Positions 1 through 64,000 of a stretch of 64,000 nt of DNA are shown in pieces. The stretch lies in assembly GCA_012628545.1 (NCBI GenBank), contig GCA_012628545.1_3035.1, one strand, 5' to 3'. Origin of the DNA: a phage. The notes under the pieces were generated by a model, which saw nothing but the letters and a program-made list of their open reading frames with translations, was not told the origin of the DNA and did no database searches. The position numbers were made by a program, and so were the translations under genes. Every line of letters begins with the position of its first letter. Within the stretch, counting starts at the first letter, position 1.

Positions 1-213
1 TAAATTTTATCATGTGATTTTTAAGCTGATACATATCAAGCCCACGAGCTTTTGCTTCTTTTCGCAGGGCTTTACCAGCGTCATCTAAAGCTTTCGCAGG
101 GTCTTCATCATTTAATACTACCCCACGGTCCAAATCCATATATACTGCACCATTACATGCATCAATGTAACGGTCTGAACATTCAATATAACGTTCTAGC
201 AGAGTTTTCATTT
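1..213 (-). CDS. hypothetical protein, partial (N-terminal 71 codons; 3' end lies beyond window start)
   Basis: ATG at 213 opens a minus-strand frame (MKTLLERYIECSDRY...) that runs off the window edge without a stop; position corresponds to the pseT-proximal cluster. Confidence 0.4.
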
Positions 214-444
214 ATTTTTCTCAACCAATGATTGAATATAATCATGCAGGTCTTTAGATGCTTTACCCCACTTATTTTGATATTCATTTTTAAGATTAGC
301 CCGAGATTGAGCTAATAAAACATCATTAGTTGGAGGTAAAGATTCTAATCGTTGAATCTGACGTCCATAAATCATTGCAGCCATCTCAGATTCATAAATC
401 AATCCTTTGAGATGTTCAAATTGATGCCATGAAATCATTTGCAT
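208..444 (-). CDS. hypothetical protein, 78 aa
   Basis: ORF track; tightly packed with neighbours in the pseT.x/alc cluster position. Confidence 0.45.
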   Translation of the reverse strand: MQMISWHQFEHLKGLIYESEMAAMIYGRQIQRLESLPPTNDVLLAQSRANLKNEYQNKWGKASKDLHDYIQSLVEKNK

Positions 445-734
445 TTATCCTCTTTTAACTCTTGACGATAATAACATATCATAGTTTTTTGGTCATGTAC
501 ATATCGTTTTACATCATTAAGCCAAATACGAAATTCCTGAGAATCTTCAAATGGCATACCGACCCAAGCTTTACCATCAATAACTTTAACTTGCCAAGAT
601 AGTTTAGCTTCGTCATATGACTTTATTTGCACAGGCCAATTAGGATGAACTGTTTCTTTCTTTACTTCTAGAGGCTTTGTAGAACAACCAACTAGAAGAC
701 CAATAGATAATATTACTGCTGATAGTTTAATCAT
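435..734 (-). CDS. predicted lipoprotein, 99 aa
   Basis: N-terminal signal peptide with lipobox LVGC (MIKLSAVILSIGLLVGCSTK); overlapping start/stop with neighbours. Confidence 0.5.
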   Translation of the reverse strand: MIKLSAVILSIGLLVGCSTKPLEVKKETVHPNWPVQIKSYDEAKLSWQVKVIDGKAWVGMPFEDSQEFRIWLNDVKRYVHDQKTMICYYRQELKEDKCK

Positions 735-1084
735 TTAGAAAGGTCCTGGATGTCTTCTGCGAACTTGTTGAAGGAATTGTTGATTTGTTTTTCAACCAAT
801 CCTGGCTTACGAGCCACCACATCCGCCTTCTTTGCGTCTTTGCGCAGCTTTTCATTTTCACGCTCAATAGCAGCAATTGCCTCACGATTTTTAGTATTCA
901 TCGCATCAATATAATTATACTGAATTCGCAAATTATTTAATGCTAAAGCGTTTTCATTGGCTGTTTTTGTAATTTCAGTAACTGATGTTTCTAATCTTTC
1001 TACCTTATTTTTTAAAATAATAGATGTTCCGCCCAATGCTATTACAATTAATAGCAAACCTGCTGTCGTATTACTTAATTGCAT
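731..1084 (-). CDS. membrane-anchored coiled-coil protein, 117 aa
   Basis: N-terminal hydrophobic helix (AGLLLIVIALGGTSIIL) followed by a charged heptad-like region. Confidence 0.5.
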   Translation of the reverse strand: MQLSNTTAGLLLIVIALGGTSIILKNKVERLETSVTEITKTANENALALNNLRIQYNYIDAMNTKNREAIAAIERENEKLRKDAKKADVVARKPGLVEKQINNSFNKFAEDIQDLSK

Positions 1085-1578
1085 AAAGTTTTAATAACCT
1101 CTATAATATCGTCTTGAGAAAGACCGTTAATTAAAATATGATGTTCAGCCGGAGATTTAGAAATTTTAAAGCATGCCTCAACATCTTCTGCCATATCCGA
1201 TGCGCTACGATTTGGATTACTAATTCCAAGACGATGTTTTCCCGTCAAAGGATTGACGATGATATAGCATTTGCAGCTATTGATATGAACATTAGGTTGA
1301 GTCTGATTAATGAACACTTCGCAATCATACTTAGCGAGTTGATTTTCTAAAAAGACTTTCATCTCCTCAACCGCATCAGGAAGCATATCACGGGCTTGCT
1401 CAAGACGACGATTTCGATATTCTTTAATGGTCGTTTTCCGCTTGACTTGCTTAGCTAAATCTTTCTTAAGATCGGTGATATATCCAACTCGACGATTTCC
1501 TTTGAATACAGAAATCCCATCTGTAGTATCACCGTATGCTTCAACGACCATTTCAGTAGTAATAAGCTGCAAATCCAT
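1075..1578 (-). CDS. alc: Alc, inhibitor of host transcription on cytosine-containing DNA
   Basis: Translation MDLQLITTEMVVEAYGDTTDGISVFKGNRRVGYITDLKK... recognised as T4 Alc (about 167 aa); position upstream of rnlA; start taken at second Met. Confidence 0.8.
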   Translation of the reverse strand: MDLQLITTEMVVEAYGDTTDGISVFKGNRRVGYITDLKKDLAKQVKRKTTIKEYRNRRLEQARDMLPDAVEEMKVFLENQLAKYDCEVFINQTQPNVHINSCKCYIIVNPLTGKHRLGISNPNRSASDMAEDVEACFKISKSPAEHHILINGLSQDDIIEVIKTLCN

Positions 1579-1642
1579 CATAAAGTCCTCATGTTATGTC
1601 AGTAAGACTACTGTAACACAACACGAGGGACTTGTAAACAGC

Positions 1643-3230
<1,588 letters not shown>

Positions 3231-3237
3231 AATAAAA

Positions 3238-3253
3238 TGGGCCTTGCGGCCCA
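3238..3253 (-). terminator. hairpin terminator downstream of nrdB
   Basis: TGGGCC-TTGC-GGCCCA stem-loop followed on the minus strand by TTTTATT. Confidence 0.5.
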
Positions 3254-3257
3254 CTCC

Positions 3258-4436
3258 TTAAAAATATTTTTTAAAACTCATCATAACTTTATCATCAACA
3301 TCATTATCAATCTGTGCAACAAGGTAAGATGACAGTTCTACTTCTTGCGGCGCGGATTGAACATTATCAGAATTAAGGTATTCACGAATCCAAGGATATG
3401 GATGTTTAACCGGAGCATCGGTAATTGGGCATGGAAGACCGCACTGTTTCATACGAGATACAGTTAAGTAATCAATAAAGCTCCACATGCTATTTGTATT
3501 TAATCCAGGAACATCGCCATCTTTAAATAAATGAACTGCCCAATCTTTTTCTTGGCGGTTAACTTCCATGAAAATATCAACTGCTTCTTGTTCACACTCT
3601 TTGGCAATTTTAACCCATTCATCACCATCAGTGCCAAGTTGAAGTTGACGAATAATATATTGTGTACCTTTAAGATGAAGCTGCTCATCACGTGCAATGA
3701 ACTTCATAATCTTGGCATTACCTTCCATGATTTCCATATTCTTGTGGAAGTTAAAGGTACATGCAAAAGATACATAAAAACGAATAGCTTCCAATGCGTT
3801 GATTACGTGCAGGCAGAGGTAAAGAGAGCGCATTAGTTCACGTTTCCAATACATTTCATGCTCTATGGCATCTTCAATAACGTCTTCGTCTGCATTAATT
3901 TCTTTTTGGTATTCGATATCAGCTTTAGCGTTTTCCCAATAACGAGTTTTAATCAGAACATCATCATAATAACGACCAATAGATTCAGCGCGTTTCATAA
4001 TAGCTTCATCTAATACAATCTCATCAAATACCTTTGACGGATCAGTATAAAGATTTCGCATGATATGAGTATATGAACGACTGTGAATAGTTTCACTAAA
4101 AGTCCACGTAGCAACCCATGTATCAAGGCTTGGGTCTGAAATCAATGACATAAGTACAGCAGACGGCGCACGACCCTGAATGCTATCCAAAAGTGATTGA
4201 TACTTCAGATTATTAGTAAAAATATCTTGCTGATATTGAGGAAGCTTGTTAAATTGCGCAGCATCCATCATTAAGTTTACTTCTTCAGGGCGCCAGAAAA
4301 ATGACAACTGCTTTTCGGTTAAATCTTCAAAAACTTTATGACGTTGAATATCATAACGCGCAATACCAAGACCTGAACCAAAAAACATAGGTTCTTTTAA
4401 AACATCAACTGGATTTGTATTAAAAACTGTGCTCAT
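3258..4436 (-). CDS. nrdB: ribonucleotide reductase small (beta) subunit
   Basis: 392-aa uninterrupted ORF recognised as aerobic RNR R2 by overall similarity to T4 NrdB; contiguous (no intron). Confidence 0.9.
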   Translation of the reverse strand: MSTVFNTNPVDVLKEPMFFGSGLGIARYDIQRHKVFEDLTEKQLSFFWRPEEVNLMMDAAQFNKLPQYQQDIFTNNLKYQSLLDSIQGRAPSAVLMSLISDPSLDTWVATWTFSETIHSRSYTHIMRNLYTDPSKVFDEIVLDEAIMKRAESIGRYYDDVLIKTRYWENAKADIEYQKEINADEDVIEDAIEHEMYWKRELMRSLYLCLHVINALEAIRFYVSFACTFNFHKNMEIMEGNAKIMKFIARDEQLHLKGTQYIIRQLQLGTDGDEWVKIAKECEQEAVDIFMEVNRQEKDWAVHLFKDGDVPGLNTNSMWSFIDYLTVSRMKQCGLPCPITDAPVKHPYPWIREYLNSDNVQSAPQEVELSSYLVAQIDNDVDDKVMMSFKKYF

Positions 4437-4487
4437 AAATTTTCCACTTAGTTAATAGATAGTGACTCGTCCATGAGTCAAATTATA

Positions 4488-6752
4488 TCATAATTTACAG
4501 GATGAACAATCTTCAGCTTTTGGAGTTTCTATTTCATAATCATCAGTACCAGAACCATCACGGGTATTATGATAATAGAAATTTTTTCCGCCAAAATACC
4601 AAAAATACAAAAGGTCATCAATCATTATTGACATTGGAACCTTTCCTTTTGGAAAAATCTGTGGGTCATAATATGTATTCGCCGAAGCTGATTGACAAAC
4701 CCATTTCAGCATAATAGCTACCTGCGTAAGATAAGGTTTATTACCTTTCTTAGCTAATTTCCATGTATAATCATAGAGGTCTATGTTATGCTCAATATTG
4801 GGCACGACTTGATTAAAGGAGCCCTCTTTTGATTCTTTAACAGAGACTGGTCCACGTGGAGGCTCGATACCGTTTGTACTGTTAGAAACTTGGGAAGATG
4901 ACTCACATGGCATAAGTGCTGATAATGTGCTATTACGGATGCCAAAGAGCTTAAGGTCTTCCCGCAGCGACGACCAGTCACAAACGTATTTTGGAGCTGC
5001 GATTTGGTCAATCTTTTTATTGTACCAGTCGATAGGTAATTCGCCTCGAGACCAACGAGTGTCTGAATAATATTCGCAAGGTCCTTTTTCTTTGGCGAGC
5101 TTAATGGATGCTTTAATGAGTCCATACTGTAATCTCTCAAATAGTTCATGTGTTAAATCGTTAGCATCTTCATAAGAAGCAAAGTTACTTGCCAGCCAAG
5201 CTGCATAGTTAGTAACACCTACACCGAGGTTACGACGCTTTTTAGCTTTTTCTGCTTCAGGAACTGGATATCCTTGGTAATCCAAAAGATTATCAAGAGC
5301 ACGAACTTGAACTTCTGCTAATTCATTAATTTTATCTTGGTCTTGCCAATCGAAGTTATCCAGCACAAATGCAGATAACGTGCACAATCCAATTTCAGCA
5401 TCGGGGCTATTCACATCATTTGTTGGAATAGCAATTTCACAGCACAAGTTACTCTGACGAATAGGTGCCTTTTCACGAATAAATGGAGTATAGTTATTCG
5501 TATTATCAATGAACTGTACATAAATCCTTGCTGTTCCTGAGCGTTCAGTCATGAGCAATTCAAATAGTTCACGGGCTTTAATACGCTTTTTACGAATATT
5601 AGGGTCTTTTTCTGCTGCTTCGTATAATTCACGGAAACGGTCTTGGTCTTTAAAATAAGAATAATAAAGCTCGCCACCCATTTCATGCGGACTGAACAAA
5701 GTAATGTAATCGTTCTTTCCGAATCGTTCCATCATCAAATCATTCAGCTGAACACCATAATCCATATGACGAATGCGGTTTTCTTCTACGCCTTTGTTAT
5801 TTTTCAAAACGAGAAGATTTTCAACTTCCAAATGCCAAATAGGATAATAAGCAGTAGCAGCACCGCCACGAATTCCACCCTGTGAGCATGATTTAACTGC
5901 AGTCTGAAAATGTTTCCAAAAAGGAATAACACCGGTATGGCGTACTTCACCCATGCCAATCTTAGAACCTTCGGCACGAATCATACCAACGTTAATACCA
6001 ATTCCAGCGCGTTTAGAGATATATTCAACAATTGAAGCGGAAGCCTTATTGATAGACTTCAGCGAATCACCTGCCTCAATAACAACACATGAACTAAACT
6101 GTCGAGTCGGAGTACGACAACCAGCCATAATAGGAGTTGGCAGTGAAATCTGTCGAGTAGATACTGCTTCATAAAAACGGATAACATGTTTTAATCTATC
6201 AACAGGTTCATCTTGATGCAATGCCATTCCAATAGTCATAAATGCAAACTGTGGAGTTTCATAAATTTGACCAGTGGTTTTATCTTTAACTAGATATTTT
6301 TCTTTTAATTGCATCGCCCCGGAATAAGTAAATTCCATATCCCGCTCGTGCTTAATTTTTGATTCTAAAAATGTAATTTCTTCTGCTGAATATTTTGACA
6401 ATAATTCAGGGTCATATTTACCTGCATTTACACAATAAGAAATATGGTCAATAAATGAACGCGGTTCATACTGCCCATAAACATGCTTACGAAGAGCAAA
6501 CATTAAACAACGTGCAGCTACATATTGGTAATCAGGCTCTTCAACCGAAATAGAATTCGCAGCGGCCTTAATGACAATAGTCTGAATATCATCAGTGGTC
6601 ATTCCATCACGGAGATATGATTTAATATTTTCATATAATTCATAAGGATCTACAGATGTTCCTTCAGCTGCCCAAGATAAAACTTTAATAATTTTTTGCG
6701 GGTCAAAGCTCTGAGAAACACCACTACTTTTGATAACATTAATTAATTGCAT
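4488..6752 (-). CDS. nrdA: ribonucleotide reductase large (alpha) subunit
   Basis: 754 aa, N-terminal ATP-cone region, conserved catalytic cysteines (NLCCEI context); same length as T4 NrdA. Confidence 0.95.
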   Translation of the reverse strand: MQLINVIKSSGVSQSFDPQKIIKVLSWAAEGTSVDPYELYENIKSYLRDGMTTDDIQTIVIKAAANSISVEEPDYQYVAARCLMFALRKHVYGQYEPRSFIDHISYCVNAGKYDPELLSKYSAEEITFLESKIKHERDMEFTYSGAMQLKEKYLVKDKTTGQIYETPQFAFMTIGMALHQDEPVDRLKHVIRFYEAVSTRQISLPTPIMAGCRTPTRQFSSCVVIEAGDSLKSINKASASIVEYISKRAGIGINVGMIRAEGSKIGMGEVRHTGVIPFWKHFQTAVKSCSQGGIRGGAATAYYPIWHLEVENLLVLKNNKGVEENRIRHMDYGVQLNDLMMERFGKNDYITLFSPHEMGGELYYSYFKDQDRFRELYEAAEKDPNIRKKRIKARELFELLMTERSGTARIYVQFIDNTNNYTPFIREKAPIRQSNLCCEIAIPTNDVNSPDAEIGLCTLSAFVLDNFDWQDQDKINELAEVQVRALDNLLDYQGYPVPEAEKAKKRRNLGVGVTNYAAWLASNFASYEDANDLTHELFERLQYGLIKASIKLAKEKGPCEYYSDTRWSRGELPIDWYNKKIDQIAAPKYVCDWSSLREDLKLFGIRNSTLSALMPCESSSQVSNSTNGIEPPRGPVSVKESKEGSFNQVVPNIEHNIDLYDYTWKLAKKGNKPYLTQVAIMLKWVCQSASANTYYDPQIFPKGKVPMSIMIDDLLYFWYFGGKNFYYHNTRDGSGTDDYEIETPKAEDCSSCKL

Positions 6753-7069
6753 AAGTCCTCAACTTGAAAATCGTCTTTAAACAATCGGTTAACTATATGA
6801 GCTATTATATCACCATGACACGGCTTTGGTTTACATGTGCATCCTAGCCTCATTCCACGTAAAGGCTCTAAATGTGCTTTAGTTATTTCTCCGGATTTAA
6901 TTCGACGTATAAAATCTTTTTTGAATAATTCAATGGCAGCCTCCCGGCTGCCAGCATCTTTACCGACGTAATTTCCCCAAAATGTACCACGGTGAATATT
7001 AACATCAAAGTCGGATTTGTATTTATTCACTACCCGGCATAGACGGCCCACGCTGGAATAATTCGTCAT
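6743..7069 (-). CDS. hypothetical protein, 108 aa
   Basis: ORF between nrdA and td (nrdA.x position); Cys/His-rich segment [11 protein letters not shown]. Confidence 0.45.
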
Positions 7070-7298
7070 ACTGTTTTTCCGTTAATACAGTAATATCATA
7101 GTAACAGTCAGAAGAAGTTTTAACTGTGGAAATTTTATTATCAAAATACTCACGAGTCATTTTATGAGTGTAGTATTTTTTACCATAAATGGTAATAGGC
7201 TGTTCTGGTCCTGGAACTTCTAACTCGCTTGGGTTAGGAAGTGTAAAAAGAACGGCACCAGAAGTATCTTTAAATCGTAAAATCATACATCCTCGCAA
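7023..7298 (-). CDS. hypothetical protein, 91 aa
   Basis: ORF between nrdA and td; overlaps neighbour as in compact phage operons. Confidence 0.4.
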
Positions 7299-7306
7299 TA
7301 ATAAAA

Positions 7307-8167
7307 TTACACCGCCATTTTTCCTTTAATTGGCAGATGAGATACATAGTTGTTAAGAACAAAATTATGAGGCTTTGCAAATTGACTCAACCAAAATACC
7401 TGCGATTCTGTGTCCCATTCATCAAATTCATCTGGAAATTTTAATTGTAATTCGCATAAATCCATAGGTTCACGACGTAAAATTTCTTTACATTGTTCTA
7501 CGTGATTCATATAGATATGAGTATTACCACCAGAAAATATCAAATCTCCAGGAATAAGATTACACATTTTAGCTACAATATGAACTAACGTAGCATATGA
7601 TGCAATATTAAATGGAAGACCGAGGAAAACATCTACCGAACGTTGATACCACTGCAAATCTAAATAGCCATTACGCACATTAAACTGATAGAACATATGA
7701 CAAGGCGGTAATGCCATATATTTAAGTTCAGCTGGATTCCACGCAGAAACAATTTGACGCCTATCATTCGGCAGTTTTTTAATACGATCAATAACTTCTA
7801 CAATTTGGTCTACACCGCCAAAATCACGCCATTGTTTTCCATAAATTGGACCAAGTTCACCGCTATGATATCCTAAATCTTTTGCCTGATTTTCGTAATT
7901 TTCATCCCAGACTGTTTTGCCTTGGATTAACGAATCGTGTTGAATTAATCGTAAATCATTGACATTTGTGCTTCCTGATAAAAACCATATTAGCTCAGCA
8001 ATGCATGCATTCCAGGCGAGCTTTTTAGTTGTTACTGCAGGAAAGCCTTTAGTTAAATCCCAACGCAATTTAGTACCGAACAGAGCAATTGTTCCTGTGC
8101 CTGTGCGATCATCGGTTTCATAGCCATTTTCAAAAATGTCTTTAATTAAATCTTGGTATTGTTTCAT
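7307..8167 (-). CDS. td: thymidylate synthase
   Basis: 286 aa; active-site region [11 protein letters not shown] and folate/dUMP binding motifs; uninterrupted (no group I intron). Confidence 0.95.
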
Positions 8168-8212
8168 TTAGTACCTTATATAAATTATAATACATTTTAT
8201 GAAGCTAAATAA

Positions 8213-8560
8213 TCAATACGGTTTAGCATCAAATTTTCTCTCAATTTCAGGTGTGAAATATAATTCTTTACCGCGTTTGGAAAAGCGACCAATAATATGA
8301 TAATTATTCTCATCAAACGTAATATTACCAATATCCATAGCTTTCAACCAAATATCGATATTTCTATCCAGCTTTATGTCAAAATTCCAATACGGAGAAC
8401 TATTACCGAAAATACTGCAAGCGGATTCAGTGAAACAACTGCTATAAATCTTGTCTTTAGGAACTACTAATTGATAGACACCTTTAATAAACTGAGGACC
8501 CTGCCACTTTGGCTGTTTCGCGTCTTTTTCTAATAGAATAGGGTAATAATTAAAATTCAT
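8213..8560 (-). CDS. hypothetical protein, about 115 aa, inserted between frd and td
   Basis: Clean ORF (MNFNYYPILLEKDAKQPKW...) filling a ~410 bp spacer; track ORF 8213..8572 uses a GTG, first ATG is at 8560. Confidence 0.5.
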   Translation of the reverse strand: MNFNYYPILLEKDAKQPKWQGPQFIKGVYQLVVPKDKIYSSCFTESACSIFGNSSPYWNFDIKLDRNIDIWLKAMDIGNITFDENNYHIIGRFSKRGKELYFTPEIERKFDAKPY

Positions 8561-8580
8561 ATTTTCCGCCACGTATTATT

Positions 8581-9407
<827 letters not shown>

Positions 9408-9418
9408 ATTATCTCCTA

Positions 9419-9751
9419 TTAAAAAGGATCAGGAATATATCCGCTAGCTTTAATCATTTTAATTAACGTTAGCATTCCTTTATTAACCGCTAGTGAGATT
9501 TCATCAAAAACTTCATCACTAAAAAGTTCTAACACACCCTTCTGAACTTTTAATTTACAGCCAACAATTTCGTCATCGCCTATAGTAAATTCATTACCAC
9601 CAATTCCTCCGAAAAACTTAATTACACCAGTTAACTGTCTTCCACGAGAATATGGGTCGTGTGATAAAGTAATATGAGTCACCCCGGGTACAGTTTTAAA
9701 TTGGCAGCGAATATTTACTTGTGAAATTCCAGTTACATGAATATCAGACAT
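9419..9751 (-). CDS. hypothetical protein, 110 aa
   Basis: ORF in frd-to-32 spacer. Confidence 0.45.
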   Translation of the reverse strand: MSDIHVTGISQVNIRCQFKTVPGVTHITLSHDPYSRGRQLTGVIKFFGGIGGNEFTIGDDEIVGCKLKVQKGVLELFSDEVFDEISLAVNKGMLTLIKMIKASGYIPDPF

Positions 9752-9761
9752 AATATTTTCC

Positions 9762-10004
9762 TCAAATAGACTTTTTCACAATTTTCCAATCAGCTTTAAA
9801 CTGATCGACGTCAGAGTGATAAATCCAAAATCCTGCGCTTTCTCCGTCTTCATAAAGAGGACATCCATCGCATTCATCTTCCCATCCCATATCACGTAAA
9901 AGATGTTCAGCTTTTTCAATAAGTTCAGAATCTTTACCAATAATATTAAAATACCATTTACCTCTAACTTCTGAATCTTTGATACTCTGACGTTGTAATC
10001 TCAT
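9762..10004 (-). CDS. hypothetical protein, about 80 aa
   Basis: Track ORF 9762..10061 reads through a promoter cassette; start placed at internal Met (MRLQRQSIKD...) downstream of the promoter at 10030..10059. Confidence 0.4.
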   Translation of the reverse strand: MRLQRQSIKDSEVRGKWYFNIIGKDSELIEKAEHLLRDMGWEDECDGCPLYEDGESAGFWIYHSDVDQFKADWKIVKKSI

Positions 10005-10029
10005 TTTATTCTCCTTAGTTGATAAGGCT

Positions 10030-10059
10030 ATAGTATCACTACCATAGCCTGTTGTAAAC
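10030..10059 (-). promoter_or_regulatory. early promoter cassette (sigma70-type)
   Basis: Minus strand GTTTAC, 18 nt spacer, TGGTAGTGATACTAT-type -10; member of the repeated cassette family. Confidence 0.5.
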
Positions 10060-10061
10060 AA

Positions 10062-10355
10062 TTATTTTTGAATTTTATCGAGCCACTTACCAAGCTTAAT
10101 CATTTCTTTAGTAGCCTTTTCCATACTTCTGAACTTAACCAATAGAGGATAGGTATCGACACCCATAACTAAACTGGTTACAAGACTGTGTTCACCCACA
10201 AGCCATAACGAATACGTTTGAATATCGAGCCCGTAATTTCTGTCTTTGTGGACCCGTACACCCATCACTTCAAATTTCTCACTAGCTTTTTCTACTGCAT
10301 CCAGGAAATCATCTTTAGTCATATTAGGCCTTAAAAGTTTTTCGCAAAAGTTCAA
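10062..10355 (-). CDS. hypothetical protein, 97 aa
   Basis: ORF in frd-to-32 spacer. Confidence 0.4.
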   Translation of the reverse strand: MNFCEKLLRPNMTKDDFLDAVEKASEKFEVMGVRVHKDRNYGLDIQTYSLWLVGEHSLVTSLVMGVDTYPLLVKFRSMEKATKEMIKLGKWLDKIQK

Positions 10356-10701
10356 TGATTTCGTCTACATTGTTTTCATCTACAATGCAGTGAATTTTTG
10401 TTACGCCAGAAACCTTGTCTTCGACTTCATCTTCAGAAGTCGGTTCTTTATACTCACGAAAACAATGAAATTCATCTTCGCAAATTTCTAAAAGTCTATC
10501 TTTGAGGTAAAAATGCTTTCCATTTGCGCATTCAATGTGTTTTACTGCTTTATATCCATTAGCGACGGAAACTTCTTTAACTTCAAACCATCCGCCATTA
10601 TCTCGAATAGCTTTAACGATTGATGAATTAGAACGTGGGCTATAATTAATAAATGTATCAATAAGTCTTGGAACAAGTTCATACTTTTTGCCAATATACA
10701 T
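10324..10701 (-). CDS. hypothetical protein, 125 aa
   Basis: ORF in frd-to-32 spacer. Confidence 0.4.
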   Translation of the reverse strand: MYIGKKYELVPRLIDTFINYSPRSNSSIVKAIRDNGGWFEVKEVSVANGYKAVKHIECANGKHFYLKDRLLEICEDEFHCFREYKEPTSEDEVEDKVSGVTKIHCIVDENNVDEIIELLRKTFKA

Positions 10702-10744
10702 TACGTTTCCTCATTTTGATAGGGGCTTGATAGCCCCTTGATAA

Positions 10745-10972
10745 TTATTGTTCAATCAGTCCCATGTAAAATTCTGCGTCTTCGGCATCCATGCCATCAC
10801 AATATTCATTAGCCATAAAGCGGGTGAGGTCTTCAAGAGGACCTTCAACAACAATTTGAATACTCCAAAATTTAGAATCTTGCACACTTGTGATACTAAG
10901 TTCAGGATAACGATTACGAATAATTTCTTCGATATATTCAAAATCAACGATGTCAATATCAACTTTAGCCAT
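10745..10972 (-). CDS. hypothetical acidic protein, about 75 aa
   Basis: Track ORF 10745..11098 includes translated promoter sequence (FHGTIQLS artefact); start placed at [11 protein letters not shown] with upstream GGAG RBS. Confidence 0.45.
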
Positions 10973-11015
10973 ATTATTTTCCTCTTTAATCATCAGCAGT
11001 ATTGCCGATAGTTGT

Positions 11016-11045
11016 ATAGTACCATGGAAGGACAAGGATGTAAAC
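11016..11045 (-). promoter_or_regulatory. early promoter cassette
   Basis: Minus strand GTTTAC-N18-TACTAT with A/T-rich UP-like tract upstream; near-identical to copies at 27366, 30999, 57516. Confidence 0.6.
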
Positions 11046-11077
11046 CATTTTGTGAAAAAAATTTTTGAAATAAAAAA

Positions 11078-11096
11078 GGGGACCCTAGAGGTCCCC
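11078..11096 (-). terminator. intrinsic terminator downstream of gene 32
   Basis: GGGGACC-CTAGA-GGTCCCC hairpin followed on the minus strand by TTTTTTATTT. Confidence 0.7.
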
Positions 11097-11118
11097 AATT
11101 AATTAGTAATATAATCTA

Positions 11119-12027
11119 TTAAAGGTCATTCAAAAGGTCATCCAGGTCCGTGTCATCAGCACTAGATGAACTGCTAGAGCTTGAGCTCATAAAATCATCT
11201 TCAGTTTTTGTATTGAAGTCATCAACATTGAATGCATCCAAATCATCAGCAACTTTATCAGCTTTCTTAGCGGCAGTTGCTGCGGCACCGCCCATCACAG
11301 CAGTTCCCATAACTTGACCGAATTTAGTGCTCAGTTCTTCAAACGATTTGAATTTATCTTTAGAAGTCATTTCAGAAAGGTCAACCATTTGTTCGAACAG
11401 TTCTTTCTGGAAAGATTCATCATCAATGTTTGGAATCGCAGATTGATTCAGGAATTTAGATTCGTCGTAGTTACTAAAACCAGAAACTTGTTTAACTTTC
11501 AGTACAAAGTTAGCACCTTCCCACGGACAAGTTACATCAACCGGAGTTTCACCCATTTCAACATCAACTGCAATCATTGCATTGATTTTATCCCAGATTT
11601 TCTTACCGAAACGGTATTTAAATACTTTACCTTCGTTTTCTGGAGCAGCTGGGTCTTTTACAACAAGAATGTTAGCCCAGTAAGAAGTTTTACGTTTAAC
11701 AAGACTGTACTCTTTATTGTCAGTGTTGTACAGATCATTTTTACTAATGTATTGACATACTGGGCAAGAATCGTAATCACCGTGGGTAGATGAACAGTTT
11801 TCAATATACCATTTACCATTTTTCTTGAAACCGTGATTTACAAGAATTGCGAACGGTGCTTGTTCATCATTTTTAGACGGAAGAAAACGAATTACTGCTT
11901 GACCGTTACCCGCATTGTCGAGTTTCAGTTTCCACTCGCCTTTATCTTCAGAAGAAAAACCACCTTTATTTCCAGCCAGTTTAGCCATTTGTGCAGCGAG
12001 TTCAGCAGTAGATTTACGTTTAAACAT
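11119..12027 (-). CDS. 32: single-stranded DNA-binding protein gp32
   Basis: 302 aa; [17 protein letters not shown]..., zinc-binding Cys/His region and acidic C-terminal tail with poly-Ser ([21 protein letters not shown]). Confidence 0.95.
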
Positions 12028-12060
12028 TTTTATTTCCTTTTAATTTAATTAACAGTTGGT

Positions 12061-12093
12061 GCTATGACGATGTATGACCTCATAGCTGGTCAG
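12061..12093 (-). promoter_or_regulatory. gene 32 autoregulatory translational operator (pseudoknot-forming leader)
   Basis: Minus-strand leader ...TGACCAGCTATGAGGTCATACATCGTCATAGCAC... followed by an unstructured A/T-rich stretch and RBS; matches the remembered gp32 mRNA pseudoknot. Confidence 0.7.
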
Positions 12094-12110
12094 TGAGATA
12101 ATTATAATCT

Positions 12111-12118
12111 ATTTATAA
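12111..12118 (-). promoter_or_regulatory. late promoter (TATAAATA on minus strand) for gene 32
   Basis: Reverse complement TATAAATA upstream of the gene 32 leader. Confidence 0.6.
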
Positions 12119-12125
12119 TAAGCAA

Positions 12126-12779
12126 TTAATACTTGCAAGATTTCACAGTTTCAATGAAAACACTTTTAGCTTTCTGTGAATCAATATTTAAAATTTTTCT
12201 ATAAGCCTTTAACTTTATAGAATAATTATTCCAGACTAAATTATCAGTCTGTTCATCATGTTTATCAATTATATTTAAAAATGAATCAAGCAAGATAAAC
12301 GTCTCAAACGAAATTATGTTCGATTGCAGAAGTTTAAAAATATAACTTGACTGAACCTTTGGATTATATTCAAAGATTTCTTTAAAAGCAGAAACTTCAA
12401 CTTTTTTACTAAAATAATAAATGTTGCGAATATCTTCTTCAAACTTAAATTTAATTTGCTTTAAGCGTCCGATATATTCACGATAAAACACAAGTGCATC
12501 AGCGTCAGAGATGTCACCAATCCAAGCATCTTGGTTAGCTACAAGATTGCTAATAAAAATTAAAGTCAATTCTTTTAATTTATACTTTTCTGATAGCTTT
12601 TGGAAAAAATACTTATCCCTTCGCTTTTGATAAGCGGCATCAGACACCCGCATGCACCAATTATACTTAATAACATCATACTTTCCATTCATATGTTGTT
12701 TTATCATTAAGTATAATTTATAAACTGATTTACCATCAATATATCTTTCACCACCAGCAGGCATGCGGAGTTTAATCAT
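12126..12779 (-). CDS. 59: gp59 helicase loader
   Basis: 217 aa, same length and position as T4 gp59 between 33 and 32. Confidence 0.8.
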   Translation of the reverse strand: MIKLRMPAGGERYIDGKSVYKLYLMIKQHMNGKYDVIKYNWCMRVSDAAYQKRRDKYFFQKLSEKYKLKELTLIFISNLVANQDAWIGDISDADALVFYREYIGRLKQIKFKFEEDIRNIYYFSKKVEVSAFKEIFEYNPKVQSSYIFKLLQSNIISFETFILLDSFLNIIDKHDEQTDNLVWNNYSIKLKAYRKILNIDSQKAKSVFIETVKSCKY

Positions 12780-13114
12780 AGCAGAAAATCTAATGTATTA
12801 GTTTTTTCACAACGAACAACAGAAGGACGTAAAAGATTTTCGTCAATGGCTTCTGACTGAATTTTTTCAATTATACCCGAAGGAATAAATTTAGCAAATT
12901 GAGTTTCAGGAATAGAATTTTCTTCCAAGAATGCTGTTGTAGCTTCAAGATAACTCATTCCAAACTCTTCTACCATTTTTTCAATAATAAATCCATTTTC
13001 TTGACGATCAAGAAGCTTTGCTATTTCATCCTTTTCTTTCTTAATTGAAAGTTCTTTTTCTGAAAGACCGGTCTCATCGACCGGACGAATATCATTTAGA
13101 GAAAACTGTGTCAT
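12776..13114 (-). CDS. 33: gp33 late-transcription co-activator
   Basis: MTQFSLNDIRPVDETGLSEKELSIKKEKDE... recognised; start taken at internal Met (112 aa); ATGA overlap with gene 59 start. Confidence 0.8.
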   Translation of the reverse strand: MTQFSLNDIRPVDETGLSEKELSIKKEKDEIAKLLDRQENGFIIEKMVEEFGMSYLEATTAFLEENSIPETQFAKFIPSGIIEKIQSEAIDENLLRPSVVRCEKTNTLDFLL

Positions 13115-13361
13115 AAAGTTCAACTACCTCTTCAGTTTCAGCTTCAAACACATCACGGTTATCTTTATGATACAAAGCTAATAGACGATTAAACATCTTA
13201 CCATCAACGCCAAGTTCATCTTTAGCACGAATTCGAATATCTTTAATCAGTTCATTATAACCGGAAATTTTCAGTTTATGATCAGATGCTTCTTTAATAA
13301 ATTTAGCCAAATCTTCGCCGTGGATAGCTTCATCAAATTCAACCATTTCTTTTTTAGCCAT
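13092..13361 (-). CDS. dsbA: DsbA double-stranded DNA-binding protein (late transcription)
   Basis: 89 aa, position between rnh and 33 as in T4; size matches. Confidence 0.7.
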   Translation of the reverse strand: MAKKEMVEFDEAIHGEDLAKFIKEASDHKLKISGYNELIKDIRIRAKDELGVDGKMFNRLLALYHKDNRDVFEAETEEVVELYDTVFSK

Positions 13362-13369
13362 TATTCACC

Positions 13370-14287
13370 TCAAAATTCATTAATGCTATTAGTTAATTTA
13401 GAAAGACCCGCTTTTACAAAATATGAATAAATTTTGCCACGCGGTGGTAATTTATATGAATTATAGTAATTCACAATGTTTGAAGCAATATTATCAGGAA
13501 TATAATCAAAATCAATTAGAACTAAATTTTCTTTATAACGATTATATTCAGATTCTGTGAGAAGCACCTTAGCTTGCTCACGGTCATTAGCAATAGCTTC
13601 AACGATTGAAGTTTTCATTGAAGGAGTTCGTTCACCTTCAACTCTGGTAAACCAAAAGTCAGATCGTACTTTAACTGAAGCAACGTTATCCTTTTTGTCG
13701 CCTTTAAGGATTTTAGTCATACAGTCAATTTCAGCAGAACCGCTTTTAATTTTAACCCATTTCTTATGCATCGGTGACCATTGCTTAACATTTGGGTATT
13801 TGTGAAGCTGTGTAAAGTCACCATCCGATGAAATGATTAAAATCTTGTGTCCTTCTAAAGAGAACTTTTTAACAAGAACAGCAATGTGGTCATCTGCTTC
13901 ATACTTATCAATATCCATAACAATGTATGGCATATAAGCTTTCAATTCATCTATAACTTTATGGCTGGATTCAAAATAACCTTCCCAGTCCCAAGTAGAT
14001 TCTTCTCGTGCTTTTCCACGGTTTTTCTTATAATAATACGCGAAATCACGACGCCAGTATCCAGATTTCGCGTTATCAATACACAATACAATTTTAGTGT
14101 ATCCAAGAGCTTTTGCTTTTTTGACATTAAACTTAATTGAGTTCAATATCAAATGACGAACCATTGATAAATTAATTTTTTCTTTATCTGGGAAGTTTAC
14201 CAAAGCAGTTGAAAGCGCAATTTGACTAAAGTCAATTAAGCAGATTCCTTCTTTGTAATCTTCATCCAGCATCATTTCTAAATCCAT
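13370..14287 (-). CDS. rnh: RNase H / 5'-3' exonuclease (FEN-family)
   Basis: MDLEMMLDEDYKEGICLIDFSQIAL...; FEN-1-like acidic residues; divergent from gene 34; start at internal Met (305 aa). Confidence 0.9.
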   Translation of the reverse strand: MDLEMMLDEDYKEGICLIDFSQIALSTALVNFPDKEKINLSMVRHLILNSIKFNVKKAKALGYTKIVLCIDNAKSGYWRRDFAYYYKKNRGKAREESTWDWEGYFESSHKVIDELKAYMPYIVMDIDKYEADDHIAVLVKKFSLEGHKILIISSDGDFTQLHKYPNVKQWSPMHKKWVKIKSGSAEIDCMTKILKGDKKDNVASVKVRSDFWFTRVEGERTPSMKTSIVEAIANDREQAKVLLTESEYNRYKENLVLIDFDYIPDNIASNIVNYYNSYKLPPRGKIYSYFVKAGLSKLTNSINEF

Positions 14288-14349
14288 ATGAACCTCGTTC
14301 AATTAGTGAGATTTCTATTATATACCATCCAAATCTTAAAGTAAACAAG

Positions 14350-14357
14350 TATAAATA
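14350..14357 (+). promoter_or_regulatory. late promoter (TATAAATA) for gene 34
   Basis: Exact TATAAATA about 35 nt upstream of the gene 34 ATG, followed by AGGAG RBS. Confidence 0.75.
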
Positions 14358-14391
14358 CTTATTATTGAAAACACAATAGGAGCCCGGGAGA

Positions 14392-17300
14392 ATGGCCGAG
14401 ATTAAAAGAAAGTTCAGAGCAGAAGATGGTCTGGACGCAGGTGGTGATAAAATAATCAACGTAGCTTTAGCTGATCGTACCGTAGGAACTGACGGTGTTA
14501 ACGTTGATTACTTAATTCAAGAAAACACAGTTCAACAATATGATCCAACTCGTGGATATTTAAAAGATTTTGTAATCATTTATGATAACCGCTTTTGGGC
14601 TGCTATAAATGATATTCCAAAACCAGCAGGAGCTTTTAATAGCGGACGCTGGAGAGCATTACGTACAGATGCTAACTGGATTACGGTTTCATCTGGTTCA
14701 TATCAATTAAAATCTGGTGAAGCAATTTCGGTTAACACTGCAGCTGGAAATGACATTACGTTTACTTTACCGTCTTCTCCAATTGATGGTGATACTATCA
14801 TTCTCCAAGATATTGGAGGAAAACCTGGAGTTAACCAAGTTTTAATTGTAGCTCCAGTGCAAAGTATTGTAAACTTTAGAGGTGAACAGGTACGTTCAGT
14901 ACTAATGACTCATCCAAAGTCACAGCTAGTTTTAATTTTTAGTAATCGTCTGTGGCAAATGTATGTTGCTGATTATAGTAGAGAAGCTGTAATTGTAACA
15001 CCAGCGAATACTTATCAAGCGCAATCAAATGATTTTATCGTACGTAGATTTACTTCTGCTGCACCAATTAATGTTAAACTTCCAAGATTTGCTAATCACG
15101 GCGATATTATTAATTTCGTTGATTTAGATAAACTGAATCCACTTTATCATACAATTGTTACTACATACGATGAAACGACTTCAGTACAAGAAGTTGGAAC
15201 TCATTCCATTGAAGGCCGTACATCGATTGACGGTTTCTTGATGTTTGATGATAATGAGAAATTGTGGAGATTGTTTGACGGGGATAGTAAAGCGCGTTTA
15301 CGCATTATAACGACTAATTCTAATATTCGTCCAAACGAAGAAGTTATGGTATTTGGTGCGAATAACGGAACAACCCAAACAATTGAGCTTCAGCTTCCAA
15401 CTAATATTTCTGTTGGTGATACTGTTAAAATTTCCATGAATTACATGAGAAAAGGACAAACAGTTAAAATCAAAGCTGCCGGTGAAGATAAAATTGCTTC
15501 TTCAGTTCAATTACTGCAATTCCCAAAACGCTCAGAATATCCGCCTGAAGCTGAATGGGTTACAGTCCAAGAATTAGTTTTTAACGGTGAAACTAATTAT
15601 GTTCCAGTTTTGCAACTTGCTTACATAGAAGATTCTGATGGAAAATATTGGGTTGTACAGCAAAACGTTCCAACCGTAGAAAGAGTAGACTCTTTAAATG
15701 ATTCTACTAGAGCAAGATTAGGCGTAATTGCTTTAGCTACACAAGCTCAAGCTAATGTCGATTTAGAAAATTCTCCACAAAAAGAATTAGCAATTACTCC
15801 AGAAACATTAGCTAACCGTACTGCTACAGAAACTCGTAGAGGTATCGCAAGAATAGCAACTACTGCTCAAGTGAATCAGAACACCACATTCTCTTTTGCT
15901 GATGATATTATCATCACTCCTAAAAAGCTGAATGAAAGAACTGCTACAGAAACTCGCAGAGGTGTTGCAGAAATTGCTACTCAGCAAGAAACAAACGCAG
16001 GAACAGATGATACAACCATCATTACTCCTAAAAAGCTTCAAGCTCGTCAAGGTTCTGAATCATTATCTGGTATTGTAACTTTTGTATCTACTGCAGGTGC
16101 TACTCCAGCTTCTAGCCGTGAATTAAATGGTACGAATGTTTATAATAAAAACACTAATAATTTAGTTGTTTCGCCAAAAGCTTTGGATCAGTATAAAGCT
16201 ACGCCTACTCAACAGGGTGCAGTAATTTTAGCAGTTGAAAGTGAAGTAATTGCTGGACAAAGTCAGGAAGGATGGGCAAATGCTGTTGTAACGCCAGAAA
16301 CGTTACATAAAAAGACATCAACTGATGGAAGAATTGGTTTAATTGAAATTGCTACGCAAAGTGAAGTTAATACAGGAACTGATTATACTCGTGCAGTCAC
16401 TCCTAAAACTTTAAATGATCGTAGAGCAACTGAAAGTTTAAGTGGTATAGCTGAAATTGCTACGCAAGTTGAATTCGACGCAGGCGTCGACGATACTCGT
16501 ATCTCTACGCCATTAAAAATTAAAACTAGATTTAATAGTACTGATCGTACTTCTGTTGTTGCTCTATCTGGATTAGTTGAATCAGGAACTCTCTGGGACC
16601 ATTATACCCTTAATATTCTTGAAGCAAATGAGACACAGCGTGGTACACTTCGTGTGGCTACACAAGTTGAAGCTGCTGCAGGAACATTAGATAATGTTTT
16701 AATAACTCCTAAAAAGCTTTTAGGTACTAAATCTACCGAATCGCAAGAAGGTGTTATTAAAGTTGCAACTCAGTCTGAAACTGTGACTGGAGCATCAGCA
16801 AATACTGCTGTATCTCCAAAAAATTTAAAATGGATTGTGCAGAGTGAACCTACCTGGGCAGCTACTACTGCGGTAAGAGGTTTTGTTAAAACTTCATCTG
16901 GTTCAATTACGTTCGTTGGTAATGATACAGTCGGTTCTACCCAAGATTTAGAACTGTATGAGAAAAATAGCTATGCAATATCACCATATGAATTAAACCG
17001 TGTATTAGCAAATTATTTACCGTTAAAAGCAAAAGCTGCAGATAGTAATTTATTGGATGGTCTAGATTCATCTCAGTTCATTCGTAGGGACATTGCGCAG
17101 ACAGTTAATGGTTCACTAACCTTAACCCAACAAACGAATCTGAGTGCCCCTCTTGTATCATCTAGTACTGCTGCGTTTGGTGGTTCAGTTTCGGCAAATA
17201 GTACATTAACTATTTCTAATACTGGAACGGCAACTCGTCTGATTTTTGAGAAAGGACCTCAAACTGGAACTAACCCAGCACAGACGATGACTATCAGAGT

Positions 17301-18261
17301 TTGGGGAAATCAGTTTAGTGGCGGATCAGATACAACGCGTTCTACTGTATTTGAAGTTGGTGATGAAACGTCTAATCACTTTTATTCTCAACGCAATAAA
17401 GCTGGGAATATAACGTTTAGTATCAATGGTACTGTAATGCCAATAAATGTTAATGCTTCGGGTTCTTTGAATGCGAATGGCGTAGCAACATTTGGTAGTT
17501 CAGTTACAGCCAATGGTGAATTCATTAGCAAGTCTGCAAATGCTTTCAGAGCAATAAACGGTGATTATGGATTCTTTATCAGGAATGATGGCGGCAGCAC
17601 ATATTTTATGCTTACTGCATCTGGTGATCAGACCGGTGGATTTAATGGATTACGTCCATTATCAATTAATAATCAATCCGGTCAAGTCACAATTGGTGAA
17701 AGCTTAATCATTGCCAAAGGTGCTACTATAAATTCAGGCGGTTTAACTGTTAACTCGAGAATTCGTTCTCAGGGTACTAAAACATCTGATTTATATACCC
17801 GTGCGCCAACATCTGATACTGTAGGATTCTGGTCAATAGATATTAACGATTCAGCCACTTATAACCAGTTCCCAGGTTATTTTAAAATGGTTGAAAAAAC
17901 TAACGAAGTGACTGGACTTCCGTACTTAGAACGTGGCGAAGAAGTTAAATCTCCTGGTACACTGACACAGTTTGGTAACACACTTGATTCGCTTTACCAA
18001 GATTGGATTACTTATCCAACGACACCAGAAGCGCGTACCACTCGCTGGACACGTACATGGCAGAAAACCAAAAACTCTTGGTCAAGTTTTGTTCAGGTAT
18101 TTGACGGAGGTAACCCTCCTCAACCATCTGATATCGGTGCTTTACCATCTGATAATGCTACAATGGGGAATCTTACTATTCGTGATTTCTTGCGAATTGG
18201 TAATGTTCGCATTGTTCCTGACCCAGTGAATAAAACGGTTAAATTTGAATGGGTTGAATAA
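14392..18261 (+). CDS. 34: long tail fibre proximal subunit gp34
   Basis: 1289 aa; MAEIKRKFRAEDGLDAGGDKIINVALADRT...; internal ~40-aa repeats; preceded by late promoter TATAAATA. Confidence 0.95.
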   Translation: MAEIKRKFRAEDGLDAGGDKIINVALADRTVGTDGVNVDYLIQENTVQQYDPTRGYLKDFVIIYDNRFWAAINDIPKPAGAFNSGRWRALRTDANWITVSSGSYQLKSGEAISVNTAAGNDITFTLPSSPIDGDTIILQDIGGKPGVNQVLIVAPVQSIVNFRGEQVRSVLMTHPKSQLVLIFSNRLWQMYVADYSREAVIVTPANTYQAQSNDFIVRRFTSAAPINVKLPRFANHGDIINFVDLDKLNPLYHTIVTTYDETTSVQEVGTHSIEGRTSIDGFLMFDDNEKLWRLFDGDSKARLRIITTNSNIRPNEEVMVFGANNGTTQTIELQLPTNISVGDTVKISMNYMRKGQTVKIKAAGEDKIASSVQLLQFPKRSEYPPEAEWVTVQELVFNGETNYVPVLQLAYIEDSDGKYWVVQQNVPTVERVDSLNDSTRARLGVIALATQAQANVDLENSPQKELAITPETLANRTATETRRGIARIATTAQVNQNTTFSFADDIIITPKKLNERTATETRRGVAEIATQQETNAGTDDTTIITPKKLQARQGSESLSGIVTFVSTAGATPASSRELNGTNVYNKNTNNLVVSPKALDQYKATPTQQGAVILAVESEVIAGQSQEGWANAVVTPETLHKKTSTDGRIGLIEIATQSEVNTGTDYTRAVTPKTLNDRRATESLSGIAEIATQVEFDAGVDDTRISTPLKIKTRFNSTDRTSVVALSGLVESGTLWDHYTLNILEANETQRGTLRVATQVEAAAGTLDNVLITPKKLLGTKSTESQEGVIKVATQSETVTGASANTAVSPKNLKWIVQSEPTWAATTAVRGFVKTSSGSITFVGNDTVGSTQDLELYEKNSYAISPYELNRVLANYLPLKAKAADSNLLDGLDSSQFIRRDIAQTVNGSLTLTQQTNLSAPLVSSSTAAFGGSVSANSTLTISNTGTATRLIFEKGPQTGTNPAQTMTIRVWGNQFSGGSDTTRSTVFEVGDETSNHFYSQRNKAGNITFSINGTVMPINVNASGSLNANGVATFGSSVTANGEFISKSANAFRAINGDYGFFIRNDGGSTYFMLTASGDQTGGFNGLRPLSINNQSGQVTIGESLIIAKGATINSGGLTVNSRIRSQGTKTSDLYTRAPTSDTVGFWSIDINDSATYNQFPGYFKMVEKTNEVTGLPYLERGEEVKSPGTLTQFGNTLDSLYQDWITYPTTPEARTTRWTRTWQKTKNSWSSFVQVFDGGNPPQPSDIGALPSDNATMGNLTIRDFLRIGNVRIVPDPVNKTVKFEWVE
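15790..16800 (+). repeat. intragenic ~120-bp degenerate repeats in gene 34
   Basis: Repeated peptide module RTATETRRG[IV]A.IAT..E...G.DDT.IITPKKL seen about seven times in the translation. Confidence 0.6.
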
Positions 18262-18269
18262 GAGGTATT

Positions 18270-19385
18270 ATGGAAAAATTTATGGCAGAGTTTGGACAAG
18301 GATATGTCCAAACGCCATTTTTATCGGAAAGCAATTCAGTAAGATATAAAATAAGCATAGCGGGTTCTTGCCCGCTTTCTACAGCAGGACCATACGTTAA
18401 ATTTCAGGATAATCCTGTCGGAAGTCAAACATTTAGCGCAGGACTTCATTTAAGAGTTTTTGACCCTTCCACCGGAGCATTAGTTGATAGTAAGTCATAT
18501 GCTTTTTCGACTTCAAATGATACAACATCTGCTGCTTTTGTTAGTTTCATGAATTCTTTGACGAATAATCGAATTGTTGCTATATTAACTAACGGAAAGG
18601 TTAATTTTCCTCCTGAAGTAGTATCTTGGTTAAGAACCGCCGGAACGTCTGCTTTTCCATCTGACTCTATATTGTCAAGATTCGACGTATCATATGCTGC
18701 TTTTTATACTTCTTCTAAAAGAGCTATTGCATTAGAGCATGTTAAACTGAGTAATAGAAAAAGCACAGATGATTATCAAACTATTTTAGATGTTGTATTT
18801 GACAGTTTAGAAGACGTCGGAGCTACCGGGTTTCCAAGAAGAACGTATGAAAGCGTTGAGCAATTCATGTCAGCGGTTGGTGGAACTAATAACGAAATTG
18901 CGCGTCTACCAACTTCAGCTGCTATAAGTAAACTCTCTGATTATAATTTAATTCCTGGTGACGTTCTTTATCTTAAAGCCCAGTTATATGCTGATGCCGA
19001 TTTACTTGCTCTTGGAACAACAAATATATCTATCCGTTTTTATAATGCATCTAACGGATATATTTCCTCGACACAAGCTGAATTTACCGGACAAGCTGGG
19101 TCTTGGGAATTAAAGGAAGATTATGTAGTTGTTCCAGAAAATGCAGTTGGATTTACGATATATGCACAAAGAACTGCTCAAGCTGGACAAGGCGGTATGC
19201 GAAATTTAAGCTTTTCTGAAGTATCAAGAAACGGCGGCATTTCAAAACCTGCTGAATTTGGCGTCAATGGTATTCGTGTTAATTATATCTGTGAATCTGC
19301 TTCACCTCCGGATATAATGGTACTTCCTACACAAGCATCGTCTAAAACTGGTAAAGTGTTTGGGCAAGAATTTAGAGAAGTATAA
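18270..19385 (+). CDS. 35: tail fibre hinge connector gp35
   Basis: 371 aa immediately downstream of 34 (8 nt spacer); T4 gp35 is about 372 aa. Confidence 0.85.
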   Translation: MEKFMAEFGQGYVQTPFLSESNSVRYKISIAGSCPLSTAGPYVKFQDNPVGSQTFSAGLHLRVFDPSTGALVDSKSYAFSTSNDTTSAAFVSFMNSLTNNRIVAILTNGKVNFPPEVVSWLRTAGTSAFPSDSILSRFDVSYAAFYTSSKRAIALEHVKLSNRKSTDDYQTILDVVFDSLEDVGATGFPRRTYESVEQFMSAVGGTNNEIARLPTSAAISKLSDYNLIPGDVLYLKAQLYADADLLALGTTNISIRFYNASNGYISSTQAEFTGQAGSWELKEDYVVVPENAVGFTIYAQRTAQAGQGGMRNLSFSEVSRNGGISKPAEFGVNGIRVNYICESASPPDIMVLPTQASSKTGKVFGQEFREV

Positions 19386-19390
19386 ATTGA

Positions 19391-19408
19391 GGGAGCCTTC
19401 GGGTTCCC
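19391..19408 (+). terminator. intrinsic terminator downstream of gene 35
   Basis: GGGAGCC-TTCG-GGTTCCC hairpin followed by TTTTTCTTT. Confidence 0.7.
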
Positions 19409-19416
19409 TTTTTCTT

Positions 19417-19424
19417 TATAAATA
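19417..19424 (+). promoter_or_regulatory. late promoter (TATAAATA) for genes 36-37-38
   Basis: Exact TATAAATA about 24 nt upstream of gene 36 ATG, directly after the gene 35 terminator hairpin. Confidence 0.75.
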
Positions 19425-19447
19425 CTATTAAAATAAAGGGGCATACA

Positions 19448-20110
19448 ATGGCTGATTTAAAAGTAGGTTCAACAACCGGAGGCTCTGTCATTTGGCATCA
19501 AGGAAATTTTCCATTGAATCCAGCCGGTGACGATGTACTCTATAAATCATTTAAAATATATTCAGAATATAATAAACCGCAAGCTGCTGATAACGATTTC
19601 GTTTCTAAAGCTAATGGTGGTACTTACGCCGCGACTGTTCGATTTAATGGAGGAGTACATGTTCCTACTATAGGTAGTAGTCAACAGTGCGGTGTTTATC
19701 CAGGTAACGGTGATGCAGCTACCTTTGCTATGGCAAATATTGACATCGTTTCGTGGAATGGTATTGGTTTTAAATCATCACAAGGTTCAGCAGACCGAAC
19801 TGTTGTAATTAATGCACGTAATGGTGATATTAGTACAAAAGGCGTTATGACAGCAGTAGGTCAAATAAGAAGTAATGCAGTTGCTCCTGTAGCAGCAAAT
19901 GACCTTACTAGAAAGGACTATGTCGATGGAGCAATAAATACTGTTACGGCAAATGCGAACTCTAGAGTGTTACGATCTGGTGACACTATGACGGGTAACT
20001 TAACCGCACCAAACTTTTTCTCGCAGAATCCTGCGTCTCAACCTTCACATGTTCCACGATTTGACCAAATCGTAATTAAGGATTCTGTTCAAGATTTCGG
20101 CTATTATTAA
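19448..20110 (+). CDS. 36: tail fibre protein gp36 (proximal part of distal half-fibre)
   Basis: 220 aa; own late promoter upstream; followed 8 nt later by gene 37. Confidence 0.85.
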
Positions 20111-20118
20111 GAGGACTT

Positions 20119-23100
20119 ATGGCTACTTTAAAACAAATACAATTTAAAAGAAGCAAAACCGCAGGTGCACGTCCTGCTGCTTCAGTATTAGCCGAAGGTG
20201 AATTGGCTATAAACTTAAAAGATAGAACAATTTTTACTAAAGATGATTCAGGAAATATCATCGATTTAAGCATTTCTGCTGGTGGTAATATCAGTGGTAA
20301 TATTACTCAAACTGGTGATTATACACAGACTGGAAAATTTAATTTAATTGGTCCGCAAATTGTAGAAAGCGGTGGATATATTGAGTTTAATTATCGTACT
20401 ATTGGAAGTGGGGCTTGGTCTGGTCAACACACTGCAAAAGCTCCAATTTTTGTAGATTTAAGCTCAGCTACTTCCACATCTGAATATAATCCTATAATTA
20501 AACAGCGCTTTAAAGATGGAACTTTTTCATTAGGTACTTTAGTTTCTGAAGGTTCGTTGAAGATTCATTATATCAATGAATCTGGCGATTCGAAATATTG
20601 GACGTTTCGACGTGACGGCGGATTTGTTGTTGACGGTGGAGGTTTAGCAGTATCAGGAGGTAGTATAACTACATCTGGAAATATTGCAGCTCTCGGAAAT
20701 ATTACTTCGCCTCAGATTAATACTAAAAATATTATTTTAGATACAAAAGCATTTGGACAATACGATTCGCAATCATTAGTTCAATATGTTTATCCTGGAA
20801 CAGGTGAAGAAAATGGTATAAACTATCTTCGTAAAGTTCGAGCTAAATCAGGCGGAACCATTTACCATGAAATCGCTTCAGCTCAAACCGGTAAAAATGA
20901 TGAAATTTCTTGGTGGACCGGAAATACACTTACTACTAAATTAATGGGTCTTCGTAATGATGGCGCAATGGTATTACGTCGTTCACTTGCTATTGGCACA
21001 ATTACCACTGACGAAAATACTAACAACTATGGTTCTCCTACTCCAATGGGAGAAAGATATATTGCTTTGGGCGATGCTGCCACTGGTTTAAAATACATTA
21101 AGCAGGGTGTTTATGATTTAGTAGGTAATTGGAATTCTGTTGCTTCTATTACTCCTGATAGTTTCCGTAGTACTCGTAAAGCGTTATTTGGACGTTCAGA
21201 AGACCAAGGCGGAACCTGGACAATGCCTGGAACGAACGCTGCCTTTTTATCAGTTCAAACACAGGCTGATGAAAACACTGCTGGAGACGGCCAGACGCAT
21301 ATTGGCTATAACTCAGGCGGAAAAATGAACCACTATTTCCGTGGTAAAGGCAAAACTAATATTAATACTCAGGAAGGTATGGAAGTTAATCCGGGTATTT
21401 TGAAATTGGTAACTGGCTCTAATAATGTAATGTTTTATGCTGATGGCGGTATTACATCTGTTAAGCAGCTTTCAATATATAATGGCATATATTTAGCAGC
21501 TAATAATTCTACTGCTGGGCTAACATTCGCTCCAACTACTACAATTGATGGCACTAAGCAAATTTTGTGGGAAGGCGGTACTCGTGCTGGTCAGAATAAA
21601 AGCTATGTAACTGTTAAAGCATGGGGTAATTCATTTAACGCATCTGGCGATCGTAATCGTGAAACGGTTTTTGAAGTAGCTGATGGACAAGGATATTATT
21701 TTTATTCACAGCGTGTGGCTCCAAGTGGCTCTGAAACTACTGGGCCTGTTGTAACCCAGTTCAATGGACAAGTTAATGCTAGAGGAAGTATTATTACTGA
21801 CGGAAGTTTTAAAGTTAATGGATTAAGCACTTTAGTCGGTAATGTTACCATGTCTAATGGTTTGTTTGTCCAAGGTGGTTCTTCTATTACTGGACAAGTA
21901 AAAATTGGTGGAACTGCTGATGCATTAAGAATTTGGAATGCCGAATACGGTGCTATTTTCCGTCGCTCAGAAACAGCATTACATATTATCCCGACTCCTA
22001 AAGATGCCGGTGAAAGTGGTGGAATAAGTAATCTCCGCCCACTTAGTATTAGTCTTAATAATGGTATGGTACAAATGCGCCATTCTGTTACGTTAGGCGA
22101 TGATGGCGCTGGCGGTAATATGATTACTGTGGACAACGATACCAAACTTGTTGTTGTTACTAGTCATAGTCGTATTTCTCCTAATTACCGTATGCAGGTA
22201 GGACAAGCAGCTTATATTGATGCTGAATGTACTGACACCGTTCGCCCGGCTGGTGCAGGGTCTTTTGCTTCACAAAATAATGAAAACGTTCGTGCTCCGT
22301 TCTATATGAATATTAATCGCACAGATACAAGTACTTACGTTCCTATTTTAAAACAACGTTATGTTCAAGGAAATAGCTGTTATTCTTTAGGTACTTTAAT
22401 AAATGGCGGTAACTTCAGAGTTCATTATCATGAAGGTGGAGACGGAAGTTCAACAGGCGCAATTATAAAAGATTTAGGCTGGGAATTTACACGTTCTGGT
22501 GATTTTATATCTCCTAAGCGCATTTCTGCTGGGGGTTCAGTTTATTTAGGTACAGACGGTAACATTACTGGTGGTTCTGGTAATTTTGCCAACTTAAATA
22601 GTACAATTGAATCACTTAAAACTGATATTGTTTCAAGTTATCCTATTGGAGCTCCGATTCCTTGGCCTACTGATACACCTCCTGAAGGTTATGCCATAAT
22701 GGAAGGTCAAACATTTGATGTTGGCTTGTATCCTAAGTTAGCTGCGGTGTATCCTTCCGGCTCTCTGCCTGATATGCGCGGGCAAACTATCAAGGGTAAA
22801 CCATCTGGGCGTGCTGTATTAAGTACAGAAGCAGACGGTGTTAAGTCACATAGTCATAGTGCAAGTGCATCAAGCACGGATTTGGGTACTAAGACCACAT
22901 CAAGCTTTGACTATGGTACTAAGACGACAAGTAGTTTCGACTATGGTACTAAGACCAGTAATAATACTGGTGCTCATACGCATAGTTTGAGCGGTTCCAC
23001 AAACACCGCCGGTGCGCACAGCCACACAAGCGCTCTTTATGCGGGAAGTAACAACTCTCCTGGTACTGGTTCTATAAGAGGATCCGCCGGTGGTGGTAAT

Positions 23101-23340
23101 ACGCTTGGAACTTCTTCTTCTGGGGCACATTCGCACTCTATATCTGGTACTGCTGCAAGCGCAGGCGCTCACGCGCATACTGTTGGTATTGGTGCTCATA
23201 CCCATACTGTAGGTATCGGTGCTCATACCCACACGGTAGCAATTGGCTCGCATGGTCATACTATCACTGTAAATAGTACAGGTAATACAGAAAACACGGT
23301 TAAAAACATTGCTTTTAACTATATTGTTCGTTTAGCATAA
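20119..23340 (+). CDS. 37: long tail fibre distal subunit gp37 (receptor-binding tip)
   Basis: 1073 aa; Gly/Ser/Thr-rich beta-structure; C-terminal His-x-His repeats ([28 protein letters not shown]) typical of the T4-type metal-binding needle domain. Confidence 0.95.
22885..22965 (+). repeat. 30-bp tandem repeat (2.7 copies) within gene 37
   Basis: GGTACTAAGACCACATCAAGCTTTGACTAT / GGTACTAAGACGACAAGTAGTTTCGACTAT / GGTACTAAGACC...; encodes [10 protein letters not shown] x2. Confidence 0.8.
23170..23260 (+). repeat. 27-bp tandem repeats encoding His-x-His motifs in gene 37
   Basis: GCTCATACCCATACTGTAGGTATCGGT-like units encoding GAHTHTVGI repeats. Confidence 0.75.
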
Positions 23341-23344
23341 GGAG

Positions 23345-23360
23345 AGGGGCTTCGGCCCCT
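23345..23360 (+). other. UUCG-loop hairpin between genes 37 and 38
   Basis: AGGGGC-TTCG-GCCCCT; not followed by a U-tract, so more likely an RNA structural/stability element than a terminator. Confidence 0.5.
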
Positions 23361-23367
23361 TCTAAAT

Positions 23368-23919
23368 ATGAAAATCTATCATTATTATTTTGACACTAAA
23401 GAATTTTACAAAGAAGAAAATTACAAACCTGTTAAAGGTCTCGGTCTTCCTGCTCATTCAACAATTAAAAAACCTTTAGAACCTAAAGAAGGATACGCAG
23501 TTGTATTTGATGAACGTACTCAAGATTGGATTTATGAAGAAGACCATCGCGGCAAACGAGCATGGACTTTTAATAAAGAAGAAATTTTTATAAGTGACAT
23601 TGGAAGCCCGGTTGGTATAACCTTTGATGAGCCCGGCGAATTTGATATATGGACTGATGACGGTTGGAAAGAAGACGAAACATATAAACGCGTTTTAATT
23701 CGCAATAGAAAAATTGAAGAATTATACAAAGAATTTCAAGTTTTAAATAATATGATTGAAGCTTCTGTCGCGAATAAAAAGGAAAAATTCTATTATAAAA
23801 ACCTTAAGCGATTCTTTGCTCTTTTAGAAAAGCATGAGCATTTAGGTGGTGAATTTCCCGCATGGCCTGAAAAAGAACGGAAACCTTGGTATAAGCGTTT
23901 ATTCAAGCATTACGTATAA
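23368..23919 (+). CDS. 38: gp38 tail fibre assembly chaperone (T4 type)
   Basis: 183 aa MKIYHYYFDTKEFYKEENYKPVKGLGLPAH...; size and sequence of the T4-type (chaperone) gp38 rather than T2-type adhesin. Confidence 0.85.
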   Translation: MKIYHYYFDTKEFYKEENYKPVKGLGLPAHSTIKKPLEPKEGYAVVFDERTQDWIYEEDHRGKRAWTFNKEEIFISDIGSPVGITFDEPGEFDIWTDDGWKEDETYKRVLIRNRKIEELYKEFQVLNNMIEASVANKKEKFYYKNLKRFFALLEKHEHLGGEFPAWPEKERKPWYKRLFKHYV

Positions 23920-23922
23920 ATA
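23915..23922 (+). promoter_or_regulatory. late promoter (TATAAATA) for holin t
   Basis: Exact TATAAATA inside the last codons of gene 38, 18 nt upstream of t ATG. Confidence 0.7.
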
Positions 23923-23939
23923 TCTTAAAAGGAGGGTCT

Positions 23940-24596
23940 ATGGCAGCACCTAGAATATCATTTTCGCCCTCTGATATTCTGTTTGGTGTTCTAGATCGCT
24001 TGTTCAAAGATAACGCTACCGGGAAAGTTCTTGCTTCCCGGGTAGCTGTCGTAATTCTTTTATTTATGATGGCGATTGTTTGGTATAGGGGAGATAGTTT
24101 CTTTGAGTACTATAAGCAATCAAAGTATGAAACATACAGTGAAATTATTGAAAAGGAAAGAAATGCACGCTTTGAATCTGTCGCCCTGGAACAACTCCAG
24201 ATAGTTCATATATCATCTGAGGCAGACTTTAGTGCGGTGTATTCTTTCCGCCCTAAAAACTTAAACTATTTTGTTGATATTATAGCATACGAAGGAAGAT
24301 TACCTTCAACAATAACTGAAAAATCACTTGGAGGATATCCTGTTGATAAAACTATGGATGAATATACAGTTCATTTAAATGGACGTCATTATTATTCCAA
24401 CTCAAAATTTGCTTTTTTACCAACTAAAAAGCCTACTCCCGAAATAAACTACATGTACAGTTGTCCATATTTTAATTTGGATAATATCTATGCTGGAACG
24501 ATAACCATGTACTGGTATAGAAATGATCATATAAGTAATGACCGCCTTGAATCAATATGTGCTCAGGCGGCCAGAATATTAGGAAGGGCTAAATAA
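23940..24596 (+). CDS. t: holin T
   Basis: 218 aa; single N-proximal TMD (VAVVILLFMMAIVWY) and large periplasmic domain; late promoter inside 3' end of gene 38. Confidence 0.9.
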   Translation: MAAPRISFSPSDILFGVLDRLFKDNATGKVLASRVAVVILLFMMAIVWYRGDSFFEYYKQSKYETYSEIIEKERNARFESVALEQLQIVHISSEADFSAVYSFRPKNLNYFVDIIAYEGRLPSTITEKSLGGYPVDKTMDEYTVHLNGRHYYSNSKFAFLPTKKPTPEINYMYSCPYFNLDNIYAGTITMYWYRNDHISNDRLESICAQAARILGRAK

Positions 24597-24869
24597 TTAT
24601 TTGTTCGTATACATCTCTAGATATCGATATACACCCTCAAAACCCTCGTTGAATTCGTCGATGAGGGTTTTCTTATCTTCTTGAGTTAATTCAGAAACAA
24701 TTTTACGGAATGAATTCTGATTTAATTTTCTACCTTCATGCGTTACTCCAATCTCATTCAGAAATGCAATAAAATTAGCACGATTCTCAACAATATCTTC
24801 TCGGGAAAATTTAATCAAAATAGACGCAACAGTAATAATTTCACGAACTGTATCAATGTTTTTATTCAT
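24597..24869 (-). CDS. asiA: AsiA anti-sigma70 factor
   Basis: 90 aa MNKNIDTVREIITVASILIKFSREDIVENRANFIAFL... recognised; convergent with t. Confidence 0.9.
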   Translation of the reverse strand: MNKNIDTVREIITVASILIKFSREDIVENRANFIAFLNEIGVTHEGRKLNQNSFRKIVSELTQEDKKTLIDEFNEGFEGVYRYLEMYTNK

Positions 24870-25030
24870 TAACTATACCACTCAATTAGTTGACTTTATT
24901 ATAATATCATCAGACACTTGATTTGTAAACTGATCTGTGTTATTTTCTTTAAAAATTTTTTCTACGAATTCCTTGAACGACTCACGTTCCTGAGCTACAT
25001 TATGCTCGATTACCTTTTCAAGATTATGAC

Positions 25031-25309
25031 TCATTCGAAATAATCTTCAATTTCATAATCATGGACATAAATCATTATAGTTTTTAATACATCATCAATA
25101 CTTTTTCCTGGAGCTGGAATTACGTAAAAATATCCTGCTTTTGAGAGGTCTTTGTAAGTTCCAATCAAGAAATCATTATTCTCAAGATGTAGTTCTTCAA
25201 CTAATTCATTAACAATTGAGTGGTATAAATTTGGTAGAAACTTATATAGCTTTTCTAGAATATCAATTTTGATTGTATATTGAACCACGGACTGAGAATC
25301 AATAATCAT
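25031..25309 (-). CDS. arn: Arn-like anti-restriction (McrBC inhibitor) protein
   Basis: 92 aa acidic protein in the position following asiA; size matches T4 Arn; sequence identity not verifiable from memory. Confidence 0.55.
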   Translation of the reverse strand: MIIDSQSVVQYTIKIDILEKLYKFLPNLYHSIVNELVEELHLENNDFLIGTYKDLSKAGYFYVIPAPGKSIDDVLKTIMIYVHDYEIEDYFE

Positions 25310-25392
25310 AGACCTTCCCCTTATGTTTCTGTTTGCGATTAGATTCTTTAAACGCTTTCTTCTTATCTTTATGAACAGAAGCTTTATTAAAA

Positions 25393-25611
25393 TTATGTTT
25401 TGCGACTAAATTGTTCATAGTGCTGAATTACCTCTCTTAAACATTTGCATGTGAATGAAAACTTTTTAGCTACACCACATTCAAATATATGTTCTCTTAA
25501 ATCGCGTGTATCGGTATATCCCATCTCAACAATAAAGTGCCTTATCAGATTTTTATCTTTATCATTCAGAGAGTTAAAATAGTCAGATTTTGAATTAATT
25601 TCCCTGGCCAA
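25393..25611 (-). CDS. hypothetical protein, 72 aa
   Basis: ORF in arn-to-motA spacer; several Cys (CGVAKKFSFTCKC). Confidence 0.4.
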   Translation of the reverse strand: MAREINSKSDYFNSLNDKDKNLIRHFIVEMGYTDTRDLREHIFECGVAKKFSFTCKCLREVIQHYEQFSRKT

Positions 25612-25891
25612 ATTGAATCACCTTCAGTTGACGTTTTAGCTCTTTTATCATCTCTTCGTTCATCGCAATATAAAGATCGCGTAAAGCAGGTTTTAGCATG
25701 TCATTTATTATAGAACTAAATGGACATACATAATCTTTTCCTACAAGCTTTTTGGTGAATTCCATATCGCAGAACTTAAATCCCGGCTCATTGGTATAAA
25801 TTCCCCAATTAGTTGACATCATTTTATTAGCATATTCCAGTGCCTGGATTTGATTCATAATTCCATCGATTTGAAACTTTTTAATATTCAT
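25595..25891 (-). CDS. hypothetical protein, 98 aa
   Basis: ORF in arn-to-motA spacer. Confidence 0.4.
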   Translation of the reverse strand: MNIKKFQIDGIMNQIQALEYANKMMSTNWGIYTNEPGFKFCDMEFTKKLVGKDYVCPFSSIINDMLKPALRDLYIAMNEEMIKELKRQLKVIQFGQGN

Positions 25892-26352
25892 TAGTAAAGG
25901 TCCTCAGAGTAAAGTTCTTTTTCACTACCACCGCGTTCAATACGTACTTGTCCGGCGTAAGTTGCAATAATCATTGCTTCTTCACGTGTCCAATAATTAC
26001 TATATTGGTCAATAAACCCTTGGTCATCATCACAAACTTGCTGAGTAACTAATTGAGGTTTAACTACATCTAAAACTTCTGCCATATCTTTAGAATAATG
26101 ACGAGCACCTGGAATAATAAGAGTTCGTCCATCTTTTAATTTAAAACGGTTGGCTGCGCAAACAATTCGTCGTTGATATTTTTGATTTTCGTCCCAATAT
26201 GCAGACTGCCAACAGATTTCAGGAACTTCTTTCAGAATATCTTCTTCTGTGCATTTATAACCATGCGCTTTAAATTTTTCAACAAGACTTTCTGGAGTCT
26301 CACGAGATAAAGGAACATTCAACATTTTTAAACGATTAATAAATGGGTTCAT
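25891..26352 (-). CDS. hypothetical protein, 153 aa
   Basis: ORF in arn-to-motA spacer; ATGA-type overlaps with neighbours. Confidence 0.45.
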
Positions 26353-26678
26353 TTAAACCATCCTTTAATACGCTGCCACAAAGTTTTCTGTTGAGCTTTG
26401 TTAACACCAATTGAGCGAATAACTGGTTGAGATTCCTGGAATTCTTTATAATCAGCAAGGTAAATTTCATAAGCCGCTTGAACAAAAGTACTGATCGCTG
26501 CCATAAAGTTCTTGCGAATTCCCATAGAGGCTTCAGAACCGCCACGGATGATTAAATATTTACCAGTCTTAATCTTTACGATACTTCCAAGATAAGCTCC
26601 ATGGTACCAGATATCCCAACCCTCTTGAGTAGGTTCTGCACAACGACGAAGTTCATTGATAATTTCTAACTTGTTCAT
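26349..26678 (-). CDS. hypothetical protein, 109 aa
   Basis: ORF immediately downstream of motA. Confidence 0.45.
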
Positions 26679-26688
26679 TATTTATTCC

Positions 26689-27324
26689 TCACAGTTCAGA
26701 TGCTACAGTGATTACAGCTTCAATGTTTTCTGCTGAACGTTTAATGTCAAGATACACATTACCGTTTTTAGCGATTTTACATGACATTCCGATATCAGTA
26801 AATTTCTGAATATGATGTTCCATCATTTTGTATCCAAAAATTCGCATGTTTCCATTGTTGTTAATTTCAAAATTACGAATTCCGTGAGTGCGTTTTTCTA
26901 AAATAGCGAGATAGTTACTGCGATAAGTTTCGACCTTTTTAAGAACAAATCCATTTTCATCTAAAAGTTTTAACATGAAGTCTTTATCTTCTTCCATATC
27001 AGAAGTAATCTCACGAGATTTACGAGTTGCTCGTTTTTTCAGCAGTTCCGGAGCATTTTCCTGTGCGTATAAAGTTGCTGCGTTTGAAATAATATCCTGA
27101 GCTTCACCAGTAATGATTAATCCATCACCAGATTTCTCTACCAGGCCCTTTTTAATCAATACACCAATATTACTATTAACTACTGCGTTACCTAAATCTG
27201 GATGCACCTCACGAACTTCTGCAGCTGTAATGAAATCTTTCTTAGCAATAGTAATTAAAATCGCAGCAGTTTTTTCATTCAGAACATCGTTAGAAGCTTT
27301 GATGATGTAAGTTACTTTAGACAT
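26689..27324 (-). CDS. motA: MotA middle-transcription activator
   Basis: 211 aa MSKVTYIIKASNDVLNEKTAAILITIAKKDFITAAEVREV...; early promoter cassette immediately upstream. Confidence 0.9.
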   Translation of the reverse strand: MSKVTYIIKASNDVLNEKTAAILITIAKKDFITAAEVREVHPDLGNAVVNSNIGVLIKKGLVEKSGDGLIITGEAQDIISNAATLYAQENAPELLKKRATRKSREITSDMEEDKDFMLKLLDENGFVLKKVETYRSNYLAILEKRTHGIRNFEINNNGNMRIFGYKMMEHHIQKFTDIGMSCKIAKNGNVYLDIKRSAENIEAVITVASEL

Positions 27325-27365
27325 TTTCTAATCTCCGTAATTCTGTATCAGTAGTTGATAGTTGT

Positions 27366-27395
27366 ATAGTACCACAGTATGCTTTGGTTGTAAAC
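27366..27395 (-). promoter_or_regulatory. early promoter cassette upstream of motA
   Basis: GTTTAC-N18-TGGTACTAT; conserved flanking GTAGTTGATAGTTGTATAGTACCAC on plus strand. Confidence 0.65.
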
Positions 27396-27428
27396 CGTTT
27401 TGTGAAAAAATTTTTGAAATAAAAAAAA

Positions 27429-27448
27429 GGGAGAGCCTCGGCTCTCCC
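27429..27448 (-). terminator. intrinsic terminator downstream of gene 52 operon
   Basis: GGGAGAGCC-TC-GGCTCTCCC hairpin followed on the minus strand by TTTTTTTT. Confidence 0.7.
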
Positions 27449-27453
27449 TAAAA

Positions 27454-27603
27454 TTACTGCATGACTGTGATAACTGTCATGATAACACGTTGAATTCCGA
27501 ACGCAAGAAGACCTCCTGCTACGGCTGGAACAACACCTAAACCCGCCAGTAAAATGCTACCAGATACTAATGCAGCGCTTGTAATACCAATGAATGGACT
27601 CAT
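27454..27603 (-). CDS. small hydrophobic membrane peptide, 49 aa
   Basis: MSPFIGITSAALVSGSILLAGLGVVPAVAGGLLAFGIQRVIMTVITVMQ; ATG overlaps the TGA of gene 52 (ATGA); followed by a strong hairpin terminator. Confidence 0.4.
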   Translation of the reverse strand: MSPFIGITSAALVSGSILLAGLGVVPAVAGGLLAFGIQRVIMTVITVMQ

Positions 27604-28928
27604 TTGATTTCCTCTAAATCTTTGGTGTATTCGGTAACTACATCAGTAGTTTTCCAATATTCGTTTTCTTCTTTTTTAGCTTTAGCTTCTTCAGCAAGTT
27701 TCTTTGCTTCATCGGAAGTCATATGAAAAATATTCATTCCAACTAGTTTATCAACATAAGAAGAATACATATCGATTTTCGAAAGTTCTTCGGTCAGTTC
27801 TTTACGAGTTTTACCCTGTACAACAATTTCACCTGAAATTACTTTCTTAATGAAATGTGCCTTGGCAAAGGCTAAACGAAAAGCTGACTCAGTTTCTTTG
27901 ATTTTGTTATCAATTCGTTTTTGGACATAAGTTTTACGAACTTCAACAAAGTCTTTGATTAAATCAACTACGTTATCGTAAACTTGTAGTTTTCCTTTCT
28001 CATTAATAACCGTAATATTCTGAGAACGACGCTCAATCAACCCGAAGTCTTTCATAATTTTTGCATGGCGTTCTTCTTCGTTATCGCTCAAAGAATATTC
28101 TTTGCGGAATTTAACTTTGAATCCAAAACCGTGCTCACCACAAGCATCATCCCATGTAATGAAGCCTTTATCTTCAAGTGGGTCTAAGATTTTACTCACA
28201 TAAGTTTCACGATCATACTTATACGGAATCTCAGTGATATGCATTTGAGTTCGTGAAGTAAACTTGTACGTTCCACGAATTTCATATTGACCGTCAATCT
28301 CAACGACTTCACCACGAAATTCTGGGAATTCTACCTTCGGTTTAGTTACTTTCTTTCCTTGAAGAGCTTGCAGTACAGCTTTCTTGACAGAAGAAACACT
28401 ATGAGGAAGAATGTAAGTTGCATAACCAGTTGCAATACCGGAAACACCATTAAGAAGAACAGTAGGAATAATAGGCAAATAGAAAGCAGGCGGAATGTGT
28501 TCTTTATCTTGATGTACCGGAGCATATTCAGTATCTTTATATACGTTATAGAAATTTTTACTTACACGAGCAAAAATATAACGACTTGCTGCTGCTTTTT
28601 GGACGGTACGAGAACCAAAGTTTCCTTGACCATCTAACAGAGGAAAGTTATTATTCCAAGTGTTAGCCATCAAAGCACCTGCATCTTGTGCAGAGTTTTC
28701 ACCATGATGATATCCAAGGTCCGCTACACCACCTGCAATAGAAGCGAGTTTATGAAATTTATCTTTATTTCCTCGTGCCAAATCAAGAGCTCGAGCAATA
28801 ACAAATCGTTGAACTGGCTTAAATCCGTCAATCATATTTGGGATAGCACGATTTTCAACCGTGTACATAGCATAAGCCAGTGCTTCATTATCAATGATAC
28901 TTTTTAAATCGCGATTATTCAGTTGCAT
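27600..28928 (-). CDS. 52: DNA topoisomerase II medium subunit gp52 (GyrA-like)
   Basis: 442 aa; region DGFKPVQRFVI...; active-site tyrosine-containing GyrA-homologous region; length equals T4 gp52. Confidence 0.9.
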   Translation of the reverse strand: MQLNNRDLKSIIDNEALAYAMYTVENRAIPNMIDGFKPVQRFVIARALDLARGNKDKFHKLASIAGGVADLGYHHGENSAQDAGALMANTWNNNFPLLDGQGNFGSRTVQKAAASRYIFARVSKNFYNVYKDTEYAPVHQDKEHIPPAFYLPIIPTVLLNGVSGIATGYATYILPHSVSSVKKAVLQALQGKKVTKPKVEFPEFRGEVVEIDGQYEIRGTYKFTSRTQMHITEIPYKYDRETYVSKILDPLEDKGFITWDDACGEHGFGFKVKFRKEYSLSDNEEERHAKIMKDFGLIERRSQNITVINEKGKLQVYDNVVDLIKDFVEVRKTYVQKRIDNKIKETESAFRLAFAKAHFIKKVISGEIVVQGKTRKELTEELSKIDMYSSYVDKLVGMNIFHMTSDEAKKLAEEAKAKKEENEYWKTTDVVTEYTKDLEEIK

Positions 28929-28932
28929 AAAT

Positions 28933-29073
28933 TTACCATACTAGTGAATGTAGTGCCATAATAACATCAGAAATGAAAAGCACGACTTGAATTAATCCGA
29001 ACATTATTCCGTAATATAACGCTACCAATAAAGTAGCAAGGGCTAGTGAATAGCCCAAGATTTTCTTAATCAT
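28933..29073 (-). CDS. small hydrophobic membrane peptide, 46 aa
   Basis: Hand-translated: MIKKILGYSLALATLLVALYYGIMFGLIQVVLFISDVIMALHSLVW; below the ORF-track size cutoff. Confidence 0.35.
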   Translation of the reverse strand: MIKKILGYSLALATLLVALYYGIMFGLIQVVLFISDVIMALHSLVW

Positions 29074-29224
29074 TAGTAGATAACAACACAAATGTTAAAT
29101 ATGCACACATACCCTGGGCTAAAGCTTGTGAAAACACACTGCTGGCATCAATACAGATAGTTAAAACACATGCTACTATCCAACAAATAAATGAAATAAC
29201 TCCTAATAATTTTGCGATATTCAT
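29066..29224 (-). CDS. ac: small membrane protein, 52 aa (Ac-like, acridine sensitivity)
   Basis: Hand-translated: MNIAKLLGVISFICWIVACVLTICIDASSVFSQALAQGMCAYLTFVLLSTND; position between 52 and stp; assignment by size and position only. Confidence 0.45.
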   Translation of the reverse strand: MNIAKLLGVISFICWIVACVLTICIDASSVFSQALAQGMCAYLTFVLLSTND

Positions 29225-29231
29225 ATTTTCC

Positions 29232-29312
29232 TCACTGGCGTCCGAAGACGCCTTTAGTTTTAAGATTGTTACGATAAAACTGCATCACATGTTCGTTGTG
29301 GAAATTACTCAT
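29232..29312 (-). CDS. stp: Stp peptide (26 aa; modulator of host restriction / PrrC anticodon nuclease)
   Basis: Hand-translated [26 protein letters not shown], matching the remembered T4 Stp sequence; start overlaps ndd stop. Confidence 0.8.
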
Positions 29313-29755
29313 TAATATGCCTGCAAAACGAATTTAAAGTTATCAGCCAACATACGGTTCATTTCTTCAAGTGTTTGATACTCAGAATGATGATTACGAG
29401 TAAACGCCAAAGCTAACTGACCTTTACCAAATCCTGTCGTCAGAGGTTTCATCTTAGAAGCAGGCAGATAAAATACTGTGTATGGAACATTGTTATTTGC
29501 AATAGTACGCGCAAGTTGAGACCGGCGTTGACGAATATGACTTAGAACTGCGCTGAATCCTTGCTTAGAACGCTGATTACCCACATAAAATCGTGCGGAT
29601 ACGCATGAACCATCGAATTCATTTACTAAAAAGTAAAATCCAGGTTTAGATAAAATATCTTTATGCGGAGTTCCCAAAAACCACTCACCACCCTTGATTG
29701 TACCAATAACAGTAGCGCCTGCATTATTCAGATCAGTAACAGTCATATATTTCAT
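29312..29755 (-). CDS. ndd: Ndd nucleoid disruption protein
   Basis: [33 protein letters not shown]...; start taken at internal Met of the track ORF (147 aa). Confidence 0.8.
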
Positions 29756-29813
29756 GTTAATTTCCTCTAAATTATTTTCTACTCCAAGGCCGCATGAATA
29801 CGCGGCCATTAAA

Positions 29814-30029
29814 TTAATCGTCGCAGTCGACGCTCAATTCCCAGAATTCTTCTACGGTGTAAGTTTCAGTATCATTTTCAATACAGAAACGTTCATTACT
29901 ATTATTTGCTAAAGTAGCATTAACTGTCGGTTTCTCGCTAGTGCTCTTAAGAGGTGAAATACGAATTAACTGATCACCGTTATCTAAACAGAAAATTTCA
30001 CCAACTTTTACATCTTTAAAACTTTTCAT
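29814..30029 (-). CDS. hypothetical protein, 71 aa
   Basis: ORF upstream of ndd (ndd.x position). Confidence 0.4.
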
Positions 30030-30144
30030 AATTCACCTCAAGGAGTATAAAATCCAAATGCAGTTGTTGACCATCCCATCCAATATGGGAAATTTGCACC
30101 AATGTAAAACATAAGAATATAAAACCAACCGCTCAACAAATTCA

Positions 30145-30363
30145 TCATTTTACACCATTCCAAATTGTTTCAACTACGGATTTTAAACCATTTTGATGAA
30201 TGTCCATTCCGACTACCGCCATCAAATAGATTCCAACTACAACTGAACCTAAGGCAAAAATCAGCATGAAAATGAATAAAGCCGGAAAAATATTATCGAA
30301 AAACCATTCAATAAATGTAAAAGCATTGCGTTTACGCTTCATATTTTCCTCACATAAATCCAA
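30145..30363 (-). CDS. small membrane protein, 72 aa
   Basis: Two predicted TM helices (IFPALFIFMLIFALGSVVVGIYLMAVVG). Confidence 0.4.
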   Translation of the reverse strand: MDLCEENMKRKRNAFTFIEWFFDNIFPALFIFMLIFALGSVVVGIYLMAVVGMDIHQNGLKSVVETIWNGVK

Positions 30364-30463
30364 AGTAAACGTTTAATACATCAATCATTAAAACGATTGG
30401 GAATATACTCAAAACTATTAGTATTATAACTACATTCCATATAGCTTTAATAATCTTTTTCAT
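30350..30463 (-). CDS. small hydrophobic peptide, about 37 aa
   Basis: Track ORF 30350..30598 reads through a promoter cassette; true start likely MKKIIKAIWNVVIILIVLSIFPIVLMIDVLNVYFGFM. Confidence 0.35.
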   Translation of the reverse strand: MKKIIKAIWNVVIILIVLSIFPIVLMIDVLNVYFGFM

Positions 30464-30491
30464 TTTCTGTTCCTCCGTAGTTGATAGGGTA

Positions 30492-30521
30492 ATAGTACCA
30501 CGGAAGAACAGTCTTGTAAAC
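30492..30521 (-). promoter_or_regulatory. early promoter cassette
   Basis: GTTTAC-N18-TACTAT family member. Confidence 0.55.
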
Positions 30522-30706
30522 AACTTTTTTAAAAATATTCGTAATAAATGTGAATACCAACTACTACCGCTGAAACCTGTGCAACCCACCATGCACAAGC
30601 AATAAGTACAGAATTTAAAATTTTCATAATAACCTCATTACAAAAGTAAATGTTAAACAAATTACTGGAATACTAATTAACCAAACAAAACACCACCATA
30701 GTGAAC

Positions 30707-30970
30707 TCATAGCTCAATCTCAATGATTTCAAGATTATTTTCTTTAATAGCTTTCTTTAAATCATCGTAAATAAGAACTTCCCAAGAATTGTTTAAATCA
30801 CCATTCAACAAACGCTCTTGTTGCAATTTATCAGTAAGATACGGTTGATCTGATTCATATTTAGACAATCCCAATGAAATAAATGATGTTGCATCGTCAA
30901 TTTCAGAATATTGTACATGAACAAATTCACCTGTGATTTTATGTTTAACATAAAAGAATTTAAATTTCAT
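30707..30970 (-). CDS. hypothetical protein, 87 aa
   Basis: ORF directly downstream of an early promoter cassette (30999..31028). Confidence 0.45.
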   Translation of the reverse strand: MKFKFFYVKHKITGEFVHVQYSEIDDATSFISLGLSKYESDQPYLTDKLQQERLLNGDLNNSWEVLIYDDLKKAIKENNLEIIEIEL

Positions 30971-30998
30971 TTTCCGCTCCTCCGTAGTTGATAGTTGT

Positions 30999-31028
30999 AT
31001 AGTACCACGGTCCTTGTGGTATGTAAAC
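30999..31028 (-). promoter_or_regulatory. early promoter cassette
   Basis: GTTTAC-N18-TACTAT family member with A/T-rich upstream tract. Confidence 0.6.
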
Positions 31029-31046
31029 TGTTTTGTGAAAAAATTT

Positions 31047-31604
31047 TTAAATGGAAAGATACCATCCGTTGTAGTTGCTTTTTCTTACAACCTTACGAAG
31101 GTCTTCTCTGTCACCGATGAACTTCGGAGTGTACTGGATGACACCTGGATGAATTTCTTTAGTGTTGAATATAATTATACAGTCAGCGACTTGATGATTT
31201 AGAATGGGCCCTAGATTTATTCCAGAACCATATGGATACTCTCCGCTGCATCCTGTTGTTACCGAAATCCAACGTGAGTCAGTTTGATGTGTCTTAACTT
31301 CTACGCGAAGCCCACAGTATTTTGGATGCGCCAATACATCCCATGCATACGTGTACGGATCATCGACATCTTCTTGACCTTTATTAACATACCCGCTTAA
31401 CCAATCTGCTACAAAAAACTCTGCGTACACAGCGATACGACATCTTTCGATAACTTCTGCCTTATCCTGGTTCGGGTTTTGTTTTAAAGAGTATCTTGCT
31501 GTATCAGCAATTTTGACCTTCATTTCATTGGTTAAATCGCTGTTCGATAGAGTAAATGTCGGAATCTGAAATAGTCTCTGCAAACCCGGATTCGTTTTCT
31601 GCAT
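31047..31604 (-). CDS. denB: endonuclease IV
   Basis: 185 aa, same length and position (ndd cluster to rIIB) as T4 DenB. Confidence 0.75.
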   Translation of the reverse strand: MQKTNPGLQRLFQIPTFTLSNSDLTNEMKVKIADTARYSLKQNPNQDKAEVIERCRIAVYAEFFVADWLSGYVNKGQEDVDDPYTYAWDVLAHPKYCGLRVEVKTHQTDSRWISVTTGCSGEYPYGSGINLGPILNHQVADCIIIFNTKEIHPGVIQYTPKFIGDREDLRKVVRKSNYNGWYLSI

Positions 31605-31648
31605 TTAAACTTTCCTTTATGTCGGAATCATAATTTCTCTTAAAACAA

Positions 31649-31664
31649 AAGGGCCGAAGCCCTT
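31649..31664. terminator. GC hairpin (GGGCCGAAGCCC) with U-tracts on both sides
   Basis: AAGGGCCGAAGCCCTT with T-rich flanks in both orientations; between denB and the 64-aa ORF. Confidence 0.5.
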
Positions 31665-31667
31665 ATT

Positions 31668-31862
31668 TTATTTGAATTGTGCGATTCTTTTCTCTAAACA
31701 TTCAGCATAAGATTTCATTGAGATGAACTGTGAAAGCAGTAATTCTTGCTCAACTTCATTAATCGTTAGAAACTTTGTGCTTTCTAAAAATTTGCTCAGT
31801 GCATTAATTTTGAGCATTAATTGATCGTATTCTTCTTTTACTCGTGCTTGATAACCTAACAT
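31668..31862 (-). CDS. hypothetical protein, 64 aa
   Basis: ORF between rIIB and denB, flanked by two GGGCCGAAGCCC hairpins. Confidence 0.4.
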   Translation of the reverse strand: MLGYQARVKEEYDQLMLKINALSKFLESTKFLTINEVEQELLLSQFISMKSYAECLEKRIAQFK

Positions 31863-31880
31863 AATTTTCCTTAATATGAT

Positions 31881-31896
31881 AAGGGCCGAAGCCCTT
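31881..31896. other. GC hairpin (GGGCCGAAGCCC) overlapping rIIB stop codon
   Basis: AAGGGCCGAAGCCCTT; same cassette as 31649 and 62591. Confidence 0.45.
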
Positions 31897-32833
31897 ATTT
31901 AAATTGTTCAGTAACGTCTTCAACTACTTCGTATTGGCAGGTACGCATTTTAGCATCGTTGTAATCAATCGGAATTGATACTACATCACGTGGATGTACT
32001 TTAACTTTTACAACTCGGCTGGTTGAACTGCCAAAGTGACGAATATAAGATTTAGAACACACATGCAGACCACGAGAACAAGTTTGTGTATCATCGTCAT
32101 TCACACGAGTACGTGGCATTTTAACTACTTTACCAGGACTGTTATCAAAGGTGTTTGAGTGACAGTCAAAGTAGTTGTCACGAACTACTTTCCAAGCATA
32201 GAAGTAACCATCTTCTGTAATTTCAATATCGTTTGCTACCAAGAAATCAAAGAGTCGAGATACCGCTTTCTGGCTTGGGTTTTCCAGCAGATTTTCCAAG
32301 AACGGAAAATAAAATTCAAAGTTTTCACCTTTTTCCATCGAGTCAAGAATACGATCAACTAAACCAGATCGCAATTCAATATTTTGATAGAACAAGCTTC
32401 CACCTTCAATTCGAACATCACCGGAAATATATTTTTCAACAGCGCGGCGAACATTAATTTTTTGTGCCGCTTCTTCCAATTTATCTGCAACAAGCAGATT
32501 AAGAATTTCCTGGAAGTTTGAATGAGTATTAGGAGTTGCGTTATAAGTTACACCATCAACAGTAATTGAAATGAATTTTTTAGATGCATTCCAAATAATG
32601 TCAGATTTAGCAACTGGAGCAATAGCTACATCACTCTTAACTTCAACTGTAATGTCACCGCTAATGGTAACTTTAGGACGTTTAGCTTCTTCAGCATTTT
32701 TCAAAACACGACGGATTGTGTCAACCGATACACCTTGCCAATCAGCCAATTCCTGTTGGGTGTAATTACCACTTGAATACAGTTTGACAATTTCAGCTTG
32801 TTCGTTTTTGGTCAGGCATTTAATATTGTACAT
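31895..32833 (-). CDS. rIIB: rIIB protein
   Basis: 312 aa, directly downstream of rIIA; N-terminal region MYNIKCLTKNEQAEIVKLYSSGNYTQQELADWQGVS. Confidence 0.85.
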   Translation of the reverse strand: MYNIKCLTKNEQAEIVKLYSSGNYTQQELADWQGVSVDTIRRVLKNAEEAKRPKVTISGDITVEVKSDVAIAPVAKSDIIWNASKKFISITVDGVTYNATPNTHSNFQEILNLLVADKLEEAAQKINVRRAVEKYISGDVRIEGGSLFYQNIELRSGLVDRILDSMEKGENFEFYFPFLENLLENPSQKAVSRLFDFLVANDIEITEDGYFYAWKVVRDNYFDCHSNTFDNSPGKVVKMPRTRVNDDDTQTCSRGLHVCSKSYIRHFGSSTSRVVKVKVHPRDVVSIPIDYNDAKMRTCQYEVVEDVTEQFK

Positions 32834-32844
32834 AATTTTCCTTA

Positions 32845-35022
32845 TTAGGCCGCAAGGGCCTTCATAGTTTTAGCGATTTGGGAAACTTCATCATCACTTA
32901 AAGAGTTGCGATAACCGATGAAGTCGGAAACAATACGGAATTTCTTGGTAAACTCAGCAACCATTTTATCACTATTTTTTGAAGCATTACGTGATAATTC
33001 ATCAAAGAGATTAGTTACTGTCCAGATATCATGACCGATGGTATCTTTTCCACCATTGAAATACACACCGCGTAATGAACTAACCATATTACCAAGTCGT
33101 GTATATTCTTCAGAAACTTCATCTGTACTGAAGTACTTCATCATAAAATCTAGTTCAGGATACTTGATAATTTTATCAATATATCGTTGAGCTGAACTTG
33201 AATAACCTACATACTTATCATAATCTACATCATCAAAAGCATCTACATATAAATCACGCAAAGCTTCAAAAATACATTGGCACTGACCGAGTTCTTTTAC
33301 CTTTTTCTGTAAAAGCGGACGAATAACATAAAATTCATTAATGCCAATAAGATTAGCCATACGAATCAAAATATTCATAGATGGATGACAAAGTGATGTA
33401 GTACCATCCATAGAGAAAATATCAGAACGATGCATATACGCTACATAACCAGTAATTTCATCTGCTTCTGACGTAAGTGTAAATAATTCCTCTTTTTCCC
33501 AACGCCCGTCTTTAATTTCAAACTTAAATGCTGTAGCAGCTTTAGGACGAGGAGCTTTACTTTTAACTACCTTTGGAATATAGCTTTTAACTAAAGCTTC
33601 AATTTCTGACAAATAATGAATGTTAACTTCATCACTTTCAAACATTGCCATAATATCAGGTAGTAAATCAATCTGCGATTCTACTTCCGGATTAATAAAC
33701 AGAAGACGCTCATTGTGATGAATATTTAAAGTGTTATTAAATTCACTATCATCTAGCGCATGTGCTAATCCACGGACAATATTAACACGATTTTTAATAT
33801 TATCAATAACGATATTAATTTTTGTTGTATTAATACCAAACAGACGATAACTTGACGCAACGGCTGATGTTTCATGACTTTGCTTAATGCGTTTCAGTCG
33901 AGGGTCAAGATTTACTTCATACACAACTCCTGCATTGCATAACTTACTGTCAGGTTCAAACATGCTCTGCATCTTTTTATATGACAGATTTTTAGTCGTG
34001 AATTTGACTGAATTACTAATCATATAATCTCGAGCAGAATACCCCATCTTCATCAATTCACGATATGTGTGACGAGGAGATGTAGATTCTTTAAATCGTT
34101 TTACATCTTCATTAAATGCTTTCTCACTGAGTTCTTTAACTCGTTCAATAATATTTTTACGAGTACGATCATCCAGTGAAAGAGCCTCGCGAGATGGAGC
34201 AATATCCAGTGAACCCATTGGAAACTTAATGTAATTCACTTCATTGCGAATGCTTAGCCAGTTACGGTCTCTAATAACACCATCGATAGGATAAACAATA
34301 CCGCCATAGATAGCATATAATCCACCACGATCAGGCCAGTATCTTTCTGGATTTACACCATAATAATCATCAAAATCAGGAAAATAATCAATTTCGCGGT
34401 CAAGACCATTAATGATAGCCAAATCTTTGAACGGTCGCATGATATAAGAAACTTCATAAGCAAAGTTTCTAAAGTCTTTTTCTTCAACTGGAACTACGAT
34501 TTCAATACCAGTTTTATCATCTGGACCCATTTCTTTTACGAATGTAGGTTTAATCTGTGGGCCATCACCATCCATGTAAGCTACATAACCACGAATTTCA
34601 CCTTTATGATACGAAGTAATACTAAACGTATCAGTATAACTAAACGGAGATTTAGAACCTAAACCAAATCCGCCAATAAAGTCATTAGATTCAGCCTTAG
34701 ATGAACTGAAGTATGAATTATACAGCCCAGGAGAATTATCATCACCCTGAATATCAAAATCACTCATACCCGGACCAAAATCTCGACAAACAAATCGTGG
34801 ATCTAATCGTCCTGGAACTTGAATGATAAATTTTTCAGGATTTCCATTAAGTGCATGAGCATCAATCATGTTAGTAATCAATTCACGGACTACTGCGCGA
34901 ATCTTGTTTGTATACAAATCAGATGACAGAATTTTAAATACTTTAGGATTTGCTGCGATGCTAAATGCTTTTGATTTAGAACCATTGCCAAGAATTGTTT
35001 CTTTTTCAGTGGTGATAATCAT
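32845..35022 (-). CDS. rIIA: rIIA protein
   Basis: 725 aa; N-terminal GHKL-like ATPase-type motifs; same length as T4 rIIA. Confidence 0.9.
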
Positions 35023-35032
35023 AATTTCCTCA

Positions 35033-35305
35033 TTAATTCATATTACGTTTAATAACTTCAGCAACTTCTAGTAGTTCATCTTTAGTTGCGGTGTCGGATT
35101 GAATTTTATCTCTAATATCTTTAAAGCGGTTTTTAAATTCTTCGGCTTCTCCCATATCGAAAAAGCGTTGAATGATTCTATATTCTCGATGAACTGCTTT
35201 ATCAAAAAGTTCTAAATTTACTCTATATGATTTCATTTCAATATCCTCATTTGCCCAATTAATTATACCACATCCTTGTGTAAAGTAAACTACTGGCTCA
35301 TCCAT
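35033..35305 (-). CDS. hypothetical protein, 90 aa (rIIA.1 position)
   Basis: ORF between 39 and rIIA; early promoter (35262..35290) upstream. Confidence 0.45.
35262..35290 (-). promoter_or_regulatory. early promoter inside 3' end of gene 39
   Basis: GTTTAC-N17-TATAAT on minus strand, upstream of rIIA.1/rIIA. Confidence 0.5.
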
Positions 35306-37107
35306 TCTTTACGAAGGTCAGCATTATCTCCCATGAGCATTTCAAAAAGCTCTTTCCAATTCTCAGGAAGTTTAACAACATCATATACTGGATTTTGAAT
35401 CATCTCACGATATTCAGATTTTTCCAAAGAGCCAAGTCCCTTAATATAACGGATGCTATGTTTAGGTAGAGCATCTTTGGCACTCTCATATTCAGCGACT
35501 GTATAAAACCATTCTTGTTTTTTACCGACCTGAGCGATGATTACAGGAGTTTTGACAAAGCGAATTCGTCCTTGCTCAAACAATTCTGGCCAATTACTAA
35601 AAAATCCGAGCAGAGAAGGATAAATGCTTCCTAGACCATCATGGTCAGCATCAGTCATAATAGCAATATTGCGATAATTCAAGTTTTCAGCTTTTTCACC
35701 AAGAACTAGACCAGTGATTGCGCAAATATCAAATAGTTCTTTGTTTTTAAGCATATCGGCATATGACATACCCCAGCTATTAAGAACTTTACCGCGCAAT
35801 GGATAACCACCATGAAGTTCTTTATCGCGAACATCAATAAGATATCCGATAGCTGAATCACCCTCAGTCAAGAACAATGTAGTGTCAGCATCTTTACCGC
35901 AAAGATTCGCTTTAATATGTTTATGAACCTTAGCTTTAGAAGCCTTTTTAGCTGCTTTAGTTTCTGCTGCTTTTTCTGCCGCCAATTTACGAGCCAAAGC
36001 AGCTTCAATAATCGGCATCAGAATTGCTTCATTATTTAGAATAGCGCGTGAAATCTTTTTAGCGTCAAGTTGAATATGACTACGAATTTCGCCAAATGGA
36101 GAAGTCAAACGCTCTTTAGTTTGAGAATCAAATCGCATGTTTTTCATATCACGAACAAACATAACGATAGTCAAACATTCTTTGACACGTGCTTTAGTTA
36201 CATCAATTTTGAACTTACGTTTGATTTGTGGAATAAGGTCTTCACAAATATCATCCATAACACAGTCAATGTGATGGCCACCATTCTTAGTGTGAATGTT
36301 ATTCACGTAAGTTAATTGACGAAATCCATCCGGCGAACGACCAACCGCAATAGAACAATTTTCTTGTTCTTGAACAATAGCATGTTCATCATACTGTCGT
36401 GCATATTTCTTAAAATTACCCTGAACCTTTTTACCATTAAAGGTAAATTGAATATCAGGATAAACAACAGCAAGTGTCTGGAGACGATCTAGTGTAATGT
36501 CAAGATAAACTTGGGACAGCTCATTAGTTTCAAATGACATAAAATCAGGAATGAAAGTAACACGGGTTCCTTTCCATTTTCCAGGAATATCTTCCCATGA
36601 TTTATTTTCCATGCCGTTTGAACAACGAACTACAATATTATTTTGACCATCGCCAGTTTCACCAACAAACATCACAGAAAAAATGTTTGTCAAACTAGAA
36701 CCAACGCCATTCATACCACCGGTGACACGTTCTTTATCATCACCGAAGTTACCACCTGCTTTTGGAATAGTCCACGCAGCAACAGGACCAGGAATTTCTT
36801 CACCGGTAGGTGTTTTAACCATCGCCTGTGGAATACCACGACCGTTATCTTCAACTGTTACTTGATTATTTTTAATAGTAACATTAATTTTATTTGCGAA
36901 TTTAAACTTAGTACGAATACCTTCATCTACTGAGTTATCGATAATTTCATCAATAAGCTTAACAAGACCAGGTACATACTGAACACTTTCCCATTTACCA
37001 AACAGAAATCGCTCATGCATTTCATTAGCTGAAGAGCCAATGTACATGCCGCTACGCTTTTTGATATGTTCAATATCGCTCAGAATTTTAATTTCATTCT
37101 TAATCAT
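35290..37107 (-). CDS. 39: DNA topoisomerase II large subunit (GyrB-like ATPase + TOPRIM), uninterrupted
   Basis: 605/606 aa; GHKL ATPase motifs (DNGRGIP, GGMNGVGSS) and TOPRIM region (IAIMTDADHDGLGSIYP) in one frame; no coding gap at the DHDG/LGS junction. Confidence 0.9.
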   Translation of the reverse strand: MIKNEIKILSDIEHIKKRSGMYIGSSANEMHERFLFGKWESVQYVPGLVKLIDEIIDNSVDEGIRTKFKFANKINVTIKNNQVTVEDNGRGIPQAMVKTPTGEEIPGPVAAWTIPKAGGNFGDDKERVTGGMNGVGSSLTNIFSVMFVGETGDGQNNIVVRCSNGMENKSWEDIPGKWKGTRVTFIPDFMSFETNELSQVYLDITLDRLQTLAVVYPDIQFTFNGKKVQGNFKKYARQYDEHAIVQEQENCSIAVGRSPDGFRQLTYVNNIHTKNGGHHIDCVMDDICEDLIPQIKRKFKIDVTKARVKECLTIVMFVRDMKNMRFDSQTKERLTSPFGEIRSHIQLDAKKISRAILNNEAILMPIIEAALARKLAAEKAAETKAAKKASKAKVHKHIKANLCGKDADTTLFLTEGDSAIGYLIDVRDKELHGGYPLRGKVLNSWGMSYADMLKNKELFDICAITGLVLGEKAENLNYRNIAIMTDADHDGLGSIYPSLLGFFSNWPELFEQGRIRFVKTPVIIAQVGKKQEWFYTVAEYESAKDALPKHSIRYIKGLGSLEKSEYREMIQNPVYDVVKLPENWKELFEMLMGDNADLRKEWMSQ

Positions 37108-37176
37108 CACTTATCCTCGTTTGGTTTCGGGAATATTATACTCCGGTAATCATAAAGCTAAAGGCCCGAAGGCCTT

Positions 37177-37446
37177 TTATTTAAAACGAATAGTTGAATC
37201 CTTAAAGAACAGCCCAGAACATACTGTTCCTTCTACTTTCTGCCCGGTAGGTCCAATAGCACGAAATCCAGTATGTTGGAAATCATTTTCAGAACAACCG
37301 AACCAGTTATATCCAGTGATTTCAATATTAGTAAAACCGCTTGAAGATAAAACTTTGGTTGCATTATCAGCATCAGTACATCCTACTAAAGACACTGTTA
37401 ATACTAATGCTGCAATAGAACGATTAATATATTTCATAATTTTCAC
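37177..37446 (-). CDS. predicted lipoprotein, 89 aa
   Basis: Signal peptide with lipobox LVGC (MKYINRSIAALVLTVSLVGCTD). Confidence 0.45.
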   Translation of the reverse strand: MKIMKYINRSIAALVLTVSLVGCTDADNATKVLSSSGFTNIEITGYNWFGCSENDFQHTGFRAIGPTGQKVEGTVCSGLFFKDSTIRFK

Positions 37447-37814
37447 TTAAATTTAATGGCTTGAAGAAGACTAATAATTCTCAAGCGACTTCTTTCATCT
37501 TTAACTGTAAAAGAAAGAGGGTCACCAGATTTCATAGTAATAGTACATTCAAAATCAAAATCTTCGGAAACTTCTTTGAAGAAGTCAAATTCTTCATCAT
37601 AAATTAGAACATTACTCTGACAACTATGAAGAATTTTTCCATCATTTCCAGATGCTGTACTAATCATTGTAACATTATGACCTTTCATACCTTCAATGAT
37701 AAATTCACTAGTCAATATTACAGCATTAATAGAACTATTCCTATTACTAGCAGAAAGTAGATATTTCTGTTCTTCACCTTCACGAATGCAATATTTCTTA
37801 CCGATTTTAAACAT
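37443..37814 (-). CDS. hypothetical protein, 123 aa
   Basis: ORF in 39-downstream cluster. Confidence 0.4.
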   Translation of the reverse strand: MFKIGKKYCIREGEEQKYLLSASNRNSSINAVILTSEFIIEGMKGHNVTMISTASGNDGKILHSCQSNVLIYDEEFDFFKEVSEDFDFECTITMKSGDPLSFTVKDERSRLRIISLLQAIKFK

Positions 37815-37816
37815 AA

Positions 37817-37993
37817 TTATCCTTTAAGTAAGTCGTAAAATCCGCCATTCACATGCTTAGGAGCAGAAGGCCGACGAGTAGACAAACGATGACATTTAGG
37901 GCAAACATCATTTTCTCGTTCAGAAATCTTTTTAATTTTTTCATATTCATGCCCGCAATCTTCGGATTGGCATTTATAATCATACATTGGCAT
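37817..37993 (-). CDS. small zinc-ribbon protein, 58 aa
   Basis: Hand-translated MPMYDYKCQSEDCGHEYEKIKKISERENDVCPKCHRLSTRRPS...; CxxCGH...CPKC pattern. Confidence 0.45.
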   Translation of the reverse strand: MPMYDYKCQSEDCGHEYEKIKKISERENDVCPKCHRLSTRRPSAPKHVNGGFYDLLKG

Positions 37994-37995
37994 AA

Positions 37996-38421
37996 TTATT
38001 CCTTAAAGTGTGCTTTCAGCATTTGATACAAGGACCATGCCTGTTCATTATTTTCAATAGTAACTTTCATGACAGGAAATTCTGTGAAATCTTCTATTTG
38101 TTCTTGCTCTTTCTCTTCCTGCTCTTGCTCTTCAGCTGCCTGATATGGATTTTCCACTTCATCAAAGAACCCAGCTTCGTTAGTAGAAAGCCAAATAAAG
38201 TTTTCGTCAAGGATATCACCATGTGTTGCATATCCAACTGTGCCAGTAGATGTCACAATTTTAGTAGGACGACCAAGATGGTCAACATCTAAAATTTTAA
38301 AAGGATGCATACCTAAACGGCGTGCATAGATTCCGTTATCAGTATGATCTTTAATAAAATTTTCTTGAGCTTGTTTATTTTTAAATTGATACCATTTATT
38401 AACTTCAAATCTAATAGCCAT
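37996..38421 (-). CDS. hypothetical protein, 141 aa (goF-sized, position-based)
   Basis: Acidic Glu/Gln-rich linker ([12 protein letters not shown]); size equals remembered T4 goF but sequence not verified. Confidence 0.4.
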
Positions 38422-38636
38422 TAATAAATTTCCTTCCAGTAAGTTGTGCCATCTTCAGTAATTTCACGAAATACACCGTAAATTGGTTGTTTATCACCAA
38501 CCTTTTCATACACATAAACCGAAGTCAAGTGAGTAAACTTAACGGTATGTTCCTTTTGAACCACTACCAAATCTGGATCAAATAATACATCTTCAAATTC
38601 GTCATTAGTGCAATTCTGAACAATTTTGCGTTTCAT
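38421..38636 (-). CDS. hypothetical protein, 71 aa (cef-sized, position-based)
   Basis: ORF overlapping start/stop with neighbour. Confidence 0.35.
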
Positions 38637-38649
38637 TACAATTTCCTCA

Positions 38650-38931
38650 TTAATTGAACAGTGGAGCGATACGTTTCAGAAGAGTAGCAGCACCTTTAGC
38701 GAATTTTACATCATGAAAAACAGTTTCTTCTTCTGTAACAACACGAGCTTTAATGTTTTCACAATCCCAATTTTTGCGAACAATCTTCAAAAGCTGCAGT
38801 AAATCTTTACATTCAGCAATATCGATAACACATCCACGAGAATCTTCCATTATCGCACGATAACCGTAAGCCATACCATAATCATTGAAAGATTGCTCGA
38901 TGATAATTAAGTTTTCCATTTTATTCTCCAA
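38650..38931 (-). CDS. hypothetical protein, about 90 aa
   Basis: ORF downstream of a degenerate early promoter cassette. Confidence 0.4.
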   Translation of the reverse strand: MENKMENLIIIEQSFNDYGMAYGYRAIMEDSRGCVIDIAECKDLLQLLKIVRKNWDCENIKARVVTEEETVFHDVKFAKGAATLLKRIAPLFN

Positions 38932-39015
38932 GTTGTTTTCTGTATCAGTAGTTGATATTGATATAGTACCATAATCAACTACTGATGTATATAGTTTTAT
39001 GAAAAAATTTAAACT

Positions 39016-39507
39016 TTATGCATAGCGAGCTTTGCTGTAGTGTTTAATCCAACTTTCAGGAATGACTTTGTATGTTCCTAAAAATACCGCGTTGTACAGC
39101 TTAACACCGTCTTCTACCCATTGATCAGTAATGTATGCACACATAGCGCGAGTACGGTTAACAACACCTTCCTCACCTTCAGTAAATTCAAACTCATAAG
39201 GAGCAACGAACTTGATAGCTTGACCGAGTTTCCACTTAAAGTCTACACCTACATGCGAAGTATCAATCGTTTCAATTCCTTTAGCGGGAACAGCTTTCAA
39301 AAACGCAGGCTCAAGAAATTTCCATCGAACATAACCAAACTGAGGTTTAGACATTCCATCTTTAGGAATGATACGCACTTTTACTTCAGAATCTTCATCT
39401 TTAACACCATGTTTAAGCTGAATGCTTACGACTTCAACCAATTTTCCTGCTGCCTTAGAACGGGATTTATCAGATACACGAGCAATTTCACCGATATTAA
39501 TATTCAT
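39016..39507 (-). CDS. hypothetical basic protein, 163 aa (MotB-sized); shares C-terminal domain with 39581..40018
   Basis: Lys-rich N-terminus; C-terminal ITDQWVEDGVKLYNAVFLGTYKVIPESW resembles the neighbour's VTDQWIEDGVELLNVVHAGEYSVVPRSA. Confidence 0.45.
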   Translation of the reverse strand: MNINIGEIARVSDKSRSKAAGKLVEVVSIQLKHGVKDEDSEVKVRIIPKDGMSKPQFGYVRWKFLEPAFLKAVPAKGIETIDTSHVGVDFKWKLGQAIKFVAPYEFEFTEGEEGVVNRTRAMCAYITDQWVEDGVKLYNAVFLGTYKVIPESWIKHYSKARYA

Positions 39508-39551
39508 AATTATCTCTCACTTGTTAAAAAGATTTTATACTCCACAGGACC

Positions 39552-39581
39552 ATTATACTCTGGTCCCAAGAGTTTGTAAAC
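39552..39581 (-). promoter_or_regulatory. early promoter
   Basis: GTTTAC-N18-TATAAT on minus strand. Confidence 0.55.
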
Positions 39582-40018
39582 TAGCTTACACGAACATTAA
39601 TCACTGCGCTACGAGGAACTACAGAGTATTCTCCAGCATGAACTACGTTCAGAAGTTCAACACCATCTTCAATCCACTGATCAGTCACCCATCCACCCAC
39701 AGGATTCGCGAATGGACGACGAATATAAACTGCCTTACACAGCAGATCAGTTGGATCTTCAGGTTTTTCAATTTCTGTCAATAGACTAAAATCTTTTTCA
39801 TAAATAATAAGCGGTGATACCATTCCATAATAGTTTCTAATTTCAATATACATCATACCGATAAGAATTCCGCTATTAACACTAATAACAGTAAAAGGAT
39901 ATCCGCCAGTTAAACCAAGAAGTTCACAAAACTTATTATGAGCTGTATTAGACAGTACCGAAAAATTCTTAATTTCATCAAATTTTTTCAATTGATAAAC
40001 AGCATTATTTTTAATCAT
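39581..40018 (-). CDS. hypothetical protein, 145 aa; paralogous C-terminal domain
   Basis: See 39016..39507; own promoter (39552..39581) upstream. Confidence 0.45.
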   Translation of the reverse strand: MIKNNAVYQLKKFDEIKNFSVLSNTAHNKFCELLGLTGGYPFTVISVNSGILIGMMYIEIRNYYGMVSPLIIYEKDFSLLTEIEKPEDPTDLLCKAVYIRRPFANPVGGWVTDQWIEDGVELLNVVHAGEYSVVPRSAVINVRVS

Positions 40019-40028
40019 AATTTTCTCT

Positions 40029-40541
40029 TTAATCTAAGGTAATAAAGCCTTTTAATTCGGCATGGGATTTACGGAACATTACTTGGTGCCCGCCAATGAT
40101 AACTTGGTCATCTGGCACTTCATAAATCGCAATGTACATTCCACGTTCTTTTAAGTCTTCACGCTCTTCTCGAGTGAACCATCTCATCATATCATATTCA
40201 CTAGCGAAAGCAAAATGATATAATGCAATAAACCACAATGGAATATAATTTTCAATTCGTGAATAATCTTTATTCCATTTAGTTTTAATAACATCATTAG
40301 CATTTTCAACTAATAACTTATCATCGTGTGGAATAGGAATACTTTCATGGCTTTCATAATTATCGCTATGATGATGAAATGACGATGAATTAATACCACA
40401 AAATTTTAGCCAAGTTCGAGTTTTCATAGAATCAAATCCACGATAAGGAGTTGATTGAACGCATAACTCTTGCCTAATTTTGACTATACCACTATCATCA
40501 TTTAATGCGCTAAACGATGATTCAACACGATAAATTTTCAT
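40029..40541 (-). CDS. hypothetical protein, about 170 aa
   Basis: Track ORF extends into the promoter; start placed at MKIYRVESSF with GAGGA RBS. Confidence 0.4.
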   Translation of the reverse strand: MKIYRVESSFSALNDDSGIVKIRQELCVQSTPYRGFDSMKTRTWLKFCGINSSSFHHHSDNYESHESIPIPHDDKLLVENANDVIKTKWNKDYSRIENYIPLWFIALYHFAFASEYDMMRWFTREEREDLKERGMYIAIYEVPDDQVIIGGHQVMFRKSHAELKGFITLD

Positions 40542-40568
40542 TTTATTATCCTCAGTAGCTATGGTGTT

Positions 40569-40598
40569 ATAATACCACAACTAACCGAGGAAGTAAAC
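40569..40598 (-). promoter_or_regulatory. early promoter
   Basis: GTTTAC-N18-TATTAT on minus strand. Confidence 0.5.
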
Positions 40599-40604
40599 AA
40601 CTTT

Positions 40605-41288
40605 TTATCGTTTTGTTGGAAGAGACAGAGGATCGCACTCTTCCTCTGACGGAGCATCTTCAAGACCCATAGCGTATCGCAAAGCATACTTCATCATCAG
40701 GATGTCTTTCGCACAGTCATGAATAGAATCATGTGCAACGAATCCATCTAAAGTTCCCTTTGGAAGAGGACATGTGGTCATATCACGAACAAGTAGAAGT
40801 GCTTCAATTCTGGTACGAATATCACGCTGATTCCAGAATTTACACGGTTCTAACTTAAATGTGTCAAGCTCATTCTCAGATACACCATTAAGGCGTTGAA
40901 TATCACGAATGAGATCGACTAAAATTGGAAAATCAAACGACATTCCACGGCACCAGCCTTGAGATTTCCAAGGATCGATATTATGCGCATTGATGTAATC
41001 ATTAAATTTTACAATACCATCGATAGTGCTTACATCTTCATCTGATGGTGCAATATTTTTTCGAGCTTCAGGGGATTGATTCTTCCACCATTCGATAGTG
41101 CTTTTAGTAAAAAGACGATGTCCTTTTTGGCTTTTTAAATCAAATTTGATTTTAATGCCACGTGAAACTAATTCATCAAATGTTTCAACGACTTCTGGAT
41201 TAGGGTCAAAAGCAATTACAGCCAAATCAATAACAGCTGCTTTTTCACCACTTCCCATTGTTTCAAAATCTATAATAAAATCAAACAT
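40605..41288 (-). CDS. dexA: exonuclease A (DnaQ-like 3'-5' exonuclease)
   Basis: 227 aa; N-terminal MFDFIIDFETMG exonuclease motif I; length equals T4 DexA. Confidence 0.85.
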   Translation of the reverse strand: MFDFIIDFETMGSGEKAAVIDLAVIAFDPNPEVVETFDELVSRGIKIKFDLKSQKGHRLFTKSTIEWWKNQSPEARKNIAPSDEDVSTIDGIVKFNDYINAHNIDPWKSQGWCRGMSFDFPILVDLIRDIQRLNGVSENELDTFKLEPCKFWNQRDIRTRIEALLLVRDMTTCPLPKGTLDGFVAHDSIHDCAKDILMMKYALRYAMGLEDAPSEEECDPLSLPTKR

Positions 41289-41545
41289 TAAACTTTCCTC
41301 GCTAAATCGCGAATTTGGCCTACAGTATAGTCTTGAATATAAACTTTATTAATAGGCTCATCAATAAATTTTGCCATAGATTCAATGTCTTTTTGTATCT
41401 CTTCAAGACTGTATACTATCTTTGAAGCTTTTTCGCGAATAGTAACATTATCAGGTCCTGGATTTTCTTGAATGACAGCTTTAACATTTGTCATAAGAGA
41501 TTTAAACTGGTACCAACTTAATTCAATCATTAATAATCGCCTCAT
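41288..41545 (-). CDS. hypothetical protein, 85 aa (tandem paralogue A)
   Basis: Similar architecture to the next ORF (M-R-[RK]-L..., conserved LEEI[EQ][RK]D and DY[TV][LV]G[QE]I motifs). Confidence 0.4.
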   Translation of the reverse strand: MRRLLMIELSWYQFKSLMTNVKAVIQENPGPDNVTIREKASKIVYSLEEIQKDIESMAKFIDEPINKVYIQDYTVGQIRDLARKV

Positions 41546-41783
41546 AAAGATAGCTAATTTCGCCTAAAACGTAATCATTGATTGTAACAGTTTTCACTTC
41601 ACCACAAAAGAATTCTAACGCAATTAAATCTCGTTCAATTTCTTCTAATTGAAGCATCAACTTACTAGATTCAATTTTTACAGTTTCACGATTTTTACCA
41701 TGAGCAATTTCATAAATTTCGCTAACTTTATCCTGAAGAAGATAAAACTGATCTTTAGTTATTTCCACGAATAGCTTCCTCAA
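41523..41783 (-). CDS. hypothetical protein, 86 aa (tandem paralogue B)
   Basis: See 41288..41545. Confidence 0.4.
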   Translation of the reverse strand: MRKLFVEITKDQFYLLQDKVSEIYEIAHGKNRETVKIESSKLMLQLEEIERDLIALEFFCGEVKTVTINDYVLGEISYLYEAIIND

Positions 41784-42015
41784 ATTTAATTAGTAATTTA
41801 CAGACACTTTCATCTAGTGTAATTACCGTATCTGTATTACTGTGATATGATTGTTTTTCAATTCGTTTAATTGCTAATATAGTATCACTTATAAGATAAA
41901 GCTTATGAAGGAGCTCAGCTCCTGTTACCATAACATTAAGATTATCTTGCTTATTAGTATGCTTCCTTATACCATCTATTAGACGATTTAAATATTTTGA
42001 ATTGATGTTAATCAT
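41755..42015 (-). CDS. hypothetical protein, 86 aa
   Basis: ORF directly downstream of dda. Confidence 0.4.
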   Translation of the reverse strand: MININSKYLNRLIDGIRKHTNKQDNLNVMVTGAELLHKLYLISDTILAIKRIEKQSYHSNTDTVITLDESVCKLLIKFEEAIRGNN

Positions 42016-42021
42016 ATAACC

Positions 42022-43341
42022 TCACACATAAAATACGTCATAACGACCACGGGTAACACCAACATAAAGAAGTTGTTGAGCCAATTCAGCATCTGCATAA
42101 TGAATACAAGGCGTATAAATGAAAGCACGGTCTACAGACATACCCTGAGCTTTATGGAATGTTGATGCAGGAAGTGCTTTCACTTTACTAAACTGTGATT
42201 TAGCATCCCAAAAATCACTCCACGGAGCTTTTCCGCCTTTGTTCCAATTTTTATAAGTTTCTGCCGTTTTACCTAAAAATAGGTTAAACTTATATAGCTC
42301 TTCATCAGATGAAATTATTTTAATCTTTTCACGATAATATTCATCATCGCCATAAGTTTCTACTGTTAAATCCCAATGACGAATTAAGTATTCTCCAGGA
42401 ACACCACGAGCTTTAACAAAGGTTGATGTATACTCTGCTTCTATAATACGAACTAATTGTCCATTATTAAAAATAATTTCTGACACAGGCTTTCCATCAA
42501 TTTTATATGTTTTAATTAATGGTTCCTGCATTACAATAATTTCACCGACAATAAAATCTTTATCAGTTTCAAAAATCTTTTTACGAATAATGCTATTTAA
42601 CTTGTCAACAGATTTATTCGTAAATGCCATTACGCGATTTTCAAACAAATCATCTAAAGATTTGACGATTGAAAAATAATTTACCATAAAATCGCGTAAA
42701 GCGGTATCACCAGTAAATCCACGTACTCCATGCCCGTCAACAACTTTATCATAAATCCACTTACCGTTACGAACGTCAGTAGCTACATCAATAATAGGAG
42801 CATTACTGCGTTTAACTTCAGTGAGTTCACACTGATAAAAATCTTTATGCGTAAAGAATGGACTGATATAAGCAGTATTTTCTCCTGGGTCAACAGGTCT
42901 AATTTGCTTATTATCACCTATTCCAATTATAGTACACCACGGCGGGATAGTTGAAAGCAGAATTTTAAATAGCTTTCTATCATACATTGACACTTCATCG
43001 CAGATTAATACTCTGCATTTAGCTAAATCTGGTACTTCCTTCTGCTCAAAGAGGACATTTTCTTCATATGTTACCGGGTTAATTTTGAGAATACTGTGAA
43101 TAGTACTCGCTTCTTTCCCTGATAGTTTTGAAAGAATCTTTTTAGCTGCATGAGTAGGAGCTGCTAAAATAATGCCAGTTTCGCCCGTAGATATTAAGGC
43201 TTCAATGATGAACTTAGTAAGAGTAGTCTTACCAGTACCAGCAGGTCCATTAATAGTTACATGATGTTTCTTTTCTTTAATAGCCCTCATAACAATGTTA
43301 AAGGCATTTTTCTGGCCTTCAGTCAAATCATCAAATGTCAT
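42022..43341 (-). CDS. dda: Dda DNA helicase (SF1B)
   Basis: 439 aa; Walker A GPAGTGKTT, Walker B LICDEVSM; length equals T4 Dda. Confidence 0.9.
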   Translation of the reverse strand: MTFDDLTEGQKNAFNIVMRAIKEKKHHVTINGPAGTGKTTLTKFIIEALISTGETGIILAAPTHAAKKILSKLSGKEASTIHSILKINPVTYEENVLFEQKEVPDLAKCRVLICDEVSMYDRKLFKILLSTIPPWCTIIGIGDNKQIRPVDPGENTAYISPFFTHKDFYQCELTEVKRSNAPIIDVATDVRNGKWIYDKVVDGHGVRGFTGDTALRDFMVNYFSIVKSLDDLFENRVMAFTNKSVDKLNSIIRKKIFETDKDFIVGEIIVMQEPLIKTYKIDGKPVSEIIFNNGQLVRIIEAEYTSTFVKARGVPGEYLIRHWDLTVETYGDDEYYREKIKIISSDEELYKFNLFLGKTAETYKNWNKGGKAPWSDFWDAKSQFSKVKALPASTFHKAQGMSVDRAFIYTPCIHYADAELAQQLLYVGVTRGRYDVFYV

Positions 43342-43649
43342 CGTAAATTCCCTGCAATTGGTATACTAACAATACGCCCAGTATCTAAAATTCGCCGATA
43401 TAATCTTTGTGTGTCTACATCAGGCTTAACATGTTTAACTTCTATTTTATTAAACCAAAACTTGCGTGGAGTCTCAACTAATCTTGGAATTCCCTTACCT
43501 AAAGCTAATCGATACTGCTCTTTAAGAGTAGTAAATACTTTATCAGCAATATTCCATTCAAAAAATACAGCAGGACGATGTTCATCAAGCGGAACTGGCG
43601 CCGTAAATCCGTCTTTGTCTCGGTAAACTATCGCATATACATAAACCAT
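43338..43649 (-). CDS. hypothetical protein, 103 aa
   Basis: ORF overlapping dda start (dda.1 position). Confidence 0.4.
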   Translation of the reverse strand: MVYVYAIVYRDKDGFTAPVPLDEHRPAVFFEWNIADKVFTTLKEQYRLALGKGIPRLVETPRKFWFNKIEVKHVKPDVDTQRLYRRILDTGRIVSIPIAGNLR

Positions 43650-43650
43650 A

Positions 43651-44397
43651 TTATCCTCGGATAAGTTTAAAAATTGAACAATTTAGCGGGTATCCTCTTT
43701 TCAGTTTAAGTTTATCAATAAAAGACAAGTTTTGATACCGCTTTACACCTTGAATAATTTTATCACACATATCATATTGCATTTCTGCTTCTGACAACTT
43801 TTTCACAATTTTCCAATCCGAGCCTTTAAGAAGAACGTTCAGTTTAACAACTTCAGCGCCTTCTGCTATGCGAGAACCATCAATACGAGCTTTAAGTGCT
43901 ATAATCGTTAGCTTAACGTCAGAAGTTTGTTTTGATTTAGAAAGCTGAGAAATGTGTTCAATTCGATTTTCACGTTTTTTCTGTATAGCTTTAATTTGAT
44001 TATAAGTCTTTTTGATTTTAGCCCATTTCTTTTCATCTAAATTTAGTTTATGAACTTTTTTCGCAGATGAACGACCAATTCGCAAAGCAAATAAATCACG
44101 CTTTTCAATCAACTCTTCTAAAGTATAATCAGAACGAAATGTATTATACTTTTTCTTTACTGCAATAACATTCCCTTTAATGTATCCAACGTTATTATCA
44201 AAACGTTCTAATGATAATTTCTCTCCTTCAATACGATTATCAAAAGGTTCTCCCGAGTAAGCGCAAACTTTCTGATCTAAAATGTTCTTAATGTAATTGA
44301 AGTCTAAGTTAAAATCTTTAGAACGTCTTTTAGCAGATGCCTGAGTGTGCTCTAAACGACGTTTAATTTTACGAATTTGATTATTAGACAGTTTCAT
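43651..44397 (-). CDS. hypothetical basic protein, 248 aa (Srd position)
   Basis: Lys/Arg-rich; segment CAYSGEPFDNR...LSLERFDNNVGYIKGNV is HNH-like; located between dda.1 and modA where T4 has srd. Confidence 0.4.
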   Translation of the reverse strand: MKLSNNQIRKIKRRLEHTQASAKRRSKDFNLDFNYIKNILDQKVCAYSGEPFDNRIEGEKLSLERFDNNVGYIKGNVIAVKKKYNTFRSDYTLEELIEKRDLFALRIGRSSAKKVHKLNLDEKKWAKIKKTYNQIKAIQKKRENRIEHISQLSKSKQTSDVKLTIIALKARIDGSRIAEGAEVVKLNVLLKGSDWKIVKKLSEAEMQYDMCDKIIQGVKRYQNLSFIDKLKLKRGYPLNCSIFKLIRG

Positions 44398-44431
44398 ATT
44401 TTTCTCACATCTTACGGACGATTTAATACTT

Positions 44432-44461
44432 ACTATAACATTTTTACCTTAACTTGTAAAC
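44432..44461 (-). promoter_or_regulatory. early promoter
   Basis: GTTTAC-N18-TATAGT on minus strand upstream of 43651..44397. Confidence 0.5.
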
Positions 44462-44517
44462 AACTTTATGTAAAATGCTTTAAAAATTTCATGGTATAAT
44501 GAATCTAAGTCCTTCCA

Positions 44518-45120
44518 TTATAGATTAAATCCTTCAAAATCAAGAGTATAGATAGTGTATGTTGAATACTTTTTATACTCATATCTATCTGCAATTCTAA
44601 ATACACTTCCAGCTGGTATCATTACTTCTTGTTCATCTGAAACTAATTCCATATTACGATAGCGATGGCTATCCGGAAACTTAAAGTTTGGATTATATTC
44701 TTTGCAGCGTAGAGCTTTTATAGCATACTCCTGGAAATTGAATACCATAGGAGCTTTGAATTCAAAAATAACTTGTGTGTTATACTCTAAACCGGAAGCA
44801 AAATGTAGAGCTATATTTTTATCATATGAAGCTGATACGACTTTATCAAATGTAATAATATCAATTCCTTGATTTAATACTTGCTTAGTCTCAGCTGGAA
44901 CACCTCTCCAAAGAGGTTTATCGTTTGGAACCAAACGAGATTTGATTATTTCATTTAACCAAGTATGGTCATCTGGCTTATTAGTAATACAATGAATTAA
45001 AAGTTCAATTTCAGATAAATTAAACCCTTCAGAAAGTAATTCTTCACGAATAGAAGCACGCACCGATGCATCCATTGATTTTATTTTAAAATCTTTTAGT
45101 TGCATTATTGAGTATTTCAT
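44518..45120 (-). CDS. modA: ModA ADP-ribosyltransferase
   Basis: 200 aa, adjacent to a 207-aa paralogue; lengths and order match T4 modA/modB. Confidence 0.7.
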   Translation of the reverse strand: MKYSIMQLKDFKIKSMDASVRASIREELLSEGFNLSEIELLIHCITNKPDDHTWLNEIIKSRLVPNDKPLWRGVPAETKQVLNQGIDIITFDKVVSASYDKNIALHFASGLEYNTQVIFEFKAPMVFNFQEYAIKALRCKEYNPNFKFPDSHRYRNMELVSDEQEVMIPAGSVFRIADRYEYKKYSTYTIYTLDFEGFNL

Positions 45121-45740
45121 TCAACTACCTCAATATCATAAACTTTAAATGTTCCAAATGAATCGTGTAATTTTTCTTTTGAAATAGAAGTTATTCTATA
45201 CTTTCCAATTGGAATCATCCATTCTTGTTCATGCACAATCATCATTAAGTTATCAGTACGCTCTGAATCTAACCCATCAGTATCTTCATATGTATACTTA
45301 AACTCAGTATTAGGAGAAGAAAGTATAATATCGCTGATATGGTCAGAGTAATTAAAAGCTTTATCAGTTTTTAAACGAAGTATTGTTTCAGTGAAATATT
45401 CAGCATAAGAAAAAGAACACGCTGTATGCAAACTAGTAGTAAATGAATCTACCCTGTTCGTTGAAAACACTTCTCCAACTTGCAAATCTTTAATAAGTTC
45501 TTTTGTCGATTTTGATATACCACGATATAATTGATAAGGCGATTTAGTTAAATGCTTTTTAATGATTTTATTCAACTGTCTGTGAAGAGCTTCATTCTTT
45601 TTTGCTTCCATACATTGCCAAAGAACAGACTGCTCAAAATCAGTAAATTTTTCACAGACCTTTTTATACATATCATATTGAAAATCAACGCTTTCAGCTT
45701 TTATAGATAACTGTTCAACATCTGCAGGATTAATAATCAT
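45117..45740 (-). CDS. modB: ModB ADP-ribosyltransferase
   Basis: 207 aa; ATGA overlap with modA; promoter-like element upstream (45767..45796). Confidence 0.7.
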   Translation of the reverse strand: MIINPADVEQLSIKAESVDFQYDMYKKVCEKFTDFEQSVLWQCMEAKKNEALHRQLNKIIKKHLTKSPYQLYRGISKSTKELIKDLQVGEVFSTNRVDSFTTSLHTACSFSYAEYFTETILRLKTDKAFNYSDHISDIILSSPNTEFKYTYEDTDGLDSERTDNLMMIVHEQEWMIPIGKYRITSISKEKLHDSFGTFKVYDIEVVE

Positions 45741-45766
45741 GATAGCCTCCGTATACTTCAGAAGCT

Positions 45767-45796
45767 ATCATATCATCGTTAGAAAGGAAAGTAAAC
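45767..45796 (-). promoter_or_regulatory. early promoter upstream of modB
   Basis: GTTTAC-N18-TATGAT on minus strand. Confidence 0.5.
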
Positions 45797-45807
45797 AACT
45801 TTTTGAA

Positions 45808-45990
45808 TTATTTTGCCCAGGGAGCCCAAGGCGGAGGGTCAAGATGGTATGAAGCTAGTTCTTCTAGAAGAGCATCTGGGGCTTCAATTCCATAATTCTG
45901 TAATACTATACGGTACTCTTTCTTATAATCACTAGAATCATTCTGGATATTCGTAGAATGATTATCTTCTAACATCTCAAATAAATCCAT
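45808..45990 (-). CDS. hypothetical protein, 60 aa
   Basis: ORF track; modB-to-soc cluster. Confidence 0.35.
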   Translation of the reverse strand: MDLFEMLEDNHSTNIQNDSSDYKKEYRIVLQNYGIEAPDALLEELASYHLDPPPWAPWAK

Positions 45991-45998
45991 ATTAATTC

Positions 45999-46469
45999 CT
46001 AGCGATAAAAACCAAAGTGACGATTAGCTTCAACAATCTTTCTTTCTTCTTCAGACATTCTCCAGCGTAGTCCAACATCAAAATGAGCCCAGACCATCCT
46101 AACAAATGCATTTATATCTTTAATATCTTCAATAATGAATGTTTTACTTTTAGAAGGTTGACTCGCTAATTTAACTTTATCGTCTTCAAACATGTCAAAA
46201 AGACCATATTCATGAGCTCTTTTATAGCCTTTAATAGTTAAAGCTTCAGAAGAAGAAAATGGTGAATCTGTATTCTGCAAAATATCTTCAGTATGCTTTA
46301 TAATTAGAATAACATTTTCTGGATATTTTCTTTCTTTTATATCTTTAATTAAAATGTCCGGATTTTCTGCTAAAGGAATAATTAATGAGCACTTTTTATC
46401 AAGTGTATTTACTGATTTACCTTCTTTAGACATAAATTCTATTGAATATAATTTTGCTACTTCAATCAT
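45999..46469 (-). CDS. hypothetical protein, 156 aa
   Basis: ORF track; modB-to-soc cluster. Confidence 0.4.
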
Positions 46470-46622
46470 GTGATTTCCTTTTGCCTACTAATGGACCGTC
46501 AGGAATTTTGTTTTCCTGAATGTATTTCTCATTTTCTTCCATCATTTTACTACCGATTTTAAGAAGCAAATCCAATGCTTCATTTGCTTTAGCCTTTGCC
46601 TCTTCTAACGTCATATCTTTGG

Positions 46623-46826
46623 TCATGATTTATCACCATAGATGTCTCTCATCAATTTAAGCGCTGAGCGTTCTAATTTCTTTTCTTTCTCAGCACTAAT
46701 CATTGATTTCATCCATTCTTCTGACTCGTTCTGTATTTCTTTATTTGCCTGTTCAACCCAACCATCATCAATATACATTGAGTTTGGTCTATTGAACCAT
46801 TCAAGCATTTTCTTCAGAACTTTCAT
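46623..46826 (-). CDS. hypothetical protein, 67 aa
   Basis: ORF track. Confidence 0.35.
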
Positions 46827-47298
46827 TTGTTTTACCTAAAACGATAGTATGGACACCGTCAAATTCATGAATTTTTAGCAAATTTGGATTTAAATTATTC
46901 CATAAAGAGATAATAAAATATGATAGCGCACTTTCGTCCGTAATTATAAATTTATTTCCCTTATCAATTTTCCAGTCATATATTGAATCATATGAATAGA
47001 AGGATAACGGTTTATTATTATAGTATGCTTCAGCAACATCAATATAGTTAGATTTAGTAAATGCTTGAATTGCCATAAATGGAGAATTTTGTACAGTTTC
47101 AATAATTCCGATCTTTTTAAGTTTTATTTCAACATCTTCTGGAACTGGCATTGAAATAAAATCTTCTACTAGATACATGTCATTGTCATATCTTTTATCA
47201 ATCATTACTGCTACTGTAATTGGAACATCCTTGACAAACGCCATACTAATACTATTGATAGACATTTCAAACAAAATCGCTTCCATAATTTTCCTCAA
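46801..47298 (-). CDS. hypothetical protein, 165 aa
   Basis: ORF track. Confidence 0.4.
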
Positions 47299-47636
47299 TC
47301 ACAAGATGTAGATGAACAACTAGAATCACAAGAACTTCCACATGAATCGCCCGTCCATACATGAACAGGAACATTGGTGTCATATGAATCAGAACTAGAC
47401 TGTGCATTCTGTGCATTAGATGATGTAGTAGGTACTGACCAGCGCCAAGGATTTTTATAATATTCTTGGGCTTCTTCATAAGTCATAGTAACTGCTTCTA
47501 CTGTTCCATCTCCCATATAAACATATTCAACTACAGTTAAAGGAAGGTAGTCATTTGAAATAGGAACTACACCTTCCCCGGGAGTCGTAGAGAAAAAATC
47601 CGTAAAGAAACTTTTAAACCAATTAAAGATAAACAT
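47295..47636 (-). CDS. hypothetical protein, 113 aa, with Cys/Ser-rich C-terminal tail
   Basis: C-terminus [20 protein letters not shown]. Confidence 0.4.
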
Positions 47637-47842
47637 TACAAAAAGCCTCTTTTGAATTCGACTTGCTTCTCACCATAATCATACCTAATCTCTGCATTAA
47701 ATTCAACAGAACCATCTGCGTACATCATAAATGAATGCACAACAACTTCTGTAGACCATGGCTGTAGTTCATATTTCTTCATTACATGTCGTGAAATGAT
47801 AATATCTAAATCTTCATTTGGTTTAATCCAACGATTTAACAT
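47636..47842 (-). CDS. hypothetical protein, 68 aa
   Basis: ORF downstream of early promoter 47869..47898. Confidence 0.4.
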   Translation of the reverse strand: MLNRWIKPNEDLDIIISRHVMKKYELQPWSTEVVVHSFMMYADGSVEFNAEIRYDYGEKQVEFKRGFL

Positions 47843-47868
47843 AGTGCTCTCCTCTATAAGATAATTCT

Positions 47869-47898
47869 ATTATACCATACTCATTTTGATATGTAAAC
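47869..47898 (-). promoter_or_regulatory. early promoter
   Basis: GTTTAC-N18-TATAAT on minus strand. Confidence 0.55.
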
Positions 47899-47912
47899 CG
47901 GTAAAATGAAAA

Positions 47913-47934
47913 AAGGAACCCCGAAGGATTCCTT
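47913..47934 (-). terminator. intrinsic terminator downstream of soc
   Basis: AAGGAATCC-TTCGGGG-TTCCTT hairpin followed on the minus strand by TTTTTCATTTT. Confidence 0.6.
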
Positions 47935-47939
47935 AAATT

Positions 47940-48197
47940 TTAACCACCAATACCTGGAGTTGGCGTAACAGTCCAAAGACCTTCATTAGCAGTGATCCAT
48001 TCAGTACGCTGATTTTCTTCATATACTGTAGAATATGCTGCTTTTTCAGAAGGGAATGTCTGATAATGAGCACCAGAAATTTTGTGAACATCAGAATAAA
48101 GAGGGAAAGCTACAGAAATTTCTTTACCCTGAATTGTACCACCATCAACTGCTTGGTCAAATGTTTTGATATTAACATAACCGCGAGTACTAGCCAT
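47940..48197 (-). CDS. soc: small outer capsid protein Soc
   Basis: MASTRGYVNIKTF...GKEISVAFPLYSDVHKISGAHYQTFPSEKAAYSTVYEENQRTEWI; late promoter upstream, strong terminator downstream. Confidence 0.85.
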   Translation of the reverse strand: MASTRGYVNIKTFDQAVDGGTIQGKEISVAFPLYSDVHKISGAHYQTFPSEKAAYSTVYEENQRTEWITANEGLWTVTPTPGIGG

Positions 48198-48213
48198 GTA
48201 ATTCTCCTTTTAT

Positions 48214-48423
48214 TTAAATTACATGATTATTTATAATAAATTCTCGCGGAACGTTAAAATACCCGATTTTAGTTAATATAACAACATCACCGTTAATAAT
48301 TACCGGAGAATAATCTTCTGGAGCATTAAATTTCCAATGGGCTCTAATATTATATCCATCAGAACCAAATGCTCGACTAGCCGGTCTCCCGGCTTTTTGC
48401 CATACATAAAAATCAAATTTCAT
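48214..48423 (-). CDS. hypothetical protein, 69 aa
   Basis: ORF between 56 and soc (where T4 carries segF the spacer here holds only small ORFs). Confidence 0.4.
   Translation of the reverse strand: MKFDFYVWQKAGRPASRAFGSDGYNIRAHWKFNAPEDYSPVIINGDVVILTKIGYFNVPREFIINNHVI
48229..48236 (-). promoter_or_regulatory. late promoter (TATAAATA on minus strand) for soc
   Basis: Reverse complement TATAAATA about 30 nt upstream of soc ATG. Confidence 0.7.
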
Positions 48424-48618
48424 TTTGAATGCTCTATAATTAATTTTAAAGCTTCTTCACTGACAAAATTTCGTCAGGACCTTCTTCTATAACCCAATCA
48501 ACCATACGAAGTTGATTAGTTAAGAGCTCACATACGAGCTCCTTGTTATAATCTTTAAATAGCTGGTCAATACGTTTCTTATGGGCTTTCTTAAGCTGAC
48601 GCTTATTTAAACGAGCCA

Positions 48619-49137
48619 TTAATAACCTCGGTCTTGACGAGCGAAGTTTTCAGCATTTTTCAGGTAATAAAGTTTAAAGATTTCTTCAGCTGACATTCCA
48701 AGAGCAATAAATTTATTCATGAAAAAATGAAATTGGTCAATAAGTTCAAATTTAATTTCAAGCTGATCTTCGGGAGATAAATCTTGAATTTTCTTGGATT
48801 GCATTTCAGAATAACGTTTCTTCCAAGGTTTCCATACAGCAGAAGCTTCTTTTTCGCCATTACTCATACCACCGAGAGAAGTATATAGCTCGCGAGTTTC
48901 GTCTGCGATATAATCGTCTTGGTTTCGCAGCCAAGCAAGAACTTCTCCTGCAGTTTCAAGTGAATCAGGATGACGATTTGTTTCTGGTTTATCATTAGCC
49001 AAACGAATCTGTAAATGCCGCTGCATGTCAAGCATAACCTGCAGTGGGTCAATATTGTGCATAATATTCTCAGCATATGCACGATTTGCTTTATCAACAC
49101 CTTCGATCAAATGAGCGCATTCATTAAAGTAAGCCAT
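48619..49137 (-). CDS. 56: dCTP pyrophosphatase gp56 (MazG-like)
   Basis: MAYFNECAHLIEGVDKANRAYAENIMHNIDP...; start at internal Met (172 aa); middle promoter upstream. Confidence 0.8.
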   Translation of the reverse strand: MAYFNECAHLIEGVDKANRAYAENIMHNIDPLQVMLDMQRHLQIRLANDKPETNRHPDSLETAGEVLAWLRNQDDYIADETRELYTSLGGMSNGEKEASAVWKPWKKRYSEMQSKKIQDLSPEDQLEIKFELIDQFHFFMNKFIALGMSAEEIFKLYYLKNAENFARQDRGY

Positions 49138-49171
49138 TATTTTTCCTTTCAATTCATGGGTTAGTAGATTA

Positions 49172-49197
49172 ATTATACAATAAATATATAAAGCAAT
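49172..49197 (-). promoter_or_regulatory. putative MotA-dependent middle promoter for gene 56
   Basis: Minus strand ATTGCTTTA (MotA-box-like) then 11 nt then TATAAT. Confidence 0.5.
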
Positions 49198-49208
49198 AAG
49201 GATGACAT

Positions 49209-49409
49209 ATGGTACAAAAATTAATGGCACTTGTTAATGCCATAAAAGGTAATAAAAAACGTATAGCTTTTACTATTTCTGCTATGGTAGGAATTTTACT
49301 CTGGAACTTTATTCTATCACCTGTTGCAATTGCACATGGTATTAATATTCCAGTAGTTACTCTTGATACATTTGTAGATTTAGCATTTGCTTTAGTTGGG
49401 TTAATTTAA
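49209..49409 (+). CDS. possible small membrane protein, 66 aa (opposite strand to neighbours)
   Basis: AAGGA 7 nt upstream of ATG; two hydrophobic helices; stop codon interlocks with gene 61 stop; could be fortuitous. Confidence 0.25.
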   Translation: MVQKLMALVNAIKGNKKRIAFTISAMVGILLWNFILSPVAIAHGINIPVVTLDTFVDLAFALVGLI

Positions 49410-50434
49410 ATCTTAGCATATTTAGATAACCGCATTTTAGCCATTAACCCCTGGGCAATATTATTTTTCATATATTCCATAATTTGTTCAGGGGTTGCAC
49501 CTTCCTTTCTAATCATATCATTGACGTCTTTTGATTTCCAGGGAGATTTATCCCAAAACATAACCCTTTCTCCTGCATCAACTAATTTAGTCATTCGTTT
49601 GATAGTGTCAGGGTGACGAGGTTCATTATCTAAGACCCACACTCGTCTATCTTTAAATGGAACAACTTCTAGGTCTAATTGACCGCCCGTAATAGCTATA
49701 CCATTTTCAATAAAAAGTGAATCTATAGGTCCTTCTAGAACATATACATCGCCATCTTTAACTCGTTCGACTCCATATATTTTTGTTGCCTCAGGATAAG
49801 CTTTAATGGTGATATATTTTTGAGGAGCATCTTTCTTTAATGCACGTCCTTGAAAAGACTCAGCTTTTCCATTAGCATTATAAATTGGAATAACAAGACG
49901 AGGCTCAGAAATTTCCTTTTTGTATGTTCCCGGTGCTATGCTATTAACTAATTTAGGCCATTCAGTTGTAAACCAAAGATATTTCCATTTATCCTTTGGA
50001 ATACAACGAGCTTTTACATATTTTATAATTGCATGGTCTTCCGCCAGTTTATCTAATCTAACACATGACGGAAGAGATTTAATTATTTTCTTCTCAGGTT
50101 GTTTAGGAAGTTCTTTAGGTTTTTCTACTGGACGACTTTTACCTCTTTCTTTTCTTATTTCAAAGATATACTCACGATATAAATCAGGTTCAAACTCCTT
50201 TAAATATATTCCGATTGGTGCATGATAGTTACAGTTATAACAATGAATATTTCCTTCATTATTATCACCATAATACCATCCACGAGCTTTATTCTGATCG
50301 GTTTTTGAATCTCCACAAACAGGACATCTAAACCGTAATTTAAAAGTTGAACTATTATTTACTTGTGTGAATTTAGGTAAATGAGCTAATGCACGGTATG
50401 CAAACTCATTATCAATCCAAGGTATTGATGACAT
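49406..50434 (-). CDS. 61: DNA primase gp61
   Basis: 342 aa; zinc ribbon CPVCGDS...CYNC and TOPRIM-type region; length equals T4 gp61. Confidence 0.9.
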   Translation of the reverse strand: MSSIPWIDNEFAYRALAHLPKFTQVNNSSTFKLRFRCPVCGDSKTDQNKARGWYYGDNNEGNIHCYNCNYHAPIGIYLKEFEPDLYREYIFEIRKERGKSRPVEKPKELPKQPEKKIIKSLPSCVRLDKLAEDHAIIKYVKARCIPKDKWKYLWFTTEWPKLVNSIAPGTYKKEISEPRLVIPIYNANGKAESFQGRALKKDAPQKYITIKAYPEATKIYGVERVKDGDVYVLEGPIDSLFIENGIAITGGQLDLEVVPFKDRRVWVLDNEPRHPDTIKRMTKLVDAGERVMFWDKSPWKSKDVNDMIRKEGATPEQIMEYMKNNIAQGLMAKMRLSKYAKI

Positions 50435-50602
50435 TTTTACTCTTCTTTTTCTTTAGATTCCTCTTTTTTCTTTTTAGGAATCTGTTCAGGGCCTTTATTT
50501 ACTACAGCGCCCGACGTTGTTCCAGTAGAGATATTTTCAGGATTACCACCTGAATCTCCAGCTACCATATCTTCTTTAATAAATTCTTTATATGTTTTCA
50601 TA

Positions 50603-50959
50603 TTAACCTTTATTCATAAAAGCATTAAAAATTTGGTCATCAATAGAAGGTGCAGCAATATTTTCTGCATCATTTAGCAAATCATTAATTTCATCAGATA
50701 GCATAACACATGTACCTTTATTTCCCGTAATTGTTACTGCGCAATTACGAACGTTTTCTTTATTAAATTTTAGGTTAATATTTTCGTAATGAAAATCCTT
50801 TAATGCTGAATATATTTTTAAAATAAAATTGTCTTTTACTACAATAAACCCAACCTCACTATTAAAACGTGGTTCATGGAAACTGTAATAAACCTTTTCA
50901 TCTATAAAATCGTATGAAATTTTTTCCATTTTTAAATATGAAAATTCAGAACTATACAT
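50603..50959 (-). CDS. hypothetical protein, 118 aa
   Basis: ORF in 61-to-41 spacer. Confidence 0.4.
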   Translation of the reverse strand: MYSSEFSYLKMEKISYDFIDEKVYYSFHEPRFNSEVGFIVVKDNFILKIYSALKDFHYENINLKFNKENVRNCAVTITGNKGTCVMLSDEINDLLNDAENIAAPSIDDQIFNAFMNKG

Positions 50960-50971
50960 ATTAACCTCTAA

Positions 50972-51265
50972 TTACTCACCTACCACTTCAGCGATGATAT
51001 TTTTGTTATTAAAGTTTTTATCGCAATACAGAACATAATTATACTGCATTACACCACCAGACTTAAGTTGTTTTTGCACTTCAGCTTTCATTTCAGGACG
51101 ATCGCGCTCAACGATATTCATAATATCCGCTTCAATTTGAGTTTCAACTTCAGTCTGATCTGCAGTCATAGACCATTCACACAAATCTTTATCATATCCT
51201 GCCATAGCAGGCTGAGCAGCACAAGAAGCCAAAGTAAAAATTGTAGCAAAAATAAATTTTTTCAT
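50972..51265 (-). CDS. sp: secreted periplasmic protein, 97 aa (Spackle-like)
   Basis: Cleavable signal peptide MKKFIFATIFTLASCAAQPAMA; size and position match T4 Sp; assignment positional. Confidence 0.55.
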   Translation of the reverse strand: MKKFIFATIFTLASCAAQPAMAGYDKDLCEWSMTADQTEVETQIEADIMNIVERDRPEMKAEVQKQLKSGGVMQYNYVLYCDKNFNNKNIIAEVVGE

Positions 51266-51325
51266 GATAATCTCCTCAGTAGTTTATGTTTATATAGTAT
51301 CTCAATTTCCAACAAAAGTAAACAG

Positions 51326-51625
51326 CTATTTTAAAACTTCTGCGTAATCACATGTTACAAACTGTTTCTCTAGCTTAACGATCTTACGAAAATACCTTTT
51401 ATACTGACGAATCTGTCGCTTCGTAGGACGTACAGCAAACTTAATAAATTCCACTCGACCAAATGGAGGACTTTCTTCTGCTGGAATATCTAACACCAAT
51501 TCCCACGTATCTGCAATAAGTGCTTTGAATTGAGTATTTTTCCTGACGTTATACGGAGTAGGTTTAAATAAAACAATATGCATATTATCCTCGGCAATCC
51601 ACTTCACATACTTTCTTGTCATCAA
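51326..51625 (-). CDS. hypothetical protein, 99 aa
   Basis: ORF in 61-to-41 spacer. Confidence 0.4.
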   Translation of the reverse strand: MMTRKYVKWIAEDNMHIVLFKPTPYNVRKNTQFKALIADTWELVLDIPAEESPPFGRVEFIKFAVRPTKRQIRQYKRYFRKIVKLEKQFVTCDYAEVLK

Positions 51626-51767
51626 TGAAAGCTTTAACTAATGCTTTATTAACTTCAGCATATTGAGTAGTAGCCCATTGAACGTCATCTTTCATCATTG
51701 TGATTTCTTTAGTAAACATGCTTTCATTCTTAAACCACCCCATAAAAACTACCTTTACCAATTCCAT
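51585..51767 (-). CDS. dmd: Dmd-like antitoxin (60 aa)
   Basis: 60 aa ORF immediately downstream of gene 41, the size and position of T4 Dmd; sequence identity not verified. Confidence 0.5.
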   Translation of the reverse strand: MELVKVVFMGWFKNESMFTKEITMMKDDVQWATTQYAEVNKALVKAFIDDKKVCEVDCRG

Positions 51768-51796
51768 AACAATCTCCTCATTTAACCAACAAGACT

Positions 51797-51826
51797 ACTA
51801 TACCATAGTCTTGTCAGCTTGTAAAC
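51797..51826 (-). promoter_or_regulatory. early promoter upstream of dmd
   Basis: GTTTAC-N18-TATAGT on minus strand, abutting gene 41 stop. Confidence 0.5.
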
Positions 51827-53253
51827 TAAAATTTTAATTCATTTGCCAAAGCATCTAACTGTGCTCGAGTGGATTCATTTCTTTGATAGCGATTCTGTTC
51901 AGCCTGAATCTGTTGTGAACCTGCTACTTCACTCACTTCAGTTGGAGTAGAATCTTGTTCAATTTCTACCCATTTCTGATTTCCCTTTTGAACACCCATC
52001 AAAAACTTATTCCACTTATTCTTATCGCCATATCGTGATTTGATTTGCTTAATGAGTTGTTGTTCAGCAGCTGCTAGCTCCTCGGTTTCAATGACCGCAA
52101 GCATAAAATCAGCTGTTGCTGGAAGACCAGCAGATTCTGCGATATCACTCATGTTAACATCGGAAGAGTCCCAAGCTTGTTTACCAACCTGTGCTGCAGT
52201 CCAAAGAACAGTTTCGGTTTCAACAGCAAGAGCACGCAATTCCTCTGCAATAGCTTTAACAGTTGTGTAACTATTTTCTGAGTAAACTCTGATGCGGCAA
52301 GATTTACAAATACCTAGATAGTCGACAATAATGATTGTTGGAACAAAATTCTTTTTGAGCTTCAATTCATTCAAGAGAGACCTGAATGTGTTAGCATCTG
52401 CCCCACCAGTAGGGTACTGTTTAACAATTAAACGACCGAGAGTAGATTTCTCACGCCATTTTTCCATTTTTCCTTTATACTCAGCGTAAGAAATATGCCC
52501 ATCATCAATGTCATCAAGAGAAACATCGAGCATATTAGCGTCAATACGTTTAGCACAGACTTCTTCTGCCATTTCCATGGAGATATAAAGAACGTTATGT
52601 CCAAGCTGTAAATAATCTGCTGCTAATGAACACAATCCTAATGATTTACCAACGTTAACGCCAGCCATTAAAACGTTCAGTGTTCCAGTTTCAGCTCCGC
52701 CTTTAGTAATTTTGTTTAGAATTCTGAGTTTAAATGGAACCTTACGAGCTTTATTCATATAAGATAGCCAACGTGCTTCGTAGTCATCCATCCAATCATG
52801 ACCAACGTAACTATCAAATGAAATTGATAATGCTTGGCGCATGATGTCAGGAATAGCACCAACATCCGGCATTTTCTTATTTCGTTTTTCCGGAGGAAGC
52901 TCAGCATTAGTTTGAATTTCGATTATTTTAGACGTAGCATTAAACATCGCCCTCTGCTGAACATATTTTTCAGTTTCTTTTACTAACCAGCTGTGGTCTT
53001 CCGGAGAATCAGCTAGTTTTGAAATAAGTGTTTTTACACCAGAATATTCTGTTTCCGTAAATGAACTATTTTCTAATGCAACATTTAACGCATTAATAGA
53101 TGGAACGCTATGATACTCATTGACATGAGATTTAATTAATTTGAATGTATTTTTAGCTGGACCACTTTCAAAATATTCTGAATCCATATATGGCCAAACT
53201 TTTGAAAAATAAGCTTGATCAAATATGAGATGAGAAAGAATAATTTCTACCAC
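51826..53253 (-). CDS. 41: replicative DNA helicase gp41 (DnaB family)
   Basis: 475 aa; Walker A GVNVGKS, DnaB-like C-terminal RecA fold. Confidence 0.95.
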   Translation of the reverse strand: MVEIILSHLIFDQAYFSKVWPYMDSEYFESGPAKNTFKLIKSHVNEYHSVPSINALNVALENSSFTETEYSGVKTLISKLADSPEDHSWLVKETEKYVQQRAMFNATSKIIEIQTNAELPPEKRNKKMPDVGAIPDIMRQALSISFDSYVGHDWMDDYEARWLSYMNKARKVPFKLRILNKITKGGAETGTLNVLMAGVNVGKSLGLCSLAADYLQLGHNVLYISMEMAEEVCAKRIDANMLDVSLDDIDDGHISYAEYKGKMEKWREKSTLGRLIVKQYPTGGADANTFRSLLNELKLKKNFVPTIIIVDYLGICKSCRIRVYSENSYTTVKAIAEELRALAVETETVLWTAAQVGKQAWDSSDVNMSDIAESAGLPATADFMLAVIETEELAAAEQQLIKQIKSRYGDKNKWNKFLMGVQKGNQKWVEIEQDSTPTEVSEVAGSQQIQAEQNRYQRNESTRAQLDALANELKF

Positions 53254-53262
53254 ACTTACTCC

Positions 53263-53625
53263 TTAAAAGAATTTAAACTTTTTCTTTGACCTTTTATTAA
53301 ATGCATCTTGTAGTTGCATTGTAATACATTTTTCTACATGAGGAGCTAACTCAGCTTTTCTTTCTTGGTCAAGAACAGCAAAGTCCATTACGACTTTTCC
53401 ATTAACCCAATCTAATTTTGTCACATACACAATGTGTGTAGAACCATCTTCTAGTTTAATGACAATCTCCTGGATAACATTTTCCATGGCAGATTTAATT
53501 ATCTTAAGAGACTCATTAAAAAGACGTTCTTTTCTTTCTTCTTCCCCCTCCGAAGAGGGGGATTCATCGATAATTTCTAGATCTAAATCTAAATCATCTT
53601 TATTCATTAAATTCTTCCATATCAC
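53263..53625 (-). CDS. 40: gp40 head assembly protein (positional)
   Basis: 120 aa ORF between uvsX and 41; acidic N-terminus; overlaps uvsX 3' end. Confidence 0.5.
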   Translation of the reverse strand: MIWKNLMNKDDLDLDLEIIDESPSSEGEEERKERLFNESLKIIKSAMENVIQEIVIKLEDGSTHIVYVTKLDWVNGKVVMDFAVLDQERKAELAPHVEKCITMQLQDAFNKRSKKKFKFF

Positions 53626-54781
53626 TTAACTGTTCGAGGTCAGTTTCTAAATCAGCTGCCGATTTACTTTTACTTTCTGGGGATTTAAATTTTTCAACTT
53701 TTGAGTTAATTAATTCATCAACTTCAGCTTCAACAATTTCATTACTATCAATAGCACCTAACTGATAAGCACGTTTAATAGCATCTCGGAATGGTTGATG
53801 CTTAAATAAAGGACCCCAGAATGTAGTGCAGTTAGTATCTTTTGCACGCCAAGATTTTTCTTCGCGAATCATCTCGCCGGTTTCTTCATCAAGAAATTCA
53901 CGAGCATACCAACCATTTTTAGGTTTTACTACAAATCCTAATTCTAGAGCCATATCTAACAATCCAGAATAAGGATCGATACCACCATCAAATTTAACAT
54001 CAATAAAGAATTTACTTTTTTCTTTAACGGTACGAGATTTTTCTACATTTAGAACAAATTGATACCCCTGAAGATCAGAACCATCTTTAATCTGGCGCTT
54101 ACCGATAATGAATACAGTATCAGCCGAATACATTACGCCTGTACCACCTGTCATCACGGTTTTACTAAACATTTCAATTGTTTCAATTGTATGGTTAACC
54201 GCAACACATGGAATATTTTTAATGCTAAAATAAGGAGTAACAATACGGAATAATGACTTCAGTGATTTAGCACGAGTCATATCTGCCACAGATTTTTCAT
54301 TCAAGGCATCTTCCGTTTCTTTCTTAGAAGCCATATTACCAATTGAGTCGATGAATACTATAACCTTTTCACCACGCTCAATAGCTTCAAGCTGATTCAC
54401 CATATCAATTTTCAGCTGTTCAACTGATTGAATTGGCGTATGAATTACACGTTCCGGGTCAACTCCCATGGATCGCAAATAAGCTGGAGTAATACCAAAT
54501 TCGCTATCATAAAATAGACAAACCGCGTCAGGATATTTGTTCAAATATGCCGCAACCATAGTCAAAGACATATTTGATTTAAAGTGTTTAGAAGGCCCTG
54601 CGAAAATAGTTAAACCAGACTGCATACCGCCATCAATCGCACCAGAAATAGCAATATTAAGCATTGGAATTTTTGTACGAATTACATCCTTTTCATTAAA
54701 GAATTTAGATGTAGTCAGTTCAGCAGTCATTTTAGAAGTGGAAGCTTTAATCAAACGGGATTTTAAATCTGCAATAGACAT
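53600..54781 (-). CDS. uvsX: UvsX recombinase (RecA/Rad51 family)
   Basis: 393 aa; Walker A GPSKHFKS, RecA-fold motifs. Confidence 0.95.
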   Translation of the reverse strand: MSIADLKSRLIKASTSKMTAELTTSKFFNEKDVIRTKIPMLNIAISGAIDGGMQSGLTIFAGPSKHFKSNMSLTMVAAYLNKYPDAVCLFYDSEFGITPAYLRSMGVDPERVIHTPIQSVEQLKIDMVNQLEAIERGEKVIVFIDSIGNMASKKETEDALNEKSVADMTRAKSLKSLFRIVTPYFSIKNIPCVAVNHTIETIEMFSKTVMTGGTGVMYSADTVFIIGKRQIKDGSDLQGYQFVLNVEKSRTVKEKSKFFIDVKFDGGIDPYSGLLDMALELGFVVKPKNGWYAREFLDEETGEMIREEKSWRAKDTNCTTFWGPLFKHQPFRDAIKRAYQLGAIDSNEIVEAEVDELINSKVEKFKSPESKSKSAADLETDLEQLSDMEEFNE

Positions 54782-54858
54782 TCATTTTTTCCATAGGCAT
54801 CATTATATTTTCCTCACTGGTTAAAGATAGAGTAATTATAACACAATAAATTTAGGCA

Positions 54859-55707
54859 TTAATCAACTGCTATTGGATGAATAGCATTAAACTTATGAAA
54901 TGCTTCTGATTTTTCTTTACGCGAAACACACATGCGAAGAACCTTTAATGGCTCGTCTTCTTCACCCAACGATTTTCGTTTTTCAATATTCGACGTTTTC
55001 CAACGAGCTTGCTCTGGAAACTCTCTATTGATTTGCTCAAGCGCTCTATTATGTTTAGAATTACTACGAATTGAACTACACCCACCAGGAGCTTGCGCTT
55101 TACCTGATACAACCAGATATTTGAACAAGGCCAAATGCGGATAACCTTGATTAATTAAATTGAGAAATGCATACATATCTTCGCACAAATCAATTTTTCC
55201 ATACCCAATTTGTTCTGTCGTAAGTTTTCCAAGGTCATACCATGTATTCGTGAATCCATATGAATTTTCACGATAATTACCCCAAGATGAAGTAATTTTA
55301 AAAATTGGTAGGCGAGCATGACCGTGATAATACCCACAATCCATGGCATCTTCGACGTATTGAATCAATTCATAGAACTGTTCATGAGTCAATTGATTGA
55401 CTTTATCCACACAACGACGGTCATCTCTTTTTCGCATTGAACTCATACGAATAGTAGTATCATCGTCAATCATCCAGATTCGTTGGCCTGCATACATATC
55501 AGTAATTGCTTTACGAGTACCGGCAATTCCGTTTACATCATCAGGAATAGTTATAATTTTAGCTCTAGACCCATAGGCATCATAATAAGCTTTTTCTTCA
55601 TGTTCACGCACTACAATATGGGGTTCATAATCAGTCGGAAACATATCAAGGGCAGAAACTGCCCCGACCCGCTGATAACTTGGAATTACGAATTGAATCA
55701 TTTCCAC
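54859..55707 (-). CDS. putative DNA (hydroxymethylcytosine) glycosyltransferase, GT-A-like, 282 aa
   Basis: N-terminal FVIPSYQR and DxD-type motif IWMIDDDTTI; occupies the locus between uvsX and gene 42 where T4 encodes beta-gt; 10-nt overlap with gene 42. Confidence 0.55.
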   Translation of the reverse strand: MEMIQFVIPSYQRVGAVSALDMFPTDYEPHIVVREHEEKAYYDAYGSRAKIITIPDDVNGIAGTRKAITDMYAGQRIWMIDDDTTIRMSSMRKRDDRRCVDKVNQLTHEQFYELIQYVEDAMDCGYYHGHARLPIFKITSSWGNYRENSYGFTNTWYDLGKLTTEQIGYGKIDLCEDMYAFLNLINQGYPHLALFKYLVVSGKAQAPGGCSSIRSNSKHNRALEQINREFPEQARWKTSNIEKRKSLGEEDEPLKVLRMCVSRKEKSEAFHKFNAIHPIAVD

Positions 55708-56438
55708 TCACCGTTATAATCTTTTTTCACAATATGAGTTTCGCCAGTATTCCACCAATGATCAACCAAGTAAAAATGACGAGAATATACATGAAGACTT
55801 CCAACATTCCATATAATAGAACCTGCTTTATACTGACGAGTTGAATCGCCTGCATTCAAATCAGATACTAATTTATCTAATACGTATTTTTGCCATGCAT
55901 AATCATTACGGAATCCGAAGACCACGTCATTTGAGCGCATGCTTACTACTGCATTGACTTTCTTATCACGAATCAGGTACTGTACTGTATTCGTACACAT
56001 GAAATCTGACATACCATCTTTATTGTAGTCAAATTGCATGGATGGACGAGTATAAATCATGATACCACGTCGAGAATCAGGATTTTGACCAAGTTCAGCT
56101 AAACACATATCATATTGAGCATAGTTATCTTCTGACCAGATAGCCCAACCATAATTCGAGTTAATTTCACCTTTAGAAGATGCTACTTGTTGCCAAATCT
56201 TCGGTGTTTCACCTGGAATATCTTTAACAAACAGACTTTGAGACTTGTACCATTCAAGTTCACGCTGAATGTATTCATCATTAAGAGCGCCAAAAATAAA
56301 GGGTTCATCTGCTACAAATGATGCGCCAATAATTTCAATAGTTTTAACACCAGTTTTATCAACTACGAAATCTTTTTCCTTTAATGCAAGCCCCAAATGA
56401 AGACGGATTTCTTCAACTGTCATAGAGTCACTAATCAT
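55698..56438 (-). CDS. 42: dCMP hydroxymethylase
   Basis: 246 aa; thymidylate-synthase-like fold motifs; length equals T4 gp42. Confidence 0.9.
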   Translation of the reverse strand: MISDSMTVEEIRLHLGLALKEKDFVVDKTGVKTIEIIGASFVADEPFIFGALNDEYIQRELEWYKSQSLFVKDIPGETPKIWQQVASSKGEINSNYGWAIWSEDNYAQYDMCLAELGQNPDSRRGIMIYTRPSMQFDYNKDGMSDFMCTNTVQYLIRDKKVNAVVSMRSNDVVFGFRNDYAWQKYVLDKLVSDLNAGDSTRQYKAGSIIWNVGSLHVYSRHFYLVDHWWNTGETHIVKKDYNGEWK

Positions 56439-56591
56439 TTAAACCTCAATTGATGCATTCATATTTAAATTGTAACAGTAATAAACCCCACCCTATGATA
56501 AGAGTTGGAATCATAGCAGGAACTGTTACGCTATAGTATATACTTATTATAACCATCAAGATTAAAAGCAACACTGTTATAATTTTGCTTT

Positions 56592-56843
56592 TCATTCTTT
56601 CTCTCTGATGATAATTACCTGATTTGGCTGTGCAGACTTTTTAGTTTCACCAGCAATTGACCAAATAAGTGTAATAAACCAACCAATAATTGACCAGTTA
56701 AACAGTAAAGATGTGAAAAAGATTCCTACTGTCGATTTTGACCCACGCATCAAAGCAATAAACCATGGAAGCATGTATATAATAATAGCCAACACACCTG
56801 AAACTAAAACCATAAAAATTGAACCTGCTACTAAAGTTTCCAT
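56592..56843 (-). CDS. imm: Imm immunity (superinfection exclusion) membrane protein
   Basis: 83 aa with two TM helices; position between 43 and 42. Confidence 0.65.
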   Translation of the reverse strand: METLVAGSIFMVLVSGVLAIIIYMLPWFIALMRGSKSTVGIFFTSLLFNWSIIGWFITLIWSIAGETKKSAQPNQVIIIREKE

Positions 56844-56850
56844 ATTTTCC

Positions 56851-57231
56851 TCACTTAGTCAAATTTTTTACGCATGAATTATAAGAATTCACTACATACT
56901 CCATCGGAGCATTTTTACCAGTACGCCATTGGTAATTATTGGCCCAATTAGCCCAAAGCTCGGCGCAGTAGTTTTCAATTTTTTCTTCGCGTGTAATTAC
57001 ATCCGAATTACGATATGCTTGAGCAGATTCATCTGGACGAATAGCTTCGTCAAAATTCGCCTGCATTTGTTCGACTGTTTGCTTTGGAGCTTCTTTATAA
57101 CACTTGACATTAGGATTATAAAATTTGCTTGAACAGTTTACAATTTTTCCTGCATCAGACTGATTTACTACCGGTCCTTGAGCTACACAACCAGTAAGAC
57201 CTAATGCAATAACCAAAATAGCGATTTTCAT
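56851..57231 (-). CDS. predicted lipoprotein, 126 aa
   Basis: Signal peptide plus lipobox LTGC (MKIAILVIALGLTGCVAQG). Confidence 0.5.
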   Translation of the reverse strand: MKIAILVIALGLTGCVAQGPVVNQSDAGKIVNCSSKFYNPNVKCYKEAPKQTVEQMQANFDEAIRPDESAQAYRNSDVITREEKIENYCAELWANWANNYQWRTGKNAPMEYVVNSYNSCVKNLTK

Positions 57232-57241
57232 AATAATTTCC

Positions 57242-57478
57242 TCAAATGCAAGTAGTAATTACTCCAGTAGTGCTTATGCAGGTATTACCCATTTGCACAC
57301 CTAAAGATCCATTTGTATTCACATGAAGATTATCATCAATTTTAACTGATATTTTACCATTAGTGTGAATAACAGTGCTAGATTCAATCACAGGTTGAGT
57401 ATCATTTTCAACACTAACAAATGGAACTGCTGCTAATGCAACTAAACAAACTGCTAAGCATCCCATAACAATTTTCAT
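57242..57478 (-). CDS. secreted/membrane protein, about 78 aa
   Basis: Track ORF includes translated promoter (FFHGTIQLS artefact); start at MKIVMGCLAVCLVALAAVPFVSVE (signal peptide). Confidence 0.45.
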   Translation of the reverse strand: MKIVMGCLAVCLVALAAVPFVSVENDTQPVIESSTVIHTNGKISVKIDDNLHVNTNGSLGVQMGNTCISTTGVITTCI

Positions 57479-57515
57479 TTTATTCTCCAAATCCGTATCA
57501 GTAGTTGATAGTTGT

Positions 57516-57545
57516 ATAGTACCATGGAAGAACATTCTTGTAAAC
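57516..57545 (-). promoter_or_regulatory. early promoter cassette
   Basis: GTTTAC-N18-TACTAT; near-identical to the motA-upstream copy. Confidence 0.6.
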
Positions 57546-57633
57546 AGTTTTGTGAAAATTTTTTTAGGGAATTCTAAAGGTCCAGAATCATCTGTTTTTC
57601 ATAAGTATAGATTTATATTACTTGTATGAAAAA

Positions 57634-57649
57634 GGGACCCGGAGGTCCC
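57634..57649 (-). terminator. intrinsic terminator downstream of gene 43
   Basis: GGGACC-TCCG-GGTCCC followed on the minus strand by TTTTTCAT. Confidence 0.6.
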
Positions 57650-57662
57650 TAGATTTATTCTA

Positions 57663-60359
57663 TCAGCCAAACAGGAAGTCTAACGAAGCTTTTTCTTCAT
57701 AGTCCATACCAGCCGATTCACACATGCCTGCAAGCGGTTTAACAAACGATTTTTGGAACAAAGTTGAGTAGTCAATCCAAGACAGTACGTCAGAACGAAT
57801 TTCTTTTGGAAGTTCTGTACCCGACGGCCAAGCAATGCACTTGTCACCAAATGGATTTCCTTCACGCAATGGAAGAACCATTACTTTATTTCCATCCAAA
57901 ATTGGAGCTACACCCAGACCACTAACAGCTCGACGATAAGTTAGCACCCCACGAATATGGAACGGGCATTTAAATCCTGGCCAACCTTTATCATCATATT
58001 TCGCTATATCGTTCGCAGTTTTTACTTCAGCAATAACTTTATAGTCAAGTTGACGATATTCTTTCTCGAAGTTTTTGTAATATTCTTGGACAGACTCTTC
58101 ACCTTCCTGAAGAATACGACGAATACTTTCTTCGAGAGCTTCTTGAACCGCTTTAGGCGTTGAACTTTGCTGAGTTTCCATACCCATGATTTTTAGATGC
58201 GGTTCAGCAAATCGCTTATCTTCCATATCATAAACGTTCAGAGCATAACGCTTTTTCGCTTTCCAAAATCCACCGACACCCTTTGAACCAAGCGGAGGGC
58301 AAGAAATAGCTTCACGGTCCATATGCATCAGATGCTCGCGGTTATTCATATAATCACATAACTCACGATATGCAACATCAATCATCGGTTCCATCTTTTT
58401 CTTACCAAACTGATTCATGAATTCAACTAAATCATTTTGTTCTTTAAAGCGGTCAAGACCTACTTTTTCAATTACTTTATCTACGCAAACATATACCGAA
58501 TCAGTATCACCTGCTGCGATGAAATCTTCACCATTAGTTCCACACACTTTATTCAGATACTCATTAATTTTACGAGCAATCCACTGAATACCGACTTGAC
58601 CGAAAATTGTGATAGCAGTAGCATTTCGCAAATCATAGTAGCGGAAATGAATATTACCAAGAGCACCATAAAGACTGTTGATAAGAATTTTACGGTTCAG
58701 CTGATTTGTGTTAGCAAGTGTAGCTGCTTTTTCACATTCTTCAATCAAACTATTGAGAACAGATTCAGTATAATTCGATAGTTCATTTAAGAAATCATCA
58801 CTGAACTTAACATATCGTTCAACTTCAGGTTTAGTTGAACAAGACCCTGCGCCTTTCATAATAATCTTTTTAATAGCTTCGGCATTCATTTCTTCAGCGA
58901 ACATTTTCTTTTTCCAATCTTTACGCTGGAAAAATACTTTAGCGATTTCCTTTGGAATGATACCTTCTTGATGCTTATCGTACATCCATCCATTCGGAGA
59001 ACAAGAATATTCATCACTCGGTTTAGGAGCTGTTCCTGCGATATATTCATGAATTGGATGAACTTTAAACTGCCCACGAATAGTCTCAGGACTAATGTTA
59101 ACCTGACGAATAATGCTCGGATACAGAGACGTCAAGTCAAAACTCATAATATATCGACGAGCAATTGGTTTAGGTTCAAACACAAATGCACCCGGAAAAC
59201 TCTGTTTAACATGCGAACCTTGTTGAGGAATAACCTTATGTTCACCTTTCAATGAGTTAAAAATAATAGCATCCCAGGTTTTAATAGGACTCATTACACC
59301 AGAAAAAGGCATTTTAGCGTAATAAGACATACTTAAAACTAGATCGATAAACCCGCGGATTTTATCAATTGCTTGAACTGATTCTACGTCAATGATGTTA
59401 TAACTAATGTATCGTTGATGATTAGTCTCACGAAGTTTATTAATAGGACCGTCGTATGGTAATTTACCTTTTTTGGTTTCATGCTGAGCAACTGATTCCA
59501 AAGAGAATGACGGCAAATTAGTAAATGCGAATTTCTTATACAAATCTAAATAATCAAGAATAGATACGCCATCAATAGAATAAATTTCTTTGCTACCGTA
59601 CATATTTTGGATAAGTTTAGATTTTACTCGACCGATTGGAGAGAAGCGTTTCATACTACGTTCACCGAGAACCATTTTAACGCGATTCATGATATACGGA
59701 ACGTCAAATCCCTCAATATTCCAACCAGTAAAAATAGCAGGTCGTTTCTGTTCCCAAAGATTGATATATTCCATGAGCATATCACGCTCGTTATCGAATG
59801 GCATATAAATTACTCGGTCAAGAATTTCTTGAGGAACTTCATCACCACCTTCACAGTCAAGCTTAGCAGCTAACTTTGCATCCCATTTTGATACTGAACC
59901 GTACATTGAATTCAAAAGGTCGAAAACATAAAAACGGTCATCAATTGAATCGTAATGAGTGATAGCATCAATTTCATATTCTGCTTTCATTGGGTCAGGA
60001 AATTTATCACCAGTAACCTCAATGTCACAGTTAGCTACACGAACAAATTTTCGGTCATAAACAATTTCTGAACCATATGTATCACTGATATAAGCGAGTT
60101 TAAAATCGTTCATACCGAGAGCTTCGAGACCGATGTCTTCCATTCGCTTCATCCAGTCTCGAGCATCTTTCATTGATGGAAATTTTTGAGGAGCGCAATT
60201 TTTACCATAGATGTCTTTGTATTTTGACTCTTCCTTACAATGCCTAAACATAGTTGGAAGATATTCTACTTCACGAGTACGTTCCTTTCCGTTTTCATCA
60301 ATATAACGTTCAACAATGTTATTTCCGACTGTTTCAATAGAGATATAAAATTCTTTCAT
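57663..60359 (-). CDS. 43: DNA polymerase gp43 (family B, with 3'-5' exonuclease)
   Basis: 898 aa; exo motif region FDIEV-type and polymerase motifs (DTDS, KxxxNSxYG); length equals T4 gp43. Confidence 0.95.
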   Translation of the reverse strand: MKEFYISIETVGNNIVERYIDENGKERTREVEYLPTMFRHCKEESKYKDIYGKNCAPQKFPSMKDARDWMKRMEDIGLEALGMNDFKLAYISDTYGSEIVYDRKFVRVANCDIEVTGDKFPDPMKAEYEIDAITHYDSIDDRFYVFDLLNSMYGSVSKWDAKLAAKLDCEGGDEVPQEILDRVIYMPFDNERDMLMEYINLWEQKRPAIFTGWNIEGFDVPYIMNRVKMVLGERSMKRFSPIGRVKSKLIQNMYGSKEIYSIDGVSILDYLDLYKKFAFTNLPSFSLESVAQHETKKGKLPYDGPINKLRETNHQRYISYNIIDVESVQAIDKIRGFIDLVLSMSYYAKMPFSGVMSPIKTWDAIIFNSLKGEHKVIPQQGSHVKQSFPGAFVFEPKPIARRYIMSFDLTSLYPSIIRQVNISPETIRGQFKVHPIHEYIAGTAPKPSDEYSCSPNGWMYDKHQEGIIPKEIAKVFFQRKDWKKKMFAEEMNAEAIKKIIMKGAGSCSTKPEVERYVKFSDDFLNELSNYTESVLNSLIEECEKAATLANTNQLNRKILINSLYGALGNIHFRYYDLRNATAITIFGQVGIQWIARKINEYLNKVCGTNGEDFIAAGDTDSVYVCVDKVIEKVGLDRFKEQNDLVEFMNQFGKKKMEPMIDVAYRELCDYMNNREHLMHMDREAISCPPLGSKGVGGFWKAKKRYALNVYDMEDKRFAEPHLKIMGMETQQSSTPKAVQEALEESIRRILQEGEESVQEYYKNFEKEYRQLDYKVIAEVKTANDIAKYDDKGWPGFKCPFHIRGVLTYRRAVSGLGVAPILDGNKVMVLPLREGNPFGDKCIAWPSGTELPKEIRSDVLSWIDYSTLFQKSFVKPLAGMCESAGMDYEEKASLDFLFG

Positions 60360-60361
60360 AG

Positions 60362-60397
60362 ATATTCCTTAGTTTATAGCCCGAGTTATTAGGCTCT
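60362..60397 (-). promoter_or_regulatory. gene 43 translational operator hairpin
   Basis: Minus strand AGCCTAATAACTCGGGCT hairpin immediately 5' of AAGGAATATCTATG (RBS and start of gene 43). Confidence 0.7.
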
Positions 60398-60419
60398 TGA
60401 TATATTATACTCCAAATAA

Positions 60420-60433
60420 GGGGCCGAAGCCCC
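60420..60433 (-). terminator. hairpin downstream of regA / upstream of gene 43 operator
   Basis: GGGGC-TTCG-GCCCC followed by TTATTT on the minus strand. Confidence 0.5.
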
Positions 60434-60437
60434 TTGC

Positions 60438-60701
60438 TTAAATTAGTACTATTTGTCGGTGAAAAATTGTCATTCCATCTGCATTAATTGACTTAACGAC
60501 TGCAGTAAAGTGTTTTTGTTCTGGGTGAATTAATTTTTGAAATTCTACCTGAAATTTTAGTTGAAGGTTTTCTGGTAAATCGAAAAGTGTTTCTGTTGCA
60601 GAAAGATTATATTTTTCTTTAAGAGACGCCATGTATTCTTGTGGAGTTATAGCAGTCATATTAATTACCAATCGTATATTTAGGAACGAGTTTCCATTCA
60701 T
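60438..60701 (-). CDS. hypothetical ORF, 87 aa (may be shorter; overlaps regA 3' end)
   Basis: ORF in the regA-to-43 spacer; weak. Confidence 0.3.
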   Translation of the reverse strand: MNGNSFLNIRLVINMTAITPQEYMASLKEKYNLSATETLFDLPENLQLKFQVEFQKLIHPEQKHFTAVVKSINADGMTIFHRQIVLI

Positions 60702-61029
60702 GTTTTTGTTTAAAAGAAATAACTCGGAAGTTATTAGTTAAATCTTTCATAAAAGTTCTTTGACCAGGAACGATTTCAATCAATCCCCAATCTTCTAACA
60801 ACCATGCAATCGAATCACGACGAACTTCATCTTCTTCTGTCATTTCAACTTGACGACCATCCATACGAAGCATTTCTTTAAAATGAACGATATAGTATAG
60901 TCCTTTTTTCTGAAGAATATGACAGGACTGATACAGAACTTTATCTTTATTATTAGCAATTCCCATACGAGTCAAAGTTTCTTTTACTTTCAGAAAATCT
61001 TCAGGTTTTTTAAGAGTAATTTCAATCAT
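60661..61029 (-). CDS. regA: RegA translational repressor
   Basis: 122 aa MIEITLKKPEDFLKVKETLTRMGIANNKDKVLYQSCHIL... Confidence 0.85.
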   Translation of the reverse strand: MIEITLKKPEDFLKVKETLTRMGIANNKDKVLYQSCHILQKKGLYYIVHFKEMLRMDGRQVEMTEEDEVRRDSIAWLLEDWGLIEIVPGQRTFMKDLTNNFRVISFKQKHEWKLVPKYTIGN

Positions 61030-61030
61030 T

Positions 61031-61594
61031 TTACCATTCCAATGCTAGTTTTTTGAGTTGTTTCTGTTCTTTTACGTTCTTAGTCACTTCTTTCAAAAAA
61101 TCATCCGTGACTAAACCTTTTAGTTCTTTTAATACTAAAGGAAGTTTTCCATTTTTAGTAAGAATTGATTTATAGTTAATTGCATCATTTGTATTAACTT
61201 GATACCGCTTAGCAATTAACTTAATAATCAATACTTCGGTGGAATCTTCAACTAGTTTTGCCCATTTACCATATCTTTTACCACGAGGAACTGCAGCCAT
61301 TAGATAATTAAAATGAGCTTCATCACTTAAGCCTGATCCAATTAAATTCATAGCATATACAGCTGGCATGCACTCTGGAAATTGTGATAATGCATTTTCA
61401 ACCATGAATTTTGAATAATCTTTTTGAGCAATAGAGCATTTAGTTTTATTATTAATAGCTCCAATTATTTCAAAAAACTCATTTTCAGCTTTTTCTTTAA
61501 AAGAATCAGCAGCGGATTGGACAGCTGTCCAATCTTTTGAATACCAAGCAACTTGATGCTTGTTTAATTGAATATCATCTTCAAATAAGCTCAT
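61031..61594 (-). CDS. 62: clamp loader small subunit gp62
   Basis: [22 protein letters not shown]...; start at internal Met (187 aa), adjacent to gene 44 stop. Confidence 0.85.
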
Positions 61595-61595
61595 A

Positions 61596-62555
61596 TCACT
61601 TCCACTGCATTTCACATGCTAACTGAATGAAAAGATAAGCTAAATGCAATTCAGTATTAGCTGCAATACCATGATACTGATTATTTTCGCCGACAATTTC
61701 GTACATACGAATAATACTCTGTGGAGTTACACGTGAATAGATTTCTTCGGCAAGTTTACCCACGAACCATGAATAATCGGCTGCATATTTTGGTGCTAAA
61801 GCTCTGAGTTGTTTAACATCTTTATTTTTGAGAGACTCAAGAACATCATCAATAGCACCACGATCGTTAGTAACCAGTGATAAAATACCAGCATCCAAAA
61901 CACCTTTAGACGAATAACTATCGAGCTCGCCAATAGTTTTACGAAAATCAGGAAAATTCTTTTTAACCAAAGCTGCTACAACTTTCATATCAGCTATAGC
62001 AATTCCTTCATGCTTACAGATTTCAGTCAATCGACGAATCATCTGCTTCATCATTTCAATTTTATCTTCATCGGTCGGTTGACCGAATGTGATAACTCGG
62101 CAGCGTGACTGAAGCGGTTTAATAATACCATCAATATTGTTAGCAGTAATAATAATACTACAGTTCGAACTATAAGCTTCCATAAAGGAACGAAGATGTC
62201 GCTGAGACTCTGCTAACCCTGAACGGTCAAATTCATCAATAACGATTACTTTTTGACGACCATCAAATGAAGCTGCACTAGCAAAATTAGTTAAAGGACC
62301 ACGAACGAAATCAATTTTACAATCTGACCCATTCACAAACATCATATCAGCATTTACATCATGACACAATGCTTTTGCTACAGTTGTTTTACCTGTTCCT
62401 GGAGAAGGAGAATGAAGAATAATATGTGGAATCTTACCTTTACTTGTAATAGATTTAAAGGTTTCTTTATCAAAGGCGGGAAGAATACATTCATCGATAG
62501 TAGATGGACGATATTTCTGTTCAAGAATGTGTTCTTTTTCATTTACAGTAATCAT
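61596..62555 (-). CDS. 44: clamp loader large subunit gp44 (AAA+)
   Basis: Walker [11 protein letters not shown], Walker [12 protein letters not shown] motif (QSRCRV); start at MITVNEKEH (319 aa). Confidence 0.9.
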
Positions 62556-62590
62556 AATTTCCTCATTCAAGTTTTAGTGTAAATTATAAA

Positions 62591-62602
62591 GGGCCGAAGC
62601 CC
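62591..62602. other. GC hairpin (GGGCCGAAGCCC) between genes 45 and 44
   Basis: Identical 12-nt hairpin core to 31651 and 31883. Confidence 0.45.
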
Positions 62603-62606
62603 TCTA

Positions 62607-63293
62607 TTAAAAATCGTGGGTAGAATCAGCTTCAAGAGCTACTACATAATTCGCATGTTCACCTTCAAATTTAGCAGCACCTTGTTTACCTTTTGCCCAG
62701 AGCAGAAGTTTATAATTTCCTGGTTGCATTTTCATATTTGCCATATTGATAATGAAATTAAATGTATTTTCACCATCATAATCACCAAGAGTCAAAGAAT
62801 ATTTAACACGGGTCAGAGCAGAATCTTCTACTTTATTAAAACCGTTAATTACGATTTTACCTTCTTTTACCGTGATAGCAATTGTATCAATTTGCAGACC
62901 ACGAGATACACGCAACAGTTGTTGAAGGTCTTCAGCTTTAATTTCAGTAACAATAGATGCTACCGGGAATGGAATTGGTTTATTAGGAGCAACTACTGTA
63001 CTCGGATCGGCTGCTGGCCAAAAAATTGTTGAACGAGCATCAGCAATTTTAATATTACCATCTTCTGACTGGGAAATTTCTGCATCATCATTAACTAGAG
63101 ACAGAATACCGAGAAAACCGTTCAAATCGTAAATTGCTACATCAAAATCAATAACGTCAGAAATATTTGCTTCCGCATAAGTTGTACCATTAACTGCGCG
63201 AGTCATAATAAATTGACCGGATTTAAGCATAATTCCAGAGTTAATAGTAGCGAAATTTTTCAAAATATTCAGTGTATCTTTAGACAGTTTCAT
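62607..63293 (-). CDS. 45: sliding clamp gp45
   Basis: 228 aa MKLSKDTLNILKNFATINSGIMLKSGQFIMTRAV... Confidence 0.9.
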   Translation of the reverse strand: MKLSKDTLNILKNFATINSGIMLKSGQFIMTRAVNGTTYAEANISDVIDFDVAIYDLNGFLGILSLVNDDAEISQSEDGNIKIADARSTIFWPAADPSTVVAPNKPIPFPVASIVTEIKAEDLQQLLRVSRGLQIDTIAITVKEGKIVINGFNKVEDSALTRVKYSLTLGDYDGENTFNFIINMANMKMQPGNYKLLLWAKGKQGAAKFEGEHANYVVALEADSTHDF

Positions 63294-63348
63294 GTAATTT
63301 CCTTCAATTCAAATGAGATTTAATTTTATAACTAATTTAATAAAGCAA

Positions 63349-63738
63349 TTAACGATTAAAATCAGCAGCAATTGTTTCCGCAACAATTTGAGCAGCAACA
63401 ATTAGACGTTCATCTGCATTACCGCAATAATCATCTTCAAGGCGTTCACCACATGAAGTCATAATAAATTTAGCACCAGCGTTTAGGGATTCTGTAGTAT
63501 GTTTGCGCATTAGTTCAATCCATTTATTACTTACTTCACGATCGATAGCTTCATAATACGCATGACGAGCAGGTGCAGATTTAATTTTGTTCTGAATAAC
63601 TTCCATTGCGTTATCAGAAAGAGACAAAACCCATGCTCGACGAATTTTATTTTGGTTTTGTGGATTTGATTCAGAACGCACGTGTTTTGGCTGAATATCT
63701 TTTACATCAACAGTATAATTCACAGTAATTTTAGTCAT
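63349..63738 (-). CDS. rpbA: RpbA RNA-polymerase-binding protein
   Basis: 129 aa ORF immediately upstream of gene 45, same size and position as T4 RpbA. Confidence 0.65.
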
Positions 63739-63747
63739 AATACACCT

Positions 63748-63936
63748 TTAGTCATAATAATCAGTAACAGTCCAAGCTTCATTTCTATTGGACATTATTT
63801 TTGTATATTCTGCTTTAAATGCATTCCTAAGCATAGATTCAGTAACTATATGCTCTTCATTAGAAAAATTATTTCTCAGAATATATCGTTTTATTTCAGG
63901 AAAAGTTAATAGATGCTGTCCAGTTGAATATTCCAT
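63748..63936 (-). CDS. hypothetical protein, 62 aa (45.2 position)
   Basis: ORF track; position between gene 46 end and rpbA. Confidence 0.4.
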   Translation of the reverse strand: MEYSTGQHLLTFPEIKRYILRNNFSNEEHIVTESMLRNAFKAEYTKIMSNRNEAWTVTDYYD

Positions 63937-64000
63937 GTTTTTCCTCCATAGAGATTATACTCTAATAAATTAAAGCATAATCTCTTATAAATTAAACCAT

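Follow-up and report, generated by a model that had tools for sequence, protein, structure and literature searches.

The overlap of the phage T4 genes for dihydrofolate reductase (frd) and thymidylate synthase (td) by the four bases ATGA is a textbook case of translational coupling. In the T4 reference sequence (NC_000866), frd occupies 145109..145690 and td runs to 145112; nothing lies between the genes, and the shared ATGA (145109-145112) is as the sequence-only reading described it. The described gene closest to the one considered here is RB32ORF229c (YP_803171) of phage RB32, which carries the GenBank note 'flanked by 9 bp repeat'; it and its Tequatrovirus orthologs in PHROG 1928 are the same gene as the reading frame studied here (ORF-A), at the same position and with the same flanking repeat, and show no difference from it. 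ORF-A is therefore already known as a feature, classed in PHROG 1928 and hypothetical in hundreds of genomes; it does not represent a novel type of element, and databases have listed its product as hypothetical from the RB32 annotation onwards. In the literature searched, no experimental data on its protein and no mention of the ORF were found.

Two mobile systems of T4-like genomes resemble this locus in part. The free-standing homing-endonuclease genes of the seg and mob types share with ORF-A a presence/absence polymorphism at the junction between conserved genes, and ORF-A lies near a homing site; unlike seg and mob genes, ORF-A has no nuclease domain, is orthologous across genera and has native base composition. 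Further, PeSL and PmSL promoter-stem-loop cassettes shuffle ORFs in T4-type genomes (PMC2839356, PMC4122927), and they resemble ORF-A in that small, whole ORFs are gained or lost at short repeats in T4-like genomes. The ORF-A repeat differs from these cassettes: it is a 9-bp stop/start joint, no terminator-like hairpin was found with it, and the promoter-like matches around it do not exceed those in shuffled sequence.

The analysed stretch of phage DNA, called the window, is 64,000 nt long. Its frd, ORF-A and td genes all lie on the minus strand, and its Frd protein is 82-94% identical to the Frd of related phages. The features of the junction, in the direction of transcription, are:

8581..9162, minus strand: frd, dihydrofolate reductase, 193 aa, from the ORF list and annotated as frd in close relatives; stop codon TGA at 8583-8581
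8579..8587, minus strand: left-hand TAAATGAAA copy (9-bp direct repeat), across the frd stop codon
8561..8580, minus strand: 20-nt spacer from the frd stop to the ORF-A start, including a GTG at 8572
8213..8560, minus strand: ORF-A, 115 aa, PHROG 1928, with ATG at 8560 and TGA at 8213-8215; starts MNFNYYPILLEKDAKQPKW
8168..8212, minus strand: 45-nt spacer from the ORF-A stop to the td start, with a Shine-Dalgarno-like AAGG 7-10 nt 5′ of the td ATG
8162..8170, minus strand: right-hand TAAATGAAA copy (9-bp direct repeat), across the td start codon (8167-8165)
7307..8167, minus strand: td, thymidylate synthase, 286 aa, from the ORF list; a single uninterrupted, intronless ORF

The distance between frd and td is therefore 413 nt (8168..8580) and holds one clean ORF, in agreement with the earlier description of a gap of about 410 bp carrying 115 codons, or 119 when read from a GTG. 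That GTG, at 8572, lies in frame upstream and yields the 119-aa version. In the FriedrichZschokke phage, a 1-nt deletion throws the GTG out of frame, and in the nearest outgroup ORF-A begins at the equivalent ATG, where it overlaps the frd stop; together, these two observations make ATG 8560, and hence the 115-aa product, the better start. Within the 20-nt spacer, the stretch GTGGCGGAAAAT resembles, by eye, the last frd codons of the outgroup contigs L015 and L016.

When 50,697 phage records were searched by tblastn, the ORF-A protein turned up in 581 of them, full-length in 580. About 363 records of T-even-type phages, among them T2, RB3, RB5-7, RB9, RB10, RB14 and RB32, have it at 90% identity or more. 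The window's protein equals that of vB_EcoM_Ozark (100% identity), and its identity to the RB32, T2 and RB10 proteins is 96.6-99.2%. Within T4's own genus, the ORF-A allele is the majority state (353-363 of roughly 515-550 records, and 39 of 57 informative rows in an even sample). A second allele, found in about 135 Tequatrovirus records, has a 68-aa ORF (ORF-C, PHROG 9550) joined to each neighbour by an ATGA overlap, while the empty, T4-type junction makes up 5 of the 57 sampled rows and about 4-9% of Tequatrovirus records, being carried by T4 and near-identical strains, G2133, JEP6, FL18 and ECO07P3. Overall, some 30% of the genus, comprising the T4 type and the 68-aa-ORF allele, is without ORF-A. 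The junction comparison proposed earlier, against T4, T2, T6 and the RB phages, thus finds T4 empty, ORF-A present in T2, RB3, RB14 and RB32, and an insert of matching size at the frd-td junction of T6.

Outside the genus, Mosigvirus PHB12 has a 94%-identical ORF-A in the same place. Homologs with 26-66% identity lie directly 3′ of frd in Kanagawa-, Jiaoda-, Gelderland-, Marfa-, Moon-, Winkler- and Kagamiyamavirus, as well as in two metagenomic (Logan) contigs. Identity falls roughly with the divergence of the genera, from 94% in Mosigvirus to 63% in the nearest outgroup contig and 26-43% in the other genera. The gene family is restricted to T4-like phages of Enterobacterales, where it always directly follows frd and precedes td. 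The proposal of a lineage-specific accessory gene accordingly divides in two: ORF-A is accessory, at a variable junction, but it is not lineage-specific, as at least eight other genera carry it.

In six of these genera (Kanagawa-, Marfa-, Moon-, Winkler-, Kagamiyama- and Gelderlandvirus), ORF-A is followed by a second ORF of about 115-125 aa (ORF-B), at these positions:

L003, 2832-3191: ORF-B
L005, 2809-3156: ORF-B
L006, 2790-3143: ORF-B
L007, 2787-3134: ORF-B
L008, 2814-3188: ORF-B
L009, 2814-3185: ORF-B

ORF-B is a paralog of ORF-A (hhalign probability 99.5%, E 1.9e-22), and both match phrog_1928. It shares with ORF-A the family, the motifs QKxW, HG-Y and GRFxKxG and the predicted architecture; it differs by a conserved insertion, some 20 aa long (APTIxxYKRNPxxY), that follows the invariant Trp, and ORF-B is absent from the window. 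An independent AlphaFold model of ORF-B (pLDDT 90.4) has the same order of elements as that of ORF-A, with a short predicted helix added in the insertion. The third gene of the slot, the 68-aa ORF-C (PHROG 9550), occurs in other genera and belongs to the same family as the alternative allele of Tequatrovirus, which is exemplified by two phages:

L011, 1002-1208, minus strand: ORF-C allele of phage ACG-C40 (MSNKLKVKDVPNAMALF...), unrelated to ORF-A, with ATGA and TAATGA overlaps
L012, 1304-1510, minus strand: ORF-C allele of phage fPS-2, with ATGA and TAATGA overlaps on its two sides

The ACG-C40 annotation covers a mere 42-aa piece of the 68-aa ORF. In the closest outgroup contig, A, B and C are all present, with overlapping stops and starts, and such overlaps between slot genes are usual in most other genera. 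The order frd-A-(B)-(C)-td holds in nine genera including T4's own, and all 19 of the 19 IMG/VR loci retrieved by the family pattern show it. The most economical account is that an ancestor carried frd-A-B-C-td and that its descendants lost different genes. Local alignments of the window's 45-nt spacer to ORF-B and ORF-C score no higher than those of shuffled sequences, giving no significant remnant of either, and no paralog of ORF-A was found elsewhere in the 64,000-nt window.

The genes flanking the junction are the same in the window and in T4, and in-silico removal of the 417 bp between the TAAATGAAA copies produces the T4 junction, identical at 73 of 73 nt and with its ATGA overlap restored. 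What distinguishes the two is that T4 is without ORF-A, whereas td in the window has a spacer and Shine-Dalgarno-like sequence of its own in place of the overlap. Because ORF-A is the majority state in the genus and lies directly downstream of frd in other genera, loss in T4 is the parsimonious polarity: we infer that ORF-A is ancestral and that the T4 arrangement is derived, by deletion at a short repeat formed from a stop/start joint. The description of ORF-A as an extra ORF inserted between frd and td is consequently reversed. In mechanistic terms, the A-rich, ATGA-type joints of the slot genes could serve as microhomology for whole-gene deletions that restore an overlap each time. One feature of the window could point the other way. 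The left repeat resembles the start of td at 13 of 14 bases (AAATGAAATAATAC at 8573-8586 against AAATGAAACAATAC at 8156-8169), as compared with 11 of 14 in most relatives, and this td-like left stretch, which resembles the first 12 nt of td, is missing from the outgroups; ORF-A could instead have been re-inserted into, or joined to, a T4-type junction in the ancestor of the genus. The same 14 nt of the window (8573-8586) encode a tiny Met-Lys-stop frame overlapping the frd stop.

The td gene of T4 is split by a 1-kb group I intron with I-TevI, which is absent from the window's td. All T4-type junctions examined lie on td genes with the I-TevI intron, which suggests that the ORF-less junction may hitch-hike with intron homing. 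A strict association of ORF-A with an intronless td is rejected, since RB6, PST and ESCO58 carry ORF-A together with the intron, and the relatives include every one of the four possible pairings of intron and ORF-A presence or absence. Separately, the td spans of ESh30 (a Shigella phage, H176) and 235Ecol030PP (H203) are about 300 bp longer than an intronless gene and about 700 bp shorter than one with the full intron, a size that suggests td introns without the endonuclease ORF.

On the other side of frd, the window also contains two small genes that T4 does not have, both between frd.1 (DUF5417, 9762-10061) and frd:

9162-9407, minus strand: 81-aa phrog_3183 gene, whose stop overlaps the frd start
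9419-9751, minus strand: 110-aa DUF7247 gene

As the gap between frd.1 and frd is only 72 nt in T4, the T4 frd neighbourhood is pared down on both sides.

ORF-A is probably co-transcribed with frd, as judged from the DNA itself, since there is no terminator-like site between the two; nor does any terminator-like hairpin adjoin ORF-A. The 45-nt spacer before td contains a single sigma-70-like match (TTGATT-18-TATTAT, 9 of 12 positions). Across the region, 8 promoter-like sites were observed and 10.7 were expected from shuffles, so that a td promoter within the spacer is unsupported. An AGCTT resembles a Mot box, but its spacing is wrong for a T4 middle promoter. No Rfam match in the region rose above noise, and an RNA element was rejected. 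In Mosigvirus PHB12 (L018 1860-1876), the spacer from ORF-A to td is 15 nt, compared with 45 nt in the window (8168-8212). The usual Tequatrovirus spacer has about 30 more nt than that of PHB12 (TTAGCTTCATAAAATGTATTATAATT...), which are promoter-like in look, the promoter itself being unsupported.

At the protein level, ORF-A matches the phrog_1928 profile with an E value of 9.5e-36, its residues 8-115 aligning to positions 2-125 of 126. Pfam (E ≤ 1), NCBIfam, PADLOC and PDB sequences gave no match to the single sequence or the profile, and no sequence or structural likeness was found to any characterised member of the known defence and anti-defence proteins. Exhaustive scanning of 1.84 billion representative proteins with HMMER yielded 17 clusters at E ≤ 1e-3. 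Single-domain proteins of 99-116 aa make up 16 of these; the weakest match, P0019 (838 aa), is a TPR repeat protein and was set aside as spurious. Moreover, a profile search of a 5.8-billion-protein set returned unnamed proteins only, and the long contigs among its hits are T4-like, at 159-178 kb. Neither the HMMER nor the profile search turned up a domain fusion of the family.

The family alignment contains six invariant residues (Q16, W19, G27, G91, K95 and G97) and five near-invariant ones (L9, Y29, R92, F93 and F102); the conserved motifs are L-L-x-x-D-x-x-Q-x-K-W towards the N-terminus and I-G-R-F-x-K-x-G-x-x-x-Y-F-x-P towards the C-terminus. No Asp, Glu, His, Cys, Ser or Tyr is invariant. 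AlphaFold2 predicts a mostly beta protein with one helix (pLDDT 90.9, pTM 0.84), with strands at 6-12, 27-34, 38-40, 48-50, 62-64, 80-82, 86-96 and 99-104 and the helix at 68-76. By the order of these elements, the conserved K15, Q16, K18 and W19 would sit in the loop after strand 1, and the conserved G91, R92, F93, K95 and G97 in the penultimate strand and its following turn. Foldseek against the PDB returned nothing below an E value of 0.3, and against BFVD it returned uncharacterised proteins only, the named ones coming from T4-like phages. Among the weak structural matches, OB-fold proteins recur, none of them significant, and the ORF-A model has extra strands.

The substitution pattern identifies ORF-A as a genuine protein-coding gene under purifying selection that matches or exceeds that on frd and td. 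In particular, the window and T2 differ in ORF-A at 12 synonymous and 0 non-synonymous positions, and the window and PHB12 at 32 synonymous and 9 non-synonymous positions, for a dN/dS of 0.04; between these two phages the ratio is 0.23 in frd and 0.08 in td. For ORF-A, the ratio is about 0.1 against a metagenome relative of 66% identity and lies between 0 and 0.1 across many pairs. This pattern refutes the idea that ORF-A is a non-functional reading frame, arisen by chance or decaying in an intergenic spacer; such an origin is barely conceivable when 580 of 581 records are intact, homologs of 26-66% identity retain the ORF-A motifs and the AlphaFold fold is confident, even though the T2 record (LC348380) leaves ORF-A unannotated and other records name it implausibly. 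The sequence-only reading had asked whether the ORF occurs in T4 or is disrupted and unconserved in close relatives; it is absent from T4, and conserved and intact in the relatives. Annotation of the gene is inconsistent across MZ501067, MZ501065, MZ501089, MN580668, OR125554, OK272476 and LC348380, and the labels 'putative glucose-1-phosphate adenylyltransferase' and a second 'dihydrofolate reductase' have no Pfam or NCBIfam match behind them. A further label, 'putative homing endonuclease' in the BASEL collection, belongs with a group of observations that would suit a mobile insertion, whether a free-standing homing-endonuclease gene or its relic, or a cassette recently put into a T4-type junction: close relatives differ in presence and absence at one junction, a 9-bp direct repeat flanks ORF-A, the left copy of that repeat mimics the td start, and the I-TevI homing site is about 600 bp away. 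At 115 aa, ORF-A is small for a homing endonuclease, which counts against such an origin. The earlier statement that it has no homing-endonuclease motifs was confirmed, with no GIY-YIG, HNH, LAGLIDADG or other Pfam match at E ≤ 1, and the family has no invariant residue of a catalytic type. Homing genes are sporadic, their distribution independent of phylogeny, whereas ORF-A has orthologs at the same position in nine genera with 26-94% identity; the presence/absence polymorphism within the genus fits, on its own, sporadic loss. Its dS between the window and PHB12 is 0.83, above that of frd (0.47) and below that of td (1.96), which argues against a recent horizontal arrival, and its composition is native (32.8% GC, compared with 35.3% for the window). 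A homing endonuclease is thus largely refuted by the lack of motifs and the orthologous synteny across genera, and a mobile insertion of any kind is very improbable.

As to what the protein does, the explanation that we modestly favour is a conserved ancestral gene that T4 has lost, conditionally dispensable and encoding a putative non-catalytic binding protein. Action by stoichiometric binding rather than catalysis is most likely, to judge from the residues, since no acidic residue, His, Cys or Ser is invariant. That roughly 30% of the genus lives without ORF-A, together with the tight constraint wherever it is kept, points to conditional dispensability and shapes the ranking of candidate roles, for which distribution, constraint and residue conservation are the guides. 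Placed highest, and still tentative, is a binder in host interaction or counter-defence, acting as an inhibitor or sponge; its very low within-genus diversity, unusual for arms-race genes, speaks against this role. An accessory partner of the dihydrofolate reductase/thymidylate synthase machinery is less probable, and a nucleic-acid-binding regulator somewhat less probable again. As an alternative to the favoured explanation in its entirety, ORF-A could be a subunit or regulator of the thymidylate cycle that binds dihydrofolate reductase, thymidylate synthase or both, or the dNTP-synthesising complex, with translational coupling fixing the proportion of its product to the enzymes. In every case ORF-A lies between frd and td, stop codons overlap start codons there in most genera, selection on it is no weaker than that on the two enzymes, and its composition is native, all of which would agree with such a partnership. 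This alternative is nevertheless doubtful: T4 and the phages with the 68-aa ORF are viable without ORF-A, the overlaps are broken in the window by spacers of 20 nt and 45 nt, and gene order is conserved throughout T4-like genomes as a rule, so that adjacency to these two genes says little about a functional link. A different possibility, which draws on the predicted structure and is unlikely, is an OB-fold binder of single-stranded nucleic acid that would target mRNA or DNA of the phage, for instance as an accessory factor in translation or replication. ORF-A is small and predicted to be beta-rich with one helix, as are the OB folds of SSB, RPA, S1 and HIN, and has conserved aromatic and basic residues, and the Q/W loop and GRFxKxG hairpin would match the usual OB binding loops, which is a lead and not a result; its model has extra strands, no structural match to those folds is significant, and no sequence relationship to them was found. 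A further reading of low probability is that PHROG 1928 represents a new fold, a small binder with a role in thymidylate/folate metabolism or in evasion of host defence, in which the A/B pair and the 68-aa ORF are interchangeable modules. If that were true, the A/B pair and the 68-aa ORF would serve one host-dependent function, and the family would have been hidden from the T4 model system because T4 deleted ORF-A.

Returning to the favoured explanation, a conserved gene lost by T4, its meaning lies in the standing of T4 as the reference for the whole phage group, where the ATGA overlap of frd and td is nonetheless a rare and, by the parsimonious polarity, derived allele. Most relatives have between these two enzymes a tightly constrained small gene without a structural relative among solved proteins, and the interest of ORF-A lies in its strong conservation, its lack of a structural match and its absence from the model phage.

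Follow-up and report, generated by a model that had tools for sequence, protein, structure and literature searches.

A 64,000-nt stretch of phage DNA, hereafter the window, repeats in several intergenic spacers an element so alike from copy to copy that two questions arise: what the element is, and what keeps its copies similar. A first-pass annotation had read it as a family of early promoter cassettes that might also act as recombination hot spots or gene-shuffling boundaries. Sequence comparison places the window in Tequatrovirus: it shares 95-97% identity with sequenced genomes of this genus and is collinear with T4. Our results indicate that the cassettes are very probably T4-like early promoters combined with a short leader, a Shine-Dalgarno (SD) sequence and, in some copies, a stem-loop (PeSL type, see below), and that their near-identity would derive from common descent together with repeated exchange. 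The family is real and already described, including the gene-shuffling role proposed for it.

Seven cassettes on the minus strand

The element is present on the minus strand at all seven positions proposed in that annotation, each of which coincides with the last base of a -10 hexamer (copies A to G, Table 1). The 24-mer TGGTACTATACAACTATCAACTAC has three exact matches (27351-27374, 30984-31007 and 57501-57524) and one further match with 3 mismatches (38948-38971), none being expected from 100 shuffles; a 21-mer version additionally picks up 11004-11024. An independent repeat search joined six copies into one 73-nt family. Copy A is the most divergent, matching at 18 of 24 positions, and the copy near 38963 is the degenerate seventh member it was held to be, with a modified -35 (ATATAC) and an intact TGG-TACTAT. 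Cassettes D and E are direct repeats, E lying 507 bp upstream of D. Reading with transcription, an SD sequence and an ATG lie 19-37 nt beyond the predicted start in every copy.

Table 1. Cassettes and associated hairpins in the window
Feature	Coordinates	Strand	Elements and predicted +1	Downstream target or remark
Cassette A, most divergent	10015..10083	-	GTTTAC 10059-10054; TG 10038-10037; TACTAT 10035-10030; +1 10023	80-aa frd.1 homologue, ATG 10004; T4 orthologue at 146.1 kb
Cassette A hairpin	10025..10050	-	AGGCUAUGGUA / UACUAUAGCCU	encloses -10; -15.6 kcal/mol, z -4.0
Cassette B	11001..11069	-	GTTTAC 11045-11040; TACTAT 11021-11016; +1 11009	75-aa frd.3 homologue, ATG 10972
Intrinsic-terminator-like hairpin after gene 32	11078..11096	-	GGGGACC-TCT-AGGGTCCCC + T-run	adjoins cassette B UP tract
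Cassette C, motA promoter	27351..27419	-	GTTTAC 27395-27390; TACTAT 27371-27366; +1 27359	MotA, ATG 27324; SD GGAG
Terminator-like hairpin	27428..27449	-	hairpin + T-run	directly upstream of cassette C
Cassette D, ndd.4 promoter	30477..30545	-	TACTAT 30497-30492; +1 30485; ITS variant TACCCTATCAACTAC	37-aa ORF, ATG 30463
Cassette D 15-bp hairpin	30467..30511	-	spacer + GTGGT pairs with ACTAC + SD (GGAGGAACAG)	-22.7 kcal/mol, z -5.9
Cassette E, between denB and 87-aa ORF	30984..31052	-	TACTAT 31004-30999; +1 30992	ATG 30970
Cassette F, degenerate	38948..39016	-	-35 ATATAC; TACTAT 38968-38963; +1 38956	89-aa ORF, ATG 38919
Cassette F 13-bp inverted repeat	38944..38986	-	ATCAGTAGTTGAT / ATCAACTACTGAT	encloses -10; -20.2 kcal/mol, z -4.6
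Cassette G, downstream of gene 43	57501..57569	-	TACTAT 57521-57516; +1 57509	78-aa signal-peptide-like ORF, ATG 57478; then imm.1
Terminator-like hairpin after gene 43	57633..57650	-		~90 nt upstream of cassette G -35

Multiple near-identical intergenic copies, some with inverted repeats, could also represent dispersed mobile or repetitive DNA, MITE-like or a homing target, with no more than a resemblance to a promoter. This origin is highly improbable, given that all copies share one orientation with an SD and ATG immediately downstream, that their centres vary among copies yet are kept in orthologues, that they have no terminal inverted repeats of their own, and that the same elements stand at the same T4 loci. 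Rfam contains no family matching the cassette element.

Probable identity as early promoters

The reading of the cassettes as early promoters is well supported, in that they fit the T4 early promoter class in all sequence features and their T4 orthologues precede early genes such as motA. A UP-like A/T-rich tract at about -40 to -60 is present in all seven, GTTTAC occupies the -35 in every copy except F, and TG (-15/-14) and TACTAT are invariant; six of the seven read TTTACA-17-TACTAT with TG. The 18-nt spacer mentioned in the first-pass annotation therefore holds between GTTTAC and TACTAT, whereas the standard hexamers are 17 nt apart. In a generic sigma70 scan, which is not discriminating as its total match count is at shuffle level, the cassettes score 9/12 and cassette F is missed.

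T4 has an orthologue at each of the seven loci, namely frd.1 (A), frd.3 (B), motA (C), ndd.4 (D), ndd.6 (E), cef (F) and imm.1 (G), and about five more such elements elsewhere. The same 24-mer occurs in T4 at motA, ndd.6, imm.1, nrdC.8 and e.8, with near-copies at at least six further sites. Cassette C is identical to the T4 motA promoter, spacer included; the degenerate copy F is also found in T4, at 6.6 kb and likewise with ATATAC; and in the GenBank record of phage fPS-65 the cassette E orthologue carries the annotation 'predicted early promoter'.

T4 early promoters consist of UP, -35, TGn and -10 elements plus extra consensus regions (Hinton, 2010, review, PMC2988021); GTTTAC occupies -36 to -31, and positions -40 to -44 are A-rich (Nolan et al., 2006, PMC1524935). 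The window copies share the A/T-rich UP tract, GTTTAC at -36 to -31, TGn, a TAnnnT -10 and the extra consensus positions, and, like those of T4, they precede early genes on the counter-clockwise strand. Nothing substantive sets them apart; the window sub-family has a TACTAT -10, as opposed to the TATAAT-like majority, and a common -6 to +9 segment. Primary lists of T4 early promoters are reportedly those of Liebig and Rueger in 1989, Wilkens and Rueger, and Miller et al. in 2003.

These results allow the seven sites to be annotated as early promoters and open reading frames that run through them to be discarded as artefacts. In this regard, the peptide FHGTIQLS, previously described as a recurrent product of such read-through translation, is confirmed in copy G and fits copy B by sequence, whereas C, D and E give variants of it.

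Established T4 and E. coli promoter biology suggests how the cassettes would work. As soon as the phage DNA has been injected, host sigma70 RNA polymerase would bind them, the alpha C-terminal domains contacting the A/T-rich UP tract AAAAATTTTTTCACAAAA and sigma regions 4, 3 and 2 contacting GTTTACA, TG and TACTAT, respectively. Transcription would then start at an A about 7 nt downstream, giving a G-poor 5' end, AUCAACUAC. The cassettes would illustrate the capture of the host polymerase by T-even phages within seconds of infection.

Conservation beyond the hexamers

Compared in a fixed register, the seven copies show a mean pairwise identity (random expectation 0.27) of 1.00 in the -10, 0.90 in the -35, 0.79 in TGn, 0.74 in the -6 to +9 block and 0.61 in the UP tract (-60 to -37), in which positions -53, -49, -48, -44, -42 and -40 are invariant. 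By contrast with these blocks, namely the A/T-rich UP tract, GTTTACA, TGG-TACTAT and ACAACTATCAACTAC (-6 to +9), the 13-nt spacer between -35 and -10 (0.33) and the distal leader (0.38) are alike only at about chance level. Conservation past the -35 and -10 hexamers, as formerly claimed, is thus borne out by the alignment. The same claim of a near-identical unit of about 50 bp stands as regards a repeated family, but the unit spans about 69 nt (-60 to +9), its centre is variable and its identity is not continuous.

Ten other early-type promoters in the window reach only 0.37 in the UP tract and 0.32 in the -6 to +9 block, so the family shares more than hexamers. Since these ten lack it, the near-identity of the sub-family is dispensable for early-promoter function as such. 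The blocks conserved past the hexamers fall within the known polymerase footprint and match the 'additional regions of consensus' of T4 early promoters.

Selection for maximal promoter strength or escape might on its own hold every conserved base, leaving no role for recombination. The conserved blocks do coincide with polymerase contact regions, and their combination with a spacer at chance identity is not what a simple recent duplication would yield; moreover, start regions of the TATCAAC type are found again in other early promoters and in Mosigvirus. We nevertheless regard pure functional constraint as possible but doubtful, as the ten other promoters show so little of this likeness, orthologous promoters of Mosigvirus have different blocks, and modules are combined in a reticulate manner, including a swap between the window and T4 at one locus.

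The family being a distinct subset of early promoters, its extra blocks could instead be a site for a phage factor, for example the agent of the early shut-off at ~3 min after infection, or could mark the subset of promoters that Alt-modified polymerase stimulates. In favour of the former, early shut-off persists without AsiA or ModA, and in favour of the latter, only some of the early promoters that have identical core elements respond to Alt stimulation (review, PMC2988021). Both variants seem very unlikely to us: no protein or experiment is tied to the blocks, the sequence requires no factor, and the blocks differ at orthologous loci in the sister genus Mosigvirus.

Probable exchange between cassettes

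Under descent with repeated exchange, the invariant blocks could serve as short homology patches, with UP, spacer, initially transcribed (ITS) and leader modules entering varied combinations. The locus-specific spacers are kept between the window and T4 at motA, ndd.4, ndd.6 (E) and cef (F), and with one substitution at imm.1 (G). They differ at frd.1 (A) and frd.3 (B), the frd.3 spacer being of the e.8 type in the window and of the nrdC.10 type in T4. The leader of cassette E following ...ATCAACTAC differs from that of T4 and fPS-65, and one IMG/VR phage has an ACAACT ITS at ndd.4 in place of TACCCT. Spacer and ITS types show four-type incompatibility in a single four-type square; these mosaic patterns were drawn from about 20 sequences, several of which are orthologues. 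The motA promoter of Mosigvirus, the sister genus, agrees with a neighbouring paralogue at 24/24 positions and with the T4-type orthologue at 17/24 (counted by eye). Taken together, the mosaic modules and the four-type square lend indirect support to exchange between cassettes.

The earlier suggestion of recombination and modular shuffling stands to that extent, but one expectation, that indel breakpoints would fall within the cassettes, is not confirmed at E, F and G. The window-versus-T4 indels beside these three cassettes represent deletions in T4; they begin at the ATG and break at start-codon microhomologies, outside the conserved promoter blocks, and do not support exchange inside the promoter. 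The first ORFs behind these three cassettes are absent or truncated in T4; that of cassette G is present in 322 phage records. Five other window insertions relative to T4 are without a family cassette.

The shuffling idea is the published PeSL hypothesis, which includes the T4/PST pair and the same ndd locus; PeSL (promoter-early stem-loop) is the name given to these cassettes in T4-like phages by Krisch's group (PMC2839356, PMC4122927). PeSLs with TTTACW-N17-TAYWAT occur in PST and T4, with exchange at ndd.4/.5 (Comeau, Arbiol and Krisch, 2014, PMC4122927). The window cassettes resemble them in being composites of an AT-rich tract, early promoter, stem-loop, SD and start codon, in having the stem-loop upstream of, within or overlapping the promoter, and in adjoining, at least at some loci, small ORFs that vary among close relatives. 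They differ in that mini-circles and terminator activity have been demonstrated in RB49 and phi1 and not for T-even cassettes, in that four of the seven window copies are without a significant internal hairpin, and in that the indels relative to T4 are not within-cassette crossovers. The T-even internal-protein (IP) loci, as summarized in PMC2839356 from Repoila et al. (1994), also have early-promoter-based flanks around interchangeable small genes; a family member, TGATACTATTACCCTATCAACTAC, is also present at T4 ipI, although the IP loci fall outside the window. The cassettes further show that short conserved regulatory blocks can serve as portable linkers for small accessory genes. As both polymerase capture and this linker role are already published (T4, PST, RB49, phi1), the window adds a further example and no new principle.

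Stem-loops and a possible transcript-origin switch

Promoter and stem-loop are combined in two ways: A, D and F have internal hairpins, and terminator-like hairpins stand upstream of B, C and G, the one at B following gene 32, which has a conserved terminator downstream (PMC1524935). No significant internal hairpin was found in B, C, E or G, E forming no more than a weak 7-bp stem. The spacers of A, D and F can base-pair with sequence downstream of the -10, and the 5' arm of the D hairpin lies upstream of the predicted start site. According to folding predictions, these hairpins need read-through RNA or single-stranded DNA to form, and in D the hairpin would cover the ribosome-binding site (RBS), whose predicted unpaired probability is 0.82 in the cassette's own transcript versus 0.22 in read-through RNA. 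Across T4, pairing of a promoter's own spacer with its own downstream segment averages -12.5 kcal/mol, versus -7.4 for non-own pairs (permutation p ~5e-5).

Conservation of the +1 to +9 segment might alternatively reflect a function as RNA, namely an unstructured G-poor leader that recruits S1 or ribosomes or modulates how RegB cleaves at the SD. In A, F and G the leader contains GGAGAATAAAA, in agreement with the RegB/S1 consensus GGAGRAYARAA (PMC1702504), ACA and A/C-rich motifs are S1 targets, and ACUAC pairs with GUGGU in the D and E hairpins. However, RegB/S1 does not depend on a particular sequence 5' of GGAG and many early genes are without such a leader, which leaves this function unlikely.

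The published view of PeSL stem-loops is that they are terminators or attenuators, or recombination targets. We tentatively propose, on the basis of modelled structures, that spacer-downstream complementarity, seen in about half of T4-type early promoters, may act as a transcript-origin switch. RNA from the cassette's own promoter is without the 5' arm, so its RBS would stay open and, where it is GGAG, cleavable by RegB; read-through RNA from promoters further upstream would hide the site by folding and so be translationally silent and RegB-resistant. RBS-sequestering hairpins are known at internal T4 promoters of genes e, soc, 49 and I-TevI (review, PMC3014915). Cassette D and the T4 nrdC.8 and denV promoters share their geometry, the 5' arm being upstream of the internal promoter, so that the SD would be masked in read-through RNA only. 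The known cases differ in being late promoters and experimentally tested, whereas here the promoter is early, the geometry predicted and the copies concerned a minority. If spacer-leader complementarity truly distinguishes a promoter's own RNA from read-through RNA, such a regulatory design would be a compact one, extending this late-promoter control to the early class as a built-in rule.

At frd.1, the stem persists in the T4 orthologue of cassette A although its sequence there differs (AGGGUAGUAGUG/UACUAUUACCCU), a retention that we counted in support of the switch.

Cassette family and its genomic setting

As the first-pass annotation had claimed, a repeated element is present in the window, in seven minus-strand copies (cassettes A to G, Table) that all share one layout (7/7): an A/T tract, GTTTACA, 13 variable bases, (G/A)TGG TACTAT, ACAACTATCAACTAC and a leader. 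The A/T-rich tract reads AAAAATTTTTTCACAAAAC in cassettes B, C, E and G, ATATAC replaces GTTTAC in cassette F, and cassette A is the most divergent of the seven. The leader is variable and contains a Shine-Dalgarno sequence (SD) in each copy, with the ATG 19-37 nt past the predicted start. A k-mer search of the window placed the exact 24-mer GTAGTTGATAGTTGTATAGTACCA at 27351, 30984 and 57501, and a fourth match with three mismatches at 38948 (0 expected in shuffles in both cases); a minus-strand 21-mer search added a copy at 11004, and a repeat search of the window returned one 73-nt family of six copies. An Rfam search of the window gave 0 matches anywhere, cassettes included. The peptide FHGTIQLS, regarded as an artefact of translating through the element, is indeed encoded by TTCCATGGTACTATACAACTATCA in cassette G.

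The window belongs to a Tequatrovirus: a 6-kb comparison gives 95-97% identity to numerous phages, PhiZZ6 and Kha5h among them, and by blastn the window is collinear with T4. In T4, the exact 24-mer lies upstream of motA, ndd.6, imm.1, nrdC.8 and e.8, and near-copies occur at nrdC.10, denV, cef, frd.3, ndd.4, ipI and sp. The locus-specific spacer is the same in the window and in its T4 orthologue at motA, ndd.4, ndd.6 (E) and cef (F), carries one substitution at imm.1 (G), and differs at frd.1 (A) and frd.3 (B).

Early promoter cassettes of the window (all on the minus strand; position is the final base of the -10 hexamer) and blocks collinear with T4
Feature	Window position	Downstream gene	First ORF	ORF family	T4 counterpart
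Cassette A	10030	frd.1
Cassette B	11016	frd.3
Cassette C	27366	motA
Cassette D	30492	ndd.4
Cassette E	30999	87-aa ORF, then ndd.6	30707-30970 (-)	phrog_2390	deletion between TGAAAT repeats, separate from the leader swap at E
Cassette F	38963	89-aa ORF, then cef	38650-38919 (-)	phrog_3720	internal deletion, ATGG/AAAA...ATGT/AAAA (slashes, breakpoints)
Cassette G	57516	78-aa ORF, then imm.1	57242-57478 (-)	phrog_4189	sequence between two ATGAAAAT start regions precisely lost
Collinear block	4.5-20 kb				140-157 kb, nrdA to gene 36
Collinear block	23-35 kb				159.5-168.9/0-2.8 kb
Collinear block	35-64 kb				4-33 kb

Promoter identity

T4 early promoters are recognized by GTTTAC spanning -36 to -31 with an A-rich tract 5' of it, a GT-rich or TGn element before the -10 and TAnnnT (PMC1524935); a review ascribes to them a UP/-35/TGn/-10 architecture and "additional regions of consensus" (PMC2988021). 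The cassettes carry every one of the T4 early promoter sequence features. In this regard, a generic sigma70/terminator scan recovers the cassettes and reads TTTACA-17-TACTAT with TG in six of them, yet its total hits are at shuffle level, so that it provides no evidence by itself. The orthologue of cassette E is annotated as a predicted early promoter in the record of phage fPS-65. The T4 records NC_000866 and AF158101 have no annotated promoter features, only a note on Pe133295, and literature searches for start-site maps of T4 gave nothing usable.

The reading of the elements as early promoters is thus supported by their sequence, and specifically as T4-like early promoters of the PeSL (promoter-early stem-loop) type, a cassette composed of promoter, stem-loop and SD/ATG (Arbiol et al. 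2010, PMC2839356). Such elements, the shuffling hypothesis included, are already known from T4 and close relatives. Additionally, upstream of the modA homologue (44432-44474, minus strand), one TTTACA...TAnnnT match overlaps a second at an offset of 14 nt, which could represent a tandem or slipped -35 region.

Conservation beyond the hexamers

Mean pairwise identity over the seven cassettes (random expectation 0.27) is highest in the -10 (1.00) and -35 (0.90), followed by TGn (0.79), the segment from -6 to +9 (0.74) and the UP tract (0.61), and is lowest from +10 to +30 (0.38) and in the spacer (0.33). Among ten further early-type promoters in the window, identity is far lower in the UP tract (0.37) and from -6 to +9 (0.32), which sets the cassette family apart as a distinct subset and bears out the earlier claim that identity reaches beyond the hexamers. 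Two points bear on why the identity is so high. From established promoter biology, the conserved blocks (UP, -35, TGn and -10, together with the discriminator and the initial transcribed sequence, ITS) would fall within the polymerase footprint, leaving the spacer between -35 and -10 free to vary. Judging by the sequences, the family-specific blocks would not be needed for early-promoter function, since the same genome has early promoters without them and the orthologous motA and ORF87 promoters of Mosigvirus ST0 carry other blocks.

Mosaic composition of the cassettes

The blocks occur in mosaic combinations. In T4, frd.3 and nrdC.10 have UP tract and spacer in common but neither ITS nor leader, and the window copy of frd.3 has an e.8-type spacer; imm.1 and ndd.4 have the same spacer but unlike UP tracts, ITS and leaders. 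Three different spacers precede the leader TGATACGGATTTGGAGAATAAAATG, and the leader of cassette E is CGGAGGAGCGGAAAATG in the window as against a GATACGG-type in T4 and fPS-65, with both flanks homologous. In one IMG/VR phage, the ndd.4 ITS reads ACAACT, not TACCCT. When spacers and ITS are typed, leaving out the mis-registered T4 cef entry, spacer types b and i are each found with both ITS type b and ITS type c, so that all four combinations occur. An exact 24-mer scan of IMG/VR yielded only 12 loci on a few T4-like contigs, which supplied some additional module combinations but are too few for statistics.

These mosaic UP, spacer, ITS and leader combinations are indirect evidence of exchange between cassettes, with crossovers that would lie in the invariant blocks. 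A recent duplication of the whole family was rejected, as the spacers differ between paralogues. The exchange locus ndd.4/.5, published as an example together with the PST/T4 PeSL consensus TTTACW-N17-TAYWAT (Comeau et al. 2014, PMC4122927), is the very site of cassettes D and E. In the motA promoter of ST0, the block from -16 to +9 agrees with the neighbouring paralogue at 24/24 positions and with the T4-type orthologue at 17/24 (counted by eye), and the homogenised cassette types seem to be particular to each genus. At ST0 positions 67536 and 67857, two neighbouring, near-identical early promoters, one of them 5' of motA, have spacers that differ at two positions; this pair is unlike the T4-type motA promoter.

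Indels beside cassettes E, F and G

Comparison with T4 by blastn revealed window-specific segments immediately 3' of cassettes E, F and G. Crossovers at cassette edges were considered as their origin and rejected, since base-level alignment shows that T4 has lost sequence from the ATG of the first ORF onward, through deletions that use 6-8 nt of microhomology and remove or truncate that ORF. The indels are therefore near the cassettes but do not come from recombination inside them. The suggestion that cassettes serve as shuffling boundaries or hot-spots has indirect support from the mosaic modules; the proposed coincidence of cassette boundaries with indel breakpoints is not borne out at E, F and G against T4, the breakpoints lying at ATG-region microhomology. 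Many relatives have these first ORFs (the cassette G ORF occurs in 322 records and the full cassette E ORF in 42). All three fall into PHROG families of unknown function, and the N-terminus of the 78-aa ORF behind cassette G is signal-peptide-like. Five further window segments with small ORFs are missing in T4 (8171-8572, 9182-9694, 37440-37811, 41791-42021 and 60442-60660), and none of the five has a family cassette beside it.

Stem-loops and transcript origin

Significant internal hairpins were found in cassettes A, D and F (z -4.0, -5.9 and -4.6, respectively), and none in B, C, E and G. Immediately 5' of B and C, and some 90 nt 5' of G, there are terminator-like hairpins with T-runs. In a set of 31 early promoters of T4, pairing of the 18 nt 5' of the -10 is stronger with the promoter's own downstream segment than with the segments of other promoters (mean -12.5 vs -7.4 kcal/mol; 0/20,000 permutations reach the observed value, p about 5e-5), and own pairing ranks in the top three in 17/31. 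The stem of cassette A encloses the -10, and T4 keeps the stem with a different sequence. In cassette D and the T4 nrdC.8 and denV promoters, spacer plus GTGGT is predicted to pair with ACTAC plus SD, and the predicted accessibility of the ribosome-binding site (RBS) of D falls from 0.82 in its own transcript to 0.22 in read-through RNA.

The same hairpin geometry is documented for genes e, soc, 49 and I-TevI (PMC3014915), which have late promoters, whereas D is early and its hairpin predicted. That cassette hairpins act as a transcript-origin switch, keeping the RBS open in the own transcript and folding it away in read-through RNA, is a tentative and rather unlikely reading of these folding models, and would concern a minority of the window copies. 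In addition, cassettes A, F and G have GGAGAATAAAA in their leaders, which fits the RegB/S1 site GGAGRAYARAA (PMC1702504); RegB is known to be blocked by structure (PMC3014915).

A recurring GGGCCGAAGCCC hairpin with a T-rich tail (31646-31677, 31866-31906, 60416-60447 and 62586-62617; repeat families D6 and D12) probably represents intrinsic terminators, and resembles the GGGC...GCCC motifs that PMC2839356, in its discussion, links with deletions in T4.

Other differences from T4

Several T4 features are missing from the window, namely the td intron with I-TevI, segG, the mobA/gene 60-39 split region, segF (replaced), dam and 61.2 (replaced), at 7618/7619, 12090-12124, 35626-35689, 48236-48655, 49178-49198 and 50649-50970; most T4 mobile endonuclease genes of this stretch are therefore absent. 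A 280-aa ORF (54770-55715, minus strand) matches beta-glucosyl-HMC-alpha-glucosyltransferase (phrog_842, E 6e-89) and occupies the position of T4 segA and beta-gt, which suggests DNA glucosylation of the T2/T6 type, not the T4 type. Finally, direct repeats about 30-70 nt long (families D3, D4 and D7) occur at 15793-16718 (plus strand), within the homologue of gene 34 (proximal tail fibre).

Follow-up and report, generated by a model that had tools for sequence, protein, structure and literature searches.

The window, as we call the whole 64,000-nucleotide stretch of phage DNA that was analysed, is a segment of a Tequatrovirus genome, and over its first 25 kb it shares 97.2% identity with phage GiZh. 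The genes for gp34, gp35, gp36, gp37, gp38, the holin t and asiA follow one another in the same order as in T4. Gene 38 lies directly downstream of gene 37:

20119..23340, forward strand: gene 37, long tail fibre distal subunit including the adhesin tip (open reading frame of 1073 amino acids)
23368..23919, forward strand: gene 38, T4-type tail fibre assembly chaperone of 183 amino acids (181/183 identical to T4 gp38)

Gene 37 has 99.5% nucleotide identity to the GiZh gene, and residues 814-1073 of its product match the structure of the T4 gp37 tip, 2XGF (chain residues 2-242; phmmer, E=4.5e-97), which is attributed to Bartual et al. 2010 in PMC9603124 and PMC6957217. The gp38 protein is a chaperone of the T4 type and not the gp38 adhesin of T2 and T6, and therefore the adhesin is the tip of gp37 itself. 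An earlier reading made from the sequence alone (the sequence-only reading) had given gp37 as 1073 residues against about 1026 for T4 (1026 in NC_000866), gp38 as a T4-type chaperone of 183 residues and the gp37 tip as the adhesin, and all three statements are borne out.

In T4 the chain passes through the collar (residues 811-881), along the needle (882-931) and into the head (932-959), then runs back down the needle (960-1009) and re-enters the collar (1010-1026) (PMC9603124). Because the chain reverses direction at the head, the needle is six-stranded (PMC9603124, PMC12609058), and seven iron ions are held along it by His-x-His motifs (PMC6957217). The corresponding parts of the tip in the window are as follows.

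22633..22845, forward strand: N-terminal part of the collar (knob) domain, residues 839-909 (T4 811-881), from Pfam and the T4 limits (PMC9603124) transferred by alignment
22846..23025, forward strand: ascending arm of the needle, residues 910-969, 60 residues (T4 882-931, 50 residues), from the alignment to T4
22969..23010, forward strand: 14-residue His-x-His unit of the ascending arm, residues 951-964 (Pfam PF03335 at residues 948-961)
23026..23109, forward strand: head (tip) domain, about residues 970-997, the probable receptor-contacting part, from comparison of head sequences
23110..23286, forward strand: descending arm of the needle, residues 998-1056, 59 residues (T4 960-1009, 50 residues), from the alignment to T4
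23287..23337, forward strand: C-terminal strand re-entering the collar, residues 1057-1073 (T4 1010-1026), identical to T4 in protein sequence

The Pfam Collar domain (PF07484) was found at residues 844-891 (E=1.2e-10, 41.6 bits, with the cut-off at 24), where it precedes the needle, and PF03335 is the Pfam 'phage tail fibre repeat' of 14 residues. The ascending arm carries the histidine pairs H911/H913, H953/H955 and H967/H969 and the descending arm H1004/H1006, H1018/H1020, H1027/H1029, H1036/H1038 and H1045/H1047. These eight His-x-His pairs hold all 16 of the histidines of the tip, while 2000 shuffled sequences gave a mean of 1.4 pairs and a maximum of 6. There are thus three pairs before the head and five after it, where T4 has three on the way up and four on the way down, seven altogether. 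With its homology to 2XGF, its collar domain, histidine pairs in both arms, arms of matched length and gp38 alongside, the tip belongs to the collar-needle-head type. The head is unlike that of T4 and is of the same sequence type as those of F2, PD328 and AV117. An AF2 monomer model of the 260-residue tip, calculated from an alignment of 63 sequences, was poor (pLDDT 56.7, pTM 0.29), as would be expected of an interwoven trimer.

Both needle arms contain a tandem repeat. Between 19500 and 24500 Tandem Repeats Finder reported no arrays but two, both of them in frame:

22885-22957, forward strand: 30-bp tandem repeat, 2.4 copies (Tandem Repeats Finder, 83% matches, score 104)
23167-23239, forward strand: 27-bp tandem repeat, 2.7 copies (Tandem Repeats Finder, 84% matches, score 90)
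23164..23271, forward strand: four consecutive 27-bp (9-residue) His-x-His units of the descending arm (Tandem Repeats Finder and translation)

The 30-bp repeat encodes a 10-residue FDY unit at 22885-22914 and again at 22915-22944, followed by a partial third unit, GTKT. This unit forms a histidine-free spacer of the ascending arm, and T4 has one full copy of it. The 9-residue units read, in order, GAHAHTVGI, GAHTHTVGI, GAHTHTVAI and GSHGHTITV, with the general form G-x-H-x-H-x-V-x-I; T4 has three such units and lacks either the first or the second. Exact tandem repetition of a peptide extended to units of 10 residues, whereas no unit exceeded 5 in 2000 shuffles, and the repeats and the pairing of the histidines are well beyond chance. 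The in-frame 30-bp and 27-bp repeats of the sequence-only reading, with the 10-residue unit occurring twice, are therefore present as described, the 27-bp units having the form GAHxHTVGI.

The same reading had proposed that the extra length of gp37 coincides with these repeats, and this is true of less than half of it. Over a full alignment the protein is longer than T4 gp37 by a net 47 residues, of which the tip accounts for a net 19 (+10, +9, +3 and -3). The second 10-residue FDY unit gives the +10 and an extra 9-residue unit the +9, with the +3 and -3 lying in or beside the head. The other 28 residues lie outside the tip, in a divergent N-terminal block (about residues 60-200, with essentially no relationship to T4), an insert of 11 residues (about residues 652-662) and single-residue insertions and deletions. 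Compared with 2XGF, the tip has exactly one additional 10-residue unit before the head and one additional 9-residue His-x-His unit after it, so neither repeat number nor length is the same as in T4 and the claimed difference from T4 stands.

Whether the window is expanded relative to phages other than T4 is a separate matter. All 14 of the other phages whose sequences were fetched, which include members of Tequatrovirus and Mosigvirus, TuIb, the BASEL phage AdolfPortmann and the Nonagvirus PD328, have the same architecture of two 10-residue units and five descending histidine pairs (2 + 5); T4 alone has 1 + 4. The 491 phage records that matched were also sampled evenly along their ranking. Among the approximately 34 full-length rows of this sample, about 25 span 231-234 nt, which corresponds to two units, and about 9 span 201-204 nt, corresponding to one unit (T4 twice, sutha, W143, Moon and some temperate phages). 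T4 is therefore the shorter, minority form among the T-even phages. The description of the tip as 'repeat-expanded', in the sense of a departure from the norm, does not survive these counts, nor the finding that 52 of the 200 tips considered below share the architecture.

Copy number was also compared among close relatives, as the sequence-only reading had suggested. The tip spans 481 nt in the window and likewise in GiZh, S1P5QW, ECCR664, PNJ-9, ECO07P2, AV117 and JQD51; TH09 is identical over the portion in its record, and F2 spans 484 nt owing to an extra codon in the head. No variation in repeat copy number was found among the nine nearest tips. The copies within the window are themselves diverged. 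The two 30-bp copies are identical at 24/30 positions and the 6/30 differences are all synonymous, including a Ser-Ser pair encoded by TCA-AGC in one copy and AGT-AGT in the other. Neighbouring 27-bp units are identical at 21-22/27 positions among the first three, and the third and fourth share 13/27. Uninterrupted identity between repeat copies in the window reaches at most 11-14 bases. In short, the locus has neither the near-identical copies nor the differences in copy number among close relatives that would mark it as prone to slippage.

The codon differences between the copies are shared widely. The single 30-bp unit of T4 matches copy 1 at 29/30 positions and copy 2 at 23/30, and the T4 9-residue unit GDHSHSVGI is about equally distant from the first two His-x-His units of the window, A and B (19/27 and 20/27). 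The signature of copy 2, ACGACAAGTAG, recurs in F2, TuIb, LF82-41, LNA2 and AdolfPortmann, and its shorter core, ACAAGTAG, is present in PD328, so that copy-specific codon signatures are common to Tequatrovirus, Mosigvirus and a Nonagvirus. Diverged copies and a stable copy number imply that the repeats are not fresh products of slippage, and the sequences point to old, conserved modules. Units with identical DNA do occur side by side in two other phages, 348Ecol098PP (30/30) and AV122 (27/27), which suggests that duplication or gene conversion still happens occasionally in the family.

By comparing a larger set of tips we discovered that the two arms of the needle change length together. Tips were gathered by a word-indexed protein search, from 80 IMG/VR loci, from 15 phage records and by an exhaustive search of representatives clustered at 50% identity. 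The proteins listed by the word-indexed search were all of 455 residues or fewer and so included no full-length gp37. The IMG/VR loci contained no close T-even relative, the best of them being prophage-type fibres at 60-72% identity, and they added diversity rather than close comparisons. Arm span was measured from the first to the last histidine pair in each arm. The head was located by walking back from the last pair; in tips with two units the FDY spacer (42 residues) exceeds the gap between the histidine pairs on either side of the head. This gave 203 unique tips, of which 200 could be parsed.

Every one of the 200 obeys the same rule, with an ascending span of 32+10a+14b and a descending span of 18+9a+14b residues (r = 0.997), where permuted descending spans fitted on average for 50 tips and at most for 68 of 200. 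The commonest classes, written (a,b), are (0,1), the T4 class, with 69 tips, (1,1), that of the window, with 52, (1,0) with 41 and (0,0) with 27; the rarer ones are (2,0) with 7, (2,1) with 2, and (1,2) and (4,0) with 1 each. Discrete length classes with between 5 and 10 histidine pairs thus coexist. No unique tip among the 200 has unequal arms, that is, an extra unit in one arm only. Three tips, P0024, P0050 and P0216, appeared to be exceptions, though each has one degenerate histidine pair (AHTY, ANTH, or lost altogether) and these are artefacts of parsing rather than unequal arms. Relatives of the query are over-represented in the sample and common ancestry links many of the tips, so that the 200 represent far fewer independent events; they still cover at least seven classes, none of them unbalanced. 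The length of the head is only weakly correlated with that of the arms (r = 0.22). A pairing rule, in which the needle changes length by matched units, 10 residues up with 9 down or 14 with 14, is well supported by these data.

These observations suggest how the two repeats may fit together. Each chain of the trimer would run up the needle, through a small head and back down, with the 30-bp repeat supplying the 10-residue spacer of the ascending arm and the 27-bp repeat the 9-residue His-x-His unit of the descending arm. The covariation of the arms and the topology of the chain suggest that the two kinds of unit face one another in space, so that one extra copy of each would keep the arms equal (60 and 59 residues, against 50 and 50 in T4). 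Since the arms co-vary in length, an extra pair of units is likely to add one layer to the needle. The needle in the window would then be physically longer than that of T4, and each extra histidine pair would be expected to bind a metal ion, the metal-cored needle having eight His-x-His sites instead of seven. The choice of receptor would be made by the head of the F2/AV117 type that sits between the arms.

The tip also appears to be a mosaic. Breakpoints were defined against six comparators: upstream of about 22893 the window is closest to AV116, 22894-23110 is identical at the DNA level to F2, 22975-23207 is nearly identical to the siphovirus PD328 and 23185-23324 is identical to TuIb and AdolfPortmann. 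These blocks of identity place the junctions inside FDY copy 1 and inside the His-x-His units A and B. Exchange at conserved motifs has been published (Tetart 1996, 1998, as summarised in PMC3157838), and breakpoints within both repeat arrays fit such an exchange of cassettes, which is suggestive. The repeats probably act mainly as structural modules and as conserved patches of homology at which phages exchange head cassettes.

The sequence-only reading had taken the repeats to be the region that defines specificity. The repeats lie in the needle, whereas in T4 mutations have mapped the contacts with the receptor to the head (residues 932-959; PMC5221442, PMC6957217, PMC9603124), which also contains the residues important for binding LPS and OmpC (PMC5221442, PMC6957217). 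Of the phages with a related head, AV117, in which it is nearly identical, depends for infection on OmpC and the waaC-dependent LPS core, as experiments have demonstrated (PMC10844046). The whole tip of AV117 is identical to that of the window at 181/189 positions. Five of the substitutions are in the head, and the two phages may therefore bind different receptors; by analogy with AV117, our best guess would be that this phage uses OmpC together with the LPS core.

Taken together, it is very probable that the tip belongs to an old, stable and widespread needle-length class, one layer longer than that of T4, in which the head chooses the receptor. The repeats had instead been read as a tract prone to slippage, which would mean a recent expansion from a T4-like ancestor with continuing changes of copy number that alter host range. 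Such an account could draw on the differing unit numbers of the classes within the family (a = 0, 1, 2 and 4), on the DNA-identical neighbouring units of 348Ecol098PP and AV122, and on Tetart et al. [quoted passage not shown] For the window it seems highly unlikely. Its copies differ at 6/30 and 5-6/27 positions and carry signatures found across genera, neither the nine nearest tips nor any of the 14 fetched phages departs from its architecture, and one slippage event by itself would unbalance the arms, a state seen in none of the 200 tips. The duplication described by Tetart and colleagues in 1996 was reportedly a tandem one that included the specificity-determining segment between the His motifs, and in the window the head is present as a single copy, only needle units being repeated. 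The residues that set specificity in T4 map to the head, outside the repeat units (PMC5221442, PMC6957217), which again argues against slippage in the repeats as a route to a new host range.

It is also very doubtful, if a shade less so, that the length of the needle is itself what has been selected, an extra layer allowing the fibre to reach its receptor through a thicker LPS or O-antigen so that the classes track the surface of the host. The discrete classes of 5 to 10 histidine pairs and the loose tie between head and arm length would agree with this, as would the isolation of the closest relative, GiZh, on an O111 strain, and a scaling of histidine pair number with needle length and function has been speculated upon (PMC12609058). 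However, the same class is found in phages isolated on K-12 (AdolfPortmann, teqhad) or on strains with O-antigen and in prophage side fibres, and a single layer is small next to a fibre of more than 1000 residues. A combined account, with a quantised needle of 5 to 10 metal layers that tunes reach through the LPS and spreads by exchange of arm-head-arm cassettes instead of by slippage, is somewhat easier to entertain and we still regard it as unlikely. We therefore favour the old and stable needle-length class.

The sequence-only reading was thus largely right about what is there, while its interpretation as an expanded, slippage-driven specificity region is mostly unsupported. The tip represents a needle-length class that is common in a well-known type of fibre tip and is already in public records; with an identical tip of common architecture in GenBank, the window itself matters little. 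That the number of histidine pairs may scale with the length of the needle has been remarked before (PMC12609058), and the explicit two-arm pairing rule is a modest by-product of the present analysis that may help in engineering fibres. As the arms always co-vary in the 200 tips, resized or chimeric gp37 or Stf tips should keep their arms matched, and the conserved repeat units, apparently the sites of natural exchange, would be the best places for junctions.

Of the known relatives, GiZh gp37 (KT184311 / NC_054903, ANZ51423.1) has the same 1073 residues and an identical tip including both repeats, and differs by four substitutions, all in the N-terminal third; we found no mention of phage GiZh in the literature. 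The tip of T4 gp37 shares the collar-needle-head order, the histidine pairs in both arms and the last 50 residues, which are identical, and its gp38 is 99% identical. T4 gp37 differs in having one fewer 10-residue and one fewer 9-residue unit, a head unrelated in detail and a different N-terminal shaft block. The gp37 proteins of TuIb (described by Montag et al. 1990, record X55191) and AdolfPortmann/Bas44 have the same 2 + 5 architecture, though their head is larger and of a different sequence, with 55 residues between the flanking histidine pairs as against 37 here. AV117 (OR352947), a Mosigvirus and so of another genus, has the same repeat numbers and head type. The side tail fibres of lambdoid, P2-like and 9g-like phages have a homologous tip that follows the same arm-length rule, but they differ in their unrelated shaft, in the type of virion and in the Tfa-type assembly protein encoded downstream. 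The Stf of the Nonagvirus PD328 shares the head cassette of the window, with 3 mismatches over 22975-23174.

The head of the gp37 tip, the variable segment between the needle arms (23026..23109), is almost identical in the window phage, a T-even phage, and in the side tail fibre of the Nonagvirus PD328, a 9g-like siphovirus. When the two were compared over 22975-23207 there were just 3 mismatches in 22975-23174, while the sequence flanking the head cassette was far more diverged than the cassette itself. Judging from these sequences, this is an adhesin cassette that has recently been exchanged between unrelated virion types.

In phage 348Ecol098PP adjoining repeat units are identical at the DNA level (30/30, positions 326-385 of record L092), as they are in AV122 (27/27, positions 631-684 of record L095). 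The adjoining units of most other compared phages, the window included, are not DNA-identical. This pattern suggests that duplication or gene conversion has occasionally taken place in recent times inside the repeat arrays. Amongst the sampled phage-record matches, the fibres of Felixounavirus and related Salmonella and Shigella phages match only the inner ascending arm, at query residues about 41-77 (FDYGTK...HTHS). What these fibres have in common with the gp37 tip is therefore the needle units, and not its collar-proximal part.

Most of the difference in length between this gp37 and that of T4 is accounted for by two features of the shaft combined, as seen in the alignment with T4 gp37:

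20296-20720, shaft block, ~aa 60-200, hardly alignable to T4
~22072-22104, 11-residue shaft insert near aa 652-662

Both are also present in the gp37 of GiZh.

Other features within gene 37 appear to be spurious:

22900-23259, minus strand, 119-aa antisense ORF overlapping the His-rich repeat region
4534-4546, 4740-4750 and 5992-6003 of the GiZh GenBank record (L002), 'attP' and 'StbAB binding' annotations

The antisense ORF shows no sign of being a gene and seems to be a side effect of biased codon content in the gp37 repeats. In GiZh, the annotated 'attP' site and the 11-13-base 'StbAB binding' repeats seem to be short matches arising by chance, not genuine features.

Two further elements lie at the junction of gene 37 and gene 38, the hairpin in the gap between the gp37 stop and gp38 start codons:

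23340-23344, AGGAG, Shine-Dalgarno-like, 5' of the hairpin
23346-23359, GGGGC-UUCG-GCCCC tetraloop hairpin

Together with the gp38 ATG at 23368 they give the order AGGAG, hairpin, start codon across 23340-23370. This is the layout known from gene 38 of T4, where a hairpin moves a distant ribosome-binding site near the start codon. T4 has the same element, minus one C. The 40-nt stretch bearing the hairpin has a folding energy of -15.4 kcal/mol (z = -3.2).

Follow-up and report, generated by a model that had tools for sequence, protein, structure and literature searches.

Conserved small membrane-type peptide genes between motA and denB of a T4-like phage, and a similar ORF beside imm

The stretch of phage DNA analysed here (the window; 64,000 nucleotides) belongs to a Tequatrovirus, a T4-like phage. 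Between motA and denB, eight near-wholly hydrophobic ORFs of 28-65 aa were identified on the minus strand, namely motA.1, 52.1, ac, ndd.2, a fused ndd.2a/ndd.3 (ndd.2a-3 in the following), ndd.4, ndd.5 and ndd.6 (Table 1), which bears out an earlier note on this DNA that had claimed small hydrophobic peptide genes at the locus. Interspersed among them are the soluble Stp, Ndd and Ndd.1 and an 87-aa ORF (orf87), all four of which are not hydrophobic. The starts that had been proposed at 27603, 29073, 29224, 30148 and 30463 were recovered, but the one proposed at 30363 is a TTG (giving 72 aa), and the ATG at 30342 is favoured because of the homologues and a GAGG Shine-Dalgarno (SD) site; a single start suspected near 30690 is actually two genes, starting at 30710 (ndd.6) and 30627 (ndd.5). 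The ORFs correspond one to one to annotated T4 genes, and the cluster is the one already described in T4 under the label "predicted membrane protein", consisting of non-essential accessory genes. It is one of three such clusters in T4, according to a preprint citing Miller et al. 2003 (bioRxiv 10.1101/2025.06.30.662393). Calling these peptides an under-characterised class was therefore apt for their function, but not for their existence, since every ORF from 27454 to 30710 is an annotated T4 gene.

Table 1. Genes and transcription signals of the peptide cluster and of the imm locus, in window coordinates.
Feature	Position	Strand	Description
Intrinsic terminator	27428..27449	-	after motA.1; 9-bp stem, then T run
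motA.1	27454..27603	-	49 aa, Gly/Ala-rich hydrophobic peptide; phrog_3487, E=2e-31
gene 52	27600..28928	-	DNA topoisomerase II medium subunit, 442 aa; outside the peptide class
52.1	28933..29073	-	46 aa, hydrophobic; DUF7396 (PF24129), E=1e-22; phrog_3595
ac (acridine sensitivity)	29066..29224	-	52 aa, two hydrophobic helices; T4 annotation; phrog_2501
stp	29232..29312	-	26 aa, basic, soluble; PF08133 'anticodon nuclease activator', E=2e-21; GRAVY -1.03
ndd (nucleoid disruption protein)	29312..29755	-	147 aa, soluble; T4 annotation
ndd.1	29814..30029	-	71 aa, acidic, soluble; phrog_2183; GRAVY -0.54
ndd.2	30038..30148	-	36 aa, aromatic-rich, no charged residues; phrog_4135
ndd.2a/ndd.3 fused	30145..30342	-	65 aa; DUF7248 (PF23906), E=5e-20
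ndd.4	30350..30463	-	37 aa, single-TM, starts MKKIIKAIWN; GGAGG SD; phrog_3098
Early-type promoter	30492..30520	-	TTTACA-17-TACTAT, TG upstream; ndd.4 is the first gene after it
ndd.5	30529..30627	-	32 aa, hydrophobic; phrog_5011
ndd.6	30624..30710	-	28 aa, hydrophobic; phrog_8851
orf87	30707..30970	-	87 aa, soluble; phrog_2390
49-aa ORF	56446..56595	-	two-helix hydrophobic, between imm and gene 42; phrog_3610
imm	56592..56843	-	superinfection immunity membrane protein, 83 aa; PF14373, E=5.5e-16; T4 annotation

Nearly every start has a GAGG-type SD or is coupled to a stop codon. ATGA stop/start overlaps, which the earlier note had placed at Stp and Ndd, are real at orf87/ndd.6, ndd.6/ndd.5, ndd.2a-3/ndd.2, gene 52/motA.1 (where a GAGG also lies 7 nt upstream of the motA.1 start) and imm/49-aa ORF, but not at Stp or Ndd; the ndd/stp junction is a TAATG overlap, ac and 52.1 overlap by 8 nt, and at the stp/ac and ndd.4/ndd.2a-3 junctions (TGAGGAAAATATG) the stop codon lies within the SD. 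The transcription units are bounded by the terminator and by early-type promoters; sites almost identical to the one ahead of ndd.4 occur at 31027-30999 and 27394-27366. The T4 counterparts of the cluster genes are all classed as 'early' transcripts (PMC9697503 Table S2). In the T4 LC-MS proteome Ndd.1 was seen early in infection, and the Class_P entry is NA for motA.1, 52.1, ac, ndd.2-ndd.6 and stp (PMC9697503 Table S2), as is expected of the hydrophobic peptides because they are tiny and hydrophobic.

In a profile search, all ten peptides matched PHROG families (E 1e-17 to 1e-38) and two matched Pfam DUFs, 52.1 at 80.1 bits over positions 1-46 of 46 of PF24129 and ndd.2a-3 at 71.5 bits (gathering cut-off 27 in both cases). 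Ac aligned to phrog_2501 over its full length (E=3.7e-25; residues 1-51 on profile positions 1-50 of 50) and its counterparts in close relatives bear the label 'acridine resistance protein', Stp matched Nuclease_act (PF08133) at 75.3 bits (cut-off 25), and Ndd is 100% identical to that of phage AR1 (tblastn). The database homologues of ndd.2a-3 all carry PF23906 and all lie on T4-like phage contigs; its product combines an N-terminus that is basic, a single long hydrophobic helix and a C-terminal GLKSVVExIWNG motif, which is conserved in an alignment of 19 homologues.

Conservation was surveyed in 39 loci, and the reading frames are kept in related phages even where Ndd is only 55-64% identical. 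The most broadly conserved peptide is 52.1, present in 32 of the 39 loci with its YYG...VLFISDVI...SLIW motif, followed by ndd.4 (28/39), ndd.2a-3 (19/39) and motA.1 (11/39, including loci with about 55% Ndd identity). The motifs G.N.PYWLGW of ndd.2 and WC.IW...IP.IC of ndd.6 are each kept in 16 loci, while ndd.5 is confined to Tequatrovirus loci, and the evidence for its conservation is weak because it has just 2 variable sites. Within Tequatrovirus, variable sites fall 18/9/48 on codon positions 1/2/3, and pN/pS of the peptides is 0.4-0.6, in the range of ndd, denB and gene 52, although these values are rough because pS is near saturation in cross-genus pairs. Conserved frames, third-position bias, SD sites or coupling, and membership in PHROG and Pfam families thus support the ORFs as genuine, as far as sequence comparison can indicate.

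The transmembrane character suggested earlier holds for all peptides except the marginal ndd.2 by the best 19-residue Kyte-Doolittle (KD) mean (2.2-3.1, against 1.2 for ndd.2) and for six of nine by the summed Hessa dG of the best 19-residue window. On the latter measure, ac, 52.1, ndd.2a-3, ndd.4, ndd.6 and the imm-adjacent ORF lie at or below 0, motA.1 and ndd.5 reach about +1, and ndd.2 scores +4.2. AlphaFold2 (AF2) models residues 3-64 of ndd.2a-3 as one long helix with a mean pLDDT of 80. Hydrophobic chance ORFs are frequent in this AT-rich genome and the peptides are absent from the T4 mass-spectrometry data, as would be the case if the ORFs were untranslated chance frames, or mere spacers passing ribosomes between adjacent genes. 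The KD cut-off alone is indeed a weak test, because 13-23% of random ATG-initiated ORFs of 25-80 aa within the window clear it. However, a Hessa dG of 0 or less is reached by just 3 of 163 ORFs on the non-coding strand, and of 299 random ORFs only 5 are both hydrophobic and equipped with a 4-nt SD, 4 of these 5 lying inside the cluster. The SD sites are strong, the strand is tiled by genes with no gaps or competing frames, frames, lengths and motifs persist across genera, substitutions favour the third codon position, and the genetics of Ac are firmly established, all of which makes chance or spacer ORFs highly improbable. In summary, the evidence supports these ORFs as genuine and conserved membrane-type peptide genes.

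The peptides could also be mostly young or fast-evolving by-products of a plastic region, in which T-rich DNA yields hydrophobic ORFs under weak selection and with little individual function. Such an origin would fit the patchy spread between genera, the unrelated hydrophobic families found in the same syntenic slots (stp, ac and after gene 52), the share of random ORFs that are KD-hydrophobic, and the T at 51% of second codon positions in the cluster genes. The entire block can also be deleted, as a T4 phage lacking 165,257-168,510 (3,254 bp) is viable, a deletion that takes out most of the peptide genes (everything from ac to denB) and cuts 52.1 short (PMC9712115). On the other hand, third-position bias and pN/pS below 1 are as in the neighbouring bona fide genes, the motifs GLKSVVExIWNG, VLFISDVI and PYWLGW are kept across genera, the in-frame deletion of orf87 in T4 retained the coupling to ndd.6, and Ac has a clear phenotype; we therefore regard by-products as unlikely.

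The T4 genes from motA.1 to ndd.6 (163.7-167.0 kb) have the same order, strand and lengths as those of the window, with near-identical sequences, and NC_000866.4 describes the majority of their products as predicted membrane, outer-membrane or periplasmic proteins. Ac of the window is an orthologue of the 51-aa T4 protein and differs from it near the C-terminus only. Whereas the 65-aa gene is intact in the window, T4 carries ndd.3 and ndd.2a, the two halves of this gene, which were separated by the loss of 1 nt after codon 2. T4 has also deleted orf87, leaving an 8-codon remnant. Finally, ndd.4 probably starts 5 codons downstream of the start annotated in T4, because the ATG used there reads ACG in the window.

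A similar 49-aa peptide had been noticed next to imm at about 56440..56590, and it was found there, reading from 56595 to 56446, with an ATGA overlap that couples its start to the stop codon of imm. The ORF has tblastn matches in 582 phage records and carries no annotation in T4 RefSeq NC_000866.4; it is not T4 imm.1. Some genome records name the ORF 'immunity protein'. It matched no Pfam family at E<=0.1, Imm_superinfect (PF14373) included.

The peptide genes flank gene 52 on both sides, with 52.1 stopping 4 nt ahead of its start. Among enterobacterial T4-likes, taken here as those with a gp52 at least 67% identical to that of the window, a hydrophobic ORF of 22-77 aa starts at the gene 52 stop in roughly 30 of 38 loci, and these ORFs sort into at least eight unrelated families, which belong to different PHROGs or to none, although the slot itself is conserved in position. 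Gene 52 might be bracketed by co-translated membrane micro-proteins, a pattern that would point to selection for a TM peptide of whatever sequence, produced together with gp52 and serving, for instance, to anchor the topoisomerase in the membrane or to regulate it, though we hold this to be very unlikely; such a slot might connect with the neighbouring ac and its acridine sensitivity. A wider proposal is that the peptides serve phage machinery instead of acting on host targets, 52.1 and the post-52 ORF tethering or regulating topoisomerase II at the membrane and the 49-aa ORF acting as a partner subunit of Imm. The many families after gene 52, the broad conservation and position of 52.1 and the imm/49-aa ORF overlap speak for it, and in fractionation work of the 1970s gp39 and gp52 were reportedly present in membrane fractions. 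Against this, the downstream ORF is absent in several lineages (L014/16/17/21 and L029), soluble genes occupy the position in more distant T4-likes, gene 39 has no small TM ORF annotated beside it, and the phage with a truncated 52.1 is viable (PMC9712115). A hydrophobic neighbour of gene 52 is also not very surprising, because about two thirds of the small genes in the region are TM ORFs, and a role in phage machinery is in our view rather doubtful.

We favour, with a probability of roughly 0.55, the reading that the ORFs are truly protein-coding, belong to the accessory genes of a T4-type phage and give rise to early inner-membrane peptides altering membrane complexes of host or phage. By analogy with Ac and Imm, the peptides are most likely small inner-membrane modulators of such complexes. 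Imm prevents the DNA of a superinfecting phage from entering the cell. Ac, the sole hydrophobic peptide of the cluster with a phenotype, confers acridine sensitivity in T4, and its expression sensitises E. coli to acriflavine and ampicillin, for which a block of AcrAB-TolC has been hypothesised (bioRxiv 10.1101/2025.06.30.662393). The genes would be transcribed from sigma-70 early promoters in the first minutes of infection and translated via strong SD sites or stop/start coupling, and each product, 28-65 aa long with one or two helices, would insert in the host inner membrane. There, each peptide may associate with a larger membrane complex, belonging either to the host or to an incoming phage, and alter its activity. 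Collectively, the peptides would be expected to contribute to early envelope takeover, be it permeability or efflux control, superinfection exclusion or the blocking of membrane-anchored host defences, with effects that vary with the host strain; they would be dispensable on laboratory E. coli and turn over rapidly between phage genera. The proposal of the earlier note that they modulate host envelope or defence proteins is plausible only by precedent (Ac and Imm). For motA.1, 52.1, ndd.2-ndd.6 and the imm-adjacent ORF the sequence pointed to no target, and no PADLOC defence model was matched by any of the ten peptides at E<=0.1, nor any anti-defence model.

Alternatively, the peptides could damage membranes in the manner of type I toxins or holin/antiholin pairs, depolarising or permeabilising the inner membrane for host shut-off or lysis timing. 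Many of them are expressed very early, they have the size and hydrophobicity of type I toxins and small holins, and Ac raises drug sensitivity. In contrast, T4 depends on an energised membrane for the whole of early infection, and the window peptides had no Pfam match to toxin, holin or bacteriocin families; in NCBIfam, matches lay far below threshold (bacteriocin 51, 14.8 bits against a cut-off of 150; signal peptidase I, 14.1 against 277). A sub-threshold holin match (E=0.064) was seen for the peptide of a related phage. Moreover, for cells expressing Ac only a drug-dependent loss of viability is reported (bioRxiv 10.1101/2025.06.30.662393), and we consider membrane damage a distinctly unlikely role.

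With regard to gene content little is added, as the ORFs from 27454 to 30710 are annotated in T4 and belong to PHROG or Pfam families. The minor new points are the unannotated 49-aa ORF, the split ndd.3/ndd.2a gene and the hydrophobic mini-ORF slot at the gene 52 stop, and small but concrete annotation fixes follow for T4: the missing 49-aa ORF in RefSeq, ndd.3/ndd.2a as one gene, and the probable ndd.4 start. Nevertheless, nine conserved early membrane-type micro-proteins of the best-studied phage escape standard proteomics, and genes of 90-200 nt are probably too short for many insertions in transposon screens. If it is true that even a few of them inhibit machinery in the host membrane, be it efflux pumps, routes of DNA uptake or defence systems anchored there, they would be useful tools, and such specific inhibitors would account for part of the host-range plasticity of T4.

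Compared with known systems, the cluster resembles type I toxins and small holins in the features noted above, but lacks a toxin/antisense-RNA arrangement and is expressed early rather than at lysis time. The 49-aa ORF is translationally coupled to Imm, an early inner-membrane protein of small size encoded by the same phage, although the ORF lacks the PF14373 match, and T4 Ac shares no sequence similarity with the remaining cluster peptides. In the host, AcrZ-AcrB, MgrB-PhoQ and MgtS-MgtA are pairs in which a one- or two-helix peptide of less than 60 aa acts by binding a larger membrane protein. The cluster peptides have no sequence relationship to AcrZ, MgrB or MgtS and no corresponding Pfam or NCBIfam matches, but are alike in size and helix count, and the mode of action of these small regulators is the working model proposed for Ac (bioRxiv 10.1101/2025.06.30.662393).

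The region 27454-30710 holds eight small, almost wholly hydrophobic ORFs on the minus strand according to ORF listing and translation, which bears out the claim of the earlier note that a cluster of such peptide genes lies here. The best megablast matches to positions 27000-31200 were Tequatrovirus genomes (96-97.5% identity), 479 phage records covered at least 80% of this query, and the Ndd of the window matches its counterpart in E. coli O157 phage AR1 at 100% identity. Following the annotations of the T4 reference and phage TadeuszReichstein, the minus-strand order is denB, (orf87), ndd.6, ndd.5, ndd.4, ndd.3/ndd.2a, ndd.2, ndd.1, ndd, stp, ac, 52.1, 52, motA.1 and motA, and the hydrophobic peptides are interspersed with the hydrophilic Stp, Ndd, Ndd.1 and orf87.

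Coordinates of the small genes and early-type promoters in the window
Feature	Length	Position	Strand	Remark
motA.1	49 aa	27603->27454	minus	
52.1	46 aa	29073->28933	minus	
ac	52 aa	29224->29066	minus	
ndd.2	36 aa	30148->30038	minus	
ndd.2a-3	65 aa	30342->30145	minus	DUF7248 gene; annotated as ndd.3 and ndd.2a in T4
ndd.4	37 aa	30463->30350	minus	
ndd.5	32 aa	30627->30529	minus	
ndd.6	28 aa	30710->30624	minus	
orf87	87 aa	30970->30707	minus	soluble, upstream of ndd.6
49-aa ORF	49 aa	56595->56446	minus	between imm and gene 42
imm.1 orthologue	126 aa	57231->56851	minus	upstream of imm
97-aa ORF	97 aa	57535->57242	minus	upstream of imm
Promoter		31027-30999	minus	upstream of orf87
Promoter		30520-30492	minus	upstream of ndd.4
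Promoter		27394-27366	minus	upstream of motA

The starts proposed earlier were correct for six genes but not at two places: the codon at 30363 is TTG, the conserved start being the ATG at 30342 with GAGG upstream, and the single start put at about 30690 is replaced by those of two genes, at 30710 and 30627. Likewise, the ATGA overlaps are present at five junctions, but none of them leads to Stp or Ndd as had been proposed; the ndd/stp junction is a TAATG overlap, while at the stp/ac junction (TGAGGAAAATATG) the stop codon lies within the Shine-Dalgarno (SD) sequence. Neighbouring genes of one operon follow each other closely on the strand, at distances of -8 to +8 nt, and most starts have a GAGG-type SD, with 52.1, stp, ndd.2 and ndd.6 having a weak SD or none and being placed on stop/start overlaps.

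Kyte-Doolittle hydrophobicity was rejected as sufficient evidence for membrane peptides, since the cut-off was passed by 13% (plus strand) and 23% (minus strand) of random ATG ORFs of 25-80 aa, and its place was taken by conservation, SD sites and the Hessa scale. The last of these separates the peptides better from chance ORFs, with a dG of 0 or below in six of nine peptides vs 3/163 ORFs of the non-coding strand; two further peptides were near +1 and ndd.2 was marginal (+4.2). Hydrophobicity combined with a 4-nt SD was found in 5 of 299 random ORFs, four of which lay within the cluster. A membrane location of the peptides is predicted, with an N-in/C-out topology expected for ndd.2a-3 and ndd.4. 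The AlphaFold2 model of ndd.2a-3, a single 62-residue helix, was uninformative on function.

A rival explanation is that the ORFs are not translated. All ten peptides matched PHROG families (E of 1e-17 to 1e-38), and Pfam assigned 52.1 to DUF7396, ndd.2a-3 to DUF7248 and Stp to PF08133. In a phmmer search of the ORFs in a sample for which 36 loci were fetched around Ndd relatives, the numbers of loci with each gene, out of 39, were 32 (52.1), 28 (ndd.4), 19 (ndd.2a-3), 16 (ndd.2), 16 (ndd.6), 11 (motA.1), 10 (ac) and 8 (ndd.5), and these loci include phages with only 55-64% Ndd identity to the window. The alignments retained YYG..VLFISDVI..SLIW in 52.1, KAIWN...IFP in ndd.4, PYWLGW in ndd.2, WC.IW..IP.IC in ndd.6, and a basic N-terminus followed by a TM helix and GLKSVVExIWNG in ndd.2a-3. 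Values of pN/pS, which are rough because pS is near saturation, were 0.4-0.6 for the peptide genes vs 0.45 for ndd, 0.46 for denB and 0.28 for gene 52, and variable sites among Tequatrovirus, pooled over eight genes, fell 18/9/48 at codon positions 1/2/3. That the cluster ORFs are true genes is well supported. A word-indexed search with ndd.2a-3, of low sensitivity for short hydrophobic queries, returned eight proteins, all of T4-like phages, and no bacterial match. In Shigella phage Sf25, the 62-aa gp120 combines an N-terminal half from ndd.4 with a C-terminal half from ndd.2a-3 (PF26889 and PF23906), a natural fusion of adjacent peptide genes in one phage.

The comparison also bears on the annotation of T4. 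The DUF7248 gene of T4 has lost 1 nt immediately behind codon 2 (ATGAA-CGT vs ATGAAGCGT; T4 locus L002, 4933-5129), which makes T4 'ndd.3' (26 aa) the out-of-frame N-terminus and 'ndd.2a' (40 aa) the remainder read from an internal Met; the window and all other phages examined have the 65-aa gene intact. In T4, orf87 has suffered an in-frame deletion (L002, about 5498-5530) that kept the SD, the first two and the last six codons; the remaining 8-codon ORF, MKIAEIEL, still overlaps the ATG of ndd.6, suggesting that ndd.6 translation depends on coupling. Finally, the start of T4 ndd.4, annotated as 42 aa, lies inside a GGAGGA SD sequence, and the matching codon in the window is ACG (30463-30480, minus strand), making the 37-aa product starting MKKII the likely one; the T4 start is thus probably annotated five codons too early.

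Three early-type promoters (TTTACA-17-TACTAT with a TG extension) precede orf87, ndd.4 and motA; they are nearly identical over ~45 nt, each consisting of GTTTACA, 17 nt and TGGTACTAT followed by a common CTATCAACTAC leader, and a strong terminator lies 3' of motA.1. In T4, motA.1, 52.1, ac, stp and ndd.2 to ndd.6 are classed as 'early' transcripts with their proteins not detected (class NA); the proteins Ndd and Ndd.1, by contrast, were found and belong to the early class (PMC9697503, Table S2). Our full-text literature search for T4 ribosome-profiling data found none. A GT7-type deletion of 3,254 bp (165,257-168,510) rebuilt in wild-type T4, in which twelve genes are lost and 52.1 and rIIB truncated, gave viable phage (PMC9712115), which shows that the cluster is dispensable under laboratory conditions.

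In divergent loci, gene maps showed other small hydrophobic families in the same slots. A two-helix family of 57-61 aa (GLPVT...ER...CGVxK; phrog_5941) takes the place of stp after ndd, and a two-helix family of 46-54 aa that has a G(A/V)WVPS turn (phrog_9347) adjoins or replaces ac; these two families were found between ndd and gene 52 at seven loci. Hence, conservation is stronger for the class than for any one family in it. Such turnover fits either an arms race or the ease with which T-rich sequence gives rise to hydrophobic ORFs (T is 51% of second codon positions in the cluster genes), and a rival explanation sees the peptides as by-products of a plastic region that are under weak selection.

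Another rival explanation is that the peptides are partners of phage machinery. Where, at the Ndd-anchored loci, an ORF starts on the stop codon of gene 52, which encodes the topoisomerase II medium subunit, mostly by an ATGA overlap (27600-27603 in the window), its product is in most cases a hydrophobic peptide (22-77 aa); these ORFs form at least eight groups unlinked by phmmer, with different PHROGs or none. In a second sample of 80 loci around gp52 relatives, the pattern held at gp52 identities of at least 67% (enterobacterial T4-likes) and was gone in T4-likes at 41-64%, in which gene 52 is followed by a gene for a soluble product; loci L003-L119 were compared for this slot. No annotated small TM ORF adjoins gene 39, and our full-text search found nothing on membrane association of gp52 or the T4 topoisomerase. 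The pattern is suggestive of a link between this slot and gp52. However, hydrophobic products account for about two thirds of the small genes of the region in any case, and several lineages lack such an ORF after gene 52; we regard the possible link as a modest residual lead of low probability.

The 49-aa peptide expected beside imm was found as a two-helix ORF, ATGA-coupled to imm. It is intact at 49 aa in T4 and five other Tequatrovirus loci, lying in T4 in an unannotated 153-nt gap (NC_000866.4, 26220-26372; locus L120), belongs to phrog_3610 and has tblastn matches in 582 phage records. Some records name it 'immunity protein', and it does not match Pfam Imm_superinfect. Its identification as imm.1 was rejected, T4 imm.1 being a 125-aa ORF upstream of imm. 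The true imm.1 orthologue, which carries a lipoprotein-like MKIAILVIALGLTGC signal, and a 97-aa ORF, one segment of which close to the N-terminus is hydrophobic, form, together with imm and the 49-aa ORF, a second small envelope-protein cluster in the window.

The genes and their cluster are already known, and a phenotype is known only for Ac. The block is one of three clusters of predicted membrane proteins in T4, as given, citing Miller et al. 2003, in a preprint on Ac. This preprint reports that Ac expression sensitised E. coli to acriflavine (3-log) and ampicillin and that T4 without ac plates on acriflavine, and it proposes as a hypothesis that Ac blocks AcrAB-TolC (bioRxiv 10.1101/2025.06.30.662393). 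For the other peptides, neither a phenotype nor a partner was found in our literature search, and the cluster genes go unmentioned in the main texts of an anti-defence screen and of the CRISPRi-ART and HIDEN-SEQ papers. The peptides could also be membrane-damaging effectors; models of toxins, holins, bacteriocins and defence systems matched none of them. We favor instead that they are early, accessory, small inner-membrane proteins, which jointly would add to envelope takeover early in infection, to exclusion or to counter-defence in a host-dependent manner. Most likely, each would bind a larger membrane complex and alter it, by analogy with Ac, with Imm, which matches the superinfection-immunity Pfam family, and with the small membrane regulators of the host.

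Follow-up and report, generated by a model that had tools for sequence, protein, structure and literature searches.

The large subunit of the type II DNA topoisomerase of this phage is encoded by a single uninterrupted gene 39. The window in which it lies is the whole stretch of phage DNA that we analysed, 64,000 nucleotides in length. Our best explanation, which taken as a whole we consider very likely to be correct and which nothing in the sequence contradicts, has four parts. The window comes from the genome of a Tequatrovirus (T4-like phage); its gene 39 is the undisrupted form, uninvaded by the MobA homing-endonuclease element; its translation is ordinary and collinear, without recoding; and its product and gp52 together make up a two-subunit, ATP-dependent type IIA topoisomerase of the T2/T6 type.

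The list of open reading frames in the window contains a single minus-strand frame at 35290..37110, which is 606 aa long when counted from a GTG codon, and translation of 35290..37107 on the same strand gives 605 aa with no internal stops. Both results agree with an earlier note on this DNA, which had described the large subunit as one unbroken gene. The note had also given its length as 606 aa; the single ORF stands, but this number includes the GTG and the protein is 605 aa long from the ATG at 37107. We therefore place gene 39, encoding the topoisomerase II large (GyrB/ParE-like) subunit, at 35290..37107 (minus strand) as 605 uninterrupted codons and a TAG stop. A Shine–Dalgarno sequence, GAGGA, can be read at 37114..37118 (minus strand), with a spacing of 6 nt to the ATG at 37105..37107. 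For the GTG at 37108..37110, which directly precedes the ATG, the spacing is only 3 nt, and the N-terminus MIKNEIK is common to gp39 of T4, T2 and T6 and to the protein from the window. Because of this spacing and these N-termini, translation almost certainly starts at the ATG, and the GTG start of the 606-aa form was ruled out on the same two grounds. A phmmer comparison with T6 gp39 (PDB 8ylu_C) covered residues 1–605 with E = 0 and 1382 bits. This match shows that gene 39 is genuine and not a chance ORF. The nearest records label it "DNA topoisomerase II large subunit" or "60plus39", the latter being the name used in the records of RB32 and RB51.

The point at which T4 genes 39 and 60 are split corresponds to a position after codon 473 of the window gene, between 35689 and 35688, and the 50-nt bypass site to a position after codon 491, between 35635 and 35634. 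Both junctions are uninterrupted in the window. The earlier note had spoken of a single junction and had quoted the peptide NIAIMTDADHDGLGSIYPSLLGFF as encoded contiguously at about 35600..35680. This peptide is residues 480–503 and its coding sequence is contiguous at 35599..35670, so that the lack of an interruption was correctly seen; however, there are two junctions and the peptide covers the bypass site only. Codons 490–494 read GAT GGT CTA GGA AGC. As a comparison, the bypass site of T4 has a GGA take-off codon, then TAG and then the 50-nt gap, whereas codon 491 of the window gene is GGT (35635..35637). A take-off/landing pair of GGA codons or a stop at the junction was what the note had proposed to look for; the codon at the take-off position is GGT, and the site contains neither a stop nor a 50-nt insert.

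The DNA that is replaced by the MobA element in T4 is present in the window as a 63-nt "parental" segment at 35626..35688 (minus strand), corresponding to gene nt 1420–1482 and codons 474–494. The 5' edge of this segment (35689/35688) coincides with the T4 gene 39/60 split point. High DNA identity to T4 ends at 35690 and resumes at 35625, and between these positions identity to homR, which is encoded by the T4 element, is only 76% over the alignable 46 nt. Codons 476–491 share 46 of 48 nt with T2 versus only 35 of 48 with T4 homR. Similarly, the 9 nt past codon 491 are CTAGGAAGC in both the window and T2 but TTAGGTTCT in T4, and gene nt 1390–1510 are identical to T2 with the exception of codon 479. 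The MobA element is described as 1097–1106 nt long, inserting after residues 466–473 in RB14 numbering, removing 55–75 nt of the parental gene, substituting a homR that is 67–81% identical and ending just past D490/G491, with a further 9 nt in the clade of E. coli phages (bioRxiv 10.1101/2022.08.31.505936). The edges of the segment in the window agree with these boundaries, and the window is thus a parental genome in the sense of Manning & Atkins.

We also searched the whole 64-kb window for the element. With the intact 272-aa MobA of HY01 as a tblastn query the best E value was 3.7. With the complete 1097-nt HY01 element as a blastn query only the 46-nt, 76% identical equivalent of homR was matched, and a blastn-short search located no copy of the 50-nt gap of T4 in the window. 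These results bear out the claim that the gene has neither a mobA-type insertion nor a coding gap. T4 has a 43-aa C-terminal tail on gp39 and a 30-aa N-terminal tail on gp60, whereas the window has neither, and alignment with T4 revealed no element-derived C-terminal extension of ORF1 or N-terminal extension of ORF2 in the window protein.

The unsplit form is also the common one. A 2.5-kb region matched 580 phage records, of which phage GiZh was the top match at 99.3%, and many Tequatrovirus isolates share ~96% identity with the window over a stretch of 25 kb. The T4 element region had matches in only 43 records. We then used a 141-nt probe across both junctions and took the DNA to be contiguous where at least 80% of the probe was covered in one place. 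The junction DNA was contiguous in 920 of the 994 matching records, including those of distant straboviruses of Klebsiella, Acinetobacter and Erwinia; in T4-type records merely 29% of the probe was matched. In phmmer alignments, neither junction breaks the collinearity of the window protein with human Topo IIα and IIβ, yeast Topo II, ParE and GyrB. Because the gene is collinear with cellular outgroups and with distant phage relatives, these data support the idea that the unsplit state is ancestral for gene 39, as had been proposed from the sequence of this phage. The literature agrees that the unsplit gene is ancestral and that insertions of the element are recent and repeated (bioRxiv 10.1101/2022.08.31.505936). 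The split gene of T4 with its 50-nt ribosome hop is therefore the exception, and the unsplit gene is the normal state, seen in T2, T6 and most sequenced relatives.

A different history is that the arrangement was restored secondarily. An ancestor would have carried the MobA/bypass element, which was then removed by a precise deletion or overwritten through gene conversion, with a co-infecting unsplit phage as the donor. Mosaicism is extensive among T-even genomes, and both progressive loss and "hit and run" of the element are reported from other clades (bioRxiv 10.1101/2022.08.31.505936). The flanks of the locus are also uneven in their likeness to T4. The first 200 nt downstream of the parental segment (in the flank 35290..35625) have 100% DNA identity to T4, versus 92–93% for the last 200 nt upstream (in the flank 35690..35890). 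This step in identity points to a boundary of recombination or co-conversion at the MobA site, and recombination breakpoints near the locus would fit with a restored gene. However, the protein is not shortened and has no remnants of the CTE or NTE, and the 63-nt segment and the 9 nt past codon 491 are T2-type (46/48) and not T4 homR-type (35/48). The parental type of the segment rules out a simple deletion of the element. What fits is only full replacement by parental DNA, which leaves a sequence identical to the never-invaded state, and the unsplit form, being that of the large majority, is the more parsimonious one. We consider restoration very improbable.

An uninterrupted ORF could also arise from an assembly or consensus error, for instance if reads from a mixed population collapsed an insertion. 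Nothing that we found speaks for such an error. Against it, the same contiguous arrangement is found at 95–100% identity in hundreds of independently sequenced phages, and purifying selection clearly acts on the intact frame, since 65 nt differences from T2 result in 2 amino-acid changes. The chance of such an artefact is close to negligible. The reading that we prefer is an ancestral gene 39 that has probably not been invaded.

A gene of this kind may be open to invasion. In the preprint, MobA is described as nicking T2 ~20 nt upstream of the gap site, with protection conferred by the gap insertion only (bioRxiv 10.1101/2022.08.31.505936), and the T2 gene is said there to be nicked by MobA and made split in mixed infection, with reference to Bonocora et al. 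2011. Around the reported nick position the window has the T2 sequence, codon 479 excepted. Because the T2-type target sequence is kept, we infer that MobA could home into gene 39 of the window during a mixed infection. Codon 479 (35671..35673) is CGC (Arg) in the window versus CAT (His) in T2 and T6, and no other difference from T2 occurs in the ~120 nt surrounding the MobA target. Only 20 of 994 records reach at least 99% identity to the window across the 141-nt junction probe. Sensitivity to MobA could differ because codon 479 sits within the region that MobA recognises. It is a long shot that the 2-nt change at codon 479 gives resistance to MobA without the bypass cassette, or that the asymmetry of the flanks marks a homing or co-conversion tract and the locus is a revertant.

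The domains and catalytic motifs of a complete large subunit are all found on the one chain. The GHKL ATPase domain covers residues 47–149 (36661..36969, minus strand; Pfam HATPase_c, E = 2e-9) and contains the N-box EIIDNSVDE (54–62), the G1 motif DNGRG (87–91) and the G2 motif GGMNGVG (130–136). The transducer (DNA_gyraseB) domain follows at residues 250–384 (35956..36360, minus strand; Pfam PF00204, E = 1.5e-13) with its QTK loop at residues 329–331 (36115..36123) and a conserved FDS just before it. TOPRIM is also complete on this single chain. Its catalytic glutamate lies in EGDSA at residues 415–419 (35851..35865, minus strand), identified by motif search and by the alignment with T4 gp39, and its DxDxD site, DADHD (486–490), lies in the metal-binding motif DADHDG at residues 486–491 (35635..35652, minus strand), identified by motif search. 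A C-terminal TOPRIM-associated domain covers residues 519–604 (35296..35553, minus strand; Pfam TOPRIM_C, E = 4.3e-7). As a comparison, in T4 the EGDSA motif is carried on gp39 and the C-terminal TOPRIM-associated domain sits on gp60.

The partner subunit is encoded by gene 52 at 27600..28928 (minus strand), a GyrA/ParC-like DNA-cleavage subunit of 442 aa (Pfam DNA_topoisoIV, E = 9e-77) that is labelled "topoisomerase II medium subunit" in related records. The mode of action is established knowledge for type IIA topoisomerases. By the scheme known for these enzymes two gp39 and two gp52 would form a heterotetramer in which the GHKL domains would dimerise upon ATP. The TOPRIM Glu and DxD residues would hold Mg2+, the tyrosine of gp52 would cleave DNA and a second duplex would go through the break. 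Our use of this scheme draws on structural work with the T6 and T4 topoisomerases (PMC11461880). The T6 enzyme, which like that of T2 is made up of two subunits, was purified and shown to be active (Nat Commun 2024, PMC11461880). Because its gp39 is identical to the assayed T6 gp39 at 602 of 605 residues, the enzyme of the window phage is probably active in ATP-dependent relaxation.

The genes surrounding gene 39 are in T-even order. Downstream are rIIA (32845..35022, minus strand) and rIIA.1 (35033..35236), and upstream of gene 39 are 39.1, an extra ORF, 39.2, goF and cef. A sub-threshold Pfam match of rIIA to HATPase_c_3, which has the GHKL fold (E = 1e-4, 22.6 bits with a cut-off of 25), was seen in this gene that adjoins the GHKL-containing gene 39. 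At rIIA.1, a 90-aa ORF at 35033..35305 that would overlap the 3' end of gene 39 was considered and rejected; Pfam RIIA.1 spans only its residues 24–90. Related records annotate a 67-aa form at 35033..35236, and because of this we take there to be no overlap between rIIA.1 and gene 39. A strong promoter-like extended –10 site, TTTACT-16-TATAAT (35262..35289, minus strand; 10/12), overlaps the last codons of gene 39 and is upstream of rIIA.1.

At the other end of gene 39, a GGCC-TTCG-GGCC hairpin (about 37160..37178, minus strand) comes directly after the 39.1 stop and is followed by AGCTTTA and then by TATAAT (37135..37140). From their sequence, the hairpin and TATAAT (37135..37178) resemble a terminator with a gene 39 promoter behind it. 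A terminator scan of 34950..37500 returned none, the T-run of the hairpin upstream of gene 39 being too short for the scan. Between 39.1 and 39.2 there are ~372 nt (37440..37811) that are present in T2 and missing from T4. They hold an ORF for 123 aa (37443..37814, minus strand) that had no Pfam match and is unannotated in GiZh; its homologues elsewhere carry names of the RB32ORF005c or SP18_gp007 type.

We also noticed two oddities of the T4 reference record. In NC_000866, codons 326–328 of gene 39 encode LIR (CGATT-GATTCGTCAA) versus FDS (CGATTTGATTC-TCAA) at 36124..36132 of the window, and FDS before the conserved QTK loop is common to the window, T2, HY01 and an independently resequenced T4 (MT984581). 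The difference amounts to a compensating –1/+1 pair of indels, and LIR probably reflects a mistake in the old reference record or a peculiarity of its strain. The T4 reference protein with LIR, NP_049621.1, is the sequence behind the T4 cryo-EM construct (PMC11461880). The second oddity concerns mobA. The resequenced T4 genomes MT984581 (at 1711..2529 of the retrieved piece) and OZ209023 have an intact 272-aa mobA frame in a 1097-nt element, and NC_000866 (at 2971..3789 of the retrieved piece) has a 1108-nt element with an annotated 37-aa mobA remnant and gene 60.1. The label "mobA pseudogene" may therefore apply to T4 only in the reference record or strain.

For annotation, gene 39 should be called as one 605-aa subunit from the ATG at 37107 with no recoding. 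The unsplit gene 39 of T2 and T6 has been known for decades, and a 2011 PNAS paper by Bonocora is reportedly among the published accounts of the unsplit gene or the MobA element. A gene 39 of the T2/T6 type is thus already known and is nothing novel (Manning & Atkins 2022; Nat Commun 2024). The observation carries little weight alone, as the element is already known to be a mobile cassette that inserts into such genes and structures of the T6 enzyme have been solved. It adds one MobA-naive "recipient" genome for comparative work on the spread of the bypass element.

Comparison with the known enzymes places the window protein with those of T2 and T6. Residues 1–473 of T4 gp39 aligned with residues 1–473 of the window protein (466/473 identical, 99%) and residues 27–160 of T4 gp60 aligned with residues 472–605 (128/134 identical, 96%). 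The alignment passes directly from residue 473 of gp39 to residue 27 of gp60, and T4 gp39 474–516 and gp60 1–26 have no counterpart in the window protein. This comparison with gp39 plus gp60 had been proposed in the earlier note and shows that the C-terminal part of the window protein is homologous to gp60. The T4 genes flanking gene 39 are those of the window. A comparison with T2 gp39 had also been proposed. The T2 protein has the same length (605 aa) and differs at two residues (603/605 identical), which are F70 and R479 in the window versus L70 and H479 in T2, and the two genes differ at 65 nt (96.4% DNA identity) with only these 2 amino-acid changes. T6 gp39 (PDB 8ylu_C) is identical at 602 of 605 residues, with R479 versus H479 among the 3 differences. 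Both T2 and T6 gp39 have the domain order and length of the window protein, and these phages share the gene neighbourhood rIIA, rIIA.1, 39, 39.1, extra ORF, 39.2, goF, cef.

Among cellular enzymes, the GHKL–transducer–TOPRIM order is collinear with ParE, GyrB and the N-terminal half of eukaryotic Topo II (phmmer E values of 1e-59 to 1e-35 over residues ~6–603), and the phage subunit is shorter than the B subunits of cellular type IIA enzymes. The T4 enzyme relaxes DNA and does not supercoil it. Genomes with a parental Topo2L gene are 96–99% identical within Topo2L to relatives that bear the element, and they lack both the split and the element (bioRxiv 10.1101/2022.08.31.505936). RB14 and RB32/RB51 ("60plus39") have the "parental" Topo2L genes of Manning & Atkins, and the window gene is in the same category with no substantive difference, so that the RB14 numbering (D490/G491, with insertion after residues 466–473) is directly valid for it.
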